Origin: Vicinamibacterales bacterium
GTDB taxonomy: Bacteria > Acidobacteriota > Vicinamibacteria > Vicinamibacterales > UBA2999
Length of the DNA: 64,000 bases
Assembly (NCBI GenBank): GCA_050247255.1
Contig: JBFWUM010000002.1
Coordinates: 79,488 to 143,487, forward strand
Direction: 5' to 3'
Notes under the pieces: generated by a model
Seen by the model: only the letters and a program-made list of their open reading frames with translations
Told to the model about the DNA's origin: nothing
The model's database searches: none
Translations under genes and position numbers: made by a program
Shown here: piece after piece, positions 1-64,000 of the stretch
How positions within the stretch are numbered: the first letter of the stretch is position 1
Layout: the number at the start of each line of letters is the position of its first letter

Positions 1-1318
1 GAGGGGGAGCATGCCGGCCTCCTTCACCCGCCGCGGTGAACAGGTGCTCCTGCTCGGCATACAAACGGTCTGCCAGGCGATCCTTCGGCAGCTCAACATC
101 GTCAAACGTGATCACGGCGTCCTTCGCCATATCGCGCCGCAGGCGGCAGCCGACGACCAACCCCTCCGGCAGGTAGCGGCGCTCGCGCCGCTCGCCCGTC
201 GCCACCGCCTCGCCATAGGTCATGAAGCCGCCGTAGTCATCGAGCGTTTCGCCGGCCTTGAGGTCGCGCTTCGCGACAGCCACCACTTCGACGCGCGGTC
301 CATCGATCGGGCTGCCGGCCGAATCGCCGAACAGCGCGACACGGGCCACGGTGTTCGGCGTCTCGAAGTGACAGAGGTGGTATGGCGTGTAGAAGGAGTA
401 GAGTGGTCCTTCACCGAGCTTGTACAGATTCAGGTAGTGCTGCTGCCTCGGATCCGGATGCTCGGCGAGGCAGTAGACCCCGGGCGCCGGCTTCGCGCCG
501 ACGACATAATCGACCACACCGCCGAGCTCTCGTAAGCGATCGAGATCGTACCGCTTCGTCAGCTCGTCGACGTGTCCCTCGTGCGTCATGCCGGACATGC
601 CGCGCTTCATCACCGTCATGCCCGTGGCGTTGGCGACGATCGCCTGCTCGAAGCTCACCTTCGTGCCGTCGGCGAAGCCGGTGACCATCTCCGGCTTCTG
701 TCCCCAGCGCTCGGCGAACCCCTTCTGCGTGAGCGGCGTGCGATACGGATCCTGCAGCCCCTTGATGTTGCCGAGCACGCGCGGCGTCAGGCCGAGCGCC
801 GTGACGAAGCGGAACAGGTTAATCTGCACCGCCGGCTGGTCGCCGTCGCACGCCGAGACGATCACGCCGTGCCGGCGCGCATACACCTGGAGGATCGGCC
901 CGAGGGTGCCGTCCACCTCGGCGTTCATCTCGACAACGTGAATGCCGTGGGCGAACGCTTCGAGCGCCACGTGCGCGCCGAGCTCGACGGCGCCGGTGGC
1001 ATCGATGATGACGTCGATCTGGCCAGACCGGCAGAGCAGCATCGGGTCGTCGGTCACGGCAGGAGTCCCCGCGGTGATGGCGTCCTCGAGCTCCCGTGGA
1101 GACGAGACGGCGAGCGGCGCAGCCGCGCCGGCGTAGGCGTAAGTGTCGACCGCCTGCTGCAGGCGCCGGGCGTAGATCGCGACGAGTCGCATGCCCGGGG
1201 TCGTGTTGGTGATCTGGTTGGCGATCCCCCGGGCCATGAAGCCGGCGCCGATCATGCCGACGCGGAGCGGGCGGCCCTCGGCCTCGCGTTTCCTGAGGGC
1301 CGTGTCGATGAGGATCAT
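1..1318 (-). CDS. NAD(P)-binding oxidoreductase, homoserine-dehydrogenase-like with C-terminal SAF domain (COG4091-type); 3' end runs off the window
   Basis: Absent from the ORF track because no stop lies inside the window. Hand translation of the minus strand from ATG at 1318 gives MILIDTALRKREAEGRPLRVGMIGAGFMARGIANQITNTTPGMRLVAIYARR...QIDVIIDATGAVELGAHVAL..., with a Rossmann GxGxxG near the N-terminus. The segments I translated (about 960-1318 and 1-180) contain no stop; I did not translate the middle. The start overlaps the rfbC stop (ATGA 1315-1318). Confidence 0.75.
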   Translation of the reverse strand, partial: MILIDTALRKREAEGRPLRVGMIGAGFMARGIANQITNTTPGMRLVAIYARRLQQAVDTYAYAGAAAPLAVSSPRELEDAITAGTPAVTDDPMLLCRSGQIDVIIDATGAVELGAHVALEAFAHGIHVVEMNAEVDGTLGPILQVYARRHGVIVSACDGDQPAVQINLFRFVTALGLTPRVLGNIKGLQDPYRTPLTQKGFAERWGQKPEMVTGFADGTKVSFEQAIVANATGMTVMKRGMSGMTHEGHVDELTKRYDLDRLRELGGVVDYVVGAKPAPGVYCLAEHPDPRQQHYLNLYKLGEGPLYSFYTPYHLCHFETPNTVARVALFGDSAGSPIDGPRVEVVAVAKRDLKAGETLDDYGGFMTYGEAVATGERRERRYLPEGLVVGCRLRRDMAKDAVITFDDVELPKDRLADRLYAEQEHLFTAAGEGGRHAPP

Positions 1319-1899
1319 CGTGCCGTTGCCGGCACGGGGAGCGTCATGCGCCCGCGCAGGGCGTCTTCGACCTCGGCAAGCCGATGCCAGGCGCGATCCT
1401 TCGGCGAAATCTCGGTCGCCGGCAGTGGCCACGAGATGCCGAGGCGCGGGTCGTCGTAGGCGAGGCCGTCTTCCGCGTCTGGCGTATAGAACTCGCCGAC
1501 TTCATAGGCGGTTTCGGTCTCGTCTTCGAGCACCTGGTAGCCGTGGGCGAAGCGCTCGGGCACATAGAGGGCGCGGCGGTTCTCGGCGGTCAGCTCAACG
1601 GCGACATGGCGCAGGTACGTGGGTGACTCGGGGCGCAGGTCGACGATGACATCGACGATGGCGCCGCGGGTGCAGCGCACCAGCTTGGTTTCGGCGGCCG
1701 GCGGATACTGGAAATGCAGCCCCCGGATGCCCCCTTTGTGCCGGTTGAAGGAGACGTTGGCCTGGGCGATGGTCGTCTTCAGGCCGTGCGCCGCGAACTC
1801 CTGCTGGCAGAAGGTGCGCGCGAAGAAGCCCCGGTCGTCCTGGCGCGGTTCGAGATCGATGATGAAGGCGCCCGGCAGGGCCGTTTCTCTGAAAATCAT
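1315..1899 (-). CDS. rfbC: dTDP/NDP-4-dehydro-6-deoxyhexose 3,5-epimerase (RmlC/RfbC cupin)
   Basis: ORF 1315..1923. RmlC-like motifs are present: DDRGFFARTF, IRGLHFQ, YVPERFAHGYQVL. I prefer ATG at 1899 (MIFRETALPGAFIIDL) over GTG at 1923. Confidence 0.9.
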   Translation of the reverse strand: MIFRETALPGAFIIDLEPRQDDRGFFARTFCQQEFAAHGLKTTIAQANVSFNRHKGGIRGLHFQYPPAAETKLVRCTRGAIVDVIVDLRPESPTYLRHVAVELTAENRRALYVPERFAHGYQVLEDETETAYEVGEFYTPDAEDGLAYDDPRLGISWPLPATEISPKDRAWHRLAEVEDALRGRMTLPVPATAR

Positions 1900-1969
1900 C
1901 CTGTAGGGGTGGATCCGGCGCACCCAGTATAATCAATGGGATCCGCCGGCGCGATCAGGCGCTTCGGGC

Positions 1970-1989
1970 CTTCCGCCTGAAGGCGGAAG
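1970..1989 (+). promoter_or_regulatory. Perfect 8-bp stem / 4-nt loop hairpin in the 5' leader of the GT2 gene
   Basis: cttccgcc-tgaa-ggcggaag, 20 nt upstream of ATG 2009. A TATAAT hexamer lies at 1928-1933. No T-tract follows on either strand, so it is not an intrinsic terminator. Confidence 0.3.
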
Positions 1990-2008
1990 CTACCTGTTCC
2001 TCTTATCG

Positions 2009-2731
2009 ATGTCGCAGCACGCCCCAGGACGCGTCGTGGCTGTCATGCCCGCGCGCAACAGCGCCCTGACCCTCGAGGACACCGTCCGGCAGATCCCGCC
2101 CGGCGTCATCGACGAGGTCATCCTCTGCGACAACGCCAGCAAGGACGACACGGTGGCCATTGCCGAGCGGCTGGGCCTGACGGTCGTCCGGCACCCGGTC
2201 GATCGGGGGTTTGGCGGCAGCATCAAAACGCTTTTTCGCACCGCGCTGGCCCACGGCGCCGACCTGATCGTGGAGCTGCACCCGGACAACCAGTACCCGC
2301 CCGAGTACGTGCCGGCGATGATCGAGAAGCTGCGCTCGCGCCGCTACGCGTTCGTCATCGGGTCGCGGTTCCTGCCGTCGCGCCGCGCGCTCGAGGGCGG
2401 CATGCCGTGGTGGAAGTTCGTCGCCAATCGCTTCCTCACCTTCATGAACAACACGCTGATGGGCGTGCGCCTGTCCGAGTACCACTCGGGGCTGCGCGTC
2501 TACGACGCCGCCTGGGTGCGCACGCTCGACCTCGACGCGTTCTCCGACGACTTCAAGCTCGGGTTCCAGCTGGTGTCGCAGGCCGTGATCGACGGCTGGG
2601 AGATCGGCGAGGTGCCGGCGTTCTGCCGCTACTTCGACGAGGCGTCGCAGAACCCCTTCCGTGGGTCGGTGAAGTACGGGTGGGGGACGCTGACCGAATC
2701 GTTCCGCGTGTTCAAGTCGCGTATCGCATGA
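2009..2731 (+). CDS. Glycosyltransferase family 2 (GT-A fold)
   Basis: 240 aa. The N-terminus VVAVMPARNSALTLEDTV...VILCDNASKDDT is typical of GT2. The stop overlaps the rfbF start (ATGA 2728-2731). Confidence 0.85.
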   Translation: MSQHAPGRVVAVMPARNSALTLEDTVRQIPPGVIDEVILCDNASKDDTVAIAERLGLTVVRHPVDRGFGGSIKTLFRTALAHGADLIVELHPDNQYPPEYVPAMIEKLRSRRYAFVIGSRFLPSRRALEGGMPWWKFVANRFLTFMNNTLMGVRLSEYHSGLRVYDAAWVRTLDLDAFSDDFKLGFQLVSQAVIDGWEIGEVPAFCRYFDEASQNPFRGSVKYGWGTLTESFRVFKSRIA

Positions 2732-3438
2732 AGGCGGTGATCCTGGCCGGGGGCCTTGGCACGCGCATGGGTGAGGAAACCGCCTCGAGGCCGAAGCCGC
2801 TCGTCGAGGTCGGCGGCCGCCCGATCATCTGGCACATCCTCAAGATCTACGAGGCGCACGGCATCACCGACTTCGTCGTCTGCGCCGGCTATGCCGGACA
2901 CATGCTCACGGACTATTTCGCCCACGATCGCGGCGAGCGGTGGCGCGTGCAGGTCGTCGATACGGGCCCGACGACGCCGACCGGCGGCCGGCTGCGGCGG
3001 GCGCGCGCGGCGATCGGCAACGAGACGTTCTGCATGACGTATGGCGACGGTGTCTCGAACGTCGACATCGGCGCCCTGGTCGCGTTCCATCGCCGCAGCG
3101 GCGCGCTGGCGACCGTGACCGCGGTGCAGGCGCAGCTGCCGTTCGGCGTGGTGACCTTCTCCGACAACGGCAGCGGTGCGGTCGGCTTCGCCGAGAAGCC
3201 GCGCGTGCCGGACCTCTGGGTCAACAGTGGCTTCTTCGTGATCGAGCCCGCAGCGCTCGACTACGTCCACGCCGACGATGAAGCGTGGGAAGGGGCGCCG
3301 CTGTCGCGGCTGTCGGCCGCCGGCCGGCTGACCGGCTACAAGCACAACGGGTTCTGGCAGTGCATGGACGCGCCGCGGGACCGCGACCTGCTCGAGGCGG
3401 CATGGCGCGACGGCTCGGCGCAATGGAAGGTGTGGTAG
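2728..3438 (+). CDS. rfbF: Glucose-1-phosphate cytidylyltransferase
   Basis: Internal ATG at 2728 of ORF 2407..3438. MKAVILAGGLGTRMGEETASRPKPLVEVGGRPIIWHILKIY, TYGDGVSNVDI and NSGFFVIEP match the RfbF nucleotidyltransferase signature. Confidence 0.9.
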   Translation: MKAVILAGGLGTRMGEETASRPKPLVEVGGRPIIWHILKIYEAHGITDFVVCAGYAGHMLTDYFAHDRGERWRVQVVDTGPTTPTGGRLRRARAAIGNETFCMTYGDGVSNVDIGALVAFHRRSGALATVTAVQAQLPFGVVTFSDNGSGAVGFAEKPRVPDLWVNSGFFVIEPAALDYVHADDEAWEGAPLSRLSAAGRLTGYKHNGFWQCMDAPRDRDLLEAAWRDGSAQWKVW

Positions 3439-4506
3439 GTGCGGGTTCTCGTTACCGGAACTGAGGGATACATCGGCGCGGTCATGGTGCCGATGCTGGA
3501 GGCGGCGGGCCATACGGTGGTCGGCCTCGACACCGGGTATTTCACCGACGCGCGGCTCGGTCGCGAGCCGGAGCCTGCGCTCGAAACGCGCACGCGCGAT
3601 CTGCGGCACGTGACCCGCGACGACGTGGAAGGGTTCGACGCGGTCATCCACCTGGCCGGCCTCTCGAACGACGCGCTCGGCCAGCTGTCGCGCCGCGTCA
3701 CCTACGACGTCAACCACGTCTGCTCGATTCGCCTGGCCGGCCTGGCGAAGGCGGCCGGCGTGCCGCGCTTCATCTACTCGTCGTCGTGCAGCATCTACGG
3801 GCGCTCGGCTGAGGCCATCGTCACGGAGAACTCGCGGTCGGACCCGCAGACCGACTACGCCGTCTGCAAGATGCTCGACGAGCGTGAGATCGCCGACATG
3901 GCGAGCGACACCTTCTCGCCGACGTTCCTGCGCAACGCCACCGCCTACGGCGCATCGCCGCGCATGCGCTTCGACCTGGTCGTCAACGACCTGAGCGCGC
4001 TGGCGCGGACGACCCGGCGGATCGCGATGAAGAGCGACGGCACGCCGTGGCGGCCGATCGTCCACGTGCAGGACATCTGCGCCGCGTTCCTGGCGGCACT
4101 GCAGGCGCCGCGCGAGGCGGTGCACAACGAGGTCTTCAACGTCGGCCGCACCGACGAGAACTACCAGGTGCGCGAGATTGCCACCGCCGTCGGCGAGGCG
4201 TTTCCCGGCTGCGAGGTGACGTTCGGCAAGAGCGATCCCGACCAGCGGAGCTACCGCGTGAGCTTCGAGAAGATCGAGCGGCAGCTGCCCGGCTTCAAGG
4301 CGACGTGGGACCTGCGGCGTGGCGTCGCGGAGCTGCGCGACCTCTACGAGCGGGTCGGCTTGACCGAGGCGATGTACAAGGCGCCGCCGTTCATCCGCCT
4401 GGCGAAGCTGAAATCGCTCATCGACAGCGGCCAGATCGACGCCGACTTCTTCTGGACCGCTCAGGCGGGCAGGGTCAGCGCGGTCAGCGCCGGATCGGGC
4501 AGGTAG
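3439..4506 (+). CDS. NAD-dependent epimerase/dehydratase (extended SDR)
   Basis: GTG start directly after the rfbF TAG. MRVLVTGTEGYIGAVMV carries the GxxGxxG motif, and a YAVCK catalytic YxxxK is present. It does not look like a canonical CDP-glucose 4,6-dehydratase N-terminus. Confidence 0.85.
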   Translation: MRVLVTGTEGYIGAVMVPMLEAAGHTVVGLDTGYFTDARLGREPEPALETRTRDLRHVTRDDVEGFDAVIHLAGLSNDALGQLSRRVTYDVNHVCSIRLAGLAKAAGVPRFIYSSSCSIYGRSAEAIVTENSRSDPQTDYAVCKMLDEREIADMASDTFSPTFLRNATAYGASPRMRFDLVVNDLSALARTTRRIAMKSDGTPWRPIVHVQDICAAFLAALQAPREAVHNEVFNVGRTDENYQVREIATAVGEAFPGCEVTFGKSDPDQRSYRVSFEKIERQLPGFKATWDLRRGVAELRDLYERVGLTEAMYKAPPFIRLAKLKSLIDSGQIDADFFWTAQAGRVSAVSAGSGR

Positions 4507-6386
4507 CGGGCGTCCGGCGGCGCGGCCACGCGGTTCTCGTACCACGCCACCAACACCATCAATCCCCACAGCCCGGCGCCGAGCGCCTGTGCACCGGTGA
4601 GGTGCGCATGCACCAGCCGCGTCACGACCTGCGGCTCCAGGACCCCGAGCGCCTCGACGCGCGCCGGCTCCAGTAGTTCCTGGAGGAGCGCGCGTCCGCC
4701 CGTCCGCAGCCAGTCGTTGAGCGGCACGCTGAAGCCCTGCTTGCGGGCGTAGGCGTGCTCCTGCCCGAAGTGCCGGGCGCACAGGCGGCGTAGTGCCACC
4801 TTCGTCGTTCTCCCCTGCATGCGCCAATCGTCCGGCAGCGAGAGCGCCAGCGCCGCCACGCCGGCGTTCAGGAACGGCGCGCGGCTCTCCAGGCCATGCG
4901 CCATGGTCGCGCGATCGACCTTTGCCAGGATGTCGTTGACCATGTACTCCGAGAGATCCATGCGCTGCAGGTCGTGCAGCGTCGGCGCCGGCGGAAGGGC
5001 GTGTTCAGCGGCAAGCGCGCTGAGACTGGCGCGAATCGATGCCTGCAGCGGTCCGGGCCGCGCCAGGCGCATGGCTTCGGCCGGCGTCCACGTGCCGTTC
5101 CACGTGAAGTGGGCTTCGGACGTCGTGAGCGCGAGCGCGCGGAGGAGACGGCCGGGCCGCCCGCCAATCCGGATCGTGCCGGCGGACGTGCGATCGGCCA
5201 GCCGCGCAAGCGCGGTCCAGGCGGCTGGTGGAAGCAGCCGGCGTATCTGGTGATGCCAGCCCGCGACGCGATAGGCAGGGTAGCCGGCGAACAGCTCGTC
5301 GCCGCCGTCGCCGCTCAGCACCACCTTGACCCGCTCCCGTGCCGCTCGCGCCACCGCCCACACCGCGATCGCCGACGAATCGGCGAGCGGATCGTCGAGG
5401 TGGCGGACCAGGTCCATGAACTCGCCGAGCTCGTCGCCGCGCATCGGCACGCGGACGAGCTCGATGCCGAGCTTCGCGGCCGCAAACGAGGCGCGCGTCC
5501 ACTCCGACACACCCGGGGTGAAATCGACGGAGAACGCGGCGGCCACGTGCCCCTGTCGCGCGGCGCTCTCGGCCACCAGGGCCGAGTCAACGCCGCCGGA
5601 CAGGAACAGCCCGACGGGCACGTCGCTCCGCAGCGTCAACCGGACGGCTTCGTCGAGGCGAGCTTGCAGCTGGTCGAGCACGTGCGCCGGATCGATCGGG
5701 ACGCGGGGCAGTGCCGCCGGCGAGAAGTAGCAGCGTTCCTCGCGCAAGCCCTCGGCGTCGTACAGCCGCCAGTGTCCGGGGCGCAGCCGCCGGACCCCGC
5801 GCAGCAGGGTCCGGTCTCCGGGGACGTAGTTGAGGCAGAGGTAGGCGCCGAGGGCATCAAGATCGAGCGCGCGCGCCCCGGCGCCAATCGACACCAGTGG
5901 CGCCAGCTCCGAGGCGAACGCGACGGTGCCGCCATCGTCGGCGTACAGCAGCGGCTTTTCGCCGAACCGATCGCGCGCGAGCAGCAACGTTCGTTCGCGC
6001 CGGTCGTAGATCGCCAGCGCGAACATCCCTTCGAGGCGCTCGATGACGGCAGGACCCCACGCGGTATACCCCGCCAGCAGCACCTCGGTGTCGGAGGCCG
6101 TCCGGAACGCGACTCCTTCGCGGCGCAGCGCATCGCGAAGCTCGACGTAGTTGTAAATCTCGCCGTTGAAGGTGATGACGAACCGATCGCCCGCGCCGGC
6201 CATCGGCTGCTGACCGTCAGCGAGGCCGATGATGGCGAGCCGGCAGTGGCCGAAGTAGGTGTTCCGCCCGTGCCAGTAGCCGCGCTCGTCCGGGCCGCGG
6301 TGCTGCAGCAGGCCGGTCACACGCCTGAGGCTGTCAAGGGGGGGCAGCTCGCGATCCCAGCCGACGTAACCGAAGATGCCGCACAC
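4461..6386 (-). CDS. asnB: Asparagine synthase (glutamine-hydrolysing) family amidotransferase, paralog 1
   Basis: GTG at 6386 gives (M)CGIFGYVG, the Ntn-glutaminase Cys2 N-terminus. RGPDERG, FNGEIYNY, DTEVLL, SGGVDS (PP-loop) and SGDGGDELFAGY are present. The 878-aa track ORF extends upstream spuriously. 641 aa. Confidence 0.9.
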   Translation of the reverse strand: MCGIFGYVGWDRELPPLDSLRRVTGLLQHRGPDERGYWHGRNTYFGHCRLAIIGLADGQQPMAGAGDRFVITFNGEIYNYVELRDALRREGVAFRTASDTEVLLAGYTAWGPAVIERLEGMFALAIYDRRERTLLLARDRFGEKPLLYADDGGTVAFASELAPLVSIGAGARALDLDALGAYLCLNYVPGDRTLLRGVRRLRPGHWRLYDAEGLREERCYFSPAALPRVPIDPAHVLDQLQARLDEAVRLTLRSDVPVGLFLSGGVDSALVAESAARQGHVAAAFSVDFTPGVSEWTRASFAAAKLGIELVRVPMRGDELGEFMDLVRHLDDPLADSSAIAVWAVARAARERVKVVLSGDGGDELFAGYPAYRVAGWHHQIRRLLPPAAWTALARLADRTSAGTIRIGGRPGRLLRALALTTSEAHFTWNGTWTPAEAMRLARPGPLQASIRASLSALAAEHALPPAPTLHDLQRMDLSEYMVNDILAKVDRATMAHGLESRAPFLNAGVAALALSLPDDWRMQGRTTKVALRRLCARHFGQEHAYARKQGFSVPLNDWLRTGGRALLQELLEPARVEALGVLEPQVVTRLVHAHLTGAQALGAGLWGLMVLVAWYENRVAAPPDARYLPDPALTALTLPA

Positions 6387-6437
6387 GCGCGCGAATTGTA
6401 CCGCTGCGCCACGGATAGAATACGCAGGACCCCGCCG

Positions 6438-8672
6438 ATGAAATTCCTGCTCGTTGCCCGCCAGAAGAAGAACGTCGACACCTTTCACGGGGTGATGTCG
6501 CGCCTGCTGGCGGACGGACATGCCGTGACGCTGGCGATCCAGGAACGGATGGACGAGGACGCACGCCGCGCGCTGGCCGGGCGCTTTCCAGCGGCCGGCT
6601 TCGCGCTGGTGACGCCCCCCGAAGGACGCGGCGATCAATGGCGCGCGTCGGTGCCGCTCGTGCGCGCCGCGCGCGACTGGGCGCAGTACCTGAGGCCGGC
6701 CTACCGGCACGCGTCCAAGCTGCGGCGGCGCGCCATCCATCGCTTCGTCAAGGAAGCCGGTATCGGCGAGGCGTTCGATCCGGAGCTGGCGATCAGCCAG
6801 CCGCACGCCGATCGCCTGCGCGAGGCGCTCGAGCAGATCGAGCACGCGGTGCCGAGCGACCCGTTGCATGAGGAGTTCATCCGGCGGCACGCGCCGGACG
6901 TCGTGCTGGTGACGCCGGGACTCCACTTCGGGTCGGCGCAGGCGGACTTCATCAAGAGCGCGCGCGCCTGTGGCGTCCCGGTGTGGATGTTGCTGTTCAG
7001 CTGGGACAACCTGAGCACGAAAGGCGTGTTGCCGGTCGCGCCGGACCGCATGTTCGTGTGGAACGAGCAGCAGCGGCGGGAGGCGGTCGAGCTGCACGAT
7101 TACCCGGCCGATCGCGTGGTCGTGGCCGGCGCGCCGCGCTTCGACGAGTTCTTCACGCTGACGAGCGTGATGGGCTATGGCGACTTCCTGAAACCGCTCG
7201 ACCTCGATCCCGCGGCGCCGACGCTCTTGTACGTCTGCTCGTCGCGGTTCATCGCCGCCGACGAGCTCTCGTTTCTCAGGCGGTGGCTGGCGGCGCTGCG
7301 CGCGTCACCCAACACGACGCTGCGCGGCTGCAACGTGATCGTTCGCCCGCATCCGGATCAAGTGCTGGTTGAGGGCGAGGAGCCGTCCGCCCGCACCTGG
7401 CCGTCCATGCCGCAGGCGACCGGCTGGGTGCAGCGGCCGTTCGCCGACCCCCGGGCGGTGGTGCTTCGCACCACGTACGGGACGCCGCAGGCATTTTTCG
7501 AGTGCCTGCATCACGCGTCGGCCGTTGTCGGGCTCAACACGAGCGCCGAGCTGGAAGCCGGCATCGTCGGCCGGCCGGTGTTTACGGTGCTGGCCGACGG
7601 CGAGGGCGCAGACGGCCAGTCGCATACGCTGCACTTCAACTACCTGCTGCGCGATCACGGCGGGTTCGTCGAGTACGCCCCGGACCTGGCGACGCACACG
7701 GCGCAGCTGGCCGCGGCGCTTCAGCGGCCACCGGATGCCGGCGGAATCCATCGCTTCATCCGCGGCTTCCTGCGTCCCGTCGGCGACGAACCGGTGGCCG
7801 ACGTGCTGGCGCGGATGTTGATGACGACCTCGATCGAGCGCGCCGCCCCGGCACCGGAAACGGCGACACCAACCAGCGACGATGTTCGGCCAGCCGTGCG
7901 CGATGGCAGGACGCTGACGCTGGGGTACCCGGGCTCGACCGCGCGCGTGGCGGCAACCGACGAGACGCGAGGCCACCGGCGGCATGGTGTGCTGGTGCTC
8001 GATTCCACCGCGGTGGCGTGGCTCGATGAGTTCGTAGCGCCAGGCGACGTGCTGTACGACATTGGCGCCGGTATCGGCGCCTACTCGCTGGCCGCGGCGC
8101 TGCATCGCGGGGCTCTGGTGGTCGCATTCGAGCCGGGCTTCACCGCGTTCAAGCGTCTCTGCGACAACCTGCTCGCGAACGGCTGCTACCGCAGCGTCGT
8201 TCCGCTGCCGATCGCCCTGGGCGCGGCGCCCGGGCTGCAGGACCTCGAGTACGCCGGCGACGCGGGTGGCCTGGCGCATGCCCTGACCGGCCGCCGCTGG
8301 AAGGCGCGTGGAGATGCGACGGAAGCGCGCTACACGCAGCCGGTATGCAGCGAGCGGCTGGACGACCTCGTGTCGCGGCACCGGCTGCCACCGCCGAACG
8401 CGATACGTGTGTCGCTGCGCGGCGGCGCGGCGGCCGCGCTCCAGGGCGCAGAGGCGCTGCTGCGCCAGCCGCAGCTCCGCGCGGTGCTCGCGTCGGTCAG
8501 CAGCGCGCGCGAGGCGGCACGGGTCGTCGAGGCTGTTGGTGGCGACTACGCGGCGGAGGACATGCCCGGACCCGGAAGCGATCGCCACGTGCTGCTGCGC
8601 CGGCGCGGCGAAGGCGCCGTCCGGGGCGCGGCACGGCTGTGGCAGCGCATGACGGGGACGGGGGCGCGCTGA
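6438..8672 (+). CDS. Fusion protein: uncharacterised GT-B-like (Rossmann x2) domain + C-terminal FkbM-family SAM methyltransferase domain
   Basis: ATG 6438 (MKFLLVARQKKNVDTFHGV) lies inside the 1258-aa track ORF, whose first 514 codons are antisense to asnB. Residues 1 to about 460 align by eye with CDS 9163..10518 (FSWDNLS/T, GAPRFD, GLNTSAxxEAxIVGRPVFT, TLHFxYLL). The C-terminus (about 7980-8672) has DIGAGIGAYSLAAAL...VVAFEP, which is FkbM-like. Confidence 0.85.
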   Translation: MKFLLVARQKKNVDTFHGVMSRLLADGHAVTLAIQERMDEDARRALAGRFPAAGFALVTPPEGRGDQWRASVPLVRAARDWAQYLRPAYRHASKLRRRAIHRFVKEAGIGEAFDPELAISQPHADRLREALEQIEHAVPSDPLHEEFIRRHAPDVVLVTPGLHFGSAQADFIKSARACGVPVWMLLFSWDNLSTKGVLPVAPDRMFVWNEQQRREAVELHDYPADRVVVAGAPRFDEFFTLTSVMGYGDFLKPLDLDPAAPTLLYVCSSRFIAADELSFLRRWLAALRASPNTTLRGCNVIVRPHPDQVLVEGEEPSARTWPSMPQATGWVQRPFADPRAVVLRTTYGTPQAFFECLHHASAVVGLNTSAELEAGIVGRPVFTVLADGEGADGQSHTLHFNYLLRDHGGFVEYAPDLATHTAQLAAALQRPPDAGGIHRFIRGFLRPVGDEPVADVLARMLMTTSIERAAPAPETATPTSDDVRPAVRDGRTLTLGYPGSTARVAATDETRGHRRHGVLVLDSTAVAWLDEFVAPGDVLYDIGAGIGAYSLAAALHRGALVVAFEPGFTAFKRLCDNLLANGCYRSVVPLPIALGAAPGLQDLEYAGDAGGLAHALTGRRWKARGDATEARYTQPVCSERLDDLVSRHRLPPPNAIRVSLRGGAAAALQGAEALLRQPQLRAVLASVSSAREAARVVEAVGGDYAAEDMPGPGSDRHVLLRRRGEGAVRGAARLWQRMTGTGAR

Positions 8673-8677
8673 GGGAC

Positions 8678-9166
8678 ATGGCTGACAAGGCAACCGAGAA
8701 GGCGGGCGAGCGCCGCCGCCCCATCGCCGAGAACCGCAAGGCGCGCCACGACTATCACATCCTCGAGCAGTTCGAAGCGGGCGTGGCGCTGCTTGGCACG
8801 GAGGTCAAGTCGATCCGCGAAGGCGGCGTGAACCTGCGCGACAGCTACGCTCGGCTCGACCGGGGCGAGGTGTGGCTGCTCAACGTGCACATCAGCCCGT
8901 ACAGCCATGAAGGGTCCGCGCACCATGAGGAGCGGCGGCAGCGCAAGCTGCTGCTGCACAAGCACGAGATCCGCAAGCTGACCGGCAAGGTCGCCGAGAA
9001 GGGGCTGACGCTGGTGCCGCTGGAGATGTACTTCAAGAACGGCCGCGTCAAGGTCAATCTCGCGCTGGCGCGCGGCAAGCAGATGCACGACAAGCGCGAA
9101 ACGCTGCGCCGCAAGGAAGCCGAGCGCGAGACGCGCGCGGCCGTCAAGGCGCGCCAGCGCGGCTAG
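8678..9166 (+). CDS. smpB: SsrA-binding protein SmpB
   Basis: ATG 8678. IAENRKARHDYHILEQFEAGVALLGTEVKSIREG...KLLLHKHEIRKL...GLTLVPLEMYFKNGRVKV is the classic SmpB sequence. 162 aa. Confidence 0.95.
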   Translation: MADKATEKAGERRRPIAENRKARHDYHILEQFEAGVALLGTEVKSIREGGVNLRDSYARLDRGEVWLLNVHISPYSHEGSAHHEERRQRKLLLHKHEIRKLTGKVAEKGLTLVPLEMYFKNGRVKVNLALARGKQMHDKRETLRRKEAERETRAAVKARQRG

Positions 9167-10518
9167 CGGCGTCGCAACGCCGCCGCGCGCTCGATCTCCT
9201 CGACCATGATCGGCGCGGCCTCCAGATCGAGTCCGCGCGGCCGCACGAAGTCACCCAGAAAGCGCCGGGATCGCTCGGCGATGTCCGCCGCCGCCGGCGC
9301 GGTCTCGAGCTGACGCCGGTGCTCATCGAGCGAATCGGCCACCGTCACCACGCCGCCGTTCTCCGCCAGCAGGTAGTGGAAATGCAGGGTCCCCGCCTGG
9401 CCACCCGCGAACTCGCTCGTCCGGATGGTGAAGACCGGGCGGCCGACGATCGCCGCTTCGATCATTGCGCTGGTATTCAAGCCGACGGCGGCCTCGGCGT
9501 GGAAGAGCGAGTCGTACAGCCGCTGATCGGCCTGTAGCGTCAGCTTCTGGGTCCAGACTGCTACGCCGGGAAGATCGGACAGGTCGGCCGTCTCCCATTG
9601 TTCGTGGTTGGCCGGGTGGGGACGGATCAGCACGTTGCAGTCGCGCGGCCAGCTTCCCGCGGCGGCGCCGCGCAGCGCCGCGATCCACTCGCGCACGAAC
9701 GCAACCTCGTACGGGGCGATGAACGAGGAGGAGCACATGTACAGCACGACGGGACGATCCGGATCGAGCCCGGCCGCAGCGCAGAACTCCTCGCGCGTCG
9801 TCGAGGGGCGCATCGAGAAGAACGCGTCAAAGCGGGGAGCGCCGGTGATGACGATGCGTTCCGGCGGGACGCCGTGCAGGTCGATGGCCTCGGCGCGCTG
9901 GTGCCGGTTCCAGACCAGCACCCGATCGGGCAGCACGCGAATGACGCCGCGGTTCGTCAGGTTGTCCCAGCTGAAGGGCGGATAGACCACCGGGATGCCG
10001 AGCGCCACCGCACACTTCACGTAGTCGGCCTGGTAGGTCTCGAAGTCGACCAGCGGCGTGACCAACACCACGTCGGGCGCCTGGTCGCGCAGGAACCTGA
10101 GGAATCCGGGATCGCATGGGATGAGGCGCTCGGCGGCGGCCAGCACCCGCTGCGTCGTCTTCCAGTGGCGGCGCAGCCACGCGTGGCGCTCGAAGGCGCG
10201 GTTCCACGCCTTGGGCGTGTGCGCGGCCGCGCGGCCGGCCAGTTTGGCGGCGGCGGCGTATCTCGGATCGAAGTAGCGCGCACGATCGCGGACGGCCCGC
10301 ACGGTGTCGGCCGCCGCGGCCCATCGATCGCTGCGCGCGTCAGGGCAGGTGACGATGTCGATGCCCGGGTGTGCATAGGGCCCCTTGCCGGCCTTCTGCG
10401 CATCATCGCGGCCGGTCGTCGCCAGGATCACGCGGTGCCCGCGAGCCGCGAGGCCGTTGACGACACCCCGGAAGTGGCGTGTGCGGCCGAGGCTGTGGGT
10501 AAAGAACAGGATCCGCAT
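9163..10518 (-). CDS. Uncharacterised GT-B-like protein, paralog of the N-terminal domain of CDS 6438..8672
   Basis: 451 aa. MRILFFTHSLGRTRHFRGVVNGLAARGH is a GT-B style N-terminus. It shares long collinear motifs with 6438..8672. Its stop overlaps the smpB stop in CTAG (9163-9166). Confidence 0.85.
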   Translation of the reverse strand: MRILFFTHSLGRTRHFRGVVNGLAARGHRVILATTGRDDAQKAGKGPYAHPGIDIVTCPDARSDRWAAAADTVRAVRDRARYFDPRYAAAAKLAGRAAAHTPKAWNRAFERHAWLRRHWKTTQRVLAAAERLIPCDPGFLRFLRDQAPDVVLVTPLVDFETYQADYVKCAVALGIPVVYPPFSWDNLTNRGVIRVLPDRVLVWNRHQRAEAIDLHGVPPERIVITGAPRFDAFFSMRPSTTREEFCAAAGLDPDRPVVLYMCSSSFIAPYEVAFVREWIAALRGAAAGSWPRDCNVLIRPHPANHEQWETADLSDLPGVAVWTQKLTLQADQRLYDSLFHAEAAVGLNTSAMIEAAIVGRPVFTIRTSEFAGGQAGTLHFHYLLAENGGVVTVADSLDEHRRQLETAPAAADIAERSRRFLGDFVRPRGLDLEAAPIMVEEIERAAALRRR

Positions 10519-10565
10519 GCGGGAGGGCGGGATGGGATCGTATCACCGGCGATCTACCATGGGCT

Positions 10566-11861
10566 GTGCCTCGCCCGCCGCTGCGGCTGTCGCGCCGCGT
10601 CAAGAACGCCATCCGCGCGCTGCTCATCGACACGCCGCTGATGCCGCGCCGTCAGCCCCCGTCCCCGGACGGCGATGACGCCGTGCCTCGCCCCTCGACG
10701 CCGTGCCCGCCGGGGCCGATCCTCGACGTGACGGCGTGCCCGATGTGCGGCGACCAGGGGCGGACCATCGTCAACGAGTTCAACAAGCTGATCGTCCTCG
10801 ACTGGATGCCGGATGAAGCCTCGGCGCGCTACGACCACGCGATCTGCCACGGCTGCGGCATCCTGTACGCGTCCCGGCGGCCGGCGGGACCGCGCTACCA
10901 CTGGCTGTTCGAACACTTCGAGGCGGCGATCGGACGGGGCCCCAAGGACGACATCAGCAACCTGCTGGCGAGCACGCCGACGGTCACCGACGCCGAGCGC
11001 GAGGAACTGCGCCGGCGCGCGGCGCGCGGCGTGTTCGTGTCGGATCACACCCGGACGCGGCGCAGCGAATACCTGCCGATGCTGTTGTCCGACCGGCTGC
11101 AAGTGAGCGTCCACGCCGAGATCCTCGGCTCGCTGCTCACCCTGCAGGGCGCGCGCGTGCTCGAAGTGCGCTCCCGCGTCGGGTCACTCGGCGCCATCCT
11201 GAAGCGGCTGTACGACGCCGACGTGTCGACGATGGCGTTCTTCGAGCGGCAGCGCGTCGCCATCGAGGAGGTCTATGGCCTGCCGGCCCGCTCGGTCATC
11301 GACTTCGACGTGTTCACCATCCCCTACGAGGGGCGGTTCGACCTGATCACCGCGAACCACATGATCACGCACGCCGTGCGGCCGCGCGAGTTCCTGGCCA
11401 CGCTGCGCGAGCGCCTGACCCCCGGCGGGCACGTCTACTTCTACAACGAGCCCGACGATGCCGAGTACCTGACGGAAGACGGGCAGTCGATGATCCGGAG
11501 ACTGAACCCCTTCCATGTGCAGGCGTTCGACGGCCCGTCGCTGACCCGGGCGCTTGCCGCCAACGGCCTCGAGGTCGTGTTCCTGCACCGCTACCAGGGG
11601 GAGTTCGTGTGCCTGTGCCGGCTGTCGTCCGCGCCGGGGTGGCCGCGGATGCCGGCGAAGGAACGCGAGAAGCGCGTGGCCGCGCACCAGCGGGCGCGCG
11701 ATGCCGCGGTGCTGATGCTCCCGCCGCGGCCGCGGCAGCGCTTCGCCGGCGAGTGGGAGGCCATCACCGAGCGCGCATTCGCCGCCGGGATCGCGGAGAT
11801 TGGCGAGGACGGCGAGGCGCGGGTGCGGCGCCGCAGTGGTCAGCGTGCGCATCGTGAATAA
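10566..11861 (+). CDS. Class I SAM-dependent methyltransferase with N-terminal Cys4 zinc-ribbon
   Basis: CPMCG...CHGCG is followed by VLEVRSRVGSLG, FDLITANHMITH and PGGHVYF. The start is uncertain: GTG 10566, with alternatives downstream such as ATG 10641. Confidence 0.75.
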   Translation: MPRPPLRLSRRVKNAIRALLIDTPLMPRRQPPSPDGDDAVPRPSTPCPPGPILDVTACPMCGDQGRTIVNEFNKLIVLDWMPDEASARYDHAICHGCGILYASRRPAGPRYHWLFEHFEAAIGRGPKDDISNLLASTPTVTDAEREELRRRAARGVFVSDHTRTRRSEYLPMLLSDRLQVSVHAEILGSLLTLQGARVLEVRSRVGSLGAILKRLYDADVSTMAFFERQRVAIEEVYGLPARSVIDFDVFTIPYEGRFDLITANHMITHAVRPREFLATLRERLTPGGHVYFYNEPDDAEYLTEDGQSMIRRLNPFHVQAFDGPSLTRALAANGLEVVFLHRYQGEFVCLCRLSSAPGWPRMPAKEREKRVAAHQRARDAAVLMLPPRPRQRFAGEWEAITERAFAAGIAEIGEDGEARVRRRSGQRAHRE

Positions 11862-11901
11862 CGCGGCGCGTCGGATTGTGACGTAGGCTGGCGGCACCAG
11901 C

Positions 11902-13377
11902 GTGCTCTTCAACTCGCACCTGTTCCTGCTCGTGTTCCTGCCCGTGGTGTGGGGCGCGTTCTGGACGTTGCGCCGGCGGTCCCGGGCTGTCGAATGGCTC
12001 CTGCTCGGCGCCTCGTTCGTGTTCTACGCGTGGGGCGCGCCGTGGCTGGCGGCCCTCATCGGCGCGTCCATCCTCGTCAACTACACGATCGGCCGGCGGC
12101 TTGGGAGTAGTGGAGGCAGTCGCCTGGCGCTGCTTGTCGCCGGCATCACCGCCAACCTGCTGCTGCTCGGCTACTTCAAGTACGCCAACTTCCTGCTCGA
12201 CAACCTCAACGCGGTTGCCGGGACCGCGTTCGCGCCGTTGGCGGTGGCGCTGCCGCTGGGGATTTCATTCTTCACGTTTCAGCAGGTCGCCTACCTGGTT
12301 GATGTCGCCACCAGCGGCGAAAGCGAGCGGAGCCTGCGCCGTTATGCGCTGTTCGTCTCGTATTTCCCGCAGCTCGTCGCGGGACCGATCGTGCACCATC
12401 GTCAGTTCCTGCCGCAGGTTGCCGCGCGGACCTACGCCGGCGTCACGGCCAAGGACATCGGCGTCGGCCTGACGCTGGTGGCCATCGGCCTGGCCAAGAA
12501 GGTGCTGTGCGCTGACAGCGTGGCACCGATGGCGGACGCCGTGTTCCAGCAGGCGGGTGATGGCCTCGGCGCGATCGACGCCTGGATCGGGACGCTCGCC
12601 TTCACGCTGCAGATCTACTTCGATTTCTCGGGCTATGCGGACATTGCGGTCGGCCTCGGACGCCTGTTCGGCTTCCGCCTCCCGGTGAACTTCGCGTCGC
12701 CCTACCAGGCGACGTCGATCATCGACTTCTGGCGCCGCTGGCACATCACCCTCTCTGAGTTCCTGAAGTCCTACGTCTACATCCCGCTCGGCGGCAGCCG
12801 GAAGGGCTTCCCGCGCCAGATCATCAACCTGCTGGCCGTGATGCTCGTCGGCGGCCTCTGGCACGGCGCCAACTGGACGTTCGTCGCCTGGGGCGGCGCG
12901 CACGGGGTCGCGCTTGCCTGCAACCACATCTGGCGGAGGCGCTTCGCCGGCGTCGGCCGGTGGCCCGGCGCGCTCGTGGGGCGTACCGCGACGTTCGTGT
13001 TCGTGGCGTGCGCCTGGGTGCTGTTTCGCGCCGGCACCTTTGCCGAGGCATGGGACGTCTGGCGCGCCATGGCGGGCCTGACGGTGGACACCACCGGGCC
13101 GGTGGCATTCACGCTTGCCGATTCGGTGGCACTCGGCGCCTTCAACGCCGGGAGGATGTTTCCGGTGGCGCCGACTCAACTCCTGCTGCTGCTGGGCGGG
13201 TTGCTCGCCATTGTCTGGGGCCTGCCGAACGCCACCTGGCTGGCCGGGTGGGTGGAGCGGCGCCTCGACGAGCCGCGAGCCACGCTGCTGCCGGTCGCCG
13301 CGGCGGTTGGCCTGCTGCTGGCGCTGGCGACGCTCAGCATGGCCGCGCCACGCGAGTTCATCTACTTCCGATTCTGA
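11902..13377 (+). CDS. MBOAT family O-acyltransferase (AlgI/DltB-like), copy 1
   Basis: GTG start. (M)LFNSHLFLLVFLPV, multi-pass hydrophobic profile, WRRWHITLSEFLKSYVYIPLGGSRKG...GGLWHGANW is the MBOAT histidine motif region. Confidence 0.9.
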   Translation: MLFNSHLFLLVFLPVVWGAFWTLRRRSRAVEWLLLGASFVFYAWGAPWLAALIGASILVNYTIGRRLGSSGGSRLALLVAGITANLLLLGYFKYANFLLDNLNAVAGTAFAPLAVALPLGISFFTFQQVAYLVDVATSGESERSLRRYALFVSYFPQLVAGPIVHHRQFLPQVAARTYAGVTAKDIGVGLTLVAIGLAKKVLCADSVAPMADAVFQQAGDGLGAIDAWIGTLAFTLQIYFDFSGYADIAVGLGRLFGFRLPVNFASPYQATSIIDFWRRWHITLSEFLKSYVYIPLGGSRKGFPRQIINLLAVMLVGGLWHGANWTFVAWGGAHGVALACNHIWRRRFAGVGRWPGALVGRTATFVFVACAWVLFRAGTFAEAWDVWRAMAGLTVDTTGPVAFTLADSVALGAFNAGRMFPVAPTQLLLLLGGLLAIVWGLPNATWLAGWVERRLDEPRATLLPVAAAVGLLLALATLSMAAPREFIYFRF

Positions 13378-13378
13378 G

Positions 13379-14509
13379 ATGAGGCCCGCACGCTTCGCCG
13401 CCCTCGTCCTTGCCGCCGCCGCGCTCGTCGCCGGCCCGGTCGCCGGCGCGAACTGGATGCTCGATCCGTTCGGGTGGTTCGGGCGGTCAACCGCCGGGTT
13501 TTACTTCGAGAGCGAGCGGGACATCAAACGCGGGTTGGTCAGTCACCGCGAGGCGGAAGGGCTGCTCATGGGATCGAGCAAGGTCGCCGAATGGCAGCCA
13601 TCGCAGATTCGAGGGCACCGCGTGCTCAATGCCGCCTGGAGCGCGGCGGTGCCGGAAGAGATCGAGGCGTTCCTCGAGGACGTTGGTCCGCGCGTCGATT
13701 TCATCGCCCTCGGCCTCGATCTGTTCATGTTCAACGAGGGGACCTATCCGCTTGTAACCCGGTCGCCGTTCTCGACCTGGCAGCCCCAGCTGATCTCCAC
13801 GCACCTGCTCAGCGTGGAGATGCTCCAGCGCGGGCTCTGGGCGCGGGCTCGGCGGCTGGCGGGGGAACGGCCGCGGATCCTCCCCGACGGCGCGCGGAAC
13901 ACCGCTGCCGACGAAGCCGAGGACCGTTTGAAGCCGCGGTCGGATGCGGCGGTGCTGGAGCGCCTGCAGCGATCGGTGTTCGGCAACTTCACCTACGCCT
14001 CGACCCGGGTGGACCGGCTGCGGGGTGTGCGTGCCTGGTCGGAGCGGCGCTGCGTGACGCTGGTGGTCTTCCTGAACCCCATGAGCCGCCCGGTGCTCGA
14101 CCTGATCGACGAGATCGGCGTGGCGGGGGAGCTGGCGCGGTTTCGCCAGGACGTGCAGTCCGTGTTTCCCGGCGTCGTCGACCTCGTCGACGGCGAGCTG
14201 TCCGCGCCGGACAACTACTGGCGCGCGGACCCCGACCACTACTATCCGTCGATCGGCACGCGGATCTTCGACGAGCACGTGGCCCCGCGGCTCCGCCCGG
14301 CCGAGGACGGCGACGCCTGTCGTCCGTCGGGCCTGGAGCGCTGGGTTCCTATTGGAAGCAGGGCAGGCCGAGCGGCTCGTAGACGCCGGCCGGCGCCAGT
14401 CCCCGCCGCACCAGCAGCGCGAAGCTCAGGCCGCCGCCGATGTCCCTGTCGCCGGCGCTCTCGTACTCCCCGTACAGGTAGTCCGCGACGATCGGGAACT
14501 CGCGCGTGA
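13379..14509 (+). CDS. DltD/AlgJ-like periplasmic partner of the MBOAT acyltransferase (SGNH-like)
   Basis: ATG lies 1 nt after the MBOAT stop. It has an N-terminal signal/anchor (MRPARFAALVLAAAALVAGPVAG) and a GSSK serine motif. The last ~55 codons are Arg-rich low complexity, read antisense through the neighbouring gene. Confidence 0.65.
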   Translation: MRPARFAALVLAAAALVAGPVAGANWMLDPFGWFGRSTAGFYFESERDIKRGLVSHREAEGLLMGSSKVAEWQPSQIRGHRVLNAAWSAAVPEEIEAFLEDVGPRVDFIALGLDLFMFNEGTYPLVTRSPFSTWQPQLISTHLLSVEMLQRGLWARARRLAGERPRILPDGARNTAADEAEDRLKPRSDAAVLERLQRSVFGNFTYASTRVDRLRGVRAWSERRCVTLVVFLNPMSRPVLDLIDEIGVAGELARFRQDVQSVFPGVVDLVDGELSAPDNYWRADPDHYYPSIGTRIFDEHVAPRLRPAEDGDACRPSGLERWVPIGSRAGRAARRRRPAPVPAAPAARSSGRRRCPCRRRSRTPRTGSPRRSGTRA

Positions 14510-16058
14510 ACGTCTCGCGGCCGCTGCTCGGAGGCCCGATGACCACCGGCACCGACTGGCGGCGCAGGCGTTGCACCGTCACCTCCTGCTCGGCGGGCGT
14601 GTCGTAGAAGCCGCCGCGCAGGTCGAGCCTGCCGCCGGCGAAGCCGCGCTGCGCGAGGCCGTAGACCGGCGGGAAGAATGCCGTCATCAGCACGCGATCG
14701 CCGGGGGCTGTGCACGCGTTCAGGTAACGCGCCAATCCGATCTGGCCCGAGGTGTCTTCCGTCCAGTACTCGAGCGGCCACGTCTGCTGCAGCTGTCGCG
14801 TGACGATCGCCGCATCGCGTGACACGGCATCGGCTCCGTCGAGCAGCGCGCTGTTGCGGACGAGTTCTCCCGTCGGCCGCGTCAGCACTGCGGCGGTCGC
14901 GAGAACGATTACGAGCGCCGCGGTGCCGAGCACGAGGGCGCGGCGCCACGGCGGCCGGAACGCCGCGCGCAGGGTCCAGGCGGCGAGGATGGCTATCGGC
15001 ACGGCAATGTCGCCGAACCGGCCGTCGACGTTGCCGCGGACGAGGCGATAGTGGAGCACCAGCGTCAGCAGCGCCACCACCGCGATCTTGACGCGCTCCT
15101 GGCGCCAGGGCGGCGGCCGCTCGCCGCGCTGCAGCGCGAGCAGCGCCAGGCTGGCAAGCGGAATCAGCAGCAGCGCCCAGTAGAGCCACCACCTCGAGTA
15201 GTGTTCATCGAGCGCGGCAAACGGGCTTCGTTCCCACCACGCCGACTCGTCGCCGCCATCGTCCCTGAACAGGGAGGCGAACACCGGCCGCGGCGGGTTG
15301 AGCGGCGATCGATCGTAGTCGCGGGCGGAATACCGGGCGCCGGCGGCAACATGCTGAACGACGCCGCCATTCAGCTGAAGGAACACCAGGTACGGCGACA
15401 GGCACAGCAGCAGCGCCAGCGCGAAGATCGTCCCCTGTCGCAGGCGATCGGACCACCGCAACTCGCTCGCGGCCAACAGGGCCAACCCGAAGGCGCCGGC
15501 CAGGTACAGGCCGTGATCGTGCCGCAACAGGAACGCCACCGCGGTGACGCCGGCCACCAGCCAGGTGCGCCGGCTTCGCGGTGCCGACAGCCAGTGCCAG
15601 ATGACGGCGATGCCAACGGCGTAAACGAGAATCTTCGGCCAGTTGTACAGGCGCGGCCGCAGCGCGATTTCGAGCAGCGCCGCGCCGAGGCCGAGCAGGA
15701 CGGACCCGGTGGCACGCGCCGCCAGCACGCAGGTCAGGCCGACGCCGAGCGACAGGACGAGCACACAGAACACGTACTCCGACCAGACGCTGCGGCCGAG
15801 GGCCAGCTGCAGGAGCCACGAGACGACGTAGGTGAGGGGGGCCCCGGGGTCGTTGAAGTCGCGGTCCGGCAGTTCGCCGTACAGCAGCTGCCACCCCTGC
15901 ACCGCGTAGAACATGTGGTCGTCGGTGAGGCCGCCGAACGAACCTTCCGGGTCGTTGTAGCGCAGCACCCAGGCGAGCAGGAACATCGCGACCGCCGCGA
16001 GCCAGGGCAGCAGGGGGCGGAGGCGGGTAAGCGACGCGCGCATGCGGCACGCCATCAT
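14349..16058 (-). CDS. Polytopic membrane protein, GT-C-like (ArnT/PMT-style) with C-terminal soluble domain
   Basis: ATG 16058 (MMACRMRASLTRLRPLLPWLAAVAMFLLAW) lies within the 874-aa track ORF. There are about 10 hydrophobic segments and acidic motifs (TDDH, DRDFND) in the first loop. The function is a guess from architecture. Confidence 0.6.
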   Translation of the reverse strand: MMACRMRASLTRLRPLLPWLAAVAMFLLAWVLRYNDPEGSFGGLTDDHMFYAVQGWQLLYGELPDRDFNDPGAPLTYVVSWLLQLALGRSVWSEYVFCVLVLSLGVGLTCVLAARATGSVLLGLGAALLEIALRPRLYNWPKILVYAVGIAVIWHWLSAPRSRRTWLVAGVTAVAFLLRHDHGLYLAGAFGLALLAASELRWSDRLRQGTIFALALLLCLSPYLVFLQLNGGVVQHVAAGARYSARDYDRSPLNPPRPVFASLFRDDGGDESAWWERSPFAALDEHYSRWWLYWALLLIPLASLALLALQRGERPPPWRQERVKIAVVALLTLVLHYRLVRGNVDGRFGDIAVPIAILAAWTLRAAFRPPWRRALVLGTAALVIVLATAAVLTRPTGELVRNSALLDGADAVSRDAAIVTRQLQQTWPLEYWTEDTSGQIGLARYLNACTAPGDRVLMTAFFPPVYGLAQRGFAGGRLDLRGGFYDTPAEQEVTVQRLRRQSVPVVIGPPSSGRETFTREFPIVADYLYGEYESAGDRDIGGGLSFALLVRRGLAPAGVYEPLGLPCFQ

Positions 16059-16082
16059 ACCGACGAATAATAGGGACCGATC

Positions 16083-17192
16083 ATGTGGAGCGGATTCCTG
16101 CGCCGGCTCGCGATGTCGCTGCGTTTCCGGGGCGGTTTCGCGTCGGCTGCCGACAGCGCCGCCGTGCTGCGCCGCCTGGAGGCCATCGATGCGCGGCTTG
16201 ACGCATTGGGCAGCCGGCAGCAGGAGCTGCGCGCGGCCGTCGTTGAGCTGCGGAAGGCGCAGCGCCACCTGGCGACGCGCGACGATGTGAGCCGGGCGGG
16301 CCGGCTGGTCGAGGAGTCCCACCGCGACCAGGCGAAGCTGCTGGGCGCCGTGCGGCGCGACGGGCGCCGCGAGCGGCAGCAGCTCGATCGCGTCGGCAGC
16401 CAGGTCGAGGCGCTGCTCCGGCGCCTGTTCCTCGAGCCCGACGATGTGACGGGCGCGGCCCGTCTGCAGCGCCAGCGCTTCGGGGTGTTCTCGCAGAACG
16501 GGGAGGATGGCCTGATCCTGGCGCTGACGGGCGCCATCGGCCCGGGCGACCGCCGGTTCGTCGAGATCGGCTGCGCCGACCATGGCTGGAACACCGGGTT
16601 CCTCGCGGAGGAATGCGGGTGGACCGGGTTGATGGTCGACAGCGACGAGGCGGCCGTGGCGGCCACAGGGCTGCGGTTCCGCCCGGCCGCCGTGCGCGCC
16701 GTGTCCGCGTTCCTCACGCCGGACACGATGGACAGCTTCCTTCACGAGCAGGGATTTGTCGGCGAGTTCGATCTCCTGAGCATCGACGTGGACGGCAGCG
16801 ACTACTGGCTGTGGGACGCGCTGACGGTCGCCCGGCCGCGGCTGGTCATCGTTGAGTACAACGCGGTGTTCGGGGCGGAACGCGCCGTCGTGGTGCCGTA
16901 CCAAGCGGGGCGCCAGTGGGACGCGGCCGCTCGCGACCATCGCTATTACGGCGCGTCGCTGCGCGCCATGCAACGACTTGGCGTCCGGAAAGGCTACCGG
17001 CTGGTGGCCATCGAGCCGGACAGCGCCAATGCGTTATTGCTGCGCGACGACGTTGCCGGGGGCGTGCCAGCCGTTGACCCCGCCGCCGTGTTTCGGCCGC
17101 AGCGAAAGTACCGGAAGGATGAGCAGCGGCGGGCCGACGACATCTTCGCGGTCTGCGCGACGCGTCAGCTGCCCTTGATCGACGTGCCCTGA
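16083..17192 (+). CDS. Coiled-coil N-terminus + FkbM-like class I methyltransferase-fold domain protein
   Basis: 369 aa. The N-terminal ~100 aa are heptad-like (LRRLEAIDARLDALGSRQQELRAAVVELRKAQ). Then come GVFSQNGEDGLIL...RFVEIGCADHGWNTGFLAEECGWTGLMVDSD and LLSIDVDGSDYW. Confidence 0.55.
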   Translation: MWSGFLRRLAMSLRFRGGFASAADSAAVLRRLEAIDARLDALGSRQQELRAAVVELRKAQRHLATRDDVSRAGRLVEESHRDQAKLLGAVRRDGRRERQQLDRVGSQVEALLRRLFLEPDDVTGAARLQRQRFGVFSQNGEDGLILALTGAIGPGDRRFVEIGCADHGWNTGFLAEECGWTGLMVDSDEAAVAATGLRFRPAAVRAVSAFLTPDTMDSFLHEQGFVGEFDLLSIDVDGSDYWLWDALTVARPRLVIVEYNAVFGAERAVVVPYQAGRQWDAAARDHRYYGASLRAMQRLGVRKGYRLVAIEPDSANALLLRDDVAGGVPAVDPAAVFRPQRKYRKDEQRRADDIFAVCATRQLPLIDVP

Positions 17193-17884
17193 AACCTGGC
17201 GACATACTCTCCCAACCTGCCCGCGGCTTCCCGTTCGAGGTGCGGCGGCATCTTGCGGTTGGCGGGGCTCGTCGCCGCCACCGGTTCCCATTCGCCAGCA
17301 ACCGCTCGTGTGATGGCCTCGGGGAGAACCGCCAGTTGCGTCTCGTAGAGACGCTCCCCCAGATCGATCAGCGTGTCGTCGTCGTGGACGGGAACCTCCT
17401 GCTTCAGGAGCACGCGCCCGGCATCGACCCGCTCGTCGATCAGGTGCGCGGTGACCCCCGGGGGAATGCCGTTCAGAATCGACCAGAGCAGGGCGTCGAG
17501 GCCCCGGCACTCGGGAATGAGCCCGGGGTGAAGGTTGATGATGCCAATCTCGAACCGATCGATGACGGGCCGCTTCAGGATTCGCGCGCCGCCCACGATT
17601 CCAAGCTGGGGCGCGTCCTCCTGTAAGAGGCGGAGGACTTCGTCGCCGCTGTGCGGGCTGACCGTATAGGGGATGCCGAGCCTGGAGGCCACGTCGCGCG
17701 GGTGAGCAAGGTGAACCGGGCGAAGGCGCGTCCTGACCGTCGCGGCAGGGATGTTCAGCGGAATGGGGTCAGCCGCGACGACGCGGGTGACCTTGACCCC
17801 GGCGAGATACAGCCGCGTCAGGATGTCAACGGTCTTCCGGTGGGGGAAGTTGTAGCCGAGGACGACCGTGCGCGGTGTGGGCAT
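17165..17884 (-). CDS. Formyltransferase, PurN-like single-domain
   Basis: ATG 17884 (MPTPRTVVLGYNFPHRK). IINLHPGLIPECRGLDALLWSILNG and HLIDERVDAG match the Formyl_trans_N catalytic region. The track ORF start at 17947 would swallow the promoter region. Confidence 0.8.
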   Translation of the reverse strand: MPTPRTVVLGYNFPHRKTVDILTRLYLAGVKVTRVVAADPIPLNIPAATVRTRLRPVHLAHPRDVASRLGIPYTVSPHSGDEVLRLLQEDAPQLGIVGGARILKRPVIDRFEIGIINLHPGLIPECRGLDALLWSILNGIPPGVTAHLIDERVDAGRVLLKQEVPVHDDDTLIDLGERLYETQLAVLPEAITRAVAGEWEPVAATSPANRKMPPHLEREAAGRLGEYVARFQGTSIKGS

Positions 17885-17951
17885 GCGAGGAAGACGTGCG
17901 ATCTTAGCGTGTTCGCCCTGCCGTGTCGGAGCGGGCCGGGGCTCCAACCAG

Positions 17952-17980
17952 TTGACAACAAGGCCAGACCCCGCTCTAAT
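17952..17980 (+). promoter_or_regulatory. Sigma70-like promoter of the long glycan operon (-35 TTGACA, 17-nt spacer, -10 TCTAAT)
   Basis: TTGACA at 17952-17957 and TCTAAT at 17975-17980. It lies in the only sizeable intergenic region of the window (17885-18058), 79 nt upstream of the regulator start. Confidence 0.5.
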
Positions 17981-17985
17981 TGAGC

Positions 17986-18000
17986 GTTCATCACATGAAC
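17986..18000 (+). promoter_or_regulatory. Candidate operator: perfect palindrome GTTCAT-cac-ATGAAC at the predicted transcription start
   Basis: It begins 6 nt downstream of the -10 hexamer. A second inverted repeat, GGTCAC-N9-GTGACC, lies at 18024-18044 in the same leader. Confidence 0.4.
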
Positions 18001-18058
18001 AATCGGCGGTTCGCCGTCCGGCTGGTCACGCCCTCGCTGTGACCGAGAGGCACGGAGT

Positions 18059-18694
18059 GTGCCCACCATCTCCAACGATCAGTACGATCGCCAGATCCTT
18101 CAAGCCATCGCCTCCGGCCGGCCGCTGACCCAGCGGCGGCTGTCGGGCGAGCTCGGGGTCGCGCTTGGACTCACCAACCTCCTGATCCGAAGGCTGGCGA
18201 CCAAGGGCTACATCCGGGTCACCGGACTGGGCACGCGCCACGTCCAGTACCTGATGACGCCGGCCGGATGGGAGGCGCTCGGCCGGGCAACCCGCGCCTC
18301 GCTGGAGAACACCATTCGCCTCTATACCGAAACCCGCGAGCAGATCCGAGCCGGACTCTCCGAGGTGGCGCGGCGCAGCGCCGCCGATGCGGACGGCGCC
18401 GACGGGGTCGTCCTGTATGGTGCGGGAGACGTGGGGGAGATCGCCTACGTCAGCCTGCAGCGGACCGATCTGCGCGTGGTTGGCGTGATCGACGACCGCC
18501 GCCGCGGCAGGTTCTTCGACCTGACCATCCGCCCGTCAGAATGCCTGCAGCCGGACGGGCTCGACGGCGTGCCCTACTCGTACGTGATCATCGCCAGCGT
18601 CCGCCATGCCGACGCCATCCAGGCGCGGACCGATGCGCTCAACATCCCCAGGAACCGGGTCGTTCACATAGCCCACGTGGGGTCACATGCGTAA
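18059..18694 (+). CDS. Winged-helix (MarR-like, EPS-associated) transcriptional regulator fused to a Rossmann/CoA-binding-like domain (Rex-like architecture)
   Basis: GTG start with GAGAGG 8 nt upstream. The N-terminus QILQAIASGRPLTQRRLSGELGVALGLTNLLIRRLATKGYI is a wHTH. The C-terminus VVLYGAGDVGEIAYVSLQRTDLRVVGVIDD is a GxGxxG Rossmann. Confidence 0.75.
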   Translation: MPTISNDQYDRQILQAIASGRPLTQRRLSGELGVALGLTNLLIRRLATKGYIRVTGLGTRHVQYLMTPAGWEALGRATRASLENTIRLYTETREQIRAGLSEVARRSAADADGADGVVLYGAGDVGEIAYVSLQRTDLRVVGVIDDRRRGRFFDLTIRPSECLQPDGLDGVPYSYVIIASVRHADAIQARTDALNIPRNRVVHIAHVGSHA

Positions 18695-20528
18695 TCGCTT
18701 CTATCTTGCCGCCGACCTCGTCCTGATCTGGTTCGCCGCGCTGGCGGCGTTCGTGCTCCGGTTCGACCTGCGGTTCGAGGCCTACCGGCAGGAGTTCGTC
18801 TTCTTCGGCGTCGCCGCCATGGTCGCCAAGCCGGTGGCGTTCCTGGCGGCCGGCGTCTACCGGCGCTACTGGCGCTACGCGTCGCTGCCCGACCTGGTGC
18901 TGCTGCTCGGCGCGACAACGGCCGGGTCCCTGCTGGTGCTGCTGGCCCTCGTCGCCGGTCTGTGGACCGGGATGCTGCCGTCGTTCTCGCGTTCGGTGGT
19001 CGTGCTCGACGGCCTGCTGACCTTCATGCTGATCGGCGGCGCGCGGGTCGCGTCGCGCGTCATCTCGGAATCGCGGCGCCGCCACGAACACGGCGACGGC
19101 GGCCGGCGCATCGTGATTGCCGGCGCCGGCGCGGCAGGGGTCATGGTCGCGCGCGACCTCGAGCGCAACCCGCAGCTCGGCATCGAGGTCGTCGGGTTTC
19201 TCGACGACGACGCCGCCAAAGCGGGCAAGCGGATCGGCCCGGCCTACGTGCTCGGTCCGCTCGCGGCGCTGGATCGGGTGGCGGCGAAGTACGGCGTGGT
19301 CGAGGTTGTCATCGCCATGCCGACGGCCTCGGGCGCCACGATTCGCGCGCTCGTCGAGCAGGCGCGGGCGCTGAAGCTGGCCTCCAAGGTGATTCCCGGC
19401 GTGTTCGAGCTGGTCGGTGGCCAGGCAACGGCCAAGCGGCTGCGCGAGGTTCAGATTGCCGACCTGTTGCGCCGCAATCCGGCCCGCCCGCCGTCTCGAG
19501 CCAGCGAACACGTCGAAGGGCGGACGGTGCTGGTGACCGGCGCCGGCGGCTCGATTGGCCATGAGATCTGCCGTCAACTCGCGGTGTGGCGGCCGCGCCG
19601 GCTGGTGATGCTGGGACACGGCGAGAACAGCCTGTTCGAGGCGCGGGCCGCCCTGGCCGCCGACTATCCCGATCTGCACGCGGTCACCGTCATCGCCGAC
19701 ATCCGCGACGAGGGGCGGCTGGGTCGGATCTTCCGCGAGTTCGCCCCGGACGTGGTGTTTCATGCGGCCGCCCACAAGCATGTGCCGCTGCTCGAGCAGA
19801 ATCCGGAGGAGGCGTTCACCAACAACGCCATCGGCACCTGCAACGTCGTGCGCGCGGCGATCGCCGCCGGGACGCCGTCGCTGGTCTTTATCTCGACCGA
19901 CAAGGCGGCAACGCCGGTCAACCTCCTGGGCGCGTCGAAGCGGCTGGCGGAGGAAGTGGTGCGGCAGGCGGCTGCGCGCTTCGGCCGCCGGTTTGTCGTC
20001 GTCCGCTTCGGCAACGTGCTCGGCAGCCGCGGCAGCGCGGTGCCGATCTTCCAGCAGCAGATCGCCCGCGGCGGCCCGGTCACCGTCACCGACCCCGAGA
20101 TGAAGCGCTTCTTCATGACCATTCCCGAAGCCGCCCACCTGGTACTCGAGGCTGCGGCGATGGGCAGGGGCGGCGAGCTGTTCGTCCTGCGCATGGGCGA
20201 GCCCGTCCGGATCGTCGACCTGGCCACCGATCTGATCCGCTTGTCGGGCGCCGACGACGTGCCGATTGCCTACACCGGCCGGCGACCCGGTGAGAAGCTC
20301 GAGGAAGTGCTGTGGGAAGACGGCGCTGACATCGCCCCGACCGAGCACCCGGACATCCTGGCCGTCCGCGAGCCGGACCTCGGCGACGCGATCGACTGGG
20401 TCGCCGCCGCCGAGCACCTGGCCCGGATCGCGGCGCAGGGGCCCGCGGACGTCCTCCGCGCCGAGCTCGGCCGGTATCTCCCGACCTTCGTGCGCGGGGC
20501 AGGCGCGCCGGCGGTTCCCGAATCCTGA
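18687..20528 (+). CDS. Membrane-anchored polysaccharide biosynthesis protein CapD/WbpM/PglF family (UDP-GlcNAc 4,6-dehydratase type)
   Basis: 613 aa. It has N-terminal TM segments, then IVIAGAGAAG and VLVTGAGGSIG Rossmann motifs, STDKAATPVNLLGASKRLAE and VVVRFGNVLGSRGS. Confidence 0.9.
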   Translation: MRNRFYLAADLVLIWFAALAAFVLRFDLRFEAYRQEFVFFGVAAMVAKPVAFLAAGVYRRYWRYASLPDLVLLLGATTAGSLLVLLALVAGLWTGMLPSFSRSVVVLDGLLTFMLIGGARVASRVISESRRRHEHGDGGRRIVIAGAGAAGVMVARDLERNPQLGIEVVGFLDDDAAKAGKRIGPAYVLGPLAALDRVAAKYGVVEVVIAMPTASGATIRALVEQARALKLASKVIPGVFELVGGQATAKRLREVQIADLLRRNPARPPSRASEHVEGRTVLVTGAGGSIGHEICRQLAVWRPRRLVMLGHGENSLFEARAALAADYPDLHAVTVIADIRDEGRLGRIFREFAPDVVFHAAAHKHVPLLEQNPEEAFTNNAIGTCNVVRAAIAAGTPSLVFISTDKAATPVNLLGASKRLAEEVVRQAAARFGRRFVVVRFGNVLGSRGSAVPIFQQQIARGGPVTVTDPEMKRFFMTIPEAAHLVLEAAAMGRGGELFVLRMGEPVRIVDLATDLIRLSGADDVPIAYTGRRPGEKLEEVLWEDGADIAPTEHPDILAVREPDLGDAIDWVAAAEHLARIAAQGPADVLRAELGRYLPTFVRGAGAPAVPES

Positions 20529-20529
20529 C

Positions 20530-21483
20530 ATGCGGAAAAACTTTGCCATCACCGGCGTCGCCGGCTTCGTCGCTCCCCGGCATCTCCGGGCGATCCAGGA
20601 GACGGGGAACCGGCTGGTTGCCGCGGCGGATCCGCACGACGCGGTCGGCGTCCTCGACAGCTACTCATTCGACGTGCGGTTCTTTACCGAGATCGAGCGG
20701 TTCGACCGGCACCTCGAGAAGCTGCGGCGGGGACCGGACGCGGAGCGCGTGCACTTCGTGAGCATCTGCTCGCCCAACTACCTGCACGATGCGCACGTGC
20801 GGCTGGCGCTGCGGGCCGGCGCCGATGCCATCTGCGAGAAGCCGCTGGTCATCAGCCCGTGGAACCTCGACGCGCTGCAGGAGATCGAGCGCGAGACGGG
20901 CCACCGCGTCTACTCGGTGCTGCAGCTGCGGCTGCATCCCGCCCTCATCGCGCTGCGGGACCGGCTCGCCGCCGCCGGGTCGGCGCGCCACGAGGTCGAG
21001 CTGACCTACGTGACGGCGCGCGGCCGGTGGTACGACGTGTCGTGGAAGGGATCCGAGGAGCGTTCCGGCGGGCTGGTGCTCAACATCGGCATCCACTTCT
21101 TCGATCTGCTGCTGTGGCTGTTCGGGCCGGTCCTCGAGACCGCGGTCTACGAGCGGACGCCGCGGCACGCCGTCGGCCGGCTCGACTTCGAGCGCGCGAC
21201 CGTCCGCTGGCTGCTGTCGAGCGAGCCGGCGCACCTGCTCGCCGTGACGGGCGGCACGCGCGCCGGGTCGTTCCGGCGCATGCGCGTCGATGGCAGCGAG
21301 GTGCAGTTCACCGACGGCTTCGTCGACCTGCACACGCGCGTCTACGAAGAGGTGTTGGCCGGGCGCGGCGCCGGCATCGACGAGGCGCGGCCGGCCATCG
21401 AGCTGGCCCACCGCATCCGGCACCAGACGGTGACACCTGCCACGGCGGCGGCGGGCTCGCCGTTGAGCGTCCTGATCCCATAA
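20530..21483 (+). CDS. Gfo/Idh/MocA family oxidoreductase (WbpB-like sugar dehydrogenase)
   Basis: ATG 20530, 1 nt after the capD-like stop. MRKNFAITGVAGFVAPRHLRAI, ICSPNYLHDAH and CEKPL are present. Confidence 0.85.
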   Translation: MRKNFAITGVAGFVAPRHLRAIQETGNRLVAAADPHDAVGVLDSYSFDVRFFTEIERFDRHLEKLRRGPDAERVHFVSICSPNYLHDAHVRLALRAGADAICEKPLVISPWNLDALQEIERETGHRVYSVLQLRLHPALIALRDRLAAAGSARHEVELTYVTARGRWYDVSWKGSEERSGGLVLNIGIHFFDLLLWLFGPVLETAVYERTPRHAVGRLDFERATVRWLLSSEPAHLLAVTGGTRAGSFRRMRVDGSEVQFTDGFVDLHTRVYEEVLAGRGAGIDEARPAIELAHRIRHQTVTPATAAAGSPLSVLIP

Positions 21484-21509
21484 ACCGCCTGACCCGAGGA
21501 GCCACTGCG

Positions 21510-22502
21510 TTGCTGAACTGGAACGACTCGACGATTCTCATCACCGGCGGGACCGGCTCGTTCGGCCGGAAGTTCACCGAGATCCTGCTGCGTGACTACC
21601 GGCCGAAGAAGCTCATCATCTTCAGCCGCGACGAGTTGAAGCAGCACGAGATGCGGCAGACGTGGGACGACCGGAGCGGATCCAACGTGCGCTACTTCCT
21701 CGGCGACATCCGCGATCGCGATCGCCTCTATCGCGCCATGCGCGGGGTCGACGTCGTCGTCCATGCGGCGGCGCTGAAGCAGGTGCCGGCCTGCGAATAC
21801 AACCCGTTCGAGGCCGTGCAGACCAACGTGCACGGCGCCCAGAACATCATCAACGCGGCGATCGACACCGGCGTCCGCCGCATCATCGCCTTGAGCACCG
21901 ACAAGGCGGTGAATCCCGTCAACCTGTACGGCGGCACCAAGCTGGTCGCCGAGCGGCTCTTCACCGATGGCAACTCGTATGCGGCTGACAGCGGCACCCG
22001 CTTTTCCTGCGTACGCTACGGCAACGTGGTCGGCAGCCGCGGCTCGGTCATCCCGCTGTTCCTGCAGCAGCGGGCCAGCGGGCGCGTGACCGTCACCGAC
22101 GAGCGGATGACGCGCTTCTGGCTGACGCTCGAGCAGGGCGTCCGGTTCGTCATCCGCAGCGCCGAGGAGATGCTGGGCGGCGAGATCTTCGTGCCGAAGA
22201 TCCCGAGCATGCGGATCACGGACCTCGTCGAAGCGATCGCCCCGCGCTGCAAGGTCGAGATCACCGGCATCCGGCCCGGCGAGAAGCTGCACGAGGCGCT
22301 GCTCTCCGAGCACGAATCGCAGCGCACGCTCGAGCTCGATGGCATGTACGTCGTCCAGCCCGAGTTCGGCTGGTGGTCGGCCGGCCATTGGACAAAAGGC
22401 GCGCGCCTGCCCGACGGCTTCACCTACACGAGCGACGCGAACACGGAGTGGCTGACGCCCGCGCAACTGACCGCGATGTGCGGCGAGGTGGTACCGGCCT
22501 GA
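21510..22502 (+). CDS. pseB: UDP-N-acetylglucosamine 4,6-dehydratase (inverting), PseB
   Basis: TTG 21510 with GAGGAG at 21496-21501. (M)LNWNDSTILITGGTGSFGRKF, DIRDRDRL, STDKAVNPVNLYGGTKLVAE and VRYGNVVGSRGSVIPLF give the soluble FlaA1/PseB pattern. Confidence 0.85.
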   Translation: MLNWNDSTILITGGTGSFGRKFTEILLRDYRPKKLIIFSRDELKQHEMRQTWDDRSGSNVRYFLGDIRDRDRLYRAMRGVDVVVHAAALKQVPACEYNPFEAVQTNVHGAQNIINAAIDTGVRRIIALSTDKAVNPVNLYGGTKLVAERLFTDGNSYAADSGTRFSCVRYGNVVGSRGSVIPLFLQQRASGRVTVTDERMTRFWLTLEQGVRFVIRSAEEMLGGEIFVPKIPSMRITDLVEAIAPRCKVEITGIRPGEKLHEALLSEHESQRTLELDGMYVVQPEFGWWSAGHWTKGARLPDGFTYTSDANTEWLTPAQLTAMCGEVVPA

Positions 22503-23719
22503 TGGAGCGTCTGGCCGTCGACGGCGGGCGCCCGGTCCGTTCGACGCTGCTGCCGTACGGCAGGCAGGCGATTGACGACGACGACGTGCGCGCGGTCGTC
22601 GGGGTGCTGCAGTCCGACTGGCTGACCACCGGCCCGGCGGTCGGCGCCTACGAGGCGGACGTGTGCGCGGCGGTCGGCGCGCGCCACGCGGTGGCCTTCA
22701 GTTCCGGCACCGCGGCGTTGCACGCGGCGGTCCACGCCGCCGGCATCGGCCCCGGCGACGAGGTCATCACCTCGCCGCTGACCTTCGTCGCCAGCGCCAA
22801 CTGCGCGCGGTTCGTCGGCGCCGATCCGGTGTTCGCCGACGTGCGTGATGACACGCTGACGATCGATCCCGGGCGCGTTGCGGCGGCCATCGGCCCGCGC
22901 ACCCGCGCGCTCATTCCTGTCGATTTCGCCGGTCAACCCGCGGATCTCGACGAGCTCACGGCGCTGGCGGCACGGCACGGGCTGACCGTCATCGAAGACG
23001 CGGCGCACTCCCTCGGCGCGAGCTATCGCGGCCGCCGCGTGGGGACGCTCGCCACCCTGACCGTGTTCAGCACCCACCCGGTCAAGCACGTGACGACCGG
23101 CGAAGGCGGGGTCGTGGCCACCGATGACGCGCGCCTCGCCGATCGGCTGCGGCTGTTCCGCAACCACGGGATCAGCAGCGATGCACGGGCGCGGCAGGAG
23201 GCCGGCTCCTGGTACTACGAGATGGTGGAACTCGGCTACAACTACCGGATTACCGATCTCCAGTGTGCCCTCGGGTCGAGCCAGCTGAGGAAGCTTCCCC
23301 GGTGGGTGGAGCGGCGCCAGGAAATCGCCGCGCGCTACAGCGCCGAACTCGCCGGTCTCGAGCCGCTCCGCCTGCCCCTGGTGGCGGGCGATCGCACATC
23401 GTCCTGGCACCTGTACGTCGTCAGGGTTCGACGCGGCGCCCTGCGCGGGGACGTTGGACGGGATGCGGTGTTCAAGGCGCTGCGGGCGGAAAACATCGGT
23501 GTCAACGTCCACTACATCCCGGTGACCTGGCATCCGTACTATCAGCAGCTCGGCCATCGACGCGGCGCGCATCCGGTCGCGGAGTCCGCATACGAGGAGC
23601 TGATCACGCTGCCGCTCTTTCCCGCCATGTCGGACGCCGATGTCGGCGATGTCGTCACCGCCGTGCGCAAGGTGGTCACGGCCTACGCCCACCCGGCCGG
23701 CGCGGTGTCCGCGCGGTGA
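22502..23719 (+). CDS. pseC: UDP-4-amino-4,6-dideoxy-N-acetyl-beta-L-altrosamine transaminase, PseC (DegT family)
   Basis: The ATG overlaps the pseB TGA by 1 nt (TGATG). LPYGRQAIDDDDVRAVVGVLQSDWLTTGP, FSTHPVKHVTTGEGG (PLP lysine region) and YNYRITDLQCALGSSQL are present. Confidence 0.85.
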   Translation: MERLAVDGGRPVRSTLLPYGRQAIDDDDVRAVVGVLQSDWLTTGPAVGAYEADVCAAVGARHAVAFSSGTAALHAAVHAAGIGPGDEVITSPLTFVASANCARFVGADPVFADVRDDTLTIDPGRVAAAIGPRTRALIPVDFAGQPADLDELTALAARHGLTVIEDAAHSLGASYRGRRVGTLATLTVFSTHPVKHVTTGEGGVVATDDARLADRLRLFRNHGISSDARARQEAGSWYYEMVELGYNYRITDLQCALGSSQLRKLPRWVERRQEIAARYSAELAGLEPLRLPLVAGDRTSSWHLYVVRVRRGALRGDVGRDAVFKALRAENIGVNVHYIPVTWHPYYQQLGHRRGAHPVAESAYEELITLPLFPAMSDADVGDVVTAVRKVVTAYAHPAGAVSAR

Positions 23720-25233
23720 CATCGCCCGGGACGCGGCGGCCAGTCGTGCTGCTGCGGGCGGACGCCTCGCCGGAAGCCGGCGCCGGACATCTCCTGCGGA
23801 TGGTGGCGCTCGGGGCGGCCCTGCGCTCCTCGAGCGATGTGACGCTTGCCACCTGTACCACGCATCCCGGCCTGCTCGAACATGCCGCACACCATGGGCT
23901 CGCGGTCGTGCACCTGGACCGGCCGTATCCGGCTCCTGACGATGCCGACGGCGTGCTGGCGCGGGCGCGGGCCGCGGTGGCCCCCTGGGTGGTGGTTGAT
24001 GGCTACCAGTTCGACGGGCGCTACGCGGAACGGCTCCGCGGCGCCGGTGCCCGCGTTGCCATGGTCGACGACCTGCCCCGGCTCGAGCGCTACGACGTCG
24101 ACCTGTTGCTCGATCAGAACCCCGGCGCGCTGCGCCAGCCCTATGCGGGCGCGCCGTCTCGCCTGCTGCTCGGGCCGCAGTTCACGCTGCTGCGCCCCGG
24201 CTTCGCCGCCGCGCGCACCGGCGCCCGCCCCGACGGCCGCCGCATCCTCGTCAGCGCCGGCGCCAGTGATGTCGGCGGCGTGACGAGCCGCATTCTTGAA
24301 GCGCTGGCGCCGCGCACCGAGCTGCAGGTGACGGCCGTCATTGGCGCGGCCAACCCCGGTGGTGCGGCAGTCCGGGCGGCATTTGCGGACGTGCCGCACA
24401 TCCGGTTTGCCGAGAACAGCCTGGACATGCCGGCACTGATGACCGGTGCCGACCTCGCCATCGCGAGCACCGGCATCATGCTGTGGGAGCTGGCCTGCCT
24501 CGGCGTGCCCACGCTCGTCATCAGCAGCACGCCGGTTCAGCATGCGGTCGCCCGCATCGCTCATGAGTGCGGCGCCTGGCAGTGGCTCGGTGACAGCGCG
24601 GCGATGACCAGCGCGGAGATCGGCGCCGCCCTCGATGCCCTGCTCGCCGATTCCGCCAGGCGCGCCGAGATGTCGCGGCTCGGCAGGATCATTGTCGACG
24701 GCCAGGGCGCGGCGCGCGTGGCACGCGCGCTGCTCACCGAGGCGCCCCCGGACTGGGCGGTTCGGCGTTCCGGGCCCGCCGACGCAGAGGCGATCTGGGA
24801 GATCGCCGCGGATCCAGGCGTGCGCCGCCTCTCGTTCCGCAGCGAGACGTTCGGCTTTGCCGAGCATGACGCCTGGTATCGCCGCCGGCTCGAGTCGCCC
24901 GCCTGCCAGCTGTGGGTCGTCGCGCGCGAGGGTGTGGTCGGCGGCTTCGTCCGCTACGACCGCAGCGGCGAGGACGCTGAGGTCAGCATTGCGGTCGCGC
25001 CGGCGTTGCGCGGACACGGCCTGGGAGCCCGGCTGCTCTCGGAATCGGCACGGCCGGCGGGCCGTGCGCTCGGCGTGCGGCGCATCCGCGCCTCCGTCCT
25101 CGAGGACAACGACACGTCGCGACGCCTCTTCGCGAGCGTCGGATTTGCCGCGGTCGATGGCCCGGCGGCCCGTTACGGTCATCCCTGCCTGATGTTCGAA
25201 CTGGCGGTGACACCCGAGGCGGCCGCATCGTGA
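23716..25233 (+). CDS. pseG: Bifunctional PseG (UDP-2,4-diacetamido-2,4,6-trideoxy-beta-L-altropyranose hydrolase) / PseH-like GNAT N-acetyltransferase fusion
   Basis: GTG 23716 (GTGA overlap). VVLLRADASPEAGAGHLLRMVAL is the PseG N-terminus in a MurG-like fold. From about residue 335 a GNAT domain follows (FAEHDAWYRRRL...VAPALRGHGLGARLL...NDTSRRLFASVGF). Confidence 0.8.
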   Translation: MTSPGTRRPVVLLRADASPEAGAGHLLRMVALGAALRSSSDVTLATCTTHPGLLEHAAHHGLAVVHLDRPYPAPDDADGVLARARAAVAPWVVVDGYQFDGRYAERLRGAGARVAMVDDLPRLERYDVDLLLDQNPGALRQPYAGAPSRLLLGPQFTLLRPGFAAARTGARPDGRRILVSAGASDVGGVTSRILEALAPRTELQVTAVIGAANPGGAAVRAAFADVPHIRFAENSLDMPALMTGADLAIASTGIMLWELACLGVPTLVISSTPVQHAVARIAHECGAWQWLGDSAAMTSAEIGAALDALLADSARRAEMSRLGRIIVDGQGAARVARALLTEAPPDWAVRRSGPADAEAIWEIAADPGVRRLSFRSETFGFAEHDAWYRRRLESPACQLWVVAREGVVGGFVRYDRSGEDAEVSIAVAPALRGHGLGARLLSESARPAGRALGVRRIRASVLEDNDTSRRLFASVGFAAVDGPAARYGHPCLMFELAVTPEAAAS

Positions 25234-26285
25234 ACGAGCTGCGCATCGGCAACCGCGTCGTGGGGCCGGGAAAGCCCGTGTACGTCGTCGCGGAGCTGTC
25301 GGCGAACCACGACCAGAGCCTGTCGCGCGCGGAGGCGCTGGTTCGGGCCGCCGCCGAGGCCGGCGCCGATGCCATCAAGCTGCAGACCTATACCCCCGAC
25401 ACCATGACCCTCGCCTCGGATGCGGAGCCCTTCCGCATTCACGGCACAATCTGGGACGGGCGGCTGCTGTACGACCTGTACCAGGAGGCGCAGACGCCGT
25501 GGGAATGGCACGCGCCGCTGATGGCGCTGGCGCGCGAGCTGGGACTCGACTGCTTTTCGTCGCCGTTTGACGCGACCGCCGTCGACTTCCTGGAAGCGCT
25601 GGATGCGCCGGTGTACAAGGTCGCCTCGTTCGAACTGGTCGACATTCCCCTGCTGCGGCGGATTGCGGCGACCGGCAAGCCGGTGATCGCGTCCACCGGG
25701 ATGGCCACGTCTCCGGAAATCGAGGAGGCCGTGAACACGCTGCGCGCAGGCGGTGCTGCCGCCATCGCGCTGTTGAAGTGCACGAGCGCCTATCCGGCAG
25801 CCCCCGAGGAAATGGACCTGCGCACCATTCCCGACCTTGCCGCCCGCTTCGAGCTGCCGGTCGGGCTGTCCGACCACACGATGGACGAAACAGTGCCGGT
25901 GGCGGCCGTCGCCCTCGGCGCATGCATCGTCGAGAAGCACCTCACGCTGTCGCGTTCACACCCCGGGCCGGATAGCGCGTTCTCGCTCGAACCGCAGGAG
26001 TTCCGCGCGATGGTGTCGGCGGTGCGCACTGCGGAGCGGGCGCTCGGCGGTGTGCGCTACGGTCCCAACCGGCGCGAGGAAGGCAGCCTTCGGTTCCGGC
26101 GCTCGCTCTTCGTCGCCGAGGATCTCCAGGCAGGAGACCTGTTCACGGCGGCGAACATCCGGTGCATTCGCCCGGCGGACGGGCTGCATCCGCGGCATCT
26201 CGACGAGGTGCTGGGGCGCCGGGCGGCGCGCGCCGTGCGGCGCGGCACGCCGCTGACGTGGGACCTGGTGGCGAAGAACGGATGA
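25230..26285 (+). CDS. pseI: Pseudaminic acid synthase (NeuB family), PseI
   Basis: GTG 25230 (GTGA overlap). VVAELSANHDQSLSRAEALVRAAAEAGADAIKLQTY, YKVASFELVDIPLL, a C-terminal SAF/AFP-like domain (FRRSLFVAEDLQAGDLF). The Pse rather than Neu/Leg assignment rests on the adjacent pseB/C/G. Confidence 0.85.
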   Translation: MNELRIGNRVVGPGKPVYVVAELSANHDQSLSRAEALVRAAAEAGADAIKLQTYTPDTMTLASDAEPFRIHGTIWDGRLLYDLYQEAQTPWEWHAPLMALARELGLDCFSSPFDATAVDFLEALDAPVYKVASFELVDIPLLRRIAATGKPVIASTGMATSPEIEEAVNTLRAGGAAAIALLKCTSAYPAAPEEMDLRTIPDLAARFELPVGLSDHTMDETVPVAAVALGACIVEKHLTLSRSHPGPDSAFSLEPQEFRAMVSAVRTAERALGGVRYGPNRREEGSLRFRRSLFVAEDLQAGDLFTAANIRCIRPADGLHPRHLDEVLGRRAARAVRRGTPLTWDLVAKNG

Positions 26286-26839
26286 GCGCCGCTCCCGCGC
26301 CCATCGACACGGCGCGGCTGCGCCTGGTGCCGTTGGCGGCGCACCATGTGACGCCGCGCTATGTCGCCTGGTTGAACGACCCCGAGGTCATGCGCTTCAG
26401 CCGACACCGGCACCGGACGCACACGCTGGCGTCGGTGCGCGACTACGTGCAGTCGTTCGAGGGCTCGGACAACCGGCTGTGGGCGATTGAACTGCGGGAA
26501 GCCCCCGGCACGCACCTCGGCAACATCAACGCCACGATCGACGCGCCGAACGGGGTGGGCGACGTCGGCATCCTGCTGGGCGAGCGGGCGTTCTGGGGCC
26601 GGGGATTCGGACGCGAAGCGTGGACCGCGGTGTGCCGCTACCTGCTCGACGACCTCGGGCTGCGAAAGGTCACCGGCGGAACCGTCGCCACGAACGTCGG
26701 CATGCTCGCCGTGATGCGGGCGGCCGGCATGCGGGAAGACGGCGTGCGCGTCCGGCAGGAACTCGTCGATGGCCGCGAGATCGACCTGATTCACATGGCG
26801 TTGTTCCGTACGCCGTTGCCAGACCGCCTCAACCGATAG
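26282..26839 (+). CDS. GNAT family N-acetyltransferase (RimJ/RimL-like)
   Basis: ATG 26282 (ATGA overlap). LRLVPLAAHHVTPRYVAWLNDPEVMRF...ERAFWGRGFGREAW. Confidence 0.8.
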   Translation: MSAAPAPIDTARLRLVPLAAHHVTPRYVAWLNDPEVMRFSRHRHRTHTLASVRDYVQSFEGSDNRLWAIELREAPGTHLGNINATIDAPNGVGDVGILLGERAFWGRGFGREAWTAVCRYLLDDLGLRKVTGGTVATNVGMLAVMRAAGMREDGVRVRQELVDGREIDLIHMALFRTPLPDRLNR

Positions 26840-26846
26840 GAGACCG

Positions 26847-28022
26847 ATGGCGACTGTTGCCCGCCGATCGATTCGCTACTGCACGCGCTGCGTGATGCCG
26901 GACACCAAGCCGGATCTGCTGCTCGATCACGAAAGCGTGTGCAACGCCTGCCGCGCCTACGAACACCGCGCCGTCGTCGACTGGGATCAGCGGCGTGCCG
27001 AGCTGGACACCGTGCTCGAACGTTATCGATCGCGGGACGGCTCGCGCTACGACTGCATCGTGCCGGTGAGCGGCGGCAAGGACAGCACGTTCCAGGTCAT
27101 CAAGATGCTGGAACTCGGCATGAATCCCCTCTGCGTGACCGCCACGACCGACAGCCTGACGCCGGTGGGCCGCCGCAACATCGAGAACATCAAGCACCTG
27201 GGCGTCGACTACGTCGAGGTGTCGACCAACCCGGTAATCCGGCGGCGAATGAACCGGCTCGCGCTGACCCAGGTCGGCGACATTTCCTGGCCCGAACATG
27301 TCGCCATCTTCACGATCCCGGTCCGCGTGGCCGTGGCGATGCGCGTGCCGTTGCTGATCTGGGGAGAGAACTCCCAGAACGAGTACGGCGGCCCGGCGGC
27401 CGCGGCCGACAGCAACGTGCTGACGCGGCGCTGGCTGGAGGAATTCGGGGGGCTGCTCGGCCTGCGGGTGTCCGATCTCCGCGGCGTCGAAGGGATCGAG
27501 TCGAAGCACCTGATTCAGTACACCTACCCGACCGACGACGAACTGCGGGAGGCCGGGGTCACCGGGTTGTTCCTGGGCTATTACCTGCCGTGGGACGGCT
27601 ACCGCAACACGCTCGTCGCGCAGGCATTCGGTTTCGAGAGCCATCCGCACGCGGTGGAAGGATCGGCGGTGAACTACGAGAACGTCGACAACTTCCAGAC
27701 GGGCATTCACGACTACTTCAAGTTCCTGAAGTACGGCTTCGGGCGCGCCACCGATCTGGCCTGCCTCCACCTGCGGCGAGGGCGCCTCAGCCGCGGCGAG
27801 GCGATGGCCATCGTCAGGCGGCTTGATGGCCGCTTCCCCTGGACCTATCTCGGACGGCCGCTCGAGGAGATTCTCGGCGAGATCGACATGACGCTCGACG
27901 AGTTCGTCGCCGTCTGCGATCGCTTCACCAACAAGAAGCTCTTCGTCTGCGACGCCAACGGCCAGCTGGTCAGGGATCGCCGCGGCAACCTGACGAAGAT
28001 CAACTACGACAACGGCGACTGA
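26847..28022 (+). CDS. N-acetyl sugar amidotransferase (WbpG/WbuX/PseA family, PP-loop ATP pyrophosphatase)
   Basis: AGGAG lies 5 nt upstream. An N-terminal Cys4 (CTRCVMP...CNAC), the PP-loop VPVSGGKDS, and LIWGENSQNEYGG are present. Confidence 0.85.
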   Translation: MATVARRSIRYCTRCVMPDTKPDLLLDHESVCNACRAYEHRAVVDWDQRRAELDTVLERYRSRDGSRYDCIVPVSGGKDSTFQVIKMLELGMNPLCVTATTDSLTPVGRRNIENIKHLGVDYVEVSTNPVIRRRMNRLALTQVGDISWPEHVAIFTIPVRVAVAMRVPLLIWGENSQNEYGGPAAAADSNVLTRRWLEEFGGLLGLRVSDLRGVEGIESKHLIQYTYPTDDELREAGVTGLFLGYYLPWDGYRNTLVAQAFGFESHPHAVEGSAVNYENVDNFQTGIHDYFKFLKYGFGRATDLACLHLRRGRLSRGEAMAIVRRLDGRFPWTYLGRPLEEILGEIDMTLDEFVAVCDRFTNKKLFVCDANGQLVRDRRGNLTKINYDNGD

Positions 28023-28027
28023 CGCGC

Positions 28028-28663
28028 GTGCCCACTGTTGCCATCGTCGATTACGGCCTCTGCAACCTCGACTCCGTCCGACGCGCGGTCGAGGAGTGCG
28101 GTGGCCGGCCGGTCGTCACGGCGCGGCCGGAGCCGGTGCTCGAGGCGTCGCACGTCATCCTGCCGGGTGTCGGCGCGTTCCCCGAGGCGATGGCCACGCT
28201 GCGGCGGTCGGGGCTCGCGGAGGCGCTGACGCAGCAGGTGATCGCGCGCGGCGTGCCGTTCCTCGGCATCTGCCTCGGCATGCAGCTGATGGCCGCCCGT
28301 GGCACCGAAGGGGGCGTGACCGACGGCCTGGGGTGGATTCCCGGCGAGGTGCGGCGCCTCGAGGGCCTGGCCGAGGCGCGGGTCCCGCACGTCGGCTGGA
28401 ACGAGGTGCACGCGACGCGGCCATGCGCCCTGCTCGACGGCGTTGCGCCCGGGGCCGATGTCTACTTCGTGCACAGCTACGCGATGGTGCCGTCGGAGGA
28501 GCGCGACATCGTCGCGACGACGCCGCGCGGCGAGATGCCGTTTGTCTCGATCGTGCAGCGCGACAACGTCGCCGGCGTGCAGTTCCACCCCGAGAAGAGC
28601 CAGCGGGTTGGTTTCGCGATCCTGCGCAACTTCCTTCGCGACGGGGTTCCGGCGCGTGTGTGA
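28028..28663 (+). CDS. hisH: Glutamine amidotransferase, HisH paralog (WbuY-like) of the acetamidino module
   Basis: VAIVDYGLCNLDSVRRAV, LPGVGAF, GICLGMQL (catalytic Cys) and VQFHPEKS are present. No other his genes are nearby. Confidence 0.85.
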   Translation: MPTVAIVDYGLCNLDSVRRAVEECGGRPVVTARPEPVLEASHVILPGVGAFPEAMATLRRSGLAEALTQQVIARGVPFLGICLGMQLMAARGTEGGVTDGLGWIPGEVRRLEGLAEARVPHVGWNEVHATRPCALLDGVAPGADVYFVHSYAMVPSEERDIVATTPRGEMPFVSIVQRDNVAGVQFHPEKSQRVGFAILRNFLRDGVPARV

Positions 28664-28681
28664 ACTGAACATGGGAGCCTT

Positions 28682-29473
28682 ATGTCCGTAACGGCTGCCG
28701 CGCCGCCTGCCGCCCCCCGGGCGGCATGGCGCCAGCGGCTGCGCGCCCTCCTCCTGCCGATCTACAAGCCCTCGCGCTCGCGGCTCGCGTTGCCGGTCTG
28801 GCGCGCGGTGTTGATGCGGCCGGCGGTGTTCGAGGTGTGGTTCCGGCTGCGCGCGTGGTGGCTGCTGGCGACCGGCGGCGGCCTGCGCGGCGCCGCCGGG
28901 CCCGCCGCGAGCGACGACACGTTCCTCGGCCGGGTCTGGAGCTACAACCGATCGCAGATGTGGGAGTTCTACCGCATCCGCACCGAGAAGTTCATGGCCG
29001 TCCTGCGCTGCGTGGACGCACTGCCGCCCGAGCCGCGCATGCTGGTGATCGGCCCGCGGAACGAGGCCGAGATCCTGCTGCTGTCGCTGTACGGATTCCC
29101 GCTGAAGCACATTACCGCCATCGATCTCTTCAGCTACAGCCCGAAGATCCAGTGCATGGACATGCACGACATCAGGTTCCCCGACAATTCGTTCGACATC
29201 GTCTATTCCGCGTGGACGCTGAAGTACTCGTACGACCTGCCGCGCGCCTGCCGCGAGCTGCTGCGCGTGGTGCGGCCGGGCGGCGTGGTGGTGACCGGCT
29301 TCTCGCACACGACCGCGATCACCGGCGAGGTCGGTGCGCCGCTTGCCGGCGGCCTGGCCGAGCTGCTCGAGCAGTTTGCCCCGCACGTGGACTGGGTCTA
29401 CTGGCAGGAGCGCACGCCGGTTCCCGGTGCGGACGCCGAGGAAGTGTCGGTCATCTTCCGAGTCAAAAAGTGA
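28682..29473 (+). CDS. Class I SAM-dependent methyltransferase inserted between the HisH and HisF paralogs
   Basis: 263 aa. MLVIGPRNEAEILLL, MDMHDIRFPDNSFDIVYSAWTLKY and VVRPGGVVV form a methyltransferase core. The N-terminal ~70 aa are basic/hydrophobic. Confidence 0.7.
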   Translation: MSVTAAAPPAAPRAAWRQRLRALLLPIYKPSRSRLALPVWRAVLMRPAVFEVWFRLRAWWLLATGGGLRGAAGPAASDDTFLGRVWSYNRSQMWEFYRIRTEKFMAVLRCVDALPPEPRMLVIGPRNEAEILLLSLYGFPLKHITAIDLFSYSPKIQCMDMHDIRFPDNSFDIVYSAWTLKYSYDLPRACRELLRVVRPGGVVVTGFSHTTAITGEVGAPLAGGLAELLEQFAPHVDWVYWQERTPVPGADAEEVSVIFRVKK

Positions 29474-30222
29474 AAGTCCGCATCATGCCCACGCTCCTGT
29501 TCAAGGACGTGGGCCTGGTCAAGGGAGTCCGCTTCGATTCGTGGCGCCGCGTCGGCAGCGCCGTCCAGGCGGTCAAGGTCTACAACATGCGCGAGGTCGA
29601 CGAGCTCGTGTTCATGGACATCACGGCTACCGTCGAGGGACGGGAACCCGACTTTGCCACGGTCGACGAGCTCGCCGACGAGTGCTTCATGCCGCTGACC
29701 GTTGGCGGCGGCGTCCGCACCATCGAGGATGTCGGCCGGCTGCTACGCGTCGGCGCCGACAAGGTGTCGCTCAACACGGCGGCGATCGAAAGGCCCGACC
29801 TCATCACCGCGGCGGCGGAGCGATACGGCACCCAGTGCGTGGTGGTGTCGCTCGACGCCCGGCGAACGGCAACCGGCTACGAGGTGTGCACACGCGCCGG
29901 GACCGCACCCACGGGGATCGACCCCGCCGATGCGGCGGCACAGGCCGAAGCACGGGGCGCCGGCGAGATCCTGATCACGTCGATCGACCGCGACGGCACG
30001 ATGGAGGGATACGACGTCCCGCTCGTCGCCCGCGTGGCCGCCGCCGTCCGTATTCCGGTCATCGCCGCAGGCGGCGCCGGCAGCTACGAGCACATGCGCG
30101 AGGCGCTTGCCGGCGGCGGCGCGTCCGCGGTGGCCGCGGCCAGCATGTTTCACTTCACCCATCAGACGCCGCTCGAAGCCAAGCAGTACCTGCAGGCGCA
30201 TGGCTTCCAGATGCGCCGCTAG
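29470..30222 (+). CDS. hisF: HisF paralog (WbuZ/AglZ-like cyclase subunit) of the acetamidino module
   Basis: GTG 29470 (GTGA overlap) gives (M)KVRIMPTLLFKD, matching the conserved RIIPxLL start; the alternative is ATG 29485. PLTVGGGVRT, ADKVSLNTAAI, EILITSIDRDGT and PVIAAGGAG are present. Confidence 0.85.
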   Translation: MKVRIMPTLLFKDVGLVKGVRFDSWRRVGSAVQAVKVYNMREVDELVFMDITATVEGREPDFATVDELADECFMPLTVGGGVRTIEDVGRLLRVGADKVSLNTAAIERPDLITAAAERYGTQCVVVSLDARRTATGYEVCTRAGTAPTGIDPADAAAQAEARGAGEILITSIDRDGTMEGYDVPLVARVAAAVRIPVIAAGGAGSYEHMREALAGGGASAVAAASMFHFTHQTPLEAKQYLQAHGFQMRR

Positions 30223-30230
30223 GAGCCGGG

Positions 30231-30863
30231 ATGGAATCAGGGAAGCGCGACGAGTCACGTTCCGAGGTCACGCGCCTCGAACAGTTGTGGGGCGGAGAGT
30301 TCGGCGACGCGTACATCGAGCGCAACCGCGACGCGGGCGGGCCGCGGGAGCCGTTCTGGACCTCGCTGCTGGCGCAGTTTCCCGTGACGCGCGCGCTCGA
30401 GGTCGGCTGCAACACCGGCGCGAACCTGCGCTGGCTCGTCGGCGGTGTGCCGGAGGTGTTCGGCGTGGACGTCAACACGACGGCGCTGGCCGATGTCCGG
30501 AGGAACCTGTCATCGGTCAACGCGGTCCATGCCGCCGGCCGTGAGCTGCCGTTTCGAGACGGGTGGTTCGACCTGGCATTCACGATGGGGGTGCTGATCC
30601 ACCAGCCGACCGAATCGCTGCCGCTGGTGATGGCGGAAATCGTGCGCTGCTCGCGGCGCTACGTGCTGTGCGGCGAGTATTTCTCCGAGGAGACGGTCGA
30701 AGTCCCCTACCGCGGGCATCGCGGGGCGTTGTTCAAGCGCGATTTCGGCGGCCTCTACCAGCGCCTGTTTCCCGAGCTGGCGCTGCGCGCCAGCGGCTTC
30801 CTCGGGCGCGACGCCGGCTGGGATGACGTGACCTGGTGGATGTTCGAGAAGCAGCCGCGGTGA
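30231..30863 (+). CDS. Pseudaminic acid biosynthesis-associated methylase family protein
   Basis: AGGAG at 30221-30225. 210 aa. LWGGEFGDAYIERN, ALEVGCNTGANLRWL, FDLAFTMGVLIHQ and YFSEETVEVPYRGH are present. The family call is from memory of the TIGRFAM Pse-associated methylase and from context. Confidence 0.7.
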   Translation: MESGKRDESRSEVTRLEQLWGGEFGDAYIERNRDAGGPREPFWTSLLAQFPVTRALEVGCNTGANLRWLVGGVPEVFGVDVNTTALADVRRNLSSVNAVHAAGRELPFRDGWFDLAFTMGVLIHQPTESLPLVMAEIVRCSRRYVLCGEYFSEETVEVPYRGHRGALFKRDFGGLYQRLFPELALRASGFLGRDAGWDDVTWWMFEKQPR

Positions 30864-31591
30864 GGCGCGTCGCCATCATCCAGGCGCGCACCGGCTCGGC
30901 CCGCCTGCCCGGTAAGGTGCTGGCGGACGTTGCCGGCCGGCCGATGCTCGAGCGGGTGATCGACCGCGTGATGCGCTCGGGCCGGGTCGATGCGGCGGTC
31001 GTGGCGACGACCAATCGCGCGGCCGACGATCCGGTGGCCGAACTGGCCCGCGCCCTGGGCGTCGGCGTCTTTCGCGGCGACGAAGAGGACGTGTTGTCCC
31101 GGTACCTCGGTGCCGCCCGGGAGGCGCGGGCGGAGGTCGTGGTCCGCGTGACCGCGGACTGCCCGCTGCTCGATCCGGAGGTGGTGGCGCGGGTCGTCGA
31201 CACGCTGTGTGGTGCCGCGCGCGACGTCGATTACGCATCGAATGTGATGACCCGGACGTTCCCGCGCGGGCTCGACGTGGAGGCGCTCTTCGTCGACGTG
31301 CTGGAACGGGTCGCGCGCATGAGCTCGAGCCAGCCGTCCCGTGAGCACGTGACCTACCACATCCTGCGGGAGCGCCCCGAGCTGTTCGCGACCCGGAGCG
31401 TGGAGGATGTCGTCGACAACTCCGACCTGCGGTGGACCGTCGACGAAGCCGCCGACCTGGAGATGGTGCGGCAGGCGTATGCAACGCTGGGGCTGGACGC
31501 CGGGCACATGTCCTATCGCGACATCTGTGCCTGGATGCGCGCCCATCCCGAGGTCGCCGGCCTCAACGCCCACGTCGCGCAGAAGGCCTGA
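30860..31591 (+). CDS. SpsF/COG1861-type cytidylyltransferase (candidate CMP-pseudaminic acid synthetase), copy 1
   Basis: GTG 30860 (GTGA overlap). VAIIQARTGSARLPGKVL...GRPMLERVIDR, FRGDEEDVLSRY and VTADCPLLDP are present. Confidence 0.8.
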   Translation: MRRVAIIQARTGSARLPGKVLADVAGRPMLERVIDRVMRSGRVDAAVVATTNRAADDPVAELARALGVGVFRGDEEDVLSRYLGAAREARAEVVVRVTADCPLLDPEVVARVVDTLCGAARDVDYASNVMTRTFPRGLDVEALFVDVLERVARMSSSQPSREHVTYHILRERPELFATRSVEDVVDNSDLRWTVDEAADLEMVRQAYATLGLDAGHMSYRDICAWMRAHPEVAGLNAHVAQKA

Positions 31592-31606
31592 ACCGAGCGT
31601 GCCCGC

Positions 31607-32356
31607 GTGAAGTGCGTCGCCACCATCGAAGCCCGTATGACCTCGTCGCGCCTGCCGGGGAAGGTGCTGATGACCGCGGCGGGCAAGCCGATGCTGCGGA
31701 TTCTCATCGAGCGCCTCAGGACTGTGCCGCGACTGGATGCCATCGTGGTGGCGACGACCGTCAACGCCACCGACGATCCGATTGCCGGGCTCGGGGCCGA
31801 GCTCGGCGTCCAGGTCTTTCGCGGCAGCGAGGACGACGTGCTCGGCCGCGTCTGCGGCGCGCTGGATGCCACCGGCGCGGACGTGTGCGTCGAGATCACG
31901 GGCGATTGTCCGCTCGTCGACCCGGCGATCGTCGGCGAAGCGATCGACGAGTACTTCCGCACGCGCGACACGCACTGGTACATCAGCAACTCCGACCCGC
32001 ACCGCGCCGTTCCCGCCGGCCTGGACGTCCAGGTGTTCGGCGCGGACCTGCTGCGCCAGCTCGAGCGCGTGACCCACGACCCGGAGGAACGCGAGCACGT
32101 CTCCTACGGCTTCTATCGCCCGGAGGCGGGGGATCGCTGGCGGCCGCGGTTCATCCGGCACGAGGCGGCGCGCGGCGCCGAGGGCCTGCTGGTGACACTC
32201 GACTACCGCGAGGACTACGAGCTGATCAGGGCGCTGTACGAGGACCTGCACACCGGGTCGCCGTTGTTCGGCGTTACGAGCATCGTCAACTGGATTCGGG
32301 CGCACCCCGAGGCCCACGCCAGGTGCCTGCAGGTGCGCGGGCTGACGGCGGCGTGA
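31607..32356 (+). CDS. SpsF/COG1861-type cytidylyltransferase, copy 2 (tandem paralog)
   Basis: GTG 31607. VATIEARMTSSRLPGKVL...GKPMLRILIER, FRGSEDDVLGRV and ITGDCPLVDP are collinear with copy 1. Confidence 0.8.
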   Translation: MKCVATIEARMTSSRLPGKVLMTAAGKPMLRILIERLRTVPRLDAIVVATTVNATDDPIAGLGAELGVQVFRGSEDDVLGRVCGALDATGADVCVEITGDCPLVDPAIVGEAIDEYFRTRDTHWYISNSDPHRAVPAGLDVQVFGADLLRQLERVTHDPEEREHVSYGFYRPEAGDRWRPRFIRHEAARGAEGLLVTLDYREDYELIRALYEDLHTGSPLFGVTSIVNWIRAHPEAHARCLQVRGLTAA

Positions 32357-33306
32357 GCGCCACGTGGCGGGTGGGCATCGTCGGCGCCGGGCTGATGGCC
32401 CAGGGATTCGACGCGCCCGGATCGCCGCGCGTACTCAGCATGGCGCACGCCTTTGCCCGCGTGCCGCGGTTCAGCGTGTCGGGCTTCTTCGATCAGCGAC
32501 CGGAGCGGGCGGCGGCAGCAGAGCAGCGCTGGGGAGTGCCGTCGACGCCGCGGGAGCGCGCTGCGTGGTTCGACCAGCGCTGGGACGTGATTTACATCGC
32601 GACGCCAGACGCGCAGCACGCGGGCGACCTGGAAACGGCGCTTGACGCGCGGCCGCGCGCGGTGCTGGTTGAAAAGCCGCTGGCCCTGGATGCCGGCGAC
32701 GCGGCTCAGCTGCTCGATCGCGCCGAGCGCGAGGGGGTGCCGCTGATCGTCAACTTCCCCCGGCGCCACCATTCGGCCGTTGCCGCGCTCCGCCGCATGG
32801 TGGCTGCCGGAGAGCTGTCGGCGCCGTCGAGCGCGTGGGCGGCCGTGTCCGGCGGCGCGGCGCACAACCTGCCGCACCTCATCGATCTGGTGCGCGCGGT
32901 GTGGGGCAGCGGGTGGGTGGTGTCCGGCGCCGGCCGCCGCGGCGAGCTGGTGACGCTGCGCTGGCAGCGCGCCGAGGAGACCTTCTGGATGTGCGTGGCG
33001 GAGCGCCGGGCCGAGTACTACGTCTGGGAGGCGCAGTTCCATTGCCCTGAGGGGAAGCTGGAGCTGTCGAAGAGCCCCGAGGTGCTCGAGTGGTCGGCGC
33101 CGGCGCCGCATCCGGATTACGCCAGCTACCGCGTTCTCCACCCGCGACTGAGCGCCGGCATGGAGGACGAGCCGCTGCTGACGCGCGCGGTGGCGTCGCT
33201 CGCCGGGGTGCTCGACGACCCGGCGGCGGCCGCGGCCGCGCTCGCCATCGAGCGGGAGACGCAGCGGCTGGTGGCCGCGGCGCTCGCATGCTTCGAACCG
33301 GAATGA
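32353..33306 (+). CDS. Gfo/Idh/MocA family oxidoreductase
   Basis: GTG 32353 (GTGA overlap). WRVGIVGAGLMAQGF, IYIATPDAQHAGDLETAL and VLVEKPLA are present. Confidence 0.8.
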   Translation: MSATWRVGIVGAGLMAQGFDAPGSPRVLSMAHAFARVPRFSVSGFFDQRPERAAAAEQRWGVPSTPRERAAWFDQRWDVIYIATPDAQHAGDLETALDARPRAVLVEKPLALDAGDAAQLLDRAEREGVPLIVNFPRRHHSAVAALRRMVAAGELSAPSSAWAAVSGGAAHNLPHLIDLVRAVWGSGWVVSGAGRRGELVTLRWQRAEETFWMCVAERRAEYYVWEAQFHCPEGKLELSKSPEVLEWSAPAPHPDYASYRVLHPRLSAGMEDEPLLTRAVASLAGVLDDPAAAAAALAIERETQRLVAAALACFEPE

Positions 33307-34616
33307 CCATGTCCACACTTGCCCTGCTTGGCGGAACGCCGGTGCGCGATCGCCGCTTCCCGGCGCACAACCCGATCGGCCGCGAGGAACGCGATGCGGC
33401 GATTGCCGTCATCGAGGACGGCGAGCTGTCGCGCTTCCTTGGGTCGTGGCACCCCGACTTCTTCGGCGGTGCGCGCGTGCAGGCGTTCGAGGCCGAGTGG
33501 GCGGCGTTTGCCGGCGCCGGCTTTGCCGTCTCGGTCAACTCGAACACGTCGGGGCTGCTGGCGGCAGTGGCGGCGGCGGGCGCCGGGCCGGGTGACGAGG
33601 TCATTCTCCCGCCCTACACGATGTCGGCAACCGCCGCGGCGGTCGTCGCCAACAACGCCGTGCCGGTGTTCGCCGACATCAATGCGACCTCGTACTGCCT
33701 TGATGCAGCCGCCATCGAGGCGCGGCTGACGCCGCGGACCAGGGCGATCATCGTCGTCCATTTGTTCGGGCATCCGGCGGACATGGATCCCATCCTGGAG
33801 CTGGCCGCGCAGCATGGGCTGACGGTGATTGAGGATGCTGCCCAGGCGCCCGGCGCGCTCTACAAGGGGCGGCCGGTTGGCACGCTCGGCCACATGACGG
33901 TGTTCAGCCTGAACTACCACAAACACATTCACACCGGCGAAGGCGGCGTGGTCACCACCAACGACGAGCGGCTGGCGACGCGCCTGCGACTCGTCCGCAA
34001 TCACGGCGAGGCGGTGGTCGAGGAGATGGGGGTCACCGAGATCGCGCACACGTTCGGGTTCAACCTGCGGCTGACGGAGCTGCAGGCGGCGATCGGCTCG
34101 GCCCAGCTGCGGAAACTCCCGGCGCTGCTGGCGGCGCGGGTGCGCAACGCCACCTTTTTGTCCGAACGCATCGGCGCCCTGCCGGGCATTCATGCGCCGG
34201 TGGTGGCCGAGGGCTGCACCCACGCCTACTACGTGCAGCCGTTCTGGTTCGACGAGGAGGTGGTCGGCGTGCCGCGGGACCGCTTCGTGGAGGCGGTGAG
34301 CGCCGAACTCCCGACCGCCGAGAACCAGGATTGGCCCCTCGTGTATGCCGGTTACATGAAGCCGCTCTACCTGCAGCCGATGTACCAGCGGCGGATCGCG
34401 TATGGCGCCTCCGGCTGCCCGTTTGCCTGCCCGCTGTATCGCGGCGAGGTGAGCTATGCGCCCGGGATTTGTCCCGTCACCGAGCGCGTCGAGCGGCACA
34501 TCATCGGGACGGAATTCCTCCGTCCGCCGGCCGATCTCGACGACATGCGCGACGTTGCCGAGGCCTTCGCCAAGGTTTACGAGCACCGCCACGAGCTCGT
34601 GAGCAGTGCCGTCTAA
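33303..34616 (+). CDS. DegT/DnrJ/EryC1/StrS family aminotransferase (second of three)
   Basis: ATG 33303 (ATGA overlap). LALLGGTPVR, DEVILPPYTMSATAAAV, FSLNYHKHIHTGEGG and GFNLRLTELQAAIGSAQL are present. Confidence 0.85.
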   Translation: MTMSTLALLGGTPVRDRRFPAHNPIGREERDAAIAVIEDGELSRFLGSWHPDFFGGARVQAFEAEWAAFAGAGFAVSVNSNTSGLLAAVAAAGAGPGDEVILPPYTMSATAAAVVANNAVPVFADINATSYCLDAAAIEARLTPRTRAIIVVHLFGHPADMDPILELAAQHGLTVIEDAAQAPGALYKGRPVGTLGHMTVFSLNYHKHIHTGEGGVVTTNDERLATRLRLVRNHGEAVVEEMGVTEIAHTFGFNLRLTELQAAIGSAQLRKLPALLAARVRNATFLSERIGALPGIHAPVVAEGCTHAYYVQPFWFDEEVVGVPRDRFVEAVSAELPTAENQDWPLVYAGYMKPLYLQPMYQRRIAYGASGCPFACPLYRGEVSYAPGICPVTERVERHIIGTEFLRPPADLDDMRDVAEAFAKVYEHRHELVSSAV

Positions 34617-35778
34617 AGTCGACGTCGTGGCGGTCGCCTCGGACGCGGGCAGCGGCCGCGCGCTCGCGCCGGTCGTGCGACGGCTCGTTCGAAACGGCAC
34701 CGCCGTCATCGGCTATGCCAGCGGGCCGTCAGGCGAGATCCTGCCGCAGGAAGCGCCGGAGGCGACCACGGTGGCGCTCGACGACGACTGCACGCCCGGC
34801 GCGTTCGGCGATTTGATCGCCGGCAGCGACGCGCGAGTGGTCCTCACGGGCGCCGGGGCGTACAACAGGCTCGAGCACACGGCGCGGCTGGCTGCGCGGC
34901 ACTGCGGACGTCCATCGATTGCCGTCCTCGATTACTGGTTCGAGTACGCGCCGCGCTTTCAACGCGTCACCGATGGCCGGCGCGTCGACAGCTGGCCCGA
35001 CGTGCTGTGTGTGCCTGACGACGTGGCGGCGCGCGGCGTTGTCGAGGCGGGCGGCGATCCGAGCCGGGTCGTGGTGACCGGAAGTCCGAACATCGAAGCA
35101 TCACGGCTCTGGTGGGACGCGTATCACCCGGACCGGGAGCGGCTGGCGCACTCGCTCGGCGTCGATCCGGCGGCGCCGATCGTCGCGTTCTTTTCCGAGC
35201 CGCACCGCGCGAACCCCGACGGCCGCCCGTTCACCGGCCCCGGCGGGTTGATTCGTGACGACGGGTCGCCGCTCTTCGGCTACACCGCGGAGCAGATGCT
35301 CTCGCTGGTGATGCGCGCGCTGGCCGACGCCGGGCGCCGCCGGGACGTACGTATCCAGGTGATCGTGAAGGCGCACCCGCTCGAATGGACGCCTGGGCTG
35401 CGGGAATTCGCGGCCCGGTGGAACGACGGGTCGGCGAGCGTGTCGATCACCGAGGCTGCCCATCCGCGCGAGCTGGTCGCGCTGGCCGATGCGGTCGTGG
35501 GCATGAGCTCGGTGACGCTGATCGAAGCCGGGCTGGCGGCGCGCCCCACCTACAGCGTGCAAATAGGGCTGGGGGCGGACGCACCATTCGACCCGTGCGT
35601 GGCCAACCGGCTGGGGTTGGCCACGCCGGTCTTCGATGTCCCGGCACTGGAGACGTTCGCCGCAGCGATTGCCGGCGGCACCGCCTCGCCGCCGCCGGTA
35701 CGGCCGGCCGGCCTGCGAGTGGACGGCGCCACCGACGCGGTGGCGATGGTGGTGAACCGGGTGCTGGCGGCGGCCTGA
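34606..35778 (+). CDS. Hypothetical protein, GT-B/epimerase-like Rossmann architecture, unassigned family
   Basis: 390 aa with GTG start. VDVVAVASDAGSGRALAPVV, VVVTGSPNIEA, VGMSSVTLIEAGLAARPTY. No catalytic motif recognised. Position suggests a glycosyl- or nonulosonate-transferase accessory role. Confidence 0.5.
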   Translation: MPSKVDVVAVASDAGSGRALAPVVRRLVRNGTAVIGYASGPSGEILPQEAPEATTVALDDDCTPGAFGDLIAGSDARVVLTGAGAYNRLEHTARLAARHCGRPSIAVLDYWFEYAPRFQRVTDGRRVDSWPDVLCVPDDVAARGVVEAGGDPSRVVVTGSPNIEASRLWWDAYHPDRERLAHSLGVDPAAPIVAFFSEPHRANPDGRPFTGPGGLIRDDGSPLFGYTAEQMLSLVMRALADAGRRRDVRIQVIVKAHPLEWTPGLREFAARWNDGSASVSITEAAHPRELVALADAVVGMSSVTLIEAGLAARPTYSVQIGLGADAPFDPCVANRLGLATPVFDVPALETFAAAIAGGTASPPPVRPAGLRVDGATDAVAMVVNRVLAAA

Positions 35779-37212
35779 ATGCGCCTGCACATCAATTTCT
35801 CGGTCGTGCTGCCGGTCTACGCGCGGGTCGCGCTCGACCTGCAGCGCCGCTACGGGATCGAGGGCTTCTCGGGATTCGTCTACGGGCGCGACAGCCTCCA
35901 CGACCTCGAGGCGATCGGCTTTCCTCTCGAGGGCGTGCGGACGCTGACCGATGCGCTGCGGGCCCGCGGCGACCGTGACCCCGACATGGCCTATCTGCGC
36001 GAGTGCGAGCGGCGCTACGGCCCGAACCTCTACCTGATGATCGCCGGCTGCAGGTTTGTCTCGGGCTTCCCGCATCGCCGCGCCCTGCAAGTGCTCGAAA
36101 CCGGCTTCCGCCTGATCGAAGGGTTGTTCGACGAGTACCGCCCGGGGGCGGTCATCAGCGACGGCGTCGCCTGCACGCTGAGCTACATCCAGTATGCAGT
36201 CGCCAAGGCACGGGGCGTGCCGTTTCTGACGATTGCGCCGGCGCGCGTCAACGGCCGCTTCTACATCATCCGCAACCATCGAGATCAATACGAGCGGGTC
36301 GACGCGCTGTTTGAGGCCTACAAGCGGAATGGCTTGCCGGTGCCGCAGCGCGCCGAGGCGGCCGCATTCATCGAGGGCTTCCGCGAGGCGGCTACGAAGC
36401 CTGACTACTTCATCAAGCTGGCCACCCAGCCGGGCTTCGATGCCGGCGCCCTCGGCACCCTGGCGTCGCTGGCCTATCGGCGTTACGTGCTGGACCGCGA
36501 CAACTACCTGCTGGCGGCGCCTCACGAGGCGGTACTCAGCCGGCTGACGCGCATCATCAAGAGCCGGCTGCTGGACCGTCCTCATTTCGATGCGCCGCGG
36601 GCGGACGAGAAGTTCGTCTTCTTCCCGCTCCATTTCCAACCGGAACTGACGACGCTGGTGCTCGCGCCGCACTTCGTCAACCAGGTGGCGGTGATCGAGA
36701 ACCTGGCGAAGACGCTGCCGATCGACCACCTGCTCTACGTGAAGGAACACAAGGCGAGCCTCGGCCGGCGCCCACTGGGCTACTACCAGGCGATTCGGCG
36801 GATCCCGAACGTTCGGCTGCTGTCGCCGTTCCTCGACAGCCATACCCTGATCAAGGCGGCGTCGGCGGTGTGCGTGATCTCCAGCACCGTCGGCTGGGAG
36901 GCGCTTCTCTACGAGAAGCCGGTAATCACGCTTGGCGACGTCTGCTACAACGCCTTCGATCTGGTGACCCACGTGACCGACATGACCGCTGTTGCTGGTG
37001 CCATCGCGCACGCCATCGAACAATTCCGGCCGGACCGCGACCTGCTGGAGAAATACGTCGCCGCCATGCTCAATGGGATGTACGAGGGGGACGTCTTCCA
37101 TCCTCCCGGCGAGCGGACGAGCCCGAGCCTGCGTCCGGACAACATCTCGCGGGTCGCGGACGTGGTGGCCGCGGAGCTCTCGTTGGCGCCGGCGGCAGGA
37201 GTATCAGCGTGA
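35779..37212 (+). CDS. Capsule polysaccharide biosynthesis protein family (KpsS/KpsC/LpsZ-like); candidate CMP-pseudaminic acid transferase
   Basis: The ATG abuts the upstream TGA. KFVFFPLHFQPELTT, LYVKEHKASLGRRP, CVISSTVGWEALLYEKPVITLG are typical of the Capsule_synth family. Confidence 0.7.
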   Translation: MRLHINFSVVLPVYARVALDLQRRYGIEGFSGFVYGRDSLHDLEAIGFPLEGVRTLTDALRARGDRDPDMAYLRECERRYGPNLYLMIAGCRFVSGFPHRRALQVLETGFRLIEGLFDEYRPGAVISDGVACTLSYIQYAVAKARGVPFLTIAPARVNGRFYIIRNHRDQYERVDALFEAYKRNGLPVPQRAEAAAFIEGFREAATKPDYFIKLATQPGFDAGALGTLASLAYRRYVLDRDNYLLAAPHEAVLSRLTRIIKSRLLDRPHFDAPRADEKFVFFPLHFQPELTTLVLAPHFVNQVAVIENLAKTLPIDHLLYVKEHKASLGRRPLGYYQAIRRIPNVRLLSPFLDSHTLIKAASAVCVISSTVGWEALLYEKPVITLGDVCYNAFDLVTHVTDMTAVAGAIAHAIEQFRPDRDLLEKYVAAMLNGMYEGDVFHPPGERTSPSLRPDNISRVADVVAAELSLAPAAGVSA

Positions 37213-38147
37213 TTGAGACGCCGGCGGTTCCCGCCGTCTCGCGGCGCTCGGCGCTGCAGTGGGTCAGGGGCATCGCGCACCAGTACGGGTATCGCCTGGT
37301 CCTGGGTCAGCTGCCGCGCCTGTATTACGGCAACGACGCCGGGTTCTCGCAGAACTTCCGGGCAGGACGCGAACTCCGCGCGCTGCGGGCGCGGGCGCCG
37401 CAGGCGGGATCGCCGGGGGACGCCCGTCCGGCACGCCTACGGCAGGAGGGGTTTCTGCCACTGGGGAAGCCGTACGCGCCGGCGCTCGTCGCCGCGATCC
37501 GTTCACGTGTAGCCGAGCTCGTGATGGATCCGGCGGCGTCTCTGCCGGTCGGACCGCGGATCAAGGACGCCATTCGAGGCATCGTCGATCCGCTGGAACG
37601 CATTCCCGAGATCGCGCAGCTGCTCTCTGACGATATCCAGGGTGTGCTGCGGGGGTACTTCGGGACGCACTTTCGTGTCGAGCACGTACGCGTGTGGCGA
37701 AATGTCCACGTGCCCGACGCCTTCGCGCGGCAGGACGTGTACTCGAACCTGTGGCACAACGACCAAGACCCGGTCACCCTGTTGCGGCTGTTCGTCTACA
37801 TGACCGACGGCGTCACGCGCGAAACTGGCGCGACCAACGTCCATTCGATTGCGGCCACCAAGCAGATTATCCGGCGCGGGTACCTGCGGCGCCGGGCGAT
37901 CCTGCCGCCCGCGCGGCGGATCCTCGAAGACGCCGCGCGCATTCAGTACTTCGAGGGTGATGCCGGGTCGGCCTGCCTGCTCAACCCGCAGCTCTGCCTG
38001 CACCGCGCCACCGTTCCGCGGGCCGGGGCCCATCGCGACATGATTCAGTTCACCATCGCGCCGTCCGGCGTGCCGCTCGCCGACGACTGGCACCGCCGGA
38101 TGCCGCCCGACGCCGTGATGCACGCGATGGCTCCGGAGCGCGGGTGA
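37209..38147 (+). CDS. Hypothetical protein with possible Fe(II)/2-oxoglutarate dioxygenase (PhyH-like) HxD...H motif
   Basis: GTG 37209 (GTGA overlap). NLWHNDQD (HxD) is followed ~85 residues later by LCLHRATVP. Weak, motif-level evidence only. Confidence 0.4.
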   Translation: MIETPAVPAVSRRSALQWVRGIAHQYGYRLVLGQLPRLYYGNDAGFSQNFRAGRELRALRARAPQAGSPGDARPARLRQEGFLPLGKPYAPALVAAIRSRVAELVMDPAASLPVGPRIKDAIRGIVDPLERIPEIAQLLSDDIQGVLRGYFGTHFRVEHVRVWRNVHVPDAFARQDVYSNLWHNDQDPVTLLRLFVYMTDGVTRETGATNVHSIAATKQIIRRGYLRRRAILPPARRILEDAARIQYFEGDAGSACLLNPQLCLHRATVPRAGAHRDMIQFTIAPSGVPLADDWHRRMPPDAVMHAMAPERG

Positions 38148-39469
38148 GCCGGGTCGCGGCCCGACAGATCGCCCACACGCTGTCGGCGAAGGGGGTGACG
38201 GCGGCGCTCCGCGTCGGCCTGATGGCCATCCTCGCCCGCGAGTTGACCCCCGACGCCTACGGCGCTTATTCACTGATCCTGACGGTTGGCACCTTCGGCG
38301 TGCTGATGGCCGGCCTGAATCTCGGCATCTACGTGTACCGGGCGGTGCCCGGCCGTGAGCCGTCGGCGCAGTTGAGCCTGTTCAAGACGACCTTCCTGTT
38401 CGAAGTCGGGCTGGCGCTCATTCTCGTCGTCATCATCATCGGCGGTGGCCTCGTTCCGATCGCCCTGCGGGGGCTCAACGCCGAGGGGTACGAGGGGGCC
38501 TTCGCGCTGGGCCTCGTCCTACTCGTTGTGCTGGTTGCGCTGTCGGAGGCGACGCAGTACTTCACGGCGCAGGCCAGGATCGAGCAGGCGAACTGGGTGG
38601 ACATCCTGAGCCAGGCGGCCTGGGTGCTGCCGTTTGCCGCCTGGTGGGCCCTGGGACTGCCGATCACCGTGCTCGCCGTCATCGCCGCGCAGCTGGCCGG
38701 CGGGCTGGCGGCGCTGTGGTACGGCGCCCGCCAGGTGGGCAGCCGGGAGTGGTATCACGCGACGCCCGCCTGGCATGAGCTCCGGACCGCGATCGGCTTC
38801 AGTGTGCCCATGATCGTGCCGGGCCTGAGCCTCTACGTGCTGCGCCTGGCCGACCGCTTCATCCTGTCATCGGCGTGGGGGCTCGAGCAGGTCGGCATCT
38901 ACGCCTTCGCCTACACGTTCGTGAACATGCTCTACACGTTCACCGCCTGGGCCATTTTCAAGACGTTTGGCCCGCGGATCATCGCCGCGCACAACGAGGC
39001 AGATCACGCGCGCCGGGACAGGCTGCAGAGCTACATGGTGAAGATCGCGCTGCTGGCCTTTGTCGGCGCGACGGCAGCGCTGCTCGTTCTCTACGATCCC
39101 GTGGTGTCGCTGGTGGCGCGGCCCGAATACCTGGCGGCGGCTCGGCCGCTGCCGCTGCTGGCGCTCTGCTACGTGTTCATCATCCTCACGTACCCGGCCG
39201 ACAACATGCTGTTCATGCAGGACCGGGTGAAATCATCGGCGGCGATCGATCTGGCCGGCATGGCTGTCGGCATCGCCGCCAACCTGCTGCTGGTGCCGCG
39301 CTGGTCGTATATGGGGGCGGCGGTCGCGTCCACCGTCGGCTTCGGCACGATCATGCTCGGCAAGTACGCCTTCTCCGGCACGCTGTCGTCGCTGCGCCCC
39401 GACGTCCTGTTCTCGTTCGACACCGAGGCTCGCATGCTCGGGTCGTACCTCGTGCGGTGGCGCAGCTGA
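38144..39469 (+). CDS. Oligosaccharide flippase (Wzx/MOP superfamily), copy 1
   Basis: 441 aa with about 12 hydrophobic segments. The N-terminus KGVTAALRVGLMAILARELTPDAYGAYSLI is typical of polysaccharide biosynthesis (PST) proteins. Confidence 0.8.
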   Translation: MSRVAARQIAHTLSAKGVTAALRVGLMAILARELTPDAYGAYSLILTVGTFGVLMAGLNLGIYVYRAVPGREPSAQLSLFKTTFLFEVGLALILVVIIIGGGLVPIALRGLNAEGYEGAFALGLVLLVVLVALSEATQYFTAQARIEQANWVDILSQAAWVLPFAAWWALGLPITVLAVIAAQLAGGLAALWYGARQVGSREWYHATPAWHELRTAIGFSVPMIVPGLSLYVLRLADRFILSSAWGLEQVGIYAFAYTFVNMLYTFTAWAIFKTFGPRIIAAHNEADHARRDRLQSYMVKIALLAFVGATAALLVLYDPVVSLVARPEYLAAARPLPLLALCYVFIILTYPADNMLFMQDRVKSSAAIDLAGMAVGIAANLLLVPRWSYMGAAVASTVGFGTIMLGKYAFSGTLSSLRPDVLFSFDTEARMLGSYLVRWRS

Positions 39470-41337
39470 TGTGCGGCATCGCCGGCATTGTCAGCTTCGG
39501 TCCGCCGGTGGACGGCGACCTGCTGCGCGCCATGAACGCGCGCCTCGTCCACCGCGGGCCCGACGACGGCGGCGAGTGGGTCGACGCGACGTCCCGCGTC
39601 GGCCTGGCGAACCGCCGCCTGGCCATCCTCGATCTCAGCGCGGCTGGCCACCAGCCGATGGTGGCGCGCGACAGCGGGCACGTAATCGCGTACAACGGGG
39701 AGATCTACAACTTCCTCGAGTTACGGCACGAGCTGGAAGGGCACGGCCATCGGTTCTGTACCGGGTCCGACACGGAAGTACTGCTCGCCGCCTACGCCCA
39801 CTGGGGCGACGCCTGTGTGGAGCGGCTCAACGGGATGTTCGCCTTTGCGATCTGGGATCCAGGGCGGCAACGGCTGTTCGCCGCGCGCGATCGCTTCGGC
39901 GAGAAGCCGTTCTACTATCACCGCTCGCCCGAGCGCCTCGTCTTCGCGTCCGAAATCAAGGCGCTGCTCGCTGACTCGCGCACGCCGCGCGCCGCTGACG
40001 AAGCGGCCGTGACGCGCTACCTGCTGCTGGCCCAGCTCGACGGGGACGAGCGGACCTTTTTCGACTCGATCTGCCAGCTGCGGCCGGCGCACACGCTGTC
40101 TGTGGATCGCGACGGTACCCTCACGACCCGGCGCTACTGGCAGCTCGACCTGGCCGCAACGCTCGACCCCGGCGAAGAGCCGGACGCGCCGGAGCGTTTC
40201 CGTGAGCTGCTGTTCGATTCAATTCGCCTCCGGATGCGCTCGGACGTCCCGGTGGGGTCGAGCCTCAGCGGCGGCCTCGACTCGAGCAGCATCGTGTGTG
40301 CGATGTCGCGGCTGGTCGATCGCCGCGCCCAGCAGCAGAACACCTTCTCCGCGCGCTACCGGTCGGGCGGCACCGACGAAGGGCGCTACATCCGGGAAGT
40401 GACCGGGGCGACTGCGGTCCAGGGGCACGAGGTGTTCATCGAGGGCGCCGATCTCGCCGGTGAGGTCGAGCGGTTCCTCTGGTTCCAGGACGAACCGGTG
40501 GCGCACACCAGCCAGTACGCGCAGTGGAAGGTGATGCAACTGGCGCGCGACACCGGCGTCACCGTGCTGCTCGACGGGCAGGGGGCCGATGAGATCATCG
40601 GCGGCTACCCGGCGCAGACATTCGGCTATGGTTACGCCGAGCTCCTGCGTGGCGGGCGTATCGGCGAACTGGCGCGCGAGCTGGGCGCCTACCGGCGGCA
40701 TCAGGGTTCCTTCGGCCCGGCCCTGCGCTACCTGGCCGCGGCGCTGCTGCCGGAAGAGACACGGAGCCGGCAGCGCACGCGCGCACACGCGACGCGTGGC
40801 CTGCGTCCGCGCTGGACTGCCGACAGCCTGGCCGGCGAGACAGCGCCCGGCTATGCGGCGGCGCCGGTGCTGCGGCAGGCCCTCTATCGCACGCTGACGT
40901 CGTCGAGCCTGCCGGGCCTGCTGCGCTACGGCGACCGCAACAGCATGGCGTTCTCGCGCGAGGCGCGCCTGCCGTTCCTCGATCACCGCCTGGTGGAGTT
41001 CGCGTATGCGCTGCCGTCGCGGCTGCTGCTGCGCGACGCCGTGACCAAGACCATCCTGCGACAGGCGATGGACGGAATCATTCCCGAGCCGGTGCGTGTG
41101 CGCATGGACAAGGTGGGCTTCGCCACGCCCGAGCGTGACTGGTTCCTGGGTCCGATGCAGCCGTGGCTGCGCGACGCACTGGACGGACTGAAGCGGCGTG
41201 ACGTTGTGCCTGGAGCGGCGATCGGGGAGCAGTGGCAACGCTTCCTGCGAGGCGGCGATTCCGGCACCGTGTGGCGGCTCGCCAACCTGGAAGCCTGGAT
41301 GCGCCGGTTCATCGACCGCGTGCCGGAGGCGGCATGA
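39469..41337 (+). CDS. asnB: Asparagine synthase (glutamine-hydrolysing) family amidotransferase, paralog 2
   Basis: The ATG overlaps the wzx TGA (TGATG). MCGIAGIVSF, HRGPDDGG, YNGEIYNF, SDTEVLL, SLSGGLDSS and LLDGQGADEIIGGY are present. Confidence 0.9.
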   Translation: MCGIAGIVSFGPPVDGDLLRAMNARLVHRGPDDGGEWVDATSRVGLANRRLAILDLSAAGHQPMVARDSGHVIAYNGEIYNFLELRHELEGHGHRFCTGSDTEVLLAAYAHWGDACVERLNGMFAFAIWDPGRQRLFAARDRFGEKPFYYHRSPERLVFASEIKALLADSRTPRAADEAAVTRYLLLAQLDGDERTFFDSICQLRPAHTLSVDRDGTLTTRRYWQLDLAATLDPGEEPDAPERFRELLFDSIRLRMRSDVPVGSSLSGGLDSSSIVCAMSRLVDRRAQQQNTFSARYRSGGTDEGRYIREVTGATAVQGHEVFIEGADLAGEVERFLWFQDEPVAHTSQYAQWKVMQLARDTGVTVLLDGQGADEIIGGYPAQTFGYGYAELLRGGRIGELARELGAYRRHQGSFGPALRYLAAALLPEETRSRQRTRAHATRGLRPRWTADSLAGETAPGYAAAPVLRQALYRTLTSSSLPGLLRYGDRNSMAFSREARLPFLDHRLVEFAYALPSRLLLRDAVTKTILRQAMDGIIPEPVRVRMDKVGFATPERDWFLGPMQPWLRDALDGLKRRDVVPGAAIGEQWQRFLRGGDSGTVWRLANLEAWMRRFIDRVPEAA

Positions 41338-42161
41338 GCAGCGTCATCTACGAAAGCGTCCGCGACCCGGCGGAATATGTCGCGCGCTACAACGCGCTGA
41401 TGGCGGAGCCGACCAATCGTCTGCGCGTGGCGGCGGTCGTCCGCGCCCTGCGTCCGGTCACCGGACCGATCAACCGGGTCATCGACATCGCGTGCGGCGG
41501 TGGCGCGTATCGCACCGCGGTGGCTCGCGCGCTTCGGCTCGAACGTACGCGTTTCGTTCCCGTCGATCGGCAGTACGCCTGCACCGGCGGGTACCGACTC
41601 AATCACCCGGACGCGACCCCCACCCTTGCCGACGTGACCCGGCTTCCGTTCGCGAGCGGAGCCTTCGATCTGGCGCTGTGCCTCGACATTGTCGAGCACC
41701 TTGATGACGACGCGGCGTTCGTTCGCGACGTCGCGCAGCTGGTTCGACCGGGAGGGTGGGTGCTGCTGTCCACTCAGAATTCGCGCTCGCTGGAGCATGT
41801 CATCGGTCTGTCCACCGCGGCGCTGCGGGGGCGCCGGTGGACCGGGTGGGACCCCACCCATGTCCGGTTCTACGACGCCCCGGCGCTCCGCCGGCTGGTG
41901 TCCGAGGCAGGGCTCGAAACCGTGACATTCAGCGGGACCTACTTCGTGCCGTTCCATCTGCCCGCGCGGCTGGTCAGTTGGCCGCTCGAGCGCCTCGGCC
42001 TTCGGCGCGCGGCGGCACTCGCGCATCGCATCGTGCAGTGGCCTTTCTACGCGCTGAACGGATGGTTCGAGCGCCGAGCCGCCACTGCCGTTGCCACCTG
42101 CGGCTTCGGCATCGTCGTCCTGGCGAGAAAGCCCCCATCCCCTGCGGTGATTTCTTCATGA
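41334..42161 (+). CDS. Class I SAM-dependent methyltransferase
   Basis: ATG 41334 (ATGA overlap). VIDIACGGGAY, FDLALCLDIVEHLDDD and VRPGGWVLLST are present. Confidence 0.8.
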   Translation: MSSVIYESVRDPAEYVARYNALMAEPTNRLRVAAVVRALRPVTGPINRVIDIACGGGAYRTAVARALRLERTRFVPVDRQYACTGGYRLNHPDATPTLADVTRLPFASGAFDLALCLDIVEHLDDDAAFVRDVAQLVRPGGWVLLSTQNSRSLEHVIGLSTAALRGRRWTGWDPTHVRFYDAPALRRLVSEAGLETVTFSGTYFVPFHLPARLVSWPLERLGLRRAAALAHRIVQWPFYALNGWFERRAATAVATCGFGIVVLARKPPSPAVISS

Positions 42162-43135
42162 ACCTCGAACATGCCAGGATCGGCGTCGTCGGCGGCGCCG
42201 GCCTGATCGGATCGCACATCATCGACCGGCTCCTGCACGAACAGGTGGCCGAGGTGGTCGTCTTCGACAACTTCCTCCGCGGCACCCGCGACAACCTGGC
42301 CGCCGCCAGCGGTGACCCCCGTCTCCGGATCGTCGAGGGATCGATCACGGATCGCGCGGCGCTGTCGCGCGCGCTGCAGGGGGTCGACGGCGTCTTTCTG
42401 CTGGCGTCCTTGTGGCTCGGGGAGTGCCTGGCCGACCCGCGGAGTGCATGGGAAGTCGGCACCCTCGGGACGTGGAACGTGATCGAGGCCTGCCTCGAGC
42501 ATCGCATCAAGCGCGTCGTCTATTCGTCGTCGGCGTCCGTGTACGGGAACGCGCTTCAGGTGCCGATGACCGAGGAGCACCCCTTCAACAACGTCACCAC
42601 CTATGGCGCCACCAAGATCGCCTGCGAGCAGATGTTTCGCGCCATCTACGCCCAGCACAAGCTGCCGTACGTCGCCAACCGCTACATGAACGTGTACGGG
42701 CCGCGGATGGACCATCGCGGCACCTACGTATCGGTCATCGTCAAGGTGCTCGATCGCATCGCCGCCGGCGAACGGCCGGTGGTGTTTGGCGATGGCTCGC
42801 AGGTCTACGACTTTGTCTACGTCGAGGACGTGGCGCGCGCCAACGTGCTCGGCATGCAGGCCGACTGCGCCGACGAGGCTTTCAATATCGGGTCTGGCCT
42901 CGGCACCTCGATCAATGAGCTGGTCGGCCTGCTGCTCGAGCTCACCGGCTCGCCGCTGACGCCCGAGTACCGGCCGGAAGCGCAAAGCTTCGTCACCCAT
43001 CGAATCGGCAGCACGGAGAAGGCGGAGCGCCTGCTCGGCTTCCGCGCCAGCACCCCCCTGCGGGAGGGGCTGGAGCGCCTGATCGGCTGGCGGCGTGCGG
43101 GCGAGGCTCGAACGGCAGAGCCGGTGGCTCGATGA
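42158..43135 (+). CDS. NAD-dependent epimerase/dehydratase (UDP-sugar 4-epimerase/4,6-dehydratase-like SDR)
   Basis: ATG 42158 (ATGA overlap). IGVVGGAGLIGSHII, YSSSASVYG and YGATKIACE (YxxxK) are present. Confidence 0.85.
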   Translation: MNLEHARIGVVGGAGLIGSHIIDRLLHEQVAEVVVFDNFLRGTRDNLAAASGDPRLRIVEGSITDRAALSRALQGVDGVFLLASLWLGECLADPRSAWEVGTLGTWNVIEACLEHRIKRVVYSSSASVYGNALQVPMTEEHPFNNVTTYGATKIACEQMFRAIYAQHKLPYVANRYMNVYGPRMDHRGTYVSVIVKVLDRIAAGERPVVFGDGSQVYDFVYVEDVARANVLGMQADCADEAFNIGSGLGTSINELVGLLLELTGSPLTPEYRPEAQSFVTHRIGSTEKAERLLGFRASTPLREGLERLIGWRRAGEARTAEPVAR

Positions 43136-44307
43136 GCGTCAGGATCCCGATTTCGCGCCCCTACTTCGGCGAGGAGGAGCGGCTGGCCCTCACCGAGCCG
43201 CTCGAGACCGGGTGGGTCGTCCAGGGGCCTCGGGTTCAGGCGTTCGAGCAGGCGTTCGCGGCGCGGATCGGGGCCGCGCACGCGGCCGCGACCACGTCGT
43301 GTACGACCGCGCTCCACCTCGCCGTGGCGGCGCTCGGCCTCGCTCCTGGTGACGAGGTGATCGTGCCGGCGTTCACCTGGATCTCGACCGCCAATGTCGT
43401 CGAGCACATGGGCGCCAGGCCGGTGTTCTGTGACATCGACCTGGCGACGTTCAACATCGACGTCCGTCAGATCGAAGCCCGCATCACTTCGAGAACCGTC
43501 GGCATCATTCCCGTGCACCTGTTCGGCCTCTGCGCCGACATGCCGGCGGTCAGTCGCGTCGCCGCGGCGAACGGCCTCTGGGTGCTCGAGGACGCCGCCT
43601 GCGGATTCGGCGCCGCGATCGACGGCCGTCACGCCGGGACCCTGGGTACGGCAGGCTGCTTCAGCTTTCATCCGCGCAAGGCGATCACGACCGGCGAAGG
43701 CGGGATGGTGACGACGGCGGACGCCGAGCTCGATCGCCGGGTGAGGAGCCTGCGCGATCACGGCGCCTCGCGCTCCGACCTCGAGCGCCATGTCTCGACG
43801 CGCTCGTTCCTCCTCTCCGACTATGACCTGCTCGGCTACAACTACCGGATGACCGACTTCCAGGGCGCGCTCGGCGTCGTGCAGCTGGCGCGCGGCGACG
43901 AGATCCTCGGCGCCCGGCGGCGGATTGCCGCGCGCTACGATGCCGCGCTGGCAGGAGCCGCCTGGCTCGACCTTCCGGCGTGTCCGGACGGCTATACCCA
44001 CGGCTACCAGTCGTACGTCTGCCTGTTCCGTCCGGAAGCACCGACGCTGGCCCGGATGCCGGAACTGCACGATCGGCGCAACGCGATCATGGCCAGACTC
44101 GAGGCGCGAGGGATCGCCACGCGGCAGGGCACACACGCACCGCCGTTCACCGGCTTCTACGCGGCCAAGTACGGCTACCGCCTCGAGGACTTTCCGCAGG
44201 CGGCATTGGCCGAGCGCCTCTCGCTGTCCCTGCCGGTGTACACGCAGCTCACCGATGCCGAGGTAGACGAGGTCTGCAGCGCACTCCGGGATGCCTTCGA
44301 TGCGTGA
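43132..44307 (+). CDS. DegT/DnrJ/EryC1/StrS family aminotransferase (third of three)
   Basis: ATG 43132 (ATGA overlap). IPISRPYFGEEERLAL, DEVIVPAFTWISTAN, FSFHPRKAITTGEGG and YNYRMTDFQGALGVVQL are present. Confidence 0.85.
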   Translation: MSVRIPISRPYFGEEERLALTEPLETGWVVQGPRVQAFEQAFAARIGAAHAAATTSCTTALHLAVAALGLAPGDEVIVPAFTWISTANVVEHMGARPVFCDIDLATFNIDVRQIEARITSRTVGIIPVHLFGLCADMPAVSRVAAANGLWVLEDAACGFGAAIDGRHAGTLGTAGCFSFHPRKAITTGEGGMVTTADAELDRRVRSLRDHGASRSDLERHVSTRSFLLSDYDLLGYNYRMTDFQGALGVVQLARGDEILGARRRIAARYDAALAGAAWLDLPACPDGYTHGYQSYVCLFRPEAPTLARMPELHDRRNAIMARLEARGIATRQGTHAPPFTGFYAAKYGYRLEDFPQAALAERLSLSLPVYTQLTDAEVDEVCSALRDAFDA

Positions 44308-45349
44308 AGACCTGCTGTCGATGATGGTCGATCCAGCCGACCGCTCGCCGATGCGGGTCCTGGTGACGGAACGGTCGGCCGACGGGGCGGTCCTGGAGGG
44401 GACGCTTGCGGGCAGCGGGGGCCGGCAGTACCCGATCCGCGCGGGCATCCCACGGTTTGTCGGGGCCACGGATCAGGCGCAGGAACAGACGAAGGGGAGC
44501 TTCGCGTACAAGTGGCAGCGGACCACGAGTTATGGCTCCAGCGCGTCGATCGAGCAGGGGCGCCGCTGGCTGCTCGAGCGCTACGGGTTCGGCTCGAGCG
44601 AGGAGATGGCCGGGTACATGGCGTCGCGCGGCCGCGTGCTCGACGCCGGCTGCGGCGGCGGGCACGCCGCGTCCTTCTGGTTGTCCCCTGGCTGGGGCGG
44701 TGACGCGTGGGTGGGTATCGACATCTCTGACGCGATCGACGTGGCGCGCGAACGCCTCGGCTCGATTCCGGCGACGGCATTCGTCCAGGCCGACGTCATG
44801 CAGCTGCCGTTCGCCGACGAGGCGTTCGATGTCGTGTTCTCCGAGGGGGTGCTGCACCATACGCCGAGCACGGAACGCGCGTTCAAGTCGCTCGTGCGCG
44901 TCGTGCGCTCCGGTGGGGAGCTGATGGTGTACATCTACCGCCGCAAGTCGCCGGTGCGCGAGTTCACCGACGACCATGTGCGCCAGGCGATCGCCGGCCT
45001 GCCGCCGGAGGCGGCCTGGGAAGCCCTGCGGCCGCTCACCGCGCTCGGCCAGGCGCTGGCACAGGCGCGCGTGACGATCGAGCTGCCCGAGCCGGTGGAC
45101 GTGCTCGGCATCCCCGCCGGGCGTCACGACGTGCAGCGGCTGATCTACTGGCATTTCGCCAAGCTGTTCTGGAACGACGCGCTGTCGTTCGAGGAGAACC
45201 TGCACGTGAACTTCGACTGGTACCACCCCCGCTACGCTCACCGGCATACCGAGGCCGAGCTTCGCCGGTGGTGCGACGAGGCGGGGTTGCGCGTCACCCG
45301 CCTCGACGTCCAGGACAGCGGGTTCACGCTGCGGGCGATCCGCGACTGA
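44291..45349 (+). CDS. Class I SAM-dependent methyltransferase with N-terminal Trm112-like segment
   Basis: YPIRAGIPRFV is followed by VLDAGCGGGHAA, FDVVFSEGVLHHT and VRSGGELMVYIY. The start is ATG 44291 or ATG 44300. Confidence 0.8.
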   Translation: MPSMREDLLSMMVDPADRSPMRVLVTERSADGAVLEGTLAGSGGRQYPIRAGIPRFVGATDQAQEQTKGSFAYKWQRTTSYGSSASIEQGRRWLLERYGFGSSEEMAGYMASRGRVLDAGCGGGHAASFWLSPGWGGDAWVGIDISDAIDVARERLGSIPATAFVQADVMQLPFADEAFDVVFSEGVLHHTPSTERAFKSLVRVVRSGGELMVYIYRRKSPVREFTDDHVRQAIAGLPPEAAWEALRPLTALGQALAQARVTIELPEPVDVLGIPAGRHDVQRLIYWHFAKLFWNDALSFEENLHVNFDWYHPRYAHRHTEAELRRWCDEAGLRVTRLDVQDSGFTLRAIRD

Positions 45350-45350
45350 T

Positions 45351-47231
45351 ATGTGTGGCATAGCCGGCGTGCTGAGCGTGCGCGGCGATGCGGTGGCGCT
45401 GCCGCTGCTGCGCCGGATGACCGACGCGCTCGCCCACCGCGGGCCCAACGGCGACGGCCATTACGCCGACGGTCCCGTCGGCCTGGGCCACCGCCGTCTC
45501 GCCGTCATTGACCTGTCGCCCGCCGGGCACCAGCCGATGGCCAACGAGTCGGGCGACGTCGTCCTCACCTACAACGGCGAGATCTACAACTTCCAGGCGC
45601 TGCGCGTGGAGCTCGAGGCGCGCGGCCACCGCTTTCACTCCCGCACCGATTCGGAAGTCGTGGTCCACGCCTACGAGGAATGGGGCGACCGGTGCGTCGA
45701 GCGGTTCAACGGGATGTTCGCCTTCGCGCTCTGGGATGCGAACAACCGCCGCATCCTCCTGGCACGGGATCGTTTCGGGATCAAGCCGCTGTACTACTTT
45801 TGGGACGGCCGCGACCTGGTGTTTGCGTCCGAGGTGAAGGCGGTGCTGTGCCACCCGTCGGTGCCACGGCGGGTATCGCTGCCGGCCCTCAACCAGTACT
45901 TCACGTTCCAGAACGTCCTGACGGACGAGACCCTGTTCGACGGCGTGCGGGTTGTGGCGCCCGGCACCTGCCTGACGCTCGACGCCGGCGCCGGGGCGGC
46001 GCCGCGGTCGCACCGGTACTGGGACTTCGACTTCACCAATCCGCTCGCGATCAGCCGCGAGGAGGCGGCGGAGGAGCTCTTTCACCGATTCGAGCGGGCG
46101 GTGACGCGCCAGCTCGTCAGCGACGTGCCGGTGGGCAGCTACATCAGCGGGGGCATGGACTCGGGATCCATCGCCGCCGTCGCCAGTCGGCACCTGGGCC
46201 GATTGAGCAGCTTCACGTGCGGGTTCGATCTGTCGTCGGCATCGGGTCTCGAGCTCGGCTTCGACGAGCGTGCCCGGGCCGAGGCGCTGGCCAACCGCCT
46301 CAAGTCGGAACACTACGAAGTGGTGCTGCACGCGGGGGACATGGAGCACGTGATGCCGGATCTCATCTGGCATCTGGAAGATCTCCGGGTCGGCCAGTGC
46401 TACCCGAACTACTACGTCGCGCGCCTGGCGAGCAAGTTCGTCACCGTCGTCATGTCGGGTATCGGCGGCGACGAGCTGGCGGCCGGATACCCGTGGCGTT
46501 ACTACCGCGGGGCCGTCAGCGCCGACCACGACGGGTTCCATCGCGCGTACTACGACTTCTGGCAACGGCTCGTGGCCGACGGCGACAAGCCGCAGTTGTT
46601 CGCGCCGGGAGTCTGGTCGGCGGTGCGGGCGCAGTCGACCTACGATGCCTTCCGCGCGGTGATGGACGCGCCCGGGGTTCCCGTCGGGTCGAGCCGCGAG
46701 GATTTCGTCAACCGCTCGCTCTACTTCGAGCTCAAGACCTTCCTGCACGGGCTGCTCGTGCTCGAGGATCGCGTGAGCATGGCCCACGGGCTGGAAACGC
46801 GGGTGCCCTTCCTCGATCACGACCTCGTCGACTTCCTGCAGCGGGTGCCCGTGCGCTACAAGCTGCGGAACCTGGACTCGCCGGGGCCGCTCGTCGACGA
46901 GAACGAGAGCGCCAAGCTCCGGCGTTACGAGTGGCTGACCGGCGACGGCAAGGTGGTGCTGCGAGAGGCGATGGCCCGGGTTGTCCCGCCGGAGGTCACC
47001 GAACGGGCCAAGCAGGGCTTCAGTGCACCGGACGCCAGCTGGTTCCGCGGCGAAAGCATCGACTACATCGATACGCTGCTCGGCAACCGCCGCGCGCGGA
47101 TCTACGACTACCTGCAGGCGCCATACGTCAGCCGGATGCTCGACGAGCACAAACGCGGAGAGCGGAACCACCGGTTGTTCATCTGGTCGCTGCTCAGTTT
47201 CGAGTGGTGGCTGCGCCGGTTCATGGGCTGA
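45351..47231 (+). CDS. asnB: Asparagine synthase (glutamine-hydrolysing) family amidotransferase, paralog 3
   Basis: MCGIAGVLSV, HRGPNGDG, YNGEIYNF, TDSEVVV, YISGGMDSG and VMSGIGGDELAAGY are present. Confidence 0.9.
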   Translation: MCGIAGVLSVRGDAVALPLLRRMTDALAHRGPNGDGHYADGPVGLGHRRLAVIDLSPAGHQPMANESGDVVLTYNGEIYNFQALRVELEARGHRFHSRTDSEVVVHAYEEWGDRCVERFNGMFAFALWDANNRRILLARDRFGIKPLYYFWDGRDLVFASEVKAVLCHPSVPRRVSLPALNQYFTFQNVLTDETLFDGVRVVAPGTCLTLDAGAGAAPRSHRYWDFDFTNPLAISREEAAEELFHRFERAVTRQLVSDVPVGSYISGGMDSGSIAAVASRHLGRLSSFTCGFDLSSASGLELGFDERARAEALANRLKSEHYEVVLHAGDMEHVMPDLIWHLEDLRVGQCYPNYYVARLASKFVTVVMSGIGGDELAAGYPWRYYRGAVSADHDGFHRAYYDFWQRLVADGDKPQLFAPGVWSAVRAQSTYDAFRAVMDAPGVPVGSSREDFVNRSLYFELKTFLHGLLVLEDRVSMAHGLETRVPFLDHDLVDFLQRVPVRYKLRNLDSPGPLVDENESAKLRRYEWLTGDGKVVLREAMARVVPPEVTERAKQGFSAPDASWFRGESIDYIDTLLGNRRARIYDYLQAPYVSRMLDEHKRGERNHRLFIWSLLSFEWWLRRFMG

Positions 47232-47232
47232 C

Positions 47233-48204
47233 GTGGCGGGCATCGTCTTCTTCGGGTGCACGGACACGGGCTGGGATTGCTGCCAGGCGCTGCTCGACGG
47301 GGGTGTCCCGATCGCGGGCATCGTCACCATGCCCGAGGAGTTTCGGATTTCGTGGGCGCCGGGGCCGGTCCGCAACGTTCGACATCGCGACCTTGCACCG
47401 CTGGCCCGCCGTCACGGTGTCCCGGTGCTCGACGGCACGGATGCGGGGCGCCGGCCGGACTTCCGGGAGGCCCTCAGACGCCTCGAACCCGACCTGCTGG
47501 TCGTGGTCGGCTGGTTCCACATGATCGGCCGCTCGCTGCGGGCGCAGGCGCGGCTCGGCGCCGTCGGGGTGCACGCGTCGCTCTTGCCGAAGTACCGCGG
47601 CGGCGCGCCGCTGGTCTGGGCGATCATCAACGGCGAGCGCGAAACCGGCGTCAGCCTGTTTCATTTCGCCGATGGTGTCGATGACGGCGACATCGTGGCG
47701 CAGGCGCGGATCCCGATTGGACCCGACGACACGATCGCGGAGGTGGTGGCGCGCGCGAACGTGGCCGCCGTCGGGCTTGCCGCGCGCCATGTCCCGGGCA
47801 TTCTCGCCGGGACCGCGCCGCGGATGCGGCAAGCGGAGGCGGAGGCGACACGGGTGCCCCAGCGGTCGCCGGCAGACGGGCAGTTCGACTGGGTGGCCCT
47901 GCCGTCCGCGACTGTCCACAACTGGGTTCGCGCGCAGACGCACCCTTATCCGGGGGCATTCACCAGTGTCGACGGGCTCGCCGTTCGCGTCTGGCGCACC
48001 CGGCTGCCGCGGGAGTTCCCGGAGACGAACCGGCCGGGCGCGCATGGCGCCGGCGCCGCCGGCTGGCGGGTATGGTGCGGCGACGCACGCCCCCTCGAGT
48101 TCACGGAGGCGAGCATCGACGGGTCGCCATCGATGACGGGCCCTGCACTTGTCGAGGCGATGGCGGCAAAGCTCGGCACGCAGGCGCCGACCAGGACGCC
48201 ATGA
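47233..48204 (+). CDS. Fmt/ArnA-type formyltransferase with C-terminal domain (candidate sugar N-formyltransferase)
   Basis: GTG 47233, 1 nt after the asnB stop. IVFFGCTDTG, VVVGWFHMI, VHASLLPKYRGGAPLVWAIINGE and SLFHFADGVDDGDIV are present. Confidence 0.85.
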   Translation: MAGIVFFGCTDTGWDCCQALLDGGVPIAGIVTMPEEFRISWAPGPVRNVRHRDLAPLARRHGVPVLDGTDAGRRPDFREALRRLEPDLLVVVGWFHMIGRSLRAQARLGAVGVHASLLPKYRGGAPLVWAIINGERETGVSLFHFADGVDDGDIVAQARIPIGPDDTIAEVVARANVAAVGLAARHVPGILAGTAPRMRQAEAEATRVPQRSPADGQFDWVALPSATVHNWVRAQTHPYPGAFTSVDGLAVRVWRTRLPREFPETNRPGAHGAGAAGWRVWCGDARPLEFTEASIDGSPSMTGPALVEAMAAKLGTQAPTRTP

Positions 48205-49793
48205 CGTCAGCCGCGATCCTTGAGGTCGGCGGGCGGGATGAGCGTGAGCGGTCGTATTCGTTTCGCGGATGGCGCCGTTCGCAGCTCTGGCCGATGGCGG
48301 GGGGAAGCGGGCTCGGTGTCGCCGGAGCCTGGAACTTCCTCCTGCGCACCGGCAGACGGCCGCTGCTGCTGAAGCCGGCCGACGTTGGCGCGTTTGACGA
48401 CGCCTCGCTCCTGGTGGTCTGTCTCGATCGGGCCGGCGCCGGAGCGGCCACTGGAGCCCTCCGTGCCCGTATCGCGCGCGGGGGGCGGGTCCTGGCCAGT
48501 GGCTCGGCCGAGGGGTGGCGTGCGGTCCTGCCAGAACAGTTCGCAGGGACCACCAGCACCCCAGAGCAGCCAGATGCCGGTCTTGCCTACCGGTTCGGCG
48601 ATCGCGTCGGGCTCGTCGGGCCGCCGCGATGGCCGGTCTTTTCCTGCGATCGCTGGCCTGATGATGCCGTCGGGTTCGGCGAGGTGGTGGCGGTTGGAGG
48701 CGAGCGGCAGACGCCGGCACGCGCGCTGCTCACCCGGATGAACGGGGCGGCCGCCGTCGTGCGCTGGAAGGGAGTCGTCTTCCTCAACGGGTCGCCCTTC
48801 CATGCGTTGCAGGCCTGGCTACAGGGCCAGGAGGACGTCGAGCCGTGGATGGCCTGGCGCCATCGTCTCTTCTGGCTCGATGAGTTCGTCGGCGATCTCC
48901 TGGGCTGGCTCAGGATCGCGGGTGTGGAACTGCCGCCGACCGGGCCGACGCCCGTCGCGGGCCTTGCCGCCACCACCGTGGTCCTGCGCCATGATCTCGA
49001 CTATTCGCGGGACACCGCGTACATCGACCTGGAGGACGCATGCGGCGTCCCTGCGGTCCATGCGGTTCTGCGGGATCGCAACACCCGTTTCTGGGTGGAG
49101 CGGCTCCGGCGATCGCCTCAGCACGAGGTCGCGTTTCACTACAACACGGCGCGGTTTTCGCGCGTCTGGAACCGGCTGCGGACGACGTTGGGATTCCCGG
49201 CCACGACCTATGCGCCGGCACGGACGAGCATCACGCGACACGGGCTGCGGCGCCAGGTGGCCTGGGCCCGACGGCACGGCGTGGCCGTCGGCACCCTGCA
49301 TCGGCACCTCCCGTTTCTCATCTACCCTGAATGGATTGACGCGTTCGACGAGGTGCTGACACGCGAGGCGACGGTGCTCGGGGGATCGAGTCTGTTCCGC
49401 GGACAGGTCCTCCGGTGGGGAGTTGACCGCGCCGACGGCATGCGCGGCACCTACGCGCAGTTTCCGGACGCGCAGTTCCCCTTATGGATGCCGTTCAAGG
49501 TGGCTCACGCAGCCGAGCAACGAATCCTTCGCGGGTGGGAGAGCGCCAGTGTGATGGAAGCGGAGCCGGAGTTGGTGGCCCAGCTGCTCAGTCACCGCGT
49601 CGAGGGGCTGCCGCAACGCGTGATCACGCTTAACTACCATCCCGCCCATGCCAACCGGCCGACGTTCTACCGCGCCGGGAGCCTGCCGGCCTTCCGCCGC
49701 GTGCTGGAGCTTATCCGGGACAGCGGCGCCGAGGTACGCACGCTGGCGTCGGTGTACCGGGTCATGCAGCAATTCGTATCGGCCGCCGCATGA
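48201..49793 (+). CDS. Hypothetical protein (530 aa); C-terminal half resembles a polysaccharide-deacetylase/NodB-like or related hydrolase fold
   Basis: ATG 48201 (ATGA overlap). TVVLRHDLDYSRD and later His-rich motifs (AFHYN, TLHRH, NYHPAH) are present. The N-terminal half is unassigned. Confidence 0.45.
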   Translation: MTSAAILEVGGRDERERSYSFRGWRRSQLWPMAGGSGLGVAGAWNFLLRTGRRPLLLKPADVGAFDDASLLVVCLDRAGAGAATGALRARIARGGRVLASGSAEGWRAVLPEQFAGTTSTPEQPDAGLAYRFGDRVGLVGPPRWPVFSCDRWPDDAVGFGEVVAVGGERQTPARALLTRMNGAAAVVRWKGVVFLNGSPFHALQAWLQGQEDVEPWMAWRHRLFWLDEFVGDLLGWLRIAGVELPPTGPTPVAGLAATTVVLRHDLDYSRDTAYIDLEDACGVPAVHAVLRDRNTRFWVERLRRSPQHEVAFHYNTARFSRVWNRLRTTLGFPATTYAPARTSITRHGLRRQVAWARRHGVAVGTLHRHLPFLIYPEWIDAFDEVLTREATVLGGSSLFRGQVLRWGVDRADGMRGTYAQFPDAQFPLWMPFKVAHAAEQRILRGWESASVMEAEPELVAQLLSHRVEGLPQRVITLNYHPAHANRPTFYRAGSLPAFRRVLELIRDSGAEVRTLASVYRVMQQFVSAAA

Positions 49794-50704
49794 CCGCCAC
49801 AGACCAGTGGCGGGATGTCGCGTGCCCCTGGTGTGGTGCCGCCGTTGGCCCGTCAGCAGTCGGCGCCGGCAGTTGCTCGTCGTGCGGCGCCGTTGTGCGT
49901 GGCTCCGGCCCACTCGAGTGGGTCGCGCCCTCAGGCAATCGACTCACCACACGTCGCAGCGTGCGAGGCCTGCTGCGCAGCCAGCTCAATCCGCTGACCA
50001 GCTGGTTCATGCCCTTCCGGCACGTGACGGCACGAAGGCTGGAAGCCTACTACCGGCGCACGCTTTCGGATGTCGGACTCGCCGAGCGGTGGGCAGCGCA
50101 CTACCTGGGCGGCCTCGACATCCCTGCCGGAGCTGCCGTGCTGGATCACGGTAGCGGGCGCGGCCGTCACATCGCGATTCTTCAGCGCCTCGGATACCGC
50201 GTCTCCGGCCAGGACATGGCCGGCCACGCGTGGTGGGACCGCCTCCGCCCGGCGAGTTTGCAGGTGGTCCCGCCCGCGGCCCCGCGCCTGCCTTGGCGCG
50301 ATGGGTCGTTCCATTTGGTGCTGGACGTCGAGGTACTTCACTACCTGGACGAAGCCAGTCTGGCGAGGCACGTCGCGGAAGTGCACCGCGTGCTCGCGGC
50401 CGGCGGGTATTGGGTGCTCGTTGAAGCCAACGACCAGGCGTACGGGGCCTTCTTGCCGCGCCGCTTCATGGGCCGGCTACATTCGGAGGAGGTCATCCGA
50501 CGCCTCACAGCTCACAGGTTTTCCACGATCGACGCCGGCTACGAAGGCGTCTATGCGCCGTATGTTCCCAGGCTCGTGAACTTCATACGCCAGCAGGCCT
50601 GGCCGGGGCCCTACGATCCGGCCGACTATGGATCGTGGCTTGAGCGGAGAATCCCTGCGCGCCGACGGGCGATGTGGCGGATGCGGCTTCGGAAGATCAC
50701 GTGA
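49790..50704 (+). CDS. Class I SAM-dependent methyltransferase with N-terminal Cys4 zinc-ribbon
   Basis: ATG 49790 (ATGA overlap). CPWCG...CSSCG is followed by VLDHGSGRGRH, FHLVLDVEVLHYL and LAAGGYWVLV. Confidence 0.8.
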   Translation: MTATDQWRDVACPWCGAAVGPSAVGAGSCSSCGAVVRGSGPLEWVAPSGNRLTTRRSVRGLLRSQLNPLTSWFMPFRHVTARRLEAYYRRTLSDVGLAERWAAHYLGGLDIPAGAAVLDHGSGRGRHIAILQRLGYRVSGQDMAGHAWWDRLRPASLQVVPPAAPRLPWRDGSFHLVLDVEVLHYLDEASLARHVAEVHRVLAAGGYWVLVEANDQAYGAFLPRRFMGRLHSEEVIRRLTAHRFSTIDAGYEGVYAPYVPRLVNFIRQQAWPGPYDPADYGSWLERRIPARRRAMWRMRLRKIT

Positions 50705-52173
50705 CATTCCTGCGCGACGCGCAGTCGCTGATCGCACTGCTATTCGGGCGAGCGTTTGCCGTGGCGGCAGGCCTGCTGGTCTCGGTCGTGATCGGACGGA
50801 CGCTCGGGCCCGATGCTCTCGGGCGCTGGACCCTCCTGGTTGCTGCCGCGACGATGCTGCACACGTTGTTGTTGAACTGGACGCACGCATCGACCGTTCG
50901 CTTCGGCGTAGAGGAGTGGAGCGCTCACCACAGCCTGTCGCAGACACTGTCGGCTCGGTTGCCGTTCTTGGTGGGCGGCGGGATGGCGATTGGCACACTC
51001 CTGTGGCTACAGCCATTCGAGTGGCTCGAGCGCGGGTTCGGGCTGGCCTCGGGGACGGCCGGGGTGGTTGGCCTCTACGTGGGTGCGCTCTGGATTGTCG
51101 CCGAGTGCCAGGCCACGCTGCAGGCGACCGGTCGCATTCCCCTCCAGGCGATGGTCGGCGTGGTGGCGTCGGCCTGCATGGTTGGTGCGGTGGTCCTGAT
51201 GGGGGCTCGCAACGGCAGCATTCCGCAGTTTGGGATCGCCGTCGCGCTGGCACTGGGCCTGCCCTGGCTGACCGTCTGGCTCGCGGTGCTGGCTCGGGCG
51301 CAAACCCGGCTCGCGGCGCCGCCGGTGGCCGACGTGCGGCGCCATCTCCTCTACGCGGCGCCGCTGAGCGCGGGGTTTGCGGTTGGCTACCTTTCGGACT
51401 GGGGAGACCACCTCCTGCTCGGTTCCTTCGCGACGACCGTCGACCTTGGGCAGTTTGGCCTCGCGTATCAGGTCTTTGTGTCAATCATGGCCGCCCACGG
51501 CCTGCTGTCGACGGTGGTCCTGCCGCGATTGATCAACCTCGAAATGCGGGCTCCCGGAACGTCGCAGCGGTACGTCGCCGAAGCGGTGCCTGCGCTGCTG
51601 GTTGCCTGGGCACTGGCGACACAGGTTGCGGTTGTCGTCCTGCCCGGGCTCCTTCCCGTTGCGGCAGGGAGTGACTTCGAGGCTGCCGCCGCAACCCTTC
51701 GTTTGCTCGGCGTCGTGGTGCCGTCGGCGGCCGTAACCAGCCTCTACTCTGTGCTCTTCAGCGTTCAGGGGCGGCTCGGACGCCTGGTCGTCTACCTGGC
51801 GCTGATGACCGCGACCAACCTGTGCCTCTCGGTGCTGTTGATACCGTCGTTTGGGGCCGCCGGTGCCGCGGCAGGGACCGTCGCCTCATATCTGTTCGGC
51901 CAAATCGTCTACATGACCGATCAGCACTGGTATCTGGACATGCGCCTCGATCGAGTGCTGCCGGTGTGGTTGACGGCGGTATTCAGCGGAATGCTGCAGG
52001 CGCCGCCAGAGCTCCCCTGGTTGTTCCGACTCGCTTCCTGCGGGGTTGGTCTCACCGCAATCATCGTGGCCGCGCGGCGCTTTGAATCGGTCTCACCAAA
52101 ATTGATGGACGACTGCTTCGGGACCCGCCCTGGGGCGGCCGGCAACTTCGTTCGACGTCTGCTGATTGCCTGA
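50701..52173 (+). CDS. Oligosaccharide flippase-like (Wzx/MOP superfamily), copy 2
   Basis: Multi-pass hydrophobic protein (GLLVSVVIGRTLGPDALGRWTLL...). I prefer GTG 50701 (GTGA overlap with the upstream stop); the track start GTG 50674 is the alternative. Confidence 0.7.
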   Translation: MTFLRDAQSLIALLFGRAFAVAAGLLVSVVIGRTLGPDALGRWTLLVAAATMLHTLLLNWTHASTVRFGVEEWSAHHSLSQTLSARLPFLVGGGMAIGTLLWLQPFEWLERGFGLASGTAGVVGLYVGALWIVAECQATLQATGRIPLQAMVGVVASACMVGAVVLMGARNGSIPQFGIAVALALGLPWLTVWLAVLARAQTRLAAPPVADVRRHLLYAAPLSAGFAVGYLSDWGDHLLLGSFATTVDLGQFGLAYQVFVSIMAAHGLLSTVVLPRLINLEMRAPGTSQRYVAEAVPALLVAWALATQVAVVVLPGLLPVAAGSDFEAAAATLRLLGVVVPSAAVTSLYSVLFSVQGRLGRLVVYLALMTATNLCLSVLLIPSFGAAGAAAGTVASYLFGQIVYMTDQHWYLDMRLDRVLPVWLTAVFSGMLQAPPELPWLFRLASCGVGLTAIIVAARRFESVSPKLMDDCFGTRPGAAGNFVRRLLIA

Positions 52174-53740
52174 CACATTGACGACCGTCGGCATCGTCGT
52201 CGTCATTCTCGCCGCGTGGCTCTTGCGCTCCGTGCCGCAGTGGCTGTCGCCGGCCGGCGCCGGCGTCGATCACTGGTACTGGAAGACGTACGTCGAAACC
52301 TACCGACGGACGGGCGAGTTCCCGCCGCGCCTGCCGCAGTACGTGCTCGAGGAGGGGCAGTGGTATCCGCCGTTGTTCGGCGTCCTGCTGGCCCACCTGC
52401 CATCGGCGCTGCTGGATCGATGGAGTCAACAGGTTGCCGTCCTCATCGATCTGGGCCGTCTCGCGCTCCTGCTCGGCATCGCCGCGTGGCAGAGCGGCGG
52501 CAACGACGCCGTGCTCATCGTCGCCGGGCTGGTCTACGCCACCACGCCGATCCAGATCTCCTACAACAGCCAGCTGAACCCGCGCGGACTCGCGGCGATG
52601 ATGCTCGACGGGTTGTTGATGGCGCTGCTGTCGGTCCTGGTGCAGGGAGGGCAGTGGTGGGTCTGGCTCCTTGTCGTCGTCCTCGGCGGGTTGATCCTGC
52701 TCACCCACAAGATGACGACGCAGCTGCTCCTGGTGCTCGTCGTCGGCACCGCCGCGATCTACCGCCGGCCGGAGCTGCTCCTGCTGGTGCCCGCGTGCAT
52801 GGCAGCGGCGCTCGTCCTCAGCCGCGGGTTCTACTGGAAGGTCCTGCGGGCGCACCTGGACATCGTCCAGTTCTGGCACCGAAACTGGCGATGGATCGGC
52901 GCCGATCCGATCCGCGAGTCGCCGATCTACGGTGATGGGTCGTATGAGCGGCCCGAAAAGCTGCACAAGACAGGGCTGCGCGGCGTGCTCTGGCACGCCT
53001 TCATCCTGCTTGGGTTCAATCCGGCGGCGTGGATTGCCTGTTTGCTGGTCTACGAGCGCGTGTTCGCCCCATCGGCGCTGCTCATCTATCCGACGCCGTT
53101 TCTCCTGTGGCTGCTGCTGGCCTGCCTTTGGGCGGTCCTGACGTCGATCGTCGTGCCGCTGAAGCGCTTCGGCGCCGGCTATCTCTACGTCTACAACACG
53201 TCGCTGCTGGCCTCGCTCGTCCTTGGTCTCACCTACGCGTACACGCGCTCGCCCGTGCTCTCGACCTCGGTCGTCGCGATCGCGATCGGGCTCAACCTCC
53301 TCGGGGTGGCGCTCTACTACCGGCAGTTCCTGCACAGCCGCCGGGCGCGTGTGGACGAGGGACTGGATCGGATGCTGAACCGGCTCGCCGCCTGCGATCG
53401 CGGTGTGGTCATGTGCCTGCCGGCCAACTGGTACGAAGTGGTGGCGTATCGCACCGGCCAGCCGGTGCTGTGGGGGGCGCACGGCTACGGCTTTCGGCTG
53501 ATCGAGCCGACGTGGCCCCGGGTCCTGATGCCGCTCGATGAACTGATGCGTCGCTACGACGTGCGGTATCTGCTCACCATGGAAGGGATGCTGACGCCGG
53601 AGGCGGAGCGGGACCTGCCGTCGGGCACGTGCGTGAGCGACGATACCTATCGGCTCTACTGTTTCAACCAGGGGGCGCCCGCCGCCGCGGCGCCGGCAGG
53701 TGCGGGCGTCGCGGTCGCCGGCGAGGCCGGACGCGGGTGA
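52166..53740 (+). CDS. Polytopic membrane protein (GT-C-like or Wzy-like polymerase candidate) with C-terminal soluble domain
   Basis: 524 aa with TTG start and about 11 hydrophobic segments. No family motif recognised. Confidence 0.55.
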   Translation: MPDTLTTVGIVVVILAAWLLRSVPQWLSPAGAGVDHWYWKTYVETYRRTGEFPPRLPQYVLEEGQWYPPLFGVLLAHLPSALLDRWSQQVAVLIDLGRLALLLGIAAWQSGGNDAVLIVAGLVYATTPIQISYNSQLNPRGLAAMMLDGLLMALLSVLVQGGQWWVWLLVVVLGGLILLTHKMTTQLLLVLVVGTAAIYRRPELLLLVPACMAAALVLSRGFYWKVLRAHLDIVQFWHRNWRWIGADPIRESPIYGDGSYERPEKLHKTGLRGVLWHAFILLGFNPAAWIACLLVYERVFAPSALLIYPTPFLLWLLLACLWAVLTSIVVPLKRFGAGYLYVYNTSLLASLVLGLTYAYTRSPVLSTSVVAIAIGLNLLGVALYYRQFLHSRRARVDEGLDRMLNRLAACDRGVVMCLPANWYEVVAYRTGQPVLWGAHGYGFRLIEPTWPRVLMPLDELMRRYDVRYLLTMEGMLTPEAERDLPSGTCVSDDTYRLYCFNQGAPAAAAPAGAGVAVAGEAGRG

Positions 53741-53756
53741 TACGCTAGATCTGCAG

Positions 53757-54824
53757 ATGGTACGTGCCCTTCGACAGAGCGTGGCCAGGCTGGCCAGCAC
53801 GAACCGTCCGTTCGCGGCCGCCCTTGGCGCGGTGTTCGCGGTCGAAGGACTGGTTCGCGGCCGCCGCGGCAGCCGTGACCACCTGAGGTCCACGCTGTCG
53901 CTGGCCCGCGGATCGACCTGGGTGGCCGGCCGGCCGATGAACATCACCATCGAGCCGACCAACGCCTGCAACCTCGGATGTCCCGTCTGCGAAACCGGCG
54001 AAGGAACGCTCGGCCGGACCACCGGCCACATGGCCTACGACGACTTCACACGCATCATCGATCAAATCGCGCCGCACACGAACACGCTCATGTTCTATTT
54101 CATGGGCGAGCCGTTCCTGAACAAACGCGCCTACGACATGATCCGGTATGCGAAGAGCGCCGGCATCCCGTTCATCGATACCTGCACCAACGGCGATTTC
54201 GTCGATCCCGAGCGGCTGATCAGCTGCGGGCTGGATCGCGTGAGCTTCCAGATCGGCGGCATGACGCAGGCCACGCACGAGGTCTACCGCGTGCGCGGGC
54301 AGCTCGATCGCACCCTCGGCAACCTGCGCGAGACGCTGCGCCTGCGCAACCACTACGGCGCCCCGCTCCGGGTGGAGTGCGGCTTCATCCTGATGAAGCA
54401 CAACGAGCACGAGGCGGACCGCTTCATCGAGGAGATGGCCCGCCTCGGGGTCGATCGGGCGATCGTCATCGACCCGTGCGTGCGGACCATGGCGCAGGGC
54501 GTGCAGTTCCTTCCCGTGAACCGGAAGCACTGGATTTACGACGAGGCGGCGTTCGAACGGGGGATCCTGCGGCCCAAGGTCCTGCCGGACAACGTCTGTC
54601 CGTGGATCTACTACTCGCTGTCGATCCACGTGAACGGCAACGTCGTGCCGTGTTGCCGCGACACGCGGGGGACCGAGGTGATGGGCAATATCCTGTCGCA
54701 ATCGCTCGAGGAGATCTGGAACGGGCCCAGGTACCGTGATCTCCGCGCCCGCATCCAGCGCGACCAGGGGTCGGTCGAGATTTGCCGGCTCTGTTCGAGC
54801 TACCCGGTCAGCCAGATTCGTTGA
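53757..54824 (+). CDS. Radical SAM / SPASM domain protein
   Basis: ATG 53757; the alternative is ATG at MNITIEP about 180 nt downstream. IEPTNACNLGCPVC is the CxxxCxxC cluster. The C-terminus CPWIYYSLSIHVNGNVVPCCRD...EIWNGP...ICRLC is SPASM/twitch-like. Confidence 0.85.
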   Translation: MVRALRQSVARLASTNRPFAAALGAVFAVEGLVRGRRGSRDHLRSTLSLARGSTWVAGRPMNITIEPTNACNLGCPVCETGEGTLGRTTGHMAYDDFTRIIDQIAPHTNTLMFYFMGEPFLNKRAYDMIRYAKSAGIPFIDTCTNGDFVDPERLISCGLDRVSFQIGGMTQATHEVYRVRGQLDRTLGNLRETLRLRNHYGAPLRVECGFILMKHNEHEADRFIEEMARLGVDRAIVIDPCVRTMAQGVQFLPVNRKHWIYDEAAFERGILRPKVLPDNVCPWIYYSLSIHVNGNVVPCCRDTRGTEVMGNILSQSLEEIWNGPRYRDLRARIQRDQGSVEICRLCSSYPVSQIR

Positions 54825-55942
54825 CGCCCCGCCGCGCTTCGTGGCCCGTGGCACTGCTGCTGGTAAACGTGTGCCTGGCCACCGTCGTGGCCGCGGAGCT
54901 GGCGTCGAGGGCGGCGCTGCTCGCCATCGAGCGCTGGCTTCCCGATCCCCGCGTACAGGCGGATGTCTACGCCGGGTCCGGCTGGGCGGCCGACTATTAC
55001 CGTGAGTTCCGCGAGAGCGGCGACGTCGCCTGGCAGCCGTACGTCTACTGGCGTCGGCTGCCGTATGCCGGCCGGTTCATCAACGTGGACGAGCACGGCG
55101 TCAGGCGGACGTGGCGCGCGCCCGGCGCGGGCGGCGGTCCGCTCGTGTTCGTGTTCGGCGACTCCACGGTCTGGGGATCGGGCGCCCGCGACGAGTACAC
55201 GCTGCCCTCTGAGCTTGCCAAGGCCATGGCGGCGGCCGGCGTGGAGGCGCGCGTCGTCAACCTCGGCGAGAGCGGCTACGTGACGGCGCAGTCGGTGGCG
55301 CTCCTGCTCTCGTCTCTTCGCCGCGGGGAGATTCCGGACCTCGCGGTGTTCTACGGCGGCATCGAGGACGTGTTCTCGGCCTATCAGAGTGGCACCCCTG
55401 GCCTCCCCACCAACGAGGACAATCGGCGGCTCGAGTTCAATGCGACGCGGCCGGATGGATTGCCGCAGGTCCTGCGGATGCTGACGACGGGGCTGAATGG
55501 CGTCGCCGCGTTCGTGAGGCGCCGCTCGGAGCGAACGGCGGGCGCGGCGCCCGCGTGGGACGCCGCGAGCCTGGCGGCCGCGGCGGTCGACGACTTCTGC
55601 CGCACGGCCCGGTCGGCCACCGGTCTCGGCGCGGAATTCGGGTTTCCCGTTCGCTTCTACTGGCAGCCGGTCGTCTTCGGCAAGCCGTTGCAGACGGCGT
55701 ACGAGGAGGCGGAGGCGGGCCGCTACGCCGGCGCGCGGCCGCTGTTCGAATCTGCCTACGCCCGCATGGCCGCGGCCGAACCGTGCCCGGCTGCGCCGGT
55801 GACGTACCTTGGCGATCTCTTCGCGGACACCGCTGCGCCGCTCTATGTCGACGCGCTGCACCTGTCTGAGGACGGGCATCGCCTCGTCGCCGCCGCGATC
55901 GTCCCGGAACTTCTGGACGCCTTGAGCGCGCCCCGCAAGTGA
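54821..55942 (+). CDS. SGNH/GDSL-like hydrolase family protein, partner of MBOAT copy 2
   Basis: I prefer TTG 54821 (TTGA overlap); the track start is 54782. There is an N-terminal TM anchor (WPVALLLVNVCLATVVAAEL). LVFVFGDSTVWGSG is the block I serine motif. Confidence 0.75.
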   Translation: MTPRRASWPVALLLVNVCLATVVAAELASRAALLAIERWLPDPRVQADVYAGSGWAADYYREFRESGDVAWQPYVYWRRLPYAGRFINVDEHGVRRTWRAPGAGGGPLVFVFGDSTVWGSGARDEYTLPSELAKAMAAAGVEARVVNLGESGYVTAQSVALLLSSLRRGEIPDLAVFYGGIEDVFSAYQSGTPGLPTNEDNRRLEFNATRPDGLPQVLRMLTTGLNGVAAFVRRRSERTAGAAPAWDAASLAAAAVDDFCRTARSATGLGAEFGFPVRFYWQPVVFGKPLQTAYEEAEAGRYAGARPLFESAYARMAAAEPCPAAPVTYLGDLFADTAAPLYVDALHLSEDGHRLVAAAIVPELLDALSAPRK

Positions 55943-55961
55943 CGCAGTCGGTGATCACGGC

Positions 55962-57383
55962 GTGAACTTCGTCTCGTGGCCGTTCGCGGCGCTCTTCCTT
56001 GCGGTGATGCTTGCGCGCCTGACCATCGGCCGGCGCAAGATCGAGCCCGCCTTCGTCTGGGTCCTCATCGTGGCGAGCGCCGTCTTCTATGCCTGGCACG
56101 TGCCGGCGTACCTGCTGCTGCTGCTCACGAGTGCGGTCGTCGACTTCGCCGCCGCACGGCTGCTCGCGCAGTCGGCGGCGAGGGACCGGGGGCGGCGCCG
56201 GGCCATTCTCGTCACCTCGCTGGCCGTCAACCTCGGCCTGCTGGCGGCGTTCAAGTATGGGAACTTCCTGCTGACGGCGACCGGCGACCTCGCCTCGGCG
56301 CTCGGCCTGCCGGTGAACCTGCCGGTGCTGGCGCTCGTCCTGCCGATCGGCCTGAGCTTCTACACGTTCCAGTCGATGTCCTACACCATCGACGTCTATC
56401 GCGGCGTGCTCGCGCCGGCGCCCGACTTCAAGCGATTCTTTCTGTTCATCGCCTTCTTTCCCCAGCTCGTGGCGGGCCCCATCGTCCGGGCCTCCGAATT
56501 TCTGCCTCAGCTCCAGCGGCCGCGCCGGCTGCAGGCGGGGATGTTTCTCGAGGGCTGCTGGCTGATCCTCGCCGGGTATTTCCTGAAAGTCGTCTGCGCC
56601 GACAACCTGGGCCTGTTCGTCAATGCGCACTGGAACGAGGCGTACAGTCCGGAGTCCAATGCCACGCTGGCCCTGGTCACGGCGCTGGCCTTCTCCGGTC
56701 AGATCTTCGCGGACTTCGCCGGCTATTCGAGCATTGCCCGCGGGCTGGCCTACCTGCTCGGCTATCGGCTTCCGATCAATTTCAATGCCCCGTACATCGC
56801 CGCGTCGCTGCGCGGGTTCTGGCGCCGCTGGCACATCACCCTCTCCACGTGGCTGCGTGACTACCTGTACCTGCCATTGGGGGGCAACCGCGGCTCGCGG
56901 CGGCGCACGTACGTGAACCTCCTCGCCGTCATGGTCCTCGGCGGACTCTGGCACGGCGCCGCCTACACCTTCATCGCGTGGGGCGCGCTGCACGGGGCCG
57001 CACTCGCGCTGGAGCGGTGGCTCGGGTTCCACCGCGACGACGGGCGCTGGTCGTTCCGTGCGGTCGGACTCGTCTGGCCCGTCGTCACGCAGGTCGTCGT
57101 GCTCGTGGCGTGGATCTTCTTCCGGAGCGAGACCATCACCGGCGCCTTCGCCTTCGCCGCTAACCTGTTCACCTTCGACTTCGGCCCGCCGCCGCCCGGC
57201 GCGCTGACCGCGGCGCTGTTCCTGCTGCCGCTCGCCGGACTGCACGCCTGGGCGTGGATGGAGGAGCGCCGCCTGATGGCGGCTCCGTCGCGCGGCGTCA
57301 GGGCGGTGCTGGCGGGAGCGATGATCTGCGGGCTGCTCGTCGTGCCGGGCGACACGAGCGACTTCATCTACTTCCAGTTCTGA
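55962..57383 (+). CDS. MBOAT family O-acyltransferase (AlgI/DltB-like), copy 2
   Basis: (M)NFVSWPFAALFLAV and WRRWHITLSTWLRDYLYLPLGGNRGS...GGLWHGAAY are collinear with copy 1. Confidence 0.9.
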   Translation: MNFVSWPFAALFLAVMLARLTIGRRKIEPAFVWVLIVASAVFYAWHVPAYLLLLLTSAVVDFAAARLLAQSAARDRGRRRAILVTSLAVNLGLLAAFKYGNFLLTATGDLASALGLPVNLPVLALVLPIGLSFYTFQSMSYTIDVYRGVLAPAPDFKRFFLFIAFFPQLVAGPIVRASEFLPQLQRPRRLQAGMFLEGCWLILAGYFLKVVCADNLGLFVNAHWNEAYSPESNATLALVTALAFSGQIFADFAGYSSIARGLAYLLGYRLPINFNAPYIAASLRGFWRRWHITLSTWLRDYLYLPLGGNRGSRRRTYVNLLAVMVLGGLWHGAAYTFIAWGALHGAALALERWLGFHRDDGRWSFRAVGLVWPVVTQVVVLVAWIFFRSETITGAFAFAANLFTFDFGPPPPGALTAALFLLPLAGLHAWAWMEERRLMAAPSRGVRAVLAGAMICGLLVVPGDTSDFIYFQF

Positions 57384-58559
57384 TTGACCACGCCGCTGCG
57401 CATCGCCAACTTCATGGACTCGTCGCTCGAGGCGCTCGAGCGGAAGGGCAACCTGTCCCACGCGCTCGCGCTCTACAACCCGCGCGGCATCGCCGAGAAG
57501 GTGATTCACTTCACGCCGTTTCCCGCGGACAGCCGGTATGCAGGCCGCTTCGCCGAAGCGGGCGTGGACGTTGTGCCATTCTTCATCGGGCGTACGCGCG
57601 GCATCCTCGGGTCGGCGGCCGCCGTCCCGGCGGCGCTGGTGAAAGTCGTCGCGACGATGCGGCGTGAGCGCATTACGCTCGTTCGGGGGCGCGCGCCGTA
57701 TTTCGGCAGCCTGCTCGGCGCCATCGCCGGGCGCCTGCTCGGCATTCCGACGGTCGTCTCCCTCGGCGGCGACAACCGGCTGGTGCAGGTGCGAGAGCAG
57801 CGCTACTACTTCGGCAGCCGATGGCTGTCCTTCGGCATGGAGTGGCTGGTGCTGCGGCTTGCCAATGCCATCATCGTCCCGAACCAGTTCACGCGGGACT
57901 ACGTCGCAGCGATCATCGGAAAGCGAGCGGCTCATCGGAAGGCGACGGTGATCCCATGGATCCTGGAGCGCATGCTCGACGAGCAGCGATCGCCGGCGCC
58001 GGTGGAACCGACGGCCCTCGGGCTCGACCCCGCAACCCCGTACGTCCTGATCGTCGGTCATCTCAATCACTACAAGTTCTCAAAGGAGATGTTCGACGTG
58101 GCCGCGGACGTGCTCGCCCGCAGGCCGGGCGCGCTTCAGTTCGTGTTCTGCGGCGATGGGCACCTCAGGCCCGAGGGTGAGCGCCGCTTTGCCGGGGTGC
58201 CCGGGGTGCGCTTCATGGGGTGGCAGCCGAACGAAACGGTGCTCGGCCTGATGCTCGGCGCCGCCGCCATCCTGATCCCGATGTCGGGCTTCGTGCTGCT
58301 GGAAGCCGCGGCGCTCGGCCGGCCGGTGCTGGTGTCCGACATCGAATGGCACCGTGAGATGGTGACGGAGGGGGTGAGTGGCTGGCTGCTTCCACCGCAG
58401 TCCCCCTCGCTCTGGGTCGAGCGGCTGATCTGGCTGCTCGACCATCAGGCCGCCGCCGCCGCCGCCGGGGCACGGCTCCGCGAGCGATTCCTGGAGGCCT
58501 ATACGCCGGCGGCCGCATTCGCCGCCGAGGCGCAGCTATACGCCCGGCTCACCGCGTGA
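57384..58559 (+). CDS. Glycosyltransferase family 4/1 (GT-B)
   Basis: The TTG start abuts the upstream TGA. The C-terminus GFVLLEAAALGRPVLVSDIEWHREMV is the EX7E-type motif region. Confidence 0.8.
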   Translation: MTTPLRIANFMDSSLEALERKGNLSHALALYNPRGIAEKVIHFTPFPADSRYAGRFAEAGVDVVPFFIGRTRGILGSAAAVPAALVKVVATMRRERITLVRGRAPYFGSLLGAIAGRLLGIPTVVSLGGDNRLVQVREQRYYFGSRWLSFGMEWLVLRLANAIIVPNQFTRDYVAAIIGKRAAHRKATVIPWILERMLDEQRSPAPVEPTALGLDPATPYVLIVGHLNHYKFSKEMFDVAADVLARRPGALQFVFCGDGHLRPEGERRFAGVPGVRFMGWQPNETVLGLMLGAAAILIPMSGFVLLEAAALGRPVLVSDIEWHREMVTEGVSGWLLPPQSPSLWVERLIWLLDHQAAAAAAGARLRERFLEAYTPAAAFAAEAQLYARLTA

Positions 58560-59716
58560 GAATCCTGACCGTCGTCGGCGCCCGTCCGCAGTTCATCAAG
58601 GCCTCGGCCGTGTCCCGGGTGCTGGAGGCAGCCGGGCTGCACGAAGTGCTCGTGCACACCGGCCAGCACTTCGACGACGACATGTCGTCGGTGTTCTTTC
58701 GTGAGCTCGGCCTGCGCCCGCCACACTACGAGCTGGGGATCAACGGCGGGAGCCACGGACAGATGACCGGCCGCATGCTGGAGCGGGTCGAGGAGGTCAT
58801 CCTCCGCGAACAACCCAGCGCCGTGCTCGTGTACGGCGACACGAATTCGACGCTGGCAGGCGCGCTCGCCGCGGCGAAAGTCCCCGTTCCAGCGGTGCAT
58901 GTCGAGGCGGGGCTGCGCTCGTTTCGTCGCGCGATGCCAGAAGAGGTCAATCGGGTACTGACCGATCACGTGTCGTCCCTGTTGTGCTGTTCCTCGCGCA
59001 CGTCGGTCGACCATCTGCGCCGTGAGGGATTCCAGGGACTGGTCGGCGACGGGGCCCTGGTCACCGGTGACGAACCGCTGCCCGGGCGCGCGCCATGGGT
59101 GGCCAACGTCGGAGACGTGATGTTCGACGTGCAGATCCGGGCACGGGACCTTGCCGCCGCCCGAAGCACCGTGCGCGAGCAGCTCGGCGTGCGGCCGGGC
59201 GACTATGCGGTGCTCACGATTCACCGCGCCGAAAACACGACGTCCGTCGACGCATTGACGCGCCTGCTCGATCCGGTGACGAAGCTGGCGGCGCGGATGC
59301 CGGTGGTCTTCGCGCTGCATCCCAGGACCGAGGCACTGTTGCGCGCGGGAGACGCCTATGAGCGGCTGGCCGCGTCGCCGGGCATGGTCCTGACCCGGCC
59401 GCTTCCGTACCTCGACTTCCTTCACCTGCAGGCCGGCGCCCGCGCCATCCTCACCGACTCGGGCGGCATGCAGAAGGAGGCCTTCTGGCTGCGCGTTCCC
59501 TGCCTGACCTTGCGGGACGAAACGGAGTGGCCGGAGACGACGGCCGGAGGGTGGAATCGGATCATGGGCTCCGCGCCGGGTGATCTTGGCGCGGCGCTCG
59601 ATCTCACGCCGGACCCGGCCACAGACATCGGCGTATTCGGCCGCGGTGATGCTGCCGAACGCATCGTTCGGCTACTCGGCAGTTTCTGTGCCGGTGATCG
59701 CGTGCGAGCGTTTTGA
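58556..59716 (+). CDS. wecB: UDP-N-acetylglucosamine 2-epimerase (non-hydrolysing)
   Basis: GTG 58556 (GTGA overlap). (M)RILTVVGARPQFIKASAV, HTGQHFD, VLVYGDTNSTLAGALAA, HVEAGLRSF, EEVNR and TDSGGMQKEA are present. Confidence 0.9.
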   Translation: MRILTVVGARPQFIKASAVSRVLEAAGLHEVLVHTGQHFDDDMSSVFFRELGLRPPHYELGINGGSHGQMTGRMLERVEEVILREQPSAVLVYGDTNSTLAGALAAAKVPVPAVHVEAGLRSFRRAMPEEVNRVLTDHVSSLLCCSSRTSVDHLRREGFQGLVGDGALVTGDEPLPGRAPWVANVGDVMFDVQIRARDLAAARSTVREQLGVRPGDYAVLTIHRAENTTSVDALTRLLDPVTKLAARMPVVFALHPRTEALLRAGDAYERLAASPGMVLTRPLPYLDFLHLQAGARAILTDSGGMQKEAFWLRVPCLTLRDETEWPETTAGGWNRIMGSAPGDLGAALDLTPDPATDIGVFGRGDAAERIVRLLGSFCAGDRVRAF

Positions 59717-60999
59717 TGAAGCGGGTACTGTTCATCTCGTACTTCTACCCACCCTATCGCAGCGTTGGCGCGACCCGCGTCTCGAAGATGACGAGGTACC
59801 TGGCGGATGTCGGATGGGAGGCGCACGTCCTGACGGTCGATGCCGCCGATCTTCCCGCGGGAGCGCCGATCGAAGTGCCCGAGCAGCGGATTTATCGCAT
59901 CCCCTGCTCCTTCGACGTGATGGCGCTCCCCCGCATGCTCGTGGGCCGAGGTGCGGTCACGGCCCGCGGCTCCGAAACCACCGATTCCTGGAAGTCCGCC
60001 TCGCTCTGGAGGCTTGGGCAGGCGTACCGCAACGTGGTCTGCTTTCCCGATGCGCAGGTGGGCTGGGCGGCACCGGCCGCACGCGCGGCAATCCGGCTGA
60101 TTGGCGAGGTGCGCCCGCATGTGCTGGTCAGCAGTTCGCTGCCGAACGCCAGTCACCTGGCGGCGTGGCGCGCGGCGGCGGCCACCGGGATTCCGTGGGT
60201 GGCCGAGCTGCGCGATCTCTGGACGGACAATCACAACTTTCGCCGAATTCCGCCGCTGCGATATCTGGAACGCCGGCTCGAACACAAGGTGCTCAGCCGC
60301 GCCGATGCCCTCGTGACTCCGTCAGGCGTCTGGTCTGATGCCCTGGCGCGACGGTTCTCCCGGCCGACCTACGTGGTGCCAAACGGCTTCGATCCGCTCG
60401 ATTATCCAGACGGATGTCCGCCGGCCGGACGGATGGAACTCGTCTACACTGGGATGTTCTACAACGGCAAACAGAATCCGGACCCGCTGTTCGGCGCCGT
60501 TGCGTCGCTTGCGCAAAGCGGCGCCATCCGCCCGGAGGCTTTCCGCCTGCGGTTCGTCGGGCAGTATCTGGCGCCCCTTGCCGCGCGCGCCGAGGCAGCC
60601 GGCATCGGCCCTTTCGTGGCGGTTGAACCTCCGGTGCCCTATCGGGACGCGCTCGGATTGCAGAAGTCGGCGACGGCTCTCGTCTTCTTCGACTGGGCCG
60701 ATGGACGCGAGAAGGGCTGGTACTCGGCGAAGATCTATGAATACCTCGGAGCTGGCCGGCCGGTGATCAGCATCGGACCCCAGGGGAGTGTCGTCGCTGA
60801 TCTGCTTCGCCGTACGGGAGCCGGCCAGACGGCGTCGACCCGCGACGAGGCGCGCGCGATCCTGGCTGGATGGCTCGACGAGCAGTCGTCCACCGGGGGC
60901 GTCACCTGCCGGAGTGATGCTGAGTCGCTGCGACCATACTGGCGGCAGACTGCCGCTGCAACGCTTGGTCGCATCCTGGATGCCCATGCTCGCTTCTAG
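59716..60999 (+). CDS. Glycosyltransferase family 4-like (GT-B)
   Basis: The ATG overlaps the wecB TGA (TGATG). MKRVLFISYFYPPYRSVGATRVSKM and a C-terminal KIYEYLGAGRPVI are present. Confidence 0.75.
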   Translation: MKRVLFISYFYPPYRSVGATRVSKMTRYLADVGWEAHVLTVDAADLPAGAPIEVPEQRIYRIPCSFDVMALPRMLVGRGAVTARGSETTDSWKSASLWRLGQAYRNVVCFPDAQVGWAAPAARAAIRLIGEVRPHVLVSSSLPNASHLAAWRAAAATGIPWVAELRDLWTDNHNFRRIPPLRYLERRLEHKVLSRADALVTPSGVWSDALARRFSRPTYVVPNGFDPLDYPDGCPPAGRMELVYTGMFYNGKQNPDPLFGAVASLAQSGAIRPEAFRLRFVGQYLAPLAARAEAAGIGPFVAVEPPVPYRDALGLQKSATALVFFDWADGREKGWYSAKIYEYLGAGRPVISIGPQGSVVADLLRRTGAGQTASTRDEARAILAGWLDEQSSTGGVTCRSDAESLRPYWRQTAAATLGRILDAHARF

Positions 61000-62797
61000 G
61001 CCGGGCGCGCAAGTGACCGCCGGTGTCGTGGCTCTGGCAGCGGTGGCGGCAGTGGCGGCATCGTACGCGGACGCCCCGCCGTGGACGGTCGCGGTGGCGC
61101 TGGCCACCTTCTCGTTGCTGGCCTGGGTTCTCGATCGCACGGCCGGCGCCGCCGCGTATGTCATGGCACTCGGTGTCCAGGTCGCACAGTCGCTGACGCT
61201 GCTCCGAGTGGCGCTCGCCGACTTCCTGATCCTGCCGGTCATCGTCAAGTCGGCCGGGGACGTGCTCTTGAAGCGCGCCAGGTTGCCGCGTACGACGCTC
61301 GGTGCGCCCTTTGCGGCACTTCTGGCAGTGATGGCTGCAGCGACCGCCATCGGCTACGTGCGGCATGGCACGATAAGCACCTACGTCCTCTTCAACAAGG
61401 ACGCCGGCGTCGTGTTCCTGGTGCTCGCGAGCCTGGCGCTGGCCATGCAGCTGCGCTCGACCGCCGATGTCGTGCGTCTTGTCAATCTCTTCGTCGTCGC
61501 CGGTTCGGTAACCAACGCGCTGGCGCTCGGGGGCGTGGCGTTGAGCATGACCGTGCTGCCCAATCCGCTCTATCTGAGCAATCAGCGGATGTACGGGTGG
61601 CTCCTGAACCCCAGTAACTGGGCGGGCTACGTCGCCATGATCGCGGCGCTCGAGCTGCCCCGGCTGGCAGACGGCCGGCCCGGCTCCTGGAAGGTCCTGC
61701 GGGGCGCAAACTTCGCGCTGCTCCTGTTGTCGGTAGGGTTGACGGTCTCCCGCAGTGCCTGGCTGAGCCTGGCGGGCAGCGCCGTCGTGCTGCTGGCCCT
61801 GCTGGCGGTGCGGCGAATCCAGGGACAGCGCGTTCGCCTCGCACCAGCGGTCGCTGCGACGGTGACCGCGGTTGCGTTCATGATCCCTCTTGGGTGGGTC
61901 GCGATTGTCCAGTGGACGAGTCTGCTGACGGTCCAGTCGGCGCCGAGCGAAGCGGCGGGCGAGTTGCGGGCCCGGCTCAGCGACTCGTGCGCGATCACAT
62001 GGAGGCCCGAATTGTGCGCTCGGGTCCCGGATGACCAGGTTCGAGTGGCGCGCCAGCGCCTTGTGGATGCCGCCCAGTGCGCGCGCGCCTGGGAGCCATC
62101 GTGCTCGGTGTTCTCGGAAGGCGATCTCGCATCGGCAGAAATACGGCTGCGCAGCGCGGCGCGCAACTGCGTCAGCGGCCCGGCGCCGCGCGAGTGCCTC
62201 GACCAGTTGCCGGCAGCAGCGCTCGACGCGGCGAGGGCAGAGCTCGAGCGGGTCGCAGCGACTCCCGAGCAGGCGCCGGTTCCCGATCGGGGTAGCTCGT
62301 CGGCGGACCGGGCACCGAGACCAGGCCTCCTTGCGCTCCGGGACGGCGCCATGCTGAACGCGCGAGGGCTCGAGGACCGCGCGGCGATCCTCGCTGTTGC
62401 CTGGCGTGACTATACGGCCAGTCCGGCAACGCTCGCCCTGGGCATCGGCCTCGGCACCTTCCTCGCCACGTCCGCTGCCGATTTCGGCGTGCCGCTCATC
62501 ATCCACAACACGCCGCTGTGGTTCCTCATCGAGATGGGACCGGCCGGGCTCCTCGTTTTGTTGTGGATCGCGTCCGTCGCGGGCCGGAACCTGTGGGTGA
62601 CGATGCAGGCCGAGGACGCCACCGGAGACGTCGCCACCGGGCTGCTGCTGGCCTTGGCGTTCTGGTCGTCGTACGCGCTCTTCAATGAGGGGTTCTATCT
62701 GCGGCACTTCTGGCTCGTATTGCTCGCGGCCGATCAGCTGTATGTCCACCGCAAACGCCTCGCGCCGGCATCTCCTGGGTCAGTGATCGCCGGATGA
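60980..62797 (+). CDS. O-antigen ligase/polymerase family (Wzy_C-like) membrane protein with a large Cys-repeat loop insert
   Basis: Start ATG 60980 (MPMLASRPG), chosen inside track ORF 60788..62797. It is multi-pass, with LLSVGLTVSRSAWLSL (Wzy_C-like core) and a ~170-aa hydrophilic insert before the last TM segments. Confidence 0.7.
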   Translation: MPMLASRPGAQVTAGVVALAAVAAVAASYADAPPWTVAVALATFSLLAWVLDRTAGAAAYVMALGVQVAQSLTLLRVALADFLILPVIVKSAGDVLLKRARLPRTTLGAPFAALLAVMAAATAIGYVRHGTISTYVLFNKDAGVVFLVLASLALAMQLRSTADVVRLVNLFVVAGSVTNALALGGVALSMTVLPNPLYLSNQRMYGWLLNPSNWAGYVAMIAALELPRLADGRPGSWKVLRGANFALLLLSVGLTVSRSAWLSLAGSAVVLLALLAVRRIQGQRVRLAPAVAATVTAVAFMIPLGWVAIVQWTSLLTVQSAPSEAAGELRARLSDSCAITWRPELCARVPDDQVRVARQRLVDAAQCARAWEPSCSVFSEGDLASAEIRLRSAARNCVSGPAPRECLDQLPAAALDAARAELERVAATPEQAPVPDRGSSSADRAPRPGLLALRDGAMLNARGLEDRAAILAVAWRDYTASPATLALGIGLGTFLATSAADFGVPLIIHNTPLWFLIEMGPAGLLVLLWIASVAGRNLWVTMQAEDATGDVATGLLLALAFWSSYALFNEGFYLRHFWLVLLAADQLYVHRKRLAPASPGSVIAG

Positions 62798-63675
62798 CAT
62801 TCGCACGTCCCGTCGCCAACGCGCTGACCTTCGACGTCGAGGACTGGCATCAGCTCGTCGGCACGCGGCTCACCGGCACGACACAACCCTGCTCGCCGCA
62901 CTGCGTCGAGCAGACCCGCGAGATCCTGGCCACGCTCGCCGACGCCGGGGTGCACGCCACCTTCTTCGTGCTCGCCAACGTCGCCGAAACCTACCCCGCG
63001 CTCATCCGCGAGATCCAGGCCGCCGGGCACGAGGTGGCCAGCCATGGCTGGAGCCATCGCCGCGTCTACACGCAGGACCGCGCGGAGTTCGCGGCGGAGA
63101 CCGCGCGCAGCAAGGCGCTGCTCGAGGACATCCTCGGTGCGCCGGTTGCCGGGTATCGGGCCGCCGAGTTCTCGATTACCGCCGCGTCGCGCTGGGCGCT
63201 GGACGTCCTCGCCGAGCTCGGGTTCCGCTACGACTCGAGCATCTTTCCGATCCGCGGCGGCCGCTACGGCATCGAGGGCGCGCCGCTCGCGCCGCATCGG
63301 GTCCGCGTCGCCGCGGGCGACATCGTCGAAGTGCCGATGACCGCCGTCGAATGGCGCGGCCGCCGCTGGCCGGTCGGCGGCGGCGGCTACTTCCGCCTGA
63401 TGCCGTACGCGCTGACGCGGGCGGCTATCGCGTCGGTGAACGCCGCCGGGCGCGGCGCCGTGATCTACTTTCATCCCTACGAGTTCAGCCGGGCGCACCT
63501 GCGGCTCGCGCTGCCGGCCTGGCACCAGTACGTCACCGGGGCGCGCTACAGCGTGCTGCACAACTTCAACCGAGGAACCAACCGGCGGCGCTTCGCCCGG
63601 CTGCTGCGCGAGTTCCGCTTCCAGACCATCTCGGCCATCCTTGACCATGGACCTGCGAACCAAGAAGTACTTTGA
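62794..63675 (+). CDS. Polysaccharide deacetylase (NodB/CE4) with DUF3473-type C-terminus, PEP-CTERM/exosortase-locus subfamily
   Basis: ATG 62794 (ATGA overlap). NALTFDVEDWHQ, ATFFVLANVAETYPALIREI, GHEVASHGWSH, YRAAEFS and GGGYFRLMPY are present. Confidence 0.85.
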   Translation: MTFARPVANALTFDVEDWHQLVGTRLTGTTQPCSPHCVEQTREILATLADAGVHATFFVLANVAETYPALIREIQAAGHEVASHGWSHRRVYTQDRAEFAAETARSKALLEDILGAPVAGYRAAEFSITAASRWALDVLAELGFRYDSSIFPIRGGRYGIEGAPLAPHRVRVAAGDIVEVPMTAVEWRGRRWPVGGGGYFRLMPYALTRAAIASVNAAGRGAVIYFHPYEFSRAHLRLALPAWHQYVTGARYSVLHNFNRGTNRRRFARLLREFRFQTISAILDHGPANQEVL

Positions 63676-64000
63676 AGACCACGCGGCGAAGTTCGACTCC
63701 CTCTATCACGAGGGACGCCCGCTCGAACGACGCTTCAACCGCTTCTTCCGCAAGGCGATCTACGAGCGGTTCGCCATCACCTTCGATCGCTCGGAGCCGA
63801 TTGTAGGGAAATCGGTGCTCGACGTCGGCTGCGGGTCGGGGCGCTACTCGCTCGAGTACGCCCGGCGAGGCGCGGCACGCGTGCTCGGCGTCGACTTCTC
63901 GGCGCCGATGCTCGGGATCGCCCGCCAGCTGGCGACGGAGCAGGGCGTGGCCGATCGGTGCGAGTTCCGTCAGGTCGATTTCACGGAGTTCTCGATCGAC
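63647..64000 (+). CDS. Class I SAM-dependent methyltransferase (N-terminal part; runs off the window)
   Basis: ATG 63647. MDLRTKKYFEDHAAKFDSLY...VLDVGCGSGRYSLEYARRGAARVLGVDFS. The frame is open to position 64000. Confidence 0.8.
   Translation, partial: MDLRTKKYFEDHAAKFDSLYHEGRPLERRFNRFFRKAIYERFAITFDRSEPIVGKSVLDVGCGSGRYSLEYARRGAARVLGVDFSAPMLGIARQLATEQGVADRCEFRQVDFTEFSID

What the first reader, a model, noticed from the sequence alone, without database searches (positions are those of the whole stretch)
6438..10518. Inverted pair of uncharacterised GT-B-like paralogs, one fused to FkbM, bracketing smpB
CDS 6438-8672 (residues 1 to about 460) and CDS 9163-10518 align over their whole length by eye. 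One shared block is PDVVLVTP...QAD(F/Y)(I/V)K...G(V/I)PV...FSWDNL(S/T)..G(V/I)...PDR(M/V)(F/L)VWN..QR.EA..LH..P..R(V/I)V(V/I).GAPRFD.FF. A later block is NV(I/L)(V/I)RPHP...GLNTSA..EA.IVGRPVFT...TLHF.YLL. I cannot assign these motifs to a known glycosyltransferase family. One copy carries a C-terminal FkbM methyltransferase domain (about 7980-8672), which suggests a coupled transfer-plus-methylation (capping) enzyme. The two copies face each other across smpB, which looks like an inverted duplication.
Basis: partly seen in the sequence, partly recalled or inferred. Interest (0 to 1): 0.65.

Follow-up and report, generated by a model that had tools for sequence, protein, structure and literature searches.

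The report
Unnamed sugar-transferase family, paralog pair
Two diverged copies of an unnamed but very large family of sugar-transferase-like enzymes, one fused to a methyltransferase, sit on either side of smpB in a soil Acidobacteria surface-polysaccharide locus; the family is real and unstudied, and its substrate is only inferred.

Summary
CDS A (6438-8672, +, 744 aa) and CDS B (9163-10518, -, 451 aa) are paralogs: 40% identity over about 480 columns, E 4e-97. They flank smpB (8690-9166). A carries a C-terminal FkbM methyltransferase domain.

An AlphaFold model of B is a GT-B two-Rossmann fold with an 80-residue helical insertion. It has no close solved relative. No Pfam or NCBIfam model reaches its cutoff. 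The only consistent remote hit is the BFO_1060 family, the Tannerella pseudaminic/legionaminic acid transferases (44 of 45 members, best E 2e-17).

The family is large: 7022 clusters at 50% identity, mostly Vicinamibacterales. It occurs in arrays of up to 10 copies per 21 kb. It is repeatedly fused to two unrelated O-methyltransferase types, to GT2, or to itself.

In 77 related loci, a NeuB homolog or a cytidylyltransferase lies within 10 kb in 40. RmlA-type nucleotidyltransferases lie nearby in none.

The most likely function is a cytoplasmic transferase using cytidine-nucleotide-activated donors, such as the pseudaminic acid derivative made 11-15 kb downstream, with A also methylating. The donor is not shown.

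The pair is not a recent inverted duplication: each copy has 60-61% orthologs elsewhere. A "capping" role is not supported here, because the window has Wzx flippases and no ABC transporter.

The parts
6438..8672 (+). CDS A, 744 aa: N-terminal GT-B-like transferase domain, linker, C-terminal FkbM methyltransferase domain
   Evidence: ORF and translation. Identical to the NCBI gene model P0271. More than 120 homolog clusters share the full-length architecture.
6438..7847 (+). GT-B-like domain of A (residues 1-470). Candidate catalytic residues, counted from the alignment: D190 (nt 7005-7007), H305 (nt 7350-7352), N366/T367/S368, E372, H399
   Evidence: Aligns with B over its whole length. Keeps every invariant column of A1 and A2. 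Hits NF046086 at 2.6e-9.
8049..8468 (+). FkbM-family SAM-dependent methyltransferase domain core (A residues 538-677)
   Evidence: TIGR01444, 51.4 bits, above its cutoff of 37.7. Pfam PF05050 at 0.0017 is below its cutoff. The motif DIGAGIG is present in the sequence.
8690..9166 (+). smpB (SsrA-binding protein), a housekeeping gene between the paralogs
   Evidence: Pfam SmpB 1.1e-61; NCBIfam NF003843 5e-64. Adjacency to a family copy recurs in 8-9 of 77 loci, and the arrangement is identical in L082.
9163..10518 (-). CDS B, 451 aa: stand-alone GT-B-like transferase. Candidate catalytic residues D185 (nt 9964-9966), H301 (nt 9616-9618), N348/T349/S350, E354, H379
   Evidence: Translation. Identical to P0001. 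AF2 pLDDT 85.6, pTM 0.86, GT-B fold. Foldseek probability 1.0 to GT-B enzymes. NF046086 at 3.9e-14.
4461..6383 (-). Asparagine synthase-like glutamine amidotransferase, divergent from A with a 54-bp intergenic gap
   Evidence: Pfam Asn_synthase 4e-77 and GATase_6/7. Frame plot. Same position in L082.
10566..11861 (+). 431-aa class I SAM methyltransferase, divergent from B
   Evidence: Pfam Methyltransf_23 3.4e-12. Homologs lie next to family copies in 10-13 of 77 loci.
14349..16043 (-). 564-aa polytopic membrane protein of unknown family, the most frequent neighbour of the GT-B family
   Evidence: No Pfam or NCBIfam hit even at E 1. At least 5-6 hydrophobic segments. Homologs in 31-33 of 77 loci. 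All homologs are annotated 'hypothetical'.
21510..26285 (+). Pseudaminic-acid-type nonulosonic acid operon: PseB-like, PseC-like, PseG/PseH-like fusion, PseI (NeuB). Candidate source of the donor sugar
   Evidence: Pfam Polysacc_synt_2 2e-101, DegT 1.8e-121, GNAT plus a weak Epimerase_2 hit, NeuB 6e-91.
30860..32356 (+). Two tandem CMP-nonulosonate-synthetase-type cytidylyltransferases
   Evidence: Pfam CTP_transf_3 1.4e-27 and 2.5e-22. The two are 41% identical to each other.
35779..37212 (+). KpsS/KpsC-like (Capsule_synth) protein: a rival candidate for the nonulosonic acid transferase of this locus
   Evidence: Pfam PF05159, 1.8e-7, 31.4 bits, above its cutoff of 20.

Best explanation
A and B are two old paralogs of a very large, unnamed family of soluble cytoplasmic GT-B-fold transferases. 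The family is centred on soil Acidobacteria (Vicinamibacterales). A and B work in the assembly of a surface polysaccharide encoded by this region of more than 60 kb.

Shown: the two-Rossmann GT-B fold; an 80-residue helical insertion in the N-terminal domain; and a set of invariant residues. Those residues are D185 in SWDNL after the fifth N-domain strand; R299-P-H301-P after the second C-domain strand; N348-T-S at the start of a C-domain helix, with E354 on that helix; and T377-x-H379. Both paralogs keep all of them, so both are probably active.

Inferred mechanism: the C-domain binds a nucleotide-activated donor. The HP histidine and the NTS helix cap hold the phosphate, and E354 holds the ribose. 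D185 in the cleft acts as base on the acceptor hydroxyl.

Inferred donor class: cytidine-nucleotide-activated, most likely a CMP-nonulosonic acid such as the pseudaminic acid derivative made by the pse genes and cytidylyltransferases 11-22 kb downstream. The family's only consistent relatives are the Tannerella Pse/Leg transferases, and its neighbours elsewhere are NeuB and cytidylyltransferases rather than RmlA-type enzymes.

In A, the fused FkbM domain would O-methylate the sugar just added or its acceptor, using SAM.

My confidence that this is a new GT-B transferase family acting in polysaccharide synthesis is about 0.8. My confidence that the donor is cytidine-nucleotide-activated is about 0.5. 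My confidence that the donor is specifically the Pse derivative of this locus is about 0.3.
For: Fold:
- AF2 model of B has pLDDT 85.6 and pTM 0.86.
- Foldseek probability is 1.0 to MshA, WaaG, NeuC, UDP-GlcNAc 2-epimerases and GT1 enzymes.
- The C-domain alone matches MGD1, WaaG, GT1 enzymes, TagF and NeuC.

Remote homology:
- NF046086 'BFO_1060 family glycosyltransferase' is the best NCBIfam hit for B (3.9e-14) and for A (2.6e-9).
- It hits 44 of 45 diverse members, best 2e-17. TIGR04396 'surface carbohydrate biosynthesis protein' hits 17 of 45.
- BFO_1060 is the strain 92A2 counterpart of Tanf_01245/TFUB4_00887. Knock-outs of those genes lose the terminal Pse or Leg derivative of the O-glycan (PMC5420450).

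Context in 77 loci from other genomes (within 10 kb):
- NeuB homolog in 24; CTP_transf_3-like in 22; CTP_transf_like in 19.
- Any of these three in 40 of 77, and in 30 of the 50 loci that reach about 20 kb or more.
- RmlA-type NTP_transferase in 0, RmlC in 0, GT2 in 6, GT4 in 2, Capsule_synth in 2. Family members are therefore often the only candidate transferases next to the nonulosonic acid genes.
- In L078, CTP_transf_3, a methyltransferase, Epimerase_2 and NeuB are followed directly, on the same strand, by family genes.

This window holds a pse-type operon, two CMP-synthetase-type genes and an amidotransferase module.

Methylation coupling:
- FkbM domain above the TIGR01444 cutoff.
- The fusion is conserved in more than 120 clusters.
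- There are independent fusions to NanM-like O-methyltransferases.

No hydrophobic segments are found in A or B.
Against: - The BFO_1060 match covers only model positions 43-172 of 365. That is the second half of the N-domain and the linker, not the nucleotide-binding domain. It scores 52 bits against a cutoff of 200.
- Foldseek's top hits are UDP- and dTDP-dependent GT4, GT1 and GT28 enzymes and UDP-GlcNAc 2-epimerases. No sialyltransferase or Kdo transferase is in the top 50, and TagF appears only for the C-domain.
- The nearest orthologs of A (L045, L005, L074, L076, L080, L081, L084) and most near orthologs of B have no NeuB or cytidylyltransferase within 10 kb.
- The genes syntenic with A are an NDP-6-deoxyhexose-type block: RmlC, GT2, NTP_transferase and epimerase.
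- The window has its own Capsule_synth-like gene right after the nonulosonic acid operon. It belongs to the same Pfam family as the KpsS/KpsC transferases. The characterised Pse transferase KpsS1 (GT118) is described as a KpsC homolog (PMC12887879).
- B. subtilis SpsB shows that a TagB-domain protein with HP and DEG motifs next to a legionaminic acid pathway need not be the transferase (PMC7439481).
- There is no biochemical evidence for any member.
Confidence: 0.5

Rival explanations
1. A and B are ordinary NDP-sugar glycosyltransferases. They add a hexose or 6-deoxyhexose made by the adjacent RmlC / NTP_transferase / epimerase-dehydratase block, and A then O-methylates it. FkbM enzymes often methylate deoxyhexoses (background knowledge, not tested here).
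For: - The block RmlC-GT2-NTP_transferase-Epimerase-AsnB-A-SmpB-B is conserved intact in the 81% ortholog locus L082.
- Foldseek's best matches are GT4, GT1 and GT28 enzymes that use UDP- or dTDP-sugars.
- The segment ..IEAAIVGRPV.. aligns weakly with a GT4 from the window (hhalign E 0.015).
- Pfam Glyco_transf_4 is B's best Pfam hit (2.3e-5, below cutoff).
- Close orthologs of A lie outside nonulosonic acid clusters.
Against: - In 77 other loci no RmlA-type nucleotidyltransferase or RmlC lies within 10 kb, while cytidylyltransferases or NeuB do in 40.
- No Glycos_transf_1 or other GT4/GT1 C-domain model is matched.
- The best profile hit is the Pse/Leg transferase family.
Confidence: 0.28
2. 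They are TagB/TagF-like phosphotransferases. They would transfer an alditol-phosphate or similar group from a CDP-activated donor onto the glycan, leaving CMP, rather than transferring a sugar.
For: - TagF is among the best structural matches for the C-domain and has the highest TM-scores (0.55-0.56).
- Pfam Glyphos_transf is a weak hit (0.01; precomputed for P0067).
- The Tannerella relatives were themselves described as carrying a TagB domain (PMC5420450).
- TagD-type CTP_transf_like genes fused to methyltransferases lie in 19 of 77 loci.
Against: - Glyphos_transf scores 15.2 bits against a cutoff of 22.1.
- No CTP_transf_like gene was found in this window by similarity to the L032 example.
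- In 24 loci the neighbour is a NeuB-type synthase, which points to nonulosonic acids.
Confidence: 0.12
3. They are not transferases. They would be NDP-sugar hydrolases or 2-epimerases of the NeuC/PseG/WecB type, acting inside a sugar-nucleotide pathway.
For: - NeuC and UDP-GlcNAc 2-epimerases are in Foldseek's top 10.
- Pfam Epimerase_2 is a weak hit (0.0046).
- TIGR03568 NeuC is hit by 2 of 45 members.
Against: - Epimerase_2 scores 16 bits against a cutoff of 30.6.
- Loci already carry true Epimerase_2 genes (window 58556-59716; L078).
- Arrays of 5-10 paralogs, proteins with 2-3 tandem copies, and fusions to GT2 and O-methyltransferases fit transferases, not a pathway enzyme.
Confidence: 0.05
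4. The pair arose by a recent local inverted duplication around smpB.
For: The two genes are in opposite orientation on either side of smpB. Short inverted DNA matches exist between them.
Against: - Protein identity is only 40%.
- DNA matches are about 72%, over 38-75 nt, inside conserved coding blocks.
- A and B each have orthologs at 60-61% in other genomes.
- The same A-smpB-B order is present in an 81% ortholog contig. The arrangement is therefore inherited and the duplication predates these lineages.
Confidence: 0.03

Closest known systems
BFO_1060 / Tanf_01245 / TFUB4_00887 family (NCBIfam NF046086): Tannerella forsythia pseudaminic and legionaminic acid derivative transferases
   Same: - It is the only curated family that almost every member hits (44 of 45, best 2e-17).
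- Similar size (about 445 aa), soluble, and predicted GT-B/TagB-like.
- It carries an HP motif.
- It lies next to nonulosonic acid biosynthesis genes and a methyltransferase (PMC5420450).
   Different: - Scores are 17-52 bits against a cutoff of 200.
- The match is limited to model positions about 40-175 of 365.
- There is no D/E-D/E-G motif upstream of the HP motif; the conserved acidic motif is SWDNL.
- The family is Acidobacteria-centred, occurs in arrays and is fused to methyltransferases.
TagB/TagF CDP-glycerol glycerophosphotransferases (Pfam PF04464; PDB 3L7I)
   Same: GT-B-like fold with CMP as leaving group. TagF gives the best TM-scores for the C-domain (0.55-0.56). By eye and from memory the motif order looks similar: a first C-domain strand ..LY.(C/P)(S/T).., then ..HP.., then ..(Y/T)S(S/A)...(E/D).
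   Different: Below the Pfam cutoff (15.2 against 22.1 bits). 12-14% identity in structural alignment. The helical insertion in the N-domain is different.
GT4 retaining glycosyltransferases (MshA, WaaG, BshA) and UDP-GlcNAc 2-epimerases (WecB, NeuC)
   Same: Best overall Foldseek hits (E 4e-11 to 1e-8, probability 1.0). Same two-Rossmann architecture. An ..EA..G.PV.. helix follows the nucleotide-binding loop.
   Different: TM-score is only 0.47-0.55 and identity 11-17%. No Glycos_transf_1 or Epimerase_2 model passes its cutoff. hhalign against the window's own GT4 and epimerase is not significant.
KpsC/KpsS-type CMP-ulosonic acid transferases (GT107, GT99, GT118 KpsS1 Pse transferase, GT140)
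   Same: If the donor inference is right, the donor class is the same (CMP-activated acidic sugars). Both use a modified GT-B fold with extra helices. Multi-module proteins and ABC-transporter association are common in both (PMC12887879).
   Different: No Capsule_synth hit for A or B. hhalign against the window's own Capsule_synth protein is not significant. Here the helices are inserted inside the N-domain, not built from the linker and the C-terminal extension.
FkbM-family methyltransferases (TIGR01444 / PF05050)
   Same: The C-terminal 240 residues of A match TIGR01444 above its cutoff and carry the glycine-rich SAM loop DIGAGIG.
   Different: Databases name the whole 744-aa protein 'FkbM family methyltransferase'. 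That name ignores the larger N-terminal transferase domain.

Membership tests
GT-B fold glycosyltransferase superfamily | Two Rossmann-like beta/alpha/beta domains with an inter-domain cleft, and C-terminal helices crossing back to the N-domain | tested here: met
   AF2 model pLDDT 85.6, pTM 0.86, with alternating strand/helix order in both halves. Foldseek finds 339 PDB matches at E<=0.001, and the 50 shown are GT-B-fold enzymes.
GT-B fold glycosyltransferase superfamily | Demonstrated transfer of a glycosyl group from an activated donor | not testable with these tools
   No characterised member was found. All homologs are annotated 'hypothetical protein' or 'FkbM family methyltransferase'.
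BFO_1060 family glycosyltransferase (NF046086; Tannerella Pse/Leg transferases) | Score at or above the curated cutoff of 200 bits over the 365-position model | tested here: not met
   B scores 52.5 bits and A 36.7 bits, and only model positions 40-174 are matched. 44 of 45 members hit, all far below the cutoff.
Bacterial sialyltransferase-type motifs (as used for GT38/52/80 and Tanf_01245) | HP motif in the C-terminal domain | tested here: met
   R299-P300-H301-P302 follows the second C-domain strand. P300 is invariant and H301 and P302 are conserved in at least 90% of 45 members.
Bacterial sialyltransferase-type motifs (as used for GT38/52/80 and Tanf_01245) | D/E-D/E-G motif in the N-terminal domain, upstream of HP | tested here: not met
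   No conserved D/E-D/E-G lies before residue 299. The conserved acidic motif is S183-W184-D185-N186-L187. An E-N-G-G string lies after HP, at 386-389.
TagB/TagF glycerophosphotransferases (PF04464) | Pfam gathering score of 22.1 bits | tested here: not met
   15.2 bits, E 0.01, residues 200-309 only. Structural similarity of the C-domain to TagF has TM 0.55.
UDP-GlcNAc 2-epimerase / NeuC (PF02350) | Pfam gathering score of 30.6 bits | tested here: not met
   16.3 bits. hhalign against the window's true Epimerase_2 gives probability 0.2%.
GT4 (PF13439 plus PF00534) | N-domain and C-domain models above their cutoffs | tested here: not met
   Glyco_transf_4 scores 24.9 against 28.5 bits, and there is no Glycos_transf_1 hit.
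KpsS/KpsC Capsule_synth (PF05159; GT107/GT118) | Pfam hit | tested here: not met
   No hit for A or B at E<=1. hhalign against window 35779-37212 gives probability 0.4%.
FkbM family methyltransferase (TIGR01444) | Score at or above 37.7 bits, and a SAM-binding glycine-rich loop | tested here: met
   51.4 bits over A residues 538-677. The motif DIGAGIG is present in the sequence. Pfam PF05050 alone is below its cutoff (19 against 22.7).
CAZy GT families | Sequence membership in a CAZy family that has a characterised founder | not testable with these tools
   No CAZy library is on hand. No match to the Pfam, NCBIfam or PDB proxies was found.

The most novel reading that the evidence does not exclude
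This would be a previously unrecognised, CAZy-level family of GT-B transferases that depend on cytidine-nucleotide (CMP-nonulosonate) donors. It is hugely expanded in soil Acidobacteria, with arrays of up to 10 paralogs, proteins with 2-3 modules, and fusions to three kinds of partner domain. Together with an equally unknown polytopic membrane protein, it would build a new class of methylated polymers rich in nonulosonic acids. A would be a bifunctional 'add-and-methylate' enzyme.
Probability: 0.3. Interest if true: 0.7.

Novelty: new variant of a known kind. Interest (0 to 1): 0.55.

Why it matters
Transferases for bacterial nonulosonic acids (pseudaminic and legionaminic acid) are few and poorly defined. 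The papers read here describe a scarce set: Maf and FlmG for flagellin, KpsS1 (GT118), and the genetically defined Tannerella enzymes.

This family has about 7000 clusters at 50% identity and no Pfam or NCBIfam model. It sits next to NeuB and cytidylyltransferase genes in many genomes. If the donor inference is right, it would add a large new set of candidate transferases and a set of natural transferase-methyltransferase fusions.

It would also open up the surface-glycan chemistry of Vicinamibacterales, an abundant soil lineage represented in these searches almost entirely by metagenome-assembled genomes. These loci hold many proteins with no family match.

If the donor turns out to be an ordinary NDP-sugar, the finding is still a new GT-B family, but of routine interest.

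A practical point: databases label the 744-aa fusion only as 'FkbM family methyltransferase', which hides the transferase domain.

Tried and rejected
- Sequence searches of the PDB with B alone, an 18-sequence profile and a 45-sequence profile. They gave only chance hits such as OmpR regulators and PEP synthase.
- hhalign of the family profile against the window's own Epimerase_2, Capsule_synth and GT4 proteins. Nothing was significant; single-sequence templates are weak.
- Foldseek of a C-domain-only model, to read the donor class from the nucleotide-binding half. The hits were a mix of GT28, GT4, GT1, TagF and NeuC, plus GPCR crystallisation chimeras at ranks 16-45. This does not discriminate.
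- A search for DNA-level inverted repeats as evidence of recent duplication. Only 72-76% matches of 38-75 nt were found, all inside conserved coding blocks.
- A search for further family copies, ABC transporters, TagD-like genes or the unknown fused 'domain X' in the window. None were found.
- Asking whether copies closest to A or B are the ones next to NeuB or cytidylyltransferase genes. Mostly they are not: the association holds for the family as a whole, not specifically for the A and B orthogroups.
- Pfam and NCBIfam at permissive thresholds on the co-occurring unknown proteins (orf14349, clusters 6, 14, 15 and 16, domain X). No hits.
- The 1258-aa ORF 4896-8672 was rejected as a gene model. 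Its 5' part is antisense to asnB.
- Literature searches for TIGR04396 found nothing. Searches for later work on Tanf_01245 found no structural or CAZy assignment in the held library.

Full report
**1. The observation**

The window has about 70% G+C. It belongs to a Vicinamibacterales (Acidobacteriota) metagenome-assembled genome. B is 100% identical to NCBI protein 'MAG: hypothetical protein AB7P99_01430 [Vicinamibacterales bacterium]'. A is 100% identical to 'MAG: FkbM family methyltransferase [Vicinamibacterales bacterium]'.

CDS A (6438-8672, +, 744 aa) and CDS B (9163-10518, -, 451 aa) are both present. BLASTP aligns A residues 1-470 with B residues 1-446 at 40% identity, E 4e-97. The similarity therefore runs over the whole length and is far beyond chance.

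The ORF tool lists a longer frame, 4896-8672. Upstream of 6438, however, the codon-position GC pattern is that of a minus-strand gene. That gene is an asparagine synthase-like amidotransferase, 4461-6383.

smpB (8690-9166, +) lies between the paralogs. It starts 18 bp after A's stop, and its stop codon overlaps B's stop by 4 nt.

The FkbM assignment for A residues 538-677 passes the TIGR01444 cutoff (51.4 against 37.7 bits). The Pfam model is just below its own cutoff.

**2. What the proteins are**

No Pfam or NCBIfam family reaches its curated cutoff for the shared domain. The sub-threshold hits are:
- Glyco_transf_4, Epimerase_2 and Glyphos_transf in Pfam;
- NF046086 'BFO_1060 family glycosyltransferase' (B 3.9e-14, A 2.6e-9) and TIGR04396 in NCBIfam.

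PDB sequence searches with one sequence and with two profiles find nothing.

An AlphaFold2 model of B built on 18 homologs is confident (pLDDT 85.6, pTM 0.86). It shows a classic GT-B arrangement of two Rossmann-like halves. About 80 residues of helices (67-146) are inserted in the N-domain.

Foldseek against the PDB gives probability 1.0 to GT-B enzymes: MshA and WaaG (GT4), NeuC and other UDP-GlcNAc 2-epimerases, and GT1 antibiotic glycosyltransferases. TM-scores are only 0.47-0.55 and identity 11-17%. There is no close solved relative.

A model of the C-domain alone (pLDDT 87.4) matches MGD1, WaaG, GT1 enzymes, TagF (best TM-scores, 0.55-0.56) and NeuC. That result does not tell the donor class.

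Across 45 members that share only 39-57% identity with B, the invariant residues are S183, W184, D185, L187, W203, N204, E210, G226, D231, S263, E271, P300, N348, E354 and H379. H301, P302, T349, Q374 and T377 are conserved in at least 90%. A keeps all of them.

On the model, these residues lie as follows:
- D185 follows the fifth N-domain strand.
- RPHP follows the second C-domain strand.
- NTS caps a C-domain helix that carries E354.

These are the places where GT-B enzymes usually put the catalytic base, the phosphate-binding residue and the ribose-binding acid. That last point rests on general knowledge of GT-B enzymes. It is an inference, not something checked in three dimensions here.

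**3. Size and shape of the family**

A profile search of 1.84 billion cluster representatives finds 7022 clusters at E<=0.001 and 1875 at E<=1e-30. Among the top 150:
- 60 are single-domain proteins.
- 24 carry two or three tandem copies of the domain.
- 65 carry one domain plus an extension.

The extensions fall into these groups:

| Extension | Count |
|---|---|
| Unknown domain of about 350-400 aa, no Pfam or NCBIfam match | 32 |
| FkbM methyltransferase | 15 |
| TIGR04371 NanM-like sugar O-methyltransferase | 7 |
| GT2 | 2 |

The exact GT-B+FkbM architecture of A is kept at 50-81% identity in more than 120 clusters.

A scan of one genome per species finds 248 relatives. The 77 best loci are nearly all Vicinamibacterales or other Acidobacteriota, with some Actinomycetota, Chloroflexota and Planctomycetota.

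The family occurs in arrays. 58 of 77 loci have at least two copies within 21 kb, and one has up to 10. There are 308 family ORFs in 76 loci. This window has only the two copies.

**4. Is the pair an inverted duplication?**

No. A's best ortholog elsewhere is 60% identical (L045, with FkbM fused) and B's is 61% (L001), against 40% between A and B. DNA similarity between the two genes is limited to 38-75 nt blocks at 72-76%.

The full order RmlC-GT2-NTP_transferase-epimerase-AsnB(-)-A-SmpB-B(-) is present in an independent metagenome contig whose A is 81% identical. The arrangement is inherited. A and B are separate old orthogroups of a multigene family.

smpB adjacency recurs in 8-9 loci. This looks like conserved synteny rather than a functional link.

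**5. Context and function**

The window is one long surface-polysaccharide region. Upstream of A lie an NDP-deoxyhexose-type block and an AsnB-like amidotransferase. Downstream of B lie:
- a SAM methyltransferase, an MBOAT and an unknown polytopic membrane protein;
- a formyltransferase, a PglF-like dehydratase and a pse-type operon of PseB, PseC, a PseG/H fusion and PseI;
- a HisH/HisF-type glutamine amidotransferase pair, further methyltransferases and two CMP-synthetase-type cytidylyltransferases;
- a Capsule_synth (KpsS/C-like) protein, two Wzx-type flippases, two more AsnB paralogs, and further methyltransferases and formyltransferases;
- a second MBOAT, two GT4 enzymes, a UDP-GlcNAc 2-epimerase and a deacetylase.

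No ABC transporter is present.

Counts of neighbours within 10 kb in the 77 related loci:

| Neighbour | Loci (of 77) |
|---|---|
| NeuB homolog | 24 |
| CTP_transf_3-like cytidylyltransferase | 22 |
| TagD-type CTP_transf_like, fused to a methyltransferase | 19 |
| Any of the three above | 40 (30 of the 50 loci that reach about 20 kb or more) |
| ABC-2 permease or ATPase | 22 |
| orf14349-like membrane protein | 31-33 |
| RmlA-type NTP_transferase | 0 |
| RmlC | 0 |
| GT2 | 6 |
| GT4 | 2 |
| Capsule_synth | 2 |

In L078 the genes CTP_transf_3, a methyltransferase, Epimerase_2 and NeuB run straight into family genes on the same strand. In many loci, then, family members are the only visible candidates for the transferases that use the cytidine-activated sugar.

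The profile evidence points the same way. 44 of 45 members hit NF046086. The founders of that family are the Tannerella forsythia Pse/Leg-derivative transferases, defined by knock-out and complementation (PMC5420450).

**6. Cautions**

- The NF046086 match covers only the second half of the N-domain and the linker, at a quarter of the cutoff score.
- The structural neighbours use UDP or dTDP donors.
- The closest orthologs of A, and most of B's, are not next to nonulosonic acid genes. Some A orthologs stand almost alone, for example L084, which has only an extra FkbM gene beside it.
- The window has its own KpsS/C-like candidate right after the nonulosonic acid operon. The characterised Pse transferase KpsS1 (GT118) is a KpsC homolog (PMC12887879).
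- B. subtilis SpsB is a TagB-domain protein with HP and DEG motifs beside a legionaminic acid pathway. It proved dispensable for Leg transfer (PMC7439481).

The donor is therefore an inference. I put about 0.5 on a cytidine-nucleotide-activated donor, about 0.3 on an ordinary NDP-sugar from the adjacent deoxyhexose block, and about 0.1 on TagF-like phosphotransfer.

**7. The fusion**

Coupling of transfer and methylation is supported by recurrence. Two unrelated O-methyltransferase families, FkbM and NanM-like, have each been fused to this domain. Separate FkbM or class I methyltransferase genes also sit beside family copies in many loci.

Whether the methyl group is a chain-terminating cap cannot be told. 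Elsewhere the family often travels with ABC-2 transporters, where such caps are known. This window uses Wzx flippases instead.

**8. Verdict**

It is an entry point to a very large GT-B family with no curated model. The family has an unusual genomic organisation and a plausible, untested link to nonulosonic acid transfer. It belongs to a known kind (GT-B transferases) but to no described family, so I rate it a new variant of a known kind. Interest is moderate.

Noticed in passing
L066:1374-21365; L010, L011, L017, L029, L063 (six to eight consecutive copies each): The GT-B family forms dense arrays. Up to 10 paralogs lie within 21 kb in an Actinomycetes MAG, and 6-8 nearly back-to-back copies occur in several Acidobacteriota MAGs. 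58 of 77 loci have at least two copies.
   Followed up: partly
P0143 residues 476-818 and 31 other representatives (e.g. P0144, P0145, P0177, P0185): An unknown C-terminal domain of about 350-400 aa is the commonest fusion partner of the family (32 of the top 150 representatives). It has no Pfam or NCBIfam match and no homolog in this window.
   Followed up: partly
P0121-P0142 (e.g. P0121, 1546 aa, three matched stretches): 24 of the top 150 representatives carry two or three tandem copies of the GT-B domain in one polypeptide. This is reminiscent of dual-module polymerases such as KpsC.
   Followed up: no
window 14349-16043 (-): A 564-aa polytopic membrane protein has no Pfam or NCBIfam match even at E 1. 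Its homologs are annotated only as 'hypothetical' and are found mostly in Vicinamibacterales. It is the single most frequent neighbour of the GT-B family (31-33 of 77 loci). It could be a GT-C-like transferase, a polymerase or a ligase.
   Followed up: partly
window 35779-37212 (+): A Capsule_synth (KpsS/KpsC-like) protein is encoded soon after the nonulosonic acid biosynthesis genes and just before a Wzx flippase. It is an alternative candidate for the pseudaminic acid transferase of this locus.
   Followed up: partly
window 21510-32356 (+): This stretch looks like a complete pse-type pathway: an apparent PseG-PseH fusion (23716-25233), an extra GNAT, a HisH/HisF-like amidotransferase pair with an unknown 376-aa protein (26892-30222), and two tandem CMP-synthetase paralogs that are 41% identical. 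It suggests one or two modified nonulosonic acids, possibly with an acetamidino group.
   Followed up: no
window 4461-6383 (-), 39457-41337 (+), 45369-47231 (+): Three asparagine synthase-like amidotransferase paralogs (31-34% identical) lie in one polysaccharide region. This may point to amidation of acidic sugars.
   Followed up: no
window 8672-9166: The housekeeping gene smpB is embedded in the polysaccharide locus. It starts 18 bp after A and its stop overlaps B's stop by 4 nt, leaving no room for a terminator between the convergent genes. Adjacency of smpB to a family copy recurs in 8-9 other loci.
   Followed up: partly
L031:15655-17508 (+); L032:2328-3443 (+): Single open reading frames combine a cytidylyltransferase with a class I methyltransferase: CTP_transf_3 in L031 and TagD-type CTP_transf_like in L032. 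The methyltransferase / CTP_transf_3 cluster that includes the L031 type is in 30 loci and the L032 type in 18-19. I did not check whether these are true fusions or adjacent genes without an intervening stop.
   Followed up: no
window 11902-14382 (+) and 54821-57383 (+): There are two MBOAT O-acyltransferase modules. One has a downstream unknown 302-aa protein with an N-terminal signal-like segment, and the other has an upstream GDSL/SGNH protein. This suggests two separate O-acetylation systems. A radical SAM/SPASM gene lies at 53781-54824.
   Followed up: no
window 4896-6437 (+): A's reading frame stays open for 1.5 kb upstream of the true start, because it runs antisense to asnB in 70% G+C DNA. 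Naive ORF calling gives a false 1258-aa protein.
   Followed up: yes

What the first reader, a model, noticed from the sequence alone, without database searches (positions are those of the whole stretch)
17885..18694. Rex-like (wHTH + Rossmann) regulator as first gene, with a palindrome on its own promoter
The only real intergenic region in the window carries TTGACA-N17-TCTAAT (17952-17980). It is followed immediately by the perfect palindrome GTTCAT-cac-ATGAAC (17986-18000), at the predicted TSS, and by a second inverted repeat GGTCAC-N9-GTGACC (18024-18044). The first ORF combines a MarR/EPS-type winged helix with a C-terminal GxGxxG Rossmann domain (VVLYGAGDVGEIAYV...VVGVIDD), the architecture of the redox sensor Rex. 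Inference: an autoregulated repressor that gates the whole operon in response to a dinucleotide or nucleotide-sugar ligand. A weak divergent promoter (CCGACA-N17-TAAGAT on the minus strand, 17929-17901) may serve the formyltransferase gene.
Basis: partly seen in the sequence, partly recalled or inferred. Interest (0 to 1): 0.6.

Follow-up and report, generated by a model that had tools for sequence, protein, structure and literature searches.

The report
Sugar-coat operon repressor with nucleotide sensor
The first gene of a 45-kb sugar-polymer operon in a soil Acidobacterium encodes a DNA-binding protein fused to a small nucleotide-binding domain. Its binding site, a 15-base palindrome on its own promoter, is conserved in relatives across the phylum, so this is very probably a self-controlled switch for surface-sugar production; the signal molecule is unknown.

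Summary
The 211-aa ORF (18059-18694) has three parts: a winged helix of the MarR_EPS type, a 42-residue helix, and a roughly 90-residue mini-Rossmann domain with a conserved GxGxxA-E...DD fingerprint. The best solved-structure matches of that domain are Rex, CAC2185 and the PglF/WbaP 'CoA_binding_3' domains.

The palindrome is best written GTTCA-N5-TGAAC.
- It occurs three times in the 4.46-Mb genome, always on the promoters of this gene and its one paralog.
- It sits 4-7 nt after the -10 in 24 of 30 homolog loci.
- It also precedes short, bona fide MarR_EPS genes.

Autorepression through this operator is therefore strongly supported by comparative evidence. It has not been shown biochemically.

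The protein is not a Rex family member. It has a different wHTH and a different operator, and a canonical Rex gene lies elsewhere in the genome. The ligand is open: uridine nucleotide or nucleotide-sugar, or NAD(H).

Its right arm belongs to a conserved JUMPstart/ops-like leader box plus hairpin that also heads other polysaccharide operons. The divergent promoter is unsupported.

Verdict: a new variant of a known kind, of moderate interest.

The parts
17952..17957 (+). -35 hexamer TTGACA
   Evidence: A TTGAC(A)-type -35 hexamer stands 17-18 nt before the -10 in most of the homolog promoters listed.
17975..17980 (+). -10 hexamer TCTAAT (family consensus nnnAAT)
   Evidence: The strict scanner did not call it. 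The predicted TSS is near 17987; this is inferred, not mapped.
17986..18000 (.). Operator palindrome GTTCA-N5-TGAAC, overlapping the predicted transcription start
   Evidence: It is one of only three sites in the genome, all at promoters of family genes. It is present in 24 of 30 homolog loci and in further phylum loci, including short MarR_EPS genes. Background sites elsewhere are mostly intragenic, and none has the promoter layout.
18024..18044 (.).
   Evidence: One search confirms it is present. The left arm is absent in orthologs. The right arm overlaps the conserved leader box.
18037..18063 (+). JUMPstart/ops-like leader: the box CTGTGACCGAGAG followed by the hairpin GGCAC-GGAGT-GTGCC (or GCAC-GGA-GTGT). 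It overlaps the start codon.
   Evidence: It is conserved downstream of the operator in all 25 operator-bearing loci tabulated. The stem covaries: 4.5 bp against 2.4 bp when the arms are permuted, 0 of 2000. Copies also stand at G000 C1:21879 and on contig C75 without an operator. It resembles the E. coli rfb JUMPstart. There is no Rfam hit.
18059..18694 (+). Regulator gene, 211 aa: wHTH (residues 6-66), long helix (68-109), mini-Rossmann domain (116-203)
18687..20528 (+). The first enzyme gene, a membrane PglF/CapD-type UDP-GlcNAc 4,6-dehydratase. Its ATG overlaps the regulator's stop by 8 nt.
   Evidence: Its own CoA_binding_3 domain shows weak similarity to the regulator's C-domain.
17165..17884 (-). 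Divergent formyltransferase gene. It is not part of the conserved unit.
   Evidence: The upstream neighbour differs among orthologs.

Best explanation
The gene encodes a one-component transcription factor. Its N-terminal MarR_EPS-type winged helix, dimerised through the long helix, binds the 15-bp palindrome GTTCA-N5-TGAAC. The two half-sites are one helical turn apart.

The palindrome starts 5 nt after the -10 hexamer and so covers the transcription start. The bound dimer therefore blocks RNA polymerase at its own promoter. Because the regulator is the first gene of a co-directional array of at least 45 kb (a pseudaminic-acid-type glycan cluster), it represses the whole operon with itself.

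The C-terminal mini-Rossmann domain carries a conserved GxGxxA-E loop and an acidic beta2 end. It binds a nucleotide-containing ligand that changes DNA affinity. My first guess for the ligand is a uridine nucleotide or nucleotide-sugar, as for the related WbaP/PglF accessory domain; NAD(H), as in Rex, is the second.

Once transcription starts, a separate JUMPstart/ops-like box plus hairpin in the 5' leader probably recruits an RfaH/UpxY-like NusG paralog, which carries RNA polymerase through the long operon.

Shown here: the fold, the operator's genome-wide specificity and conservation, and the operon content. Inferred: binding, the sign of regulation, the ligand, and antitermination.
For: Protein
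- HTH_24 hit, E 2e-7.
- The MarR_EPS model TIGR04176 is covered at positions 3-102 of 105.
- The family is large and conserved: 502 hits, and 446 clusters at 50% identity with E<=1e-10.
- The full-length AF2 model has pLDDT 94.1 and pTM 0.81.
- C-domain Foldseek matches: Rex 5zz5, E 3.3e-4, TM 0.59-0.65; CAC2185 (2g6t), TM 0.70; 3nkl, TM 0.62; WbaP accessory domain (8t53), TM 0.67.
- The family profile hits the Rex sequence at E 0.01.
- The fingerprint is conserved: G121 in 62 of 66, G123 in 55, A126 in 59, E127 in 64, D145 in 55.

Operator
- All three genomic sites lie at the two paralogs' promoters.
- 24 of 30 loci carry one or two perfect sites 4-7 nt after the -10. Tandem sites are spaced 19-20 nt, start to start.
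- In other genomes the sites lie next to the regulator gene. Genomes without the family have only background sites with no promoter layout.
- Bona fide short MarR_EPS genes (141-156 bits) carry the same site 31-56 nt upstream and share the invariant HTH and wing residues Q25, R26, G37, N40, Y64, T67 and G70.
- Extra promoter-type sites without an adjacent regulator gene exist in G030 and G013, as expected for trans targets.

Ligand lead
- The WbaP accessory domain binds UMP, UDP, UTP and UDP-Gal (PMC10942596).

Leader element
-.
- The genome encodes two NusG paralogs.
Against: - There is no biochemical or transcript evidence.
- Six of 30 close loci lack the site. In those the regulator is not the first gene, and the promoters of their operons were not examined.
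- More distant phylum members (L048-L053) show no perfect site within 350 nt.
- No Pfam model for a nucleotide-binding domain reaches significance on the C-domain.
- The domain is a truncated Rossmann fold, so it could be mainly an oligomerisation module.
- The annotated GTG start lies 1 nt after GGAG and inside the leader hairpin, so the exact start codon is uncertain.
Confidence: 0.72

Rival explanations
1. True Rex-type redox sensor. The C-domain binds NADH and NAD+, and the NADH/NAD+ ratio releases the repressor, tying glycan synthesis to redox state.
For: Rex is the top PDB fold match of the C-domain and the only non-wHTH profile hit among the top matches by sequence (E 0.01). The domain has a GxGxxG/A loop and an acidic beta2 end. 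The operon contains many NAD(P)-dependent dehydratases and oxidoreductases.
Against: No Rex Pfam or NCBIfam model hits. The domain lacks the second half of the Rex Rossmann fold and the C-terminal swapped helix. The operator differs from the Rex box. A canonical Rex wHTH gene exists elsewhere in the genome. The equally good fold matches to the WbaP/PglF domains point to uridine nucleotides.
Confidence: 0.2
2. The C-terminal domain is only a dimerisation or tetramerisation module, as the WbaP accessory domain partly is. The protein would then be a constitutive autorepressor with no small-molecule input, or one controlled by protein partners.
For: The short MarR_EPS proteins work with the same operator without this domain. 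The WbaP accessory domain forms the dimer interface (PMC10942596). Tandem operators at 19-20 nt suggest higher-order assembly.
Against: The glycine-rich loop, E127 and D145 are conserved at 83-97% across members that are 30-70% identical. That is unexpected for a purely structural module.
Confidence: 0.15
3. The protein is an activator or anti-silencer rather than a repressor, or the palindrome is bound by another factor.
For: No expression data exist, and some MarR-family proteins activate.
Against: The site lies downstream of the -10, across the predicted start, and a second copy lies further downstream. This is the classic repressor geometry. The site follows the wHTH domain in both the long and the short forms and is missing from promoters in genomes without the family.
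Confidence: 0.08

Closest known systems
MarR family EPS-associated transcriptional regulator (NCBIfam TIGR04176, MarR_EPS)
   Same: The N-terminal 105 residues align end to end with the model and with bona fide members. The HTH and wing residues are invariant. Both sit at the head of polysaccharide loci. Both have the identical upstream palindrome GTTCA-N5-TGAAC.
   Different: The score is 38.9 bits against a cut-off of 88. The protein is twice as long because of the fused mini-Rossmann domain. I found no experimental work on the family.
Rex, the redox-sensing repressor (e.g. PDB 5zz5, 7wb3, 3wg9, 1xcb)
   Same: The order of parts is the same: wHTH, then a Rossmann-type domain with a GxGxxG/A loop and an acidic beta2 end. 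Rex is the best fold match of the C-domain. Both bind a palindromic operator on target promoters.
   Different: The wHTH belongs to a different family: there is no PF06971 hit. A 42-residue connecting helix is present. The Rossmann domain is truncated and lacks the swapped C-terminal helix. The operator is not the Rex box (TTGTGAA-N6-TTCACAA, quoted from my own knowledge). The genome has its own Rex-type gene.
CoA_binding_3 accessory domain of WbaP-type phosphoglycosyl transferases and PglF/WbpM dehydratases (PF13727; PDB 8t53, 3nkl)
   Same: The mini-Rossmann fold is similar, TM 0.62-0.67. There is weak sequence similarity to the domain in the adjacent PglF-like gene. Both occur in a glycan-pathway context. 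The WbaP domain binds uridine nucleotides and UDP-sugar and is regulatory (PMC10942596).
   Different: Here the domain is fused to a DNA-binding domain, not to an enzyme. PF13727 does not hit the protein.
E. coli JUMPstart/ops leader with RfaH (Rfam RF01707), for the second conserved element only
   Same: Both lie in the 5' leader of long polysaccharide operons. Both have a box of the CTGT(T)AAGCCAGGGG type followed by a short GC hairpin with a G-rich loop. The paralog's leader is identical to the E. coli rfb JUMPstart in 22 of 26 aligned columns. NusG paralogs are present.
   Different: The Rfam model does not hit. The loop is GRA or GNRA, not GGTA. No factor binding has been shown.

Membership tests
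Rex (redox-sensing repressor) | Rex-type N-terminal wHTH (Pfam PF06971, Put_DNA-bind_N) | tested here: not met
   No hit at E<=1 to 10. The same model finds a different gene in this genome, on contig C58 at E 2.8e-18.
Rex (redox-sensing repressor) | C-terminal NAD(H)-binding Rossmann domain (PF02629-type) | tested here: inconclusive
   There is no Pfam hit. Against that, Rex is the best fold match (E 3.3e-4, TM about 0.6), and the family profile hits the Rex sequence at E 0.01. The domain is shorter than that of Rex.
Rex (redox-sensing repressor) | Rex operator box (TTGTGAA-N6-TTCACAA; quoted from my own knowledge) | tested here: not met
   The conserved operator is GTTCA-N5-TGAAC.
Rex (redox-sensing repressor) | DNA binding controlled by the NADH/NAD+ ratio | not testable with these tools
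   This needs binding assays.
MarR_EPS (NCBIfam TIGR04176) | Score above the curated cut-off of 88 bits | tested here: not met
   The score is 38.9 bits, although it covers model positions 3-102 of 105. The short neighbours score 141-156 bits.
MarR_EPS (NCBIfam TIGR04176) | Conserved HTH and wing residues, and the same cognate upstream palindrome | tested here: met
   The invariant residues Q25, R26, G33, G37, N40, G50, Y64, T67 and G70 are shared. GTTCA-N5-TGAAC lies upstream of both the long and the short forms.
MarR_EPS (NCBIfam TIGR04176) | Location in exopolysaccharide or glycan loci | tested here: met
   It heads a Pse-type glycan operon. The genes downstream in homolog loci look, on reading their translated N-termini, like glycan enzymes and transporters (no family search was run on them).
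Pfam PF22674 (C2185-like_N) | A significant match to the model | tested here: inconclusive
   The precomputed tables list a weak hit. The local scans and the genome search find none. The fold matches CAC2185 (2g6t) with TM 0.70 and rmsd 2.0.
JUMPstart/ops (Rfam RF01707), for the leader element | A match to the covariance model | tested here: not met
   No Rfam hit at E<=1 in 11 loci.
JUMPstart/ops (Rfam RF01707), for the leader element | A leader of polysaccharide operons, with a short hairpin and a specialised NusG paralog in the genome | tested here: met
   Two RfaH/UpxY-like NusG paralogs are present. Binding was not tested.

The most novel reading that the evidence does not exclude
This would be the first family of transcription factors that reads the uridine-nucleotide or nucleotide-sugar pool through a WbaP/PglF-type accessory domain. 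A MarR_EPS repressor would have captured the regulatory domain of the pathway's own enzymes. Initiation of long glycan operons would then be gated by precursor or by-product supply (UMP, UDP, UDP-sugar or CMP-sugar), while an ops-like site handles elongation. Together they would form a two-checkpoint circuit for surface polysaccharides in Acidobacteriota.
Probability: 0.3. Interest if true: 0.7.

Novelty: new variant of a known kind. Interest (0 to 1): 0.52.

Why it matters
Acidobacteriota are abundant soil bacteria. Their exopolysaccharides matter for soil aggregation and survival, yet almost nothing is known about how their glycan operons are controlled.

This work gives a concrete, testable regulatory unit:
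- a protein family with hundreds of sequence clusters;
- its probable operator, GTTCA-N5-TGAAC;
- a small predicted regulon;
- a candidate ligand-sensing domain related to one recently shown to bind uridine nucleotides in WbaP.

It also assigns a probable DNA site to the uncharacterised MarR_EPS family (TIGR04176). Finally, it adds one more phylum-level example of JUMPstart/ops-like leaders.

Tried and rejected
- Rfam scan of 11 promoter and leader loci: no family at E<=1.
- Genome search with PF22674: nothing found anywhere, controls included.
I used the genome search instead.
There is therefore no TSS or expression evidence.
- Literature searches for TIGR04176, MarR_EPS and acidobacterial NusG paralogs found no functional study.
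- The listing of cluster members gave no source names.
- The full-length fold search was muddled by the domain arrangement: Rex aligned over 197 columns but with rmsd 15. I re-ran it on the C-domain alone.
- Rejected: the second inverted repeat as an operator. Its left arm is not conserved.
- Rejected: GTTCAT-N3-ATGAAC as the motif. Positions 6 and 10 vary.
- Rejected: the divergent promoter as part of the unit. The hexamers are weak and the upstream gene is not conserved.
- Rejected: a fixed PglF or WbaP partner gene. The downstream genes vary.
- The degenerate leader-box pattern is only modestly enriched over its reversed control (30 against about 19). However, 12 of the 30 hits are the identical 15-mer.

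Full report
**1. The observation**

- TTGACA lies at 17952-57, followed by 17 nt and TCTAAT at 17975-80.
- The perfect palindrome GTTCATCACATGAAC lies at 17986-18000.
- GGTCAC-N9-GTGACC lies at 18024-44.
- The weak minus-strand hexamers are also present.

The strict sigma-70 scanner reports no promoter here, because TCTAAT has C at position 2. The promoter call therefore rests on conservation (section 4).

The ORF 18059-18694 (GTG start) gives a 211-aa protein. An identical protein is on record from a soil metagenome contig, where the gene calls also show this 174-nt gap as the largest in 11 kb. The window has 69% G+C. The one related genome record that carries a name is an uncultured Acidobacteriota MAG.

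**2. The protein**

Sequence searches gave the following.
- Pfam finds only HTH_24 on residues 7-53 (E 2e-7). MarR_2 scores below its threshold.
- NCBIfam gives MarR_EPS (TIGR04176) over model positions 3-102 of 105. The score is 38.9 bits against a cut-off of 88.
- No Rex model hits in either library.
- The family is large. There are 502 hits in the 90%-clustered database, mostly 203 aa, named 'MarR family' or 'hypothetical'. There are 446 clusters at 50% identity with E<=1e-10, and most of the best 150 listed span both domains.

AlphaFold2 on a 66-sequence alignment gives pLDDT 94.1 and pTM 0.81. The model has three parts:
- a winged helix, residues 6-66;
- one long helix, residues 68-109;
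- a small beta-alpha-beta domain, residues 116-203.

I folded the C-domain alone (pLDDT 91) and compared it with the PDB.

| PDB match | Scores |
|---|---|
| Rex, 5zz5 | E 3.3e-4, 24% identity; TM 0.58-0.65 over all Rex entries listed |
| CAC2185, 2g6t (the protein behind Pfam PF22674) | TM 0.70, rmsd 2.0 |
| PglF/WbpM-type N-domain, 3nkl | TM 0.62 |
| WbaP accessory domain, 8t53 | TM 0.67 |

The family profile also reaches the Rex sequence at E 0.01.

The fingerprint is well conserved: G121 in 62 of 66 sequences, G123 in 55, A126 in 59 (G in this protein), E127 in 64 and D145 in 55.

Family membership fails:
- the wHTH belongs to a different family;
- there is an extra long helix;
- the Rossmann domain is truncated;
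- the genome encodes a canonical Rex-type wHTH elsewhere, on contig C58 (E 2.8e-18).

**3. Context**

The regulator's stop overlaps by 8 nt the ATG of a membrane PglF/CapD-type dehydratase. After that gene, all on the + strand to the end of the window, come:
- a Gfo/Idh/MocA oxidoreductase;
- PseB-like and PseC-like genes;
- a GNAT fusion;
- NeuB/PseI;
- amidotransferase and methyltransferase genes;
- two cytidylyltransferases;
- a flippase;
- AsnB-type enzymes;
- radical-SAM, MBOAT and GT4 genes.

Earlier notes on this genome say the same.

**4. The operator**

Written as GTTCA-N5-TGAAC, the palindrome occurs exactly three times in the 4.46-Mb genome, against about 0.86 expected. One copy is here. 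The other two stand in tandem on the promoter of the single paralog, at C2:179401-179946, which is 34% identical.

Among 30 homolog loci from relatives, 24 carry one or two perfect copies. Each begins 4-7 nt after a -10 hexamer, which follows a TTGACA-like -35 at 17-18 nt. Tandem copies are 19-20 nt apart, start to start. In the six loci without a copy, another gene runs straight into the regulator, so the regulator is not the first gene.

Genome-wide counts in other genomes agree.
- The site or sites next to the regulator account for 1 of 1 in G033, 2 of 2 in G070, 1 of 2 in G030 and 3 of 5 in G013.
- Three genomes without the family have 0, 3 and 2 sites. Three of those five lie inside coding frames, and none has the promoter layout.
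- Two extra promoter-type sites without an adjacent regulator gene look like trans targets. One is G030:C5:838397, before a glycosyltransferase-like gene. The other is G013:C47:57572, which has the same -10, operator and leader box.

The strongest evidence comes from the short proteins. Short proteins of 110-124 aa from other acidobacterial families are bona fide MarR_EPS, at 141-156 bits. They carry the same palindrome 31-56 nt upstream. They share the invariant HTH and wing residues Q25, R26, G37, N40, Y64, T67 and G70 with the long form. The site therefore follows the winged helix, not the operon content or the Rossmann domain.

A caveat: more distant long-form members (L048-L053) show no perfect site within 350 nt.

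The geometry fits a MarR-type dimer acting as an autorepressor. The half-sites are one helical turn apart, and the site covers the predicted +1. Binding itself is inferred.

**5. The ligand**

The ligand cannot be settled here. There are two leads.
- NAD(H), because Rex is the top fold match.
- Uridine nucleotides or nucleotide-sugars. The equally similar WbaP accessory domain (PF13727) was shown to bind UMP, UDP, UTP and UDP-Gal and to act as a regulatory and dimerising domain (PMC10942596). The neighbouring PglF-like enzyme carries that domain and shows weak similarity to the regulator's C-domain.

I rank the uridine or nucleotide-sugar reading slightly higher because of the pathway context. 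The genes downstream of the regulator vary between loci (dehydratases, NeuB, ABC transporters, GTs, flippases), so a general nucleotide signal is more plausible than one specific sugar.

**6. The second inverted repeat**

Its left arm is not conserved. Its right arm, GTGACC, lies in a conserved leader element: the box CTGT(A/G)A(G/C)(T/C)(G/C)A(G/C)(A/G)GG followed by a 3-6-bp GC hairpin with a GRA or GNRA loop.

- The stem covaries. There are seven inner-stem types. The mean stem is 4.5 bp, against 2.4 +/- 0.35 bp when the 3' arms are permuted (0 of 2000). The sequences are related, so this overstates the independence of the evidence.
- The element also heads a Wza/ABC-2 export operon (C1:21879) and another locus on contig C75, neither with the GTTCA operator.
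- It occurs in relatives that lack the regulator.
- It closely resembles the 3' half of the E. coli JUMPstart/ops sequence. I confirmed that sequence to be exact in E. coli, between galF and rfbB.
- The paralog's leader is identical in 22 of 26 columns. The C1 copy beats 1999 of 2000 shuffles. The window's own copy is weaker, with 96 of 2000 shuffles reaching its score.
- Rfam's model does not hit.
- Besides housekeeping NusG, the genome encodes two RfaH/UpxY-like NusG paralogs that are very similar to each other.
- Earlier unchecked notes of this scan report ops-like sites with NusG paralogs in Acidobacteriota and other phyla. I treat these as leads only.

The likeliest reading is an antiterminator loading site that is independent of the regulator.

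**7. Verdict**

The finding is real and its core interpretation holds. This is an autoregulated MarR_EPS-type repressor fused to a Rex/CoA_binding_3-like nucleotide-sensing domain, at the head of a Pse-type glycan operon. It is a new variant of a known kind: a one-component regulator in which a MarR-type DNA-binding domain is joined to a Rossmann sensor.

It is not a Rex. The signal it senses, the sign of regulation and the TSS remain to be tested.

Noticed in passing
window 18037-18063; also G000 C1:21879 (+), contig C75 (-) and C2:179327 (+): A conserved JUMPstart/ops-like leader, a box followed by a covarying GC hairpin, heads at least four polysaccharide operons in this genome. Two of them lack the GTTCA operator. 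It resembles the E. coli rfb JUMPstart but is not hit by Rfam.
   Followed up: partly
G000 C2:179270-179946 (L032, L059), about 36 kb beyond the end of the window: A 34%-identical paralog of the regulator has two tandem operators 20 nt apart and its own leader box. It heads another glycan-type operon. The shared half-sites imply cross-regulation between the paralogs.
   Followed up: partly
G000 C11:11893-12171 (-) and C123:3450-3728 (+): Two RfaH/UpxY-like NusG paralogs, very similar to each other over about 175 residues, are present. The housekeeping NusG is on C73, after tRNA-Trp and secE. The near-duplicate may reflect the 6.5% contamination or strain mixture of the assembly.
   Followed up: partly
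window 18054-18061: The annotated GTG start lies 1 nt after GGAG and inside the 3' arm of the leader hairpin. Orthologs use a TTG or GTG 5-6 nt after GGAG. The true start codon, or the mode of initiation, is uncertain.
   Followed up: partly
L054-L057, L062 (short MarR_EPS genes in other acidobacterial families): The operator ends only 2-13 nt before the ATG, with no room for a Shine-Dalgarno sequence. These short regulators are probably translated from leaderless or near-leaderless mRNAs.
   Followed up: no
L063 (G030:C5:838397) and L064 (G013:C47:57572): Promoter-type operator sites without an adjacent regulator gene. One stands before a glycosyltransferase-like gene 13 kb from the regulator. 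The other has the same TCTAAT-GCATT-operator-leader-box layout as this window's clade. Both are probable trans targets.
   Followed up: partly
L019, about 20-90 nt upstream of the regulator start (G001:C39): A tandem 8-nt repeat (CACCTAAG, about six copies) sits directly upstream of a family member that is not the first gene of its operon.
   Followed up: no
L070 (G022:C3, around 58223): An intergenic cluster of a different repeated palindrome (CGTTCGTGCCAGGCACGAACG-like) produced a chance hit to the operator pattern. It may be another regulator's site array.
   Followed up: no

What the first reader, a model, noticed from the sequence alone, without database searches (positions are those of the whole stretch)
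18059..64000. 46-kb, 41-gene unidirectional glycan super-operon with almost no intergenic DNA
From 18059 to the window end every gene is on the + strand. With my start calls the largest gap is 26 nt (21484-21509) and all others are 19 nt or less. At least 16 junctions are 4-nt start/stop overlaps (ATGA or GTGA) at 23716, 25230, 26282, 29470, 30860, 32353, 33303, 37209, 38144, 41334, 42158, 43132, 48201, 49790, 58556 and 62794. Three more are 1-nt TGATG overlaps (22502, 39469, 59716). I saw no hairpin plus T-tract terminator and only one sigma70-like promoter (17952-17980). This implies either one extremely long, translationally coupled transcript or cryptic promoters buried in coding DNA. It also explains the many GTG/TTG starts. 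Such uninterrupted packing over 46 kb is unusual even for O-antigen/EPS loci.
Basis: partly seen in the sequence, partly recalled or inferred. Interest (0 to 1): 0.7.

Follow-up and report, generated by a model that had tools for sequence, protein, structure and literature searches.

The report
Fifty-gene one-way surface-glycan gene array
A soil acidobacterium packs about 50 sugar-coat genes head-to-tail on one strand with almost no spacer DNA, behind one conserved promoter and switch gene; the layout is real and long, but it matches a known kind of locus, and only RNA data can show whether it is one transcript.

Summary
From 18059 to 64000 all 41 genes are on the + strand. All 19 quoted overlap motifs are present. 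With homology-supported starts, all 40 junctions are overlaps or gaps of at most 26 nt (168 intergenic nt, 0.37%). A near-identical public contig continues the run to about 72.7 kb: about 50 genes over 54.7 kb.

It is a Wzx/Wzy-type surface-glycan locus of a Vicinamibacterales MAG. It carries a complete pseudaminic-acid core (PseB/C/G/I), an acetamidino module (WbuX/HisH/WbuZ), three AsnB-like amidotransferases, many methyltransferases, a formyltransferase, an O-acyltransferase and glycosyltransferases.

It is followed by a palindrome, GTTCA-N5-TGAAC (17986-18000), that lies upstream of homologues of the first gene in about 126 of 130 loci from several phyla. That gene encodes a MarR-like winged-helix plus Rossmann-like regulator.

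Still open: one transcript or several. Terminator and promoter scans have little power in this genome.

Closest analogue: MarR-headed Leptospira rfb loci, up to 121 kb. Verdict: new member of a known kind, moderate interest.

The parts
17952..17980 (+). Sigma70-type promoter, TTGACA-17 nt-TCTAAT (11 of 12 matches)
   Evidence: Seen directly. It is the only + strand site with at least 9/12 in 17001-64000, and no shuffle reached 11/12. An equivalent promoter is present in 47 of 56 unique Acidobacteriota-type upstream regions, ending 3-9 nt before the palindrome.
17986..18000 (.). Perfect palindrome GTTCATCACATGAAC (core GTTCA-N5-TGAAC) at about +1 to +15; inferred operator of the first gene's product
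   Evidence: It is the only perfect copy in the window. Across 130 loci (1.4 Mb) there are 126 exact copies within 270 nt upstream of regulator homologues, 9 elsewhere, and only 1 downstream.
18037..18059 (+). Conserved leader motif CTGTGACCGAGAGGCACGGAGTG, which includes the Shine-Dalgarno region
   Evidence: GGCACGRAGTG is invariant across 29-51 leaders. No covarying RNA structure was found. Its role beyond ribosome binding is unknown.
18059..18694 (+). First gene: MarR-like winged-helix plus C-terminal Rossmann-like domain regulator, 211 aa
   Evidence: It hits HTH_24 and TIGR04176 MarR_EPS at 38.9 bits, below the cutoff of 88. The AF2 model has pLDDT 88. Foldseek matches MarR folds and, over the whole length, a Rex-family repressor at low TM-score. 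There are 502 homologues and 252 in species-representative genomes.
18687..21483 (+). Membrane PglF/EpsC-type UDP-sugar 4,6-dehydratase (613 aa, 4 TM-like segments) and a GFO/IDH/MocA oxidoreductase
21510..26839 (+). Pseudaminic acid core: PseB, PseC, PseG-GNAT fusion, PseI, extra GNAT
   Evidence: NCBIfam equivalogs score above their cutoffs: PseB 493.5/407.75, PseC 462.2/423.5, PseG 181.3/153.55, PseI 487.9/340.25.
26847..30863 (+). Acetamidino module (WbuX amidotransferase, HisH-like, WbuZ/HisF2-like), a methyltransferase and the Pse-associated methylase
   Evidence: WbuX scores 327.8/203.2, HisH 227.1/105.4 and Pse_Me-ase 157/112, all above cutoff. WbuZ scores 292.7/299.7, just below.
30860..39469 (+). 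Two cytidylyltransferases, a GFO oxidoreductase, a DegT aminotransferase, two unknown proteins, a KpsS/Capsule_synth-like protein and Wzx flippase 1
   Evidence: The Wzx has 8 TM-like segments.
39469..50704 (+). AsnB-like amidotransferases (two), methyltransferases (three), an SDR epimerase/dehydratase, a DegT aminotransferase, a formyltransferase and an unknown 530-aa protein
50674..53740 (+). Wzx-like flippase 2 (499 aa) and an 8-TM unknown protein (524 aa; Wzy-like polymerase/ligase candidate)
53757..57383 (+). Radical SAM/SPASM enzyme, GDSL-family protein and MBOAT O-acyltransferase
57384..64000 (+). GT1-family glycosyltransferase, WecB 2-epimerase, GT4 glycosyltransferase, 10-TM unknown protein (Wzy-like candidate), XrtA-type polysaccharide deacetylase and a methyltransferase cut by the window end
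   Evidence: WecB scores 251.4/210.15. The deacetylase scores 272.6/276.2 on TIGR03006. L004 shows the run continuing with a methyltransferase, AsnB, GT4, Bac_transf, PglD-like, DegT, two unknowns and an epimerase.
17168..17884 (-). Divergent formyltransferase-like gene that bounds the head of the run

Best explanation
**What it is (shown).** This is the main surface-glycan (O-antigen/EPS-type, Wzx/Wzy-dependent) biosynthesis locus of a Vicinamibacterales acidobacterium.
- About 50 co-directional genes span 54.7 kb; 41 of them lie in this window.
- The genes are tightly packed, and their content is as listed in the parts.
- The head carries a conserved promoter, a conserved palindrome and a conserved regulator gene.

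**How it most likely works (inferred).**
- RNA polymerase starts at the sigma70-type promoter at 17952-17980.
- The first gene product, a MarR-like winged-helix protein with a Rossmann-like domain, binds the GTTCA-N5-TGAAC palindrome over the transcription start. It acts as an autorepressor and is released by a nucleotide-type ligand.
- Transcription then reads far into the array, possibly through all of it.
- Overlapping or abutting stop/start codons couple translation and leave no untranslated stretch longer than 26-27 nt. That would shield the transcript from Rho-dependent polarity without a recognisable RfaH/ops, UpxY or EAR-type antiterminator.
- Weak internal promoters probably add to expression. 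They are not marked by this operator.
For: - **Layout and packing:**. Extension beyond the window.
- **Gene functions:**
- **Single strong promoter:**
- **Conservation at the head:** the promoter, operator and leader are conserved across relatives. The operator is confined to the head of the runs: 126 copies at the head against 1 downstream in 1.4 Mb.
- **Regulator heads same-strand runs:** in most loci with 10 kb of downstream sequence, the run reaches the end of the available sequence, in Acidobacteriota and in other phyla. Downstream genes are sugar-nucleotide enzymes.
- **Regulator fold:**
- **No known antitermination element:** no Rfam match, which I take to include the JUMPStart and EAR families; no ops element; no sigma54 site.
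- **No -10-like hexamers:** none of at least 5/6 matches on the sense strand over 45.5 kb.
Against: - There are no transcript data.
- The promoter scan has low sensitivity here. Three other regions that must hold promoters show no match of at least 9/12.
- Depletion of -10-like hexamers is general in these genomes. It occurs in cluster and non-cluster genes and on both strands, with observed/expected of 0.2-0.5. The zero count is therefore not specific to this run.
- The terminator scan has no power in this genome.
- In well-studied long glycan clusters internal promoters are common (my own knowledge).
- A block at 47-52 kb has atypical codon usage, so it may have arrived with its own signals.
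- Repressor action and the ligand are inferred only from operator position and protein fold.
Confidence: 0.6

Rival explanations
1. The array is several independent transcription units laid end to end. The head promoter serves only the regulator and the first few genes. Later blocks (for example the Pse module, the amino-sugar/formyl module, and the polymerase/O-acylation/glycosyltransferase module) use promoters buried in upstream coding DNA, possibly weak -10-only or alternative-sigma promoters.
For: - Other obligatory promoters in this window are not recognisable as -35/-10 pairs, so hidden ones are plausible.
- There are two Wzx flippases and two Wzy-like membrane proteins, which suggests at least two assembly lines.
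- The 47-52 kb block has atypical codon scores.
- A near-copy of the operator sits in the GDSL/MBOAT junction at 55953-55967.
- Gene content after the regulator differs between relatives, consistent with modular assembly.
Against: - No + strand site reaches 9/12, and no -10-like hexamer of at least 5/6 occurs anywhere in 45.9 kb.
- No junction offers more than 26 nt of non-coding DNA.
- The family's operator is almost never found inside runs.
- The 55953 copy is within chance expectation: 0.69 per window.
Confidence: 0.35
2. The tight packing is an artefact of permissive start-codon choice in GC-rich DNA, where open frames run far upstream. The true starts lie further downstream and leave ordinary intergenic gaps.
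For: - A purely score-maximising caller gave five gaps above 30 nt: 35, 40, 52, 62 and 167.
- Public callers disagree on a few starts: 41400 against 41334, and 58610 against 58556.
Against: - At seven junctions the tight start is the only candidate within 100 nt.
- Curated profiles begin at residue 1-4 of the tight starts for PseB, WecB, WbuZ/HisF2 and both AsnB proteins. Homologues conserve the N-terminal Zn-ribbon of the 49790 methyltransferase.
- With these starts, every gap is at most 26 nt.
Confidence: 0.03

Closest known systems
Leptospira rfb (O-antigen) locus
   Same: [quoted passage not shown]
- It sits at a fixed chromosomal site.
- Sugar-modifying gene content varies between strains.
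- It uses Wzx/Wzy-type processing.
- Sizes reach 121,402 bp, with a median near 99.5 kb in pathogens (PMC4758666, PMC10958091).

Here too a MarR-like gene heads the locus. smpB lies upstream both in the window and in a relative. Content differs between relatives.
   Different: - The phylum is different.
- I could not test whether the Leptospira MarR is homologous to this winged-helix plus Rossmann-like protein, or whether it uses the same palindrome.
- Strict co-directionality and junction tightness of the rfb loci were not checked here. That most rfb genes share one strand is my recollection.
- The sugar repertoire differs: rhamnose and fucose in Leptospira, pseudaminic acid and acetamidino sugars here.
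Long polysaccharide operons with processive antitermination (RfaH/ops-JUMPStart in Enterobacteria, UpxY in Bacteroides, EAR RNA in the Bacillus eps operon, LoaP)
   Same: These are long one-promoter glycan operons. In Bacteroides a dedicated regulatory gene (upxY) also comes first. The B. subtilis epsA-O operon also places the PglF/EpsC-type dehydratase early and the PglC/PglD/PglE-type genes (epsL-N) late, as seen here. The facts about these families are from my own knowledge.
   Different: - There is no ops element.
- There is no Rfam hit, which I take to cover JUMPStart and EAR.
- No NusG/KOW-type protein was found among the Pfam hits.
- There is no conserved leader RNA structure.
- The first gene here is a DNA-binding winged-helix protein, not a NusG paralogue.
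- The run is 2-3 times longer than those operons.
XrtA/PEP-CTERM exopolysaccharide loci, with their MarR_EPS regulator (TIGR04176)
   Same: The first gene's wHTH covers the whole MarR_EPS model (positions 3-102 of 105). The locus also holds an XrtA-type deacetylase, AsnB-like amidotransferases and stp-like GT4 enzymes.
   Different: - All the system-specific models score below their cutoffs: 38.9/88, 272.6/276.2 and 474.1/816.9. The stp glycosyltransferase models score far below theirs.
- No exosortase and no PEP-CTERM protein gene was seen in the window.
- The regulator carries an extra Rossmann-like domain of about 100 aa.
Rex-family redox-sensing repressors
   Same: The two-domain plan is the same: an N-terminal winged helix plus a C-terminal Rossmann-type nucleotide-binding domain. 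Both have a palindromic operator at the promoter. Foldseek aligns the whole model to RSP (3wg9).
   Different: - TM-score is only 0.35 and identity 14%.
- There is no sequence-level hit to Rex in the PDB.
- The operator half-sites differ. Here it is GTTCA-N5-TGAAC. Rex binds TTGTGAA-N4-TTCACAA (my own knowledge).
- The ligand is unknown.

Membership tests
Operon (single transcription unit) | All genes are co-transcribed from one promoter into one RNA. | not testable with these tools
   No transcript data are available. Indirect evidence only: one strong conserved promoter and no recognisable internal promoter or terminator. The scans have low power in this genome.
Operon (single transcription unit) | Genes are co-directional with short or overlapping junctions. 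| tested here: met
   All 40 junctions in the window are at most 26 nt, and 24 of them overlap. Nine further junctions on L004 are at most 27 nt.
Pseudaminic acid biosynthesis pathway | PseB, PseC, PseG and PseI equivalogs score above their curated cutoffs. | tested here: met
   PseB 493.5/407.75, PseC 462.2/423.5, PseG 181.3/153.55, PseI 487.9/340.25.
Pseudaminic acid biosynthesis pathway | PseH N-acetyltransferase and PseF cytidylyltransferase are present. | tested here: inconclusive
   PseH scores 36.5/93.1, on the GNAT domain fused to PseG, and a separate GNAT gene is also present. PseF scores 32.5/205.7. Two CTP_transf_3 cytidylyltransferases are present.
RfaH/ops (JUMPStart) antitermination | An ops element, GGCGGTAGnnTG, lies in the leader. 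| tested here: not met
   With one mismatch allowed there are 4 matches in the window, against 4.87 expected by chance, and none is in the leader. There is no Rfam hit; I take Rfam to include JUMPStart.
EAR / structured leader antitermination RNA | A conserved, covarying RNA structure lies in the leader or early operon. | tested here: not met
   There is no Rfam hit at E up to 5 in 17000-21600. RNAalifold on 29 leaders found 0 compensatory pairs, and only the DNA palindrome and a 4-bp stem were predicted.
XrtA/PEP-CTERM EPS system | System-specific equivalogs (MarR_EPS, deacetylase, amidotransferase) score above their cutoffs. | tested here: not met
   The scores are 38.9/88, 272.6/276.2 and 474.1/816.9.
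XrtA/PEP-CTERM EPS system | An exosortase gene and PEP-CTERM substrate genes are present. | tested here: not met
   None appears among the Pfam or NCBIfam hits for window genes. The rest of the genome was not examined.
MarR-headed O-antigen locus (Leptospira rfb type) | A MarR-type regulator gene is the first gene of a long, variable glycan locus at a conserved chromosomal site. | tested here: met
   The regulator is the first gene. Content varies in relatives. smpB lies upstream in the window and in L007/L022.
MarR-headed O-antigen locus (Leptospira rfb type) | The regulator is homologous to the Leptospira rfb MarR. | not tested
None appears among the 80 genome loci listed.
Rex-family repressor | Sequence or fold membership, plus an NAD(H)-binding Rossmann domain. 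| tested here: inconclusive
   The two-domain plan and a GxGxxA motif are present. Foldseek TM-score to RSP is only 0.35, and there is no PDB sequence hit to Rex.

The most novel reading that the evidence does not exclude
All of about 54.7 kb and 50 cistrons are made as one mRNA from a single autoregulated promoter, with no dedicated antiterminator. Unbroken translational coupling, with no untranslated stretch above about 27 nt, is what keeps Rho off the transcript. The winged-helix plus Rossmann-like protein and its GTTCA-N5-TGAAC operator form an uncharacterised master switch for surface-glycan loci. That switch is shared by Acidobacteriota, Nitrospirota, Rokubacteria, Methylomirabilia, Binatia and Omnitrophota.
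Probability: 0.2. Interest if true: 0.65.

Novelty: new member of a known kind. Interest (0 to 1): 0.4.

Why it matters
Acidobacteriota are among the most abundant soil bacteria, and their surface glycans and the regulation of those glycans are essentially unstudied.

This locus gives three concrete things:
- A complete, compact blueprint for a pseudaminic-acid-containing, heavily modified glycan: amidated, methylated, formylated and O-acylated.
- A testable regulator-operator pair that marks the head of such loci in several poorly cultured phyla. It could be used to find and delimit glycan loci in metagenomes.
- A natural test case for how far a bacterial transcript can run on translational coupling alone.

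If RNA data showed a single 55-kb transcript, it would rank among the longest glycan operons known. If not, the locus is an ordinary, if unusually tidy, O-antigen/EPS-type cluster.

Tried and rejected
1. **Leader peptide.** Ten loci suggested a short upstream ORF running from the NTG inside the palindrome to a conserved stop just before the SD motif. With 51 unique leaders, frame 0 and frame 2 reach that stop equally often (22 each). The 'start' codon is CTG in 17 of them. Rejected.

2. **Selection against internal promoters.** The sense strand of the run has 0 hexamers resembling -10. A 3-periodic Markov model expects 7.0-7.3, and synonymous shuffles expect 10.5. Relatives show the same depletion in cluster and non-cluster genes and on both strands, with observed/expected of 0.2-0.5. 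The depletion is therefore not specific to this run.

3. **Structured leader RNA or known antitermination elements.**
   - Rfam found nothing at gathering or E-value thresholds.
   - No ops element was found.
   - RNAalifold found no covariation.

4. **Sigma54 promoters.** There was one chance-level match, inside a gene.

5. **Intrinsic terminators as evidence.** The scan gives chance-level counts everywhere. It finds none at the convergent end of the run or at unit ends in 1-18 kb. It is uninformative in this genome.

6. **Exact look-up of PseB with start 21510.** It found no record, so public start calls for 20.5-25.7 kb were not obtained.

8. **PDB sequence search with the regulator.** It gave only a marginal MarR-type hit.

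Full report
**Observation**

The window is about 70% G+C, so raw ORF lists are full of shadow ORFs. I trained a codon-usage model on clear genes and selected the best non-overlapping gene set. This gives 41 genes from 18059 to 64000, all on the + strand, with the last one cut by the window end. The 18 kb upstream change strand repeatedly.

**Start codons and junctions**

I listed every candidate start at each junction and chose among them with independent evidence.

Public gene calls were available on contigs that are 99.8-100% identical to the window wherever they align, apart from the diverging last kilobase of L001.

The residue at which curated profiles begin supports these starts:
- PseB: profile position 2 falls at residue 4 for start 21510.
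- WecB: position 1 falls at residue 1 for start 58556.
- AglZ/HisF2: position 1 falls at residue 1 for start 29470.
- WbuX supports 26847, and the Pse-associated methylase supports 30231.
- Both AsnB-like proteins align from profile position 1 at residue 1-2 for starts 39469 and 45351. I infer the Met-Cys N-terminus that Ntn amidotransferases require.

The one junction where a gap of 100-167 nt seemed possible was 49793/49790. It closes because the N-terminal CxxC...CxxC zinc-ribbon of that methyltransferase is conserved in homologues.

The result:
- 24 overlaps: fourteen of 4 nt, three of 1 nt, three of 8 nt and four longer.
- 9 gaps of 0-10 nt.
- 7 gaps of 11-26 nt.
- 168 intergenic bases in 45,942.

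This changes nothing material.

**The run is longer than the window**

The sequence occurs in NCBI MAG GCA_050183565.1, named Vicinamibacterales bacterium, and in Logan assemblies. Contig L004 matches the window at 8,148 of 8,163 shared positions. It continues with nine more + strand genes:
- a methyltransferase
- a third AsnB-like amidotransferase
- a GT4 glycosyltransferase
- a Bac_transf initiating transferase
- a PglD-like acetyltransferase
- a DegT aminotransferase
- two unknown proteins
- an epimerase

Their gaps are at most 27 nt. The first - strand gene appears after window-equivalent 72757. The full run is therefore about 50 genes over 54.7 kb.

**What the genes are**

- A membrane PglF/EpsC-type dehydratase comes early.
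- The pseudaminic acid core is complete, with PseB, PseC, PseG and PseI all above NCBIfam equivalog cutoffs.
- The acetamidino module is WbuX, HisH-like and WbuZ/HisF2-like, with a Pse-associated methylase.
- Two cytidylyltransferases and a KpsS-like protein follow.
- There are two Wzx-type flippases and two polytopic unknown proteins of 8 and 10 TM-like segments, which are Wzy-like candidates.
- The remainder comprises AsnB-like amidotransferases, at least seven methyltransferases, a formyltransferase, a radical SAM/SPASM enzyme, a GDSL plus MBOAT pair, WecB, GT1 and GT4 transferases, and an XrtA-type deacetylase just under its cutoff.

With the PglC/PglD/PglE-type genes at the far end, this is a lipid-linked, Wzx/Wzy-type heteropolysaccharide pathway. 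Sequence alone cannot say whether the product is O-antigen, capsule/EPS or a protein glycan.

**The head of the run**

This is where the new information lies. The 174-nt divergent intergenic region holds TTGACA-17-TCTAAT at 17952-17980. The tool's own scan misses it because it requires A at position 2 of the -10 hexamer.

With a slightly relaxed rule, it is the only + strand site with at least 9/12 matches in 17001-64000. It scores 11/12, a level no shuffle reached.

The first gene encodes a 211-aa protein with two parts:
- An N-terminal MarR-like winged helix. It hits HTH_24 and covers the whole TIGR04176 MarR_EPS model, but scores only 38.9 bits against a cutoff of 88.
- A C-terminal Rossmann-like domain with an invariant motif, YGAGDVAEIAYVSLQ. 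The AF2 model has pLDDT 88, and the overall plan resembles Rex-family repressors, but only loosely.

The protein has 502 homologues at E below 1e-5. It has 252 relatives in species-representative genomes: Acidobacteriota at 45-68% identity, and Nitrospira, Rokubacteria, Methylomirabilia, Binatia and Omnitrophota at 31-38%.

**Comparing the upstream regions**

- In 47 of 56 unique Acidobacteriota-type regions, a sigma70-like promoter of at least 9/12 ends 3-9 nt (mode 5) before a palindrome, GTTCA-N5-TGAAC. In the window the palindrome is at 17986-18000 and is perfect.
- In Nitrospira-type loci the palindrome overlaps the -10 position.
- In Rokubacteria and Binatia loci there are two tandem copies.
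- Across 130 loci (1.4 Mb) there are 126 exact palindromes within 270 nt upstream of the regulator gene. Nine lie elsewhere, and only one lies downstream.
- In the window, the only other near-match has one mismatch, at 55953-55967. That is within chance expectation.
- A second invariant motif, GGCACGRAGTG, is preceded by CTGTRR and sits just before the start codon. It shows no covarying RNA structure.

From the operator's position over the transcription start, I infer that the first gene's product is an autorepressor of the head promoter. From the Rossmann-like domain, I infer a nucleotide-type ligand. Neither is shown.

**Is the layout typical of relatives?**

In most loci with 10 kb of downstream sequence, the regulator heads a same-strand run that reaches the end of the available DNA. 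This holds for 15 of 18 cleaner Acidobacteriota-type loci.

In those 18 loci, in-run junctions have a median gap of 1 nt and 72% are at most 30 nt. Same-strand junctions in the upstream flanks have a median gap of 34 nt and 46% are at most 30 nt.

The genes behind the regulator differ from locus to locus, but they are sugar-nucleotide enzymes, often of the Pse/NeuB type. smpB lies upstream both in the window and in a relative.

This is the pattern of a serotype-like variable glycan locus at a fixed chromosomal site.

**One transcript or several?**

This cannot be decided here.

In favour of a dominant head promoter:
- It is unique and conserved.
- There is no + strand -35/-10 pair inside the run, and no -10-like hexamer of at least 5/6 in 45.9 kb.
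- The operator is confined to the head of runs.
- Non-coding space is lacking.

Against reading too much into this:
- Three other regions in the window that must hold promoters have no match of at least 9/12.
- The depletion of -10-like hexamers is general in these genomes.
- The terminator scan returns chance-level counts everywhere, and none at the true end of the run or at unit ends upstream.

I therefore rate 'a head promoter drives transcription far into, or through, the array' at about 0.6. I rate 'strictly one 55-kb mRNA with no internal promoters' at about 0.2.

No known processive antitermination device is visible:
- There is no ops element.
- There is no Rfam match, which I take to cover the JUMPStart and EAR families.
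- There is no NusG-like gene among the Pfam hits.
- There is no structured leader RNA.

If long read-through occurs, unbroken translational coupling is the obvious candidate for protection against Rho. This is inference.

**Comparison with what is known**

For scale, the longest E. coli K-12 operon is cited as 16 genes. Proximity-based predictions in metagenomes reach 185 genes (PMC7814594).

The closest analogue is the Leptospira rfb O-antigen locus. [quoted passage not shown] The size and the MarR-first plan of the present locus are therefore not without precedent.

What is new is the lineage, the extreme tidiness (0.37% intergenic), and the cross-phylum regulator-operator pair, for which I found no description. 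I file the finding as a new member of a known kind, of moderate interest.

Noticed in passing
window 17986-18000; loci L008-L168 upstream of regulator homologues: The palindrome GTTCA-N5-TGAAC is conserved upstream of homologues of the first gene in Acidobacteriota, Nitrospira, Rokubacteria, Methylomirabilia, Binatia and Omnitrophota. There are 126 exact copies at the head against 9 elsewhere in 1.4 Mb. Rokubacteria and Binatia loci carry two tandem copies. Some loci (L012/L146, L102/L121, L016) have a further copy 2.8-5.5 kb upstream.
   Followed up: yes
window 18037-18059: The leader motif CTGTRRnnGAnnGGCACGRAGTG is invariant across dozens of loci, which is more than a Shine-Dalgarno sequence needs. 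No covarying structure was found. In the window the GTG start lies 1 nt after GGAG, whereas relatives have a 6-7 nt spacer.
   Followed up: partly
window 55953-55967: GATCACGGCGTGAAC is a one-mismatch copy of the operator. It lies exactly in the 19-nt junction between the GDSL and MBOAT genes and overlaps the GTG start at 55962. It is within chance expectation (0.69 per window), but its position is suggestive.
   Followed up: no
window 47233-52173: Four consecutive genes (formyltransferase, unknown 530 aa, methyltransferase, Wzx-like) have low codon-model scores and lower G+C (about 0.67). This may be a more recently acquired module.
   Followed up: no
window 1-18058: The upstream 18 kb also encode glycan enzymes in mixed orientation: RmlC-like, GT2, nucleotidyltransferase, epimerase, GT4-like, methyltransferase, a second MBOAT and a formyltransferase. 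The glycan region is therefore larger than the one-way run. smpB (8639-9166) lies inside it and is also upstream of the regulator in L007/L022.
   Followed up: partly
window 4896-8672 (+) and 14349-16043 (-): These are large ORFs with good coding statistics but no Pfam hit: 744-1258 aa, abutting smpB, and 564 aa with 5 TM-like segments.
   Followed up: no
window 18059-64000 and Acidobacteriota loci L008, L009, L011, L012, L013, L019: Hexamers resembling -10 (TATAAT, at least 5/6) are depleted to 0.2-0.5 of the 3-periodic Markov expectation on both strands. This holds for cluster and non-cluster genes alike, so it is a general feature of these genomes.
   Followed up: yes
window 49790-49900: The methyltransferase at 49790 has an N-terminal CxxC...CxxC zinc-ribbon that is conserved in homologues on L142 and L091.
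   Followed up: partly
L001 (window-equivalent 45.0-45.8 kb): All 135 mismatches between public contig L001 and the window fall in its last kilobase, inside an AsnB paralogue. This looks like an assembly breakpoint at a repeated gene family rather than strain variation.
   Followed up: partly
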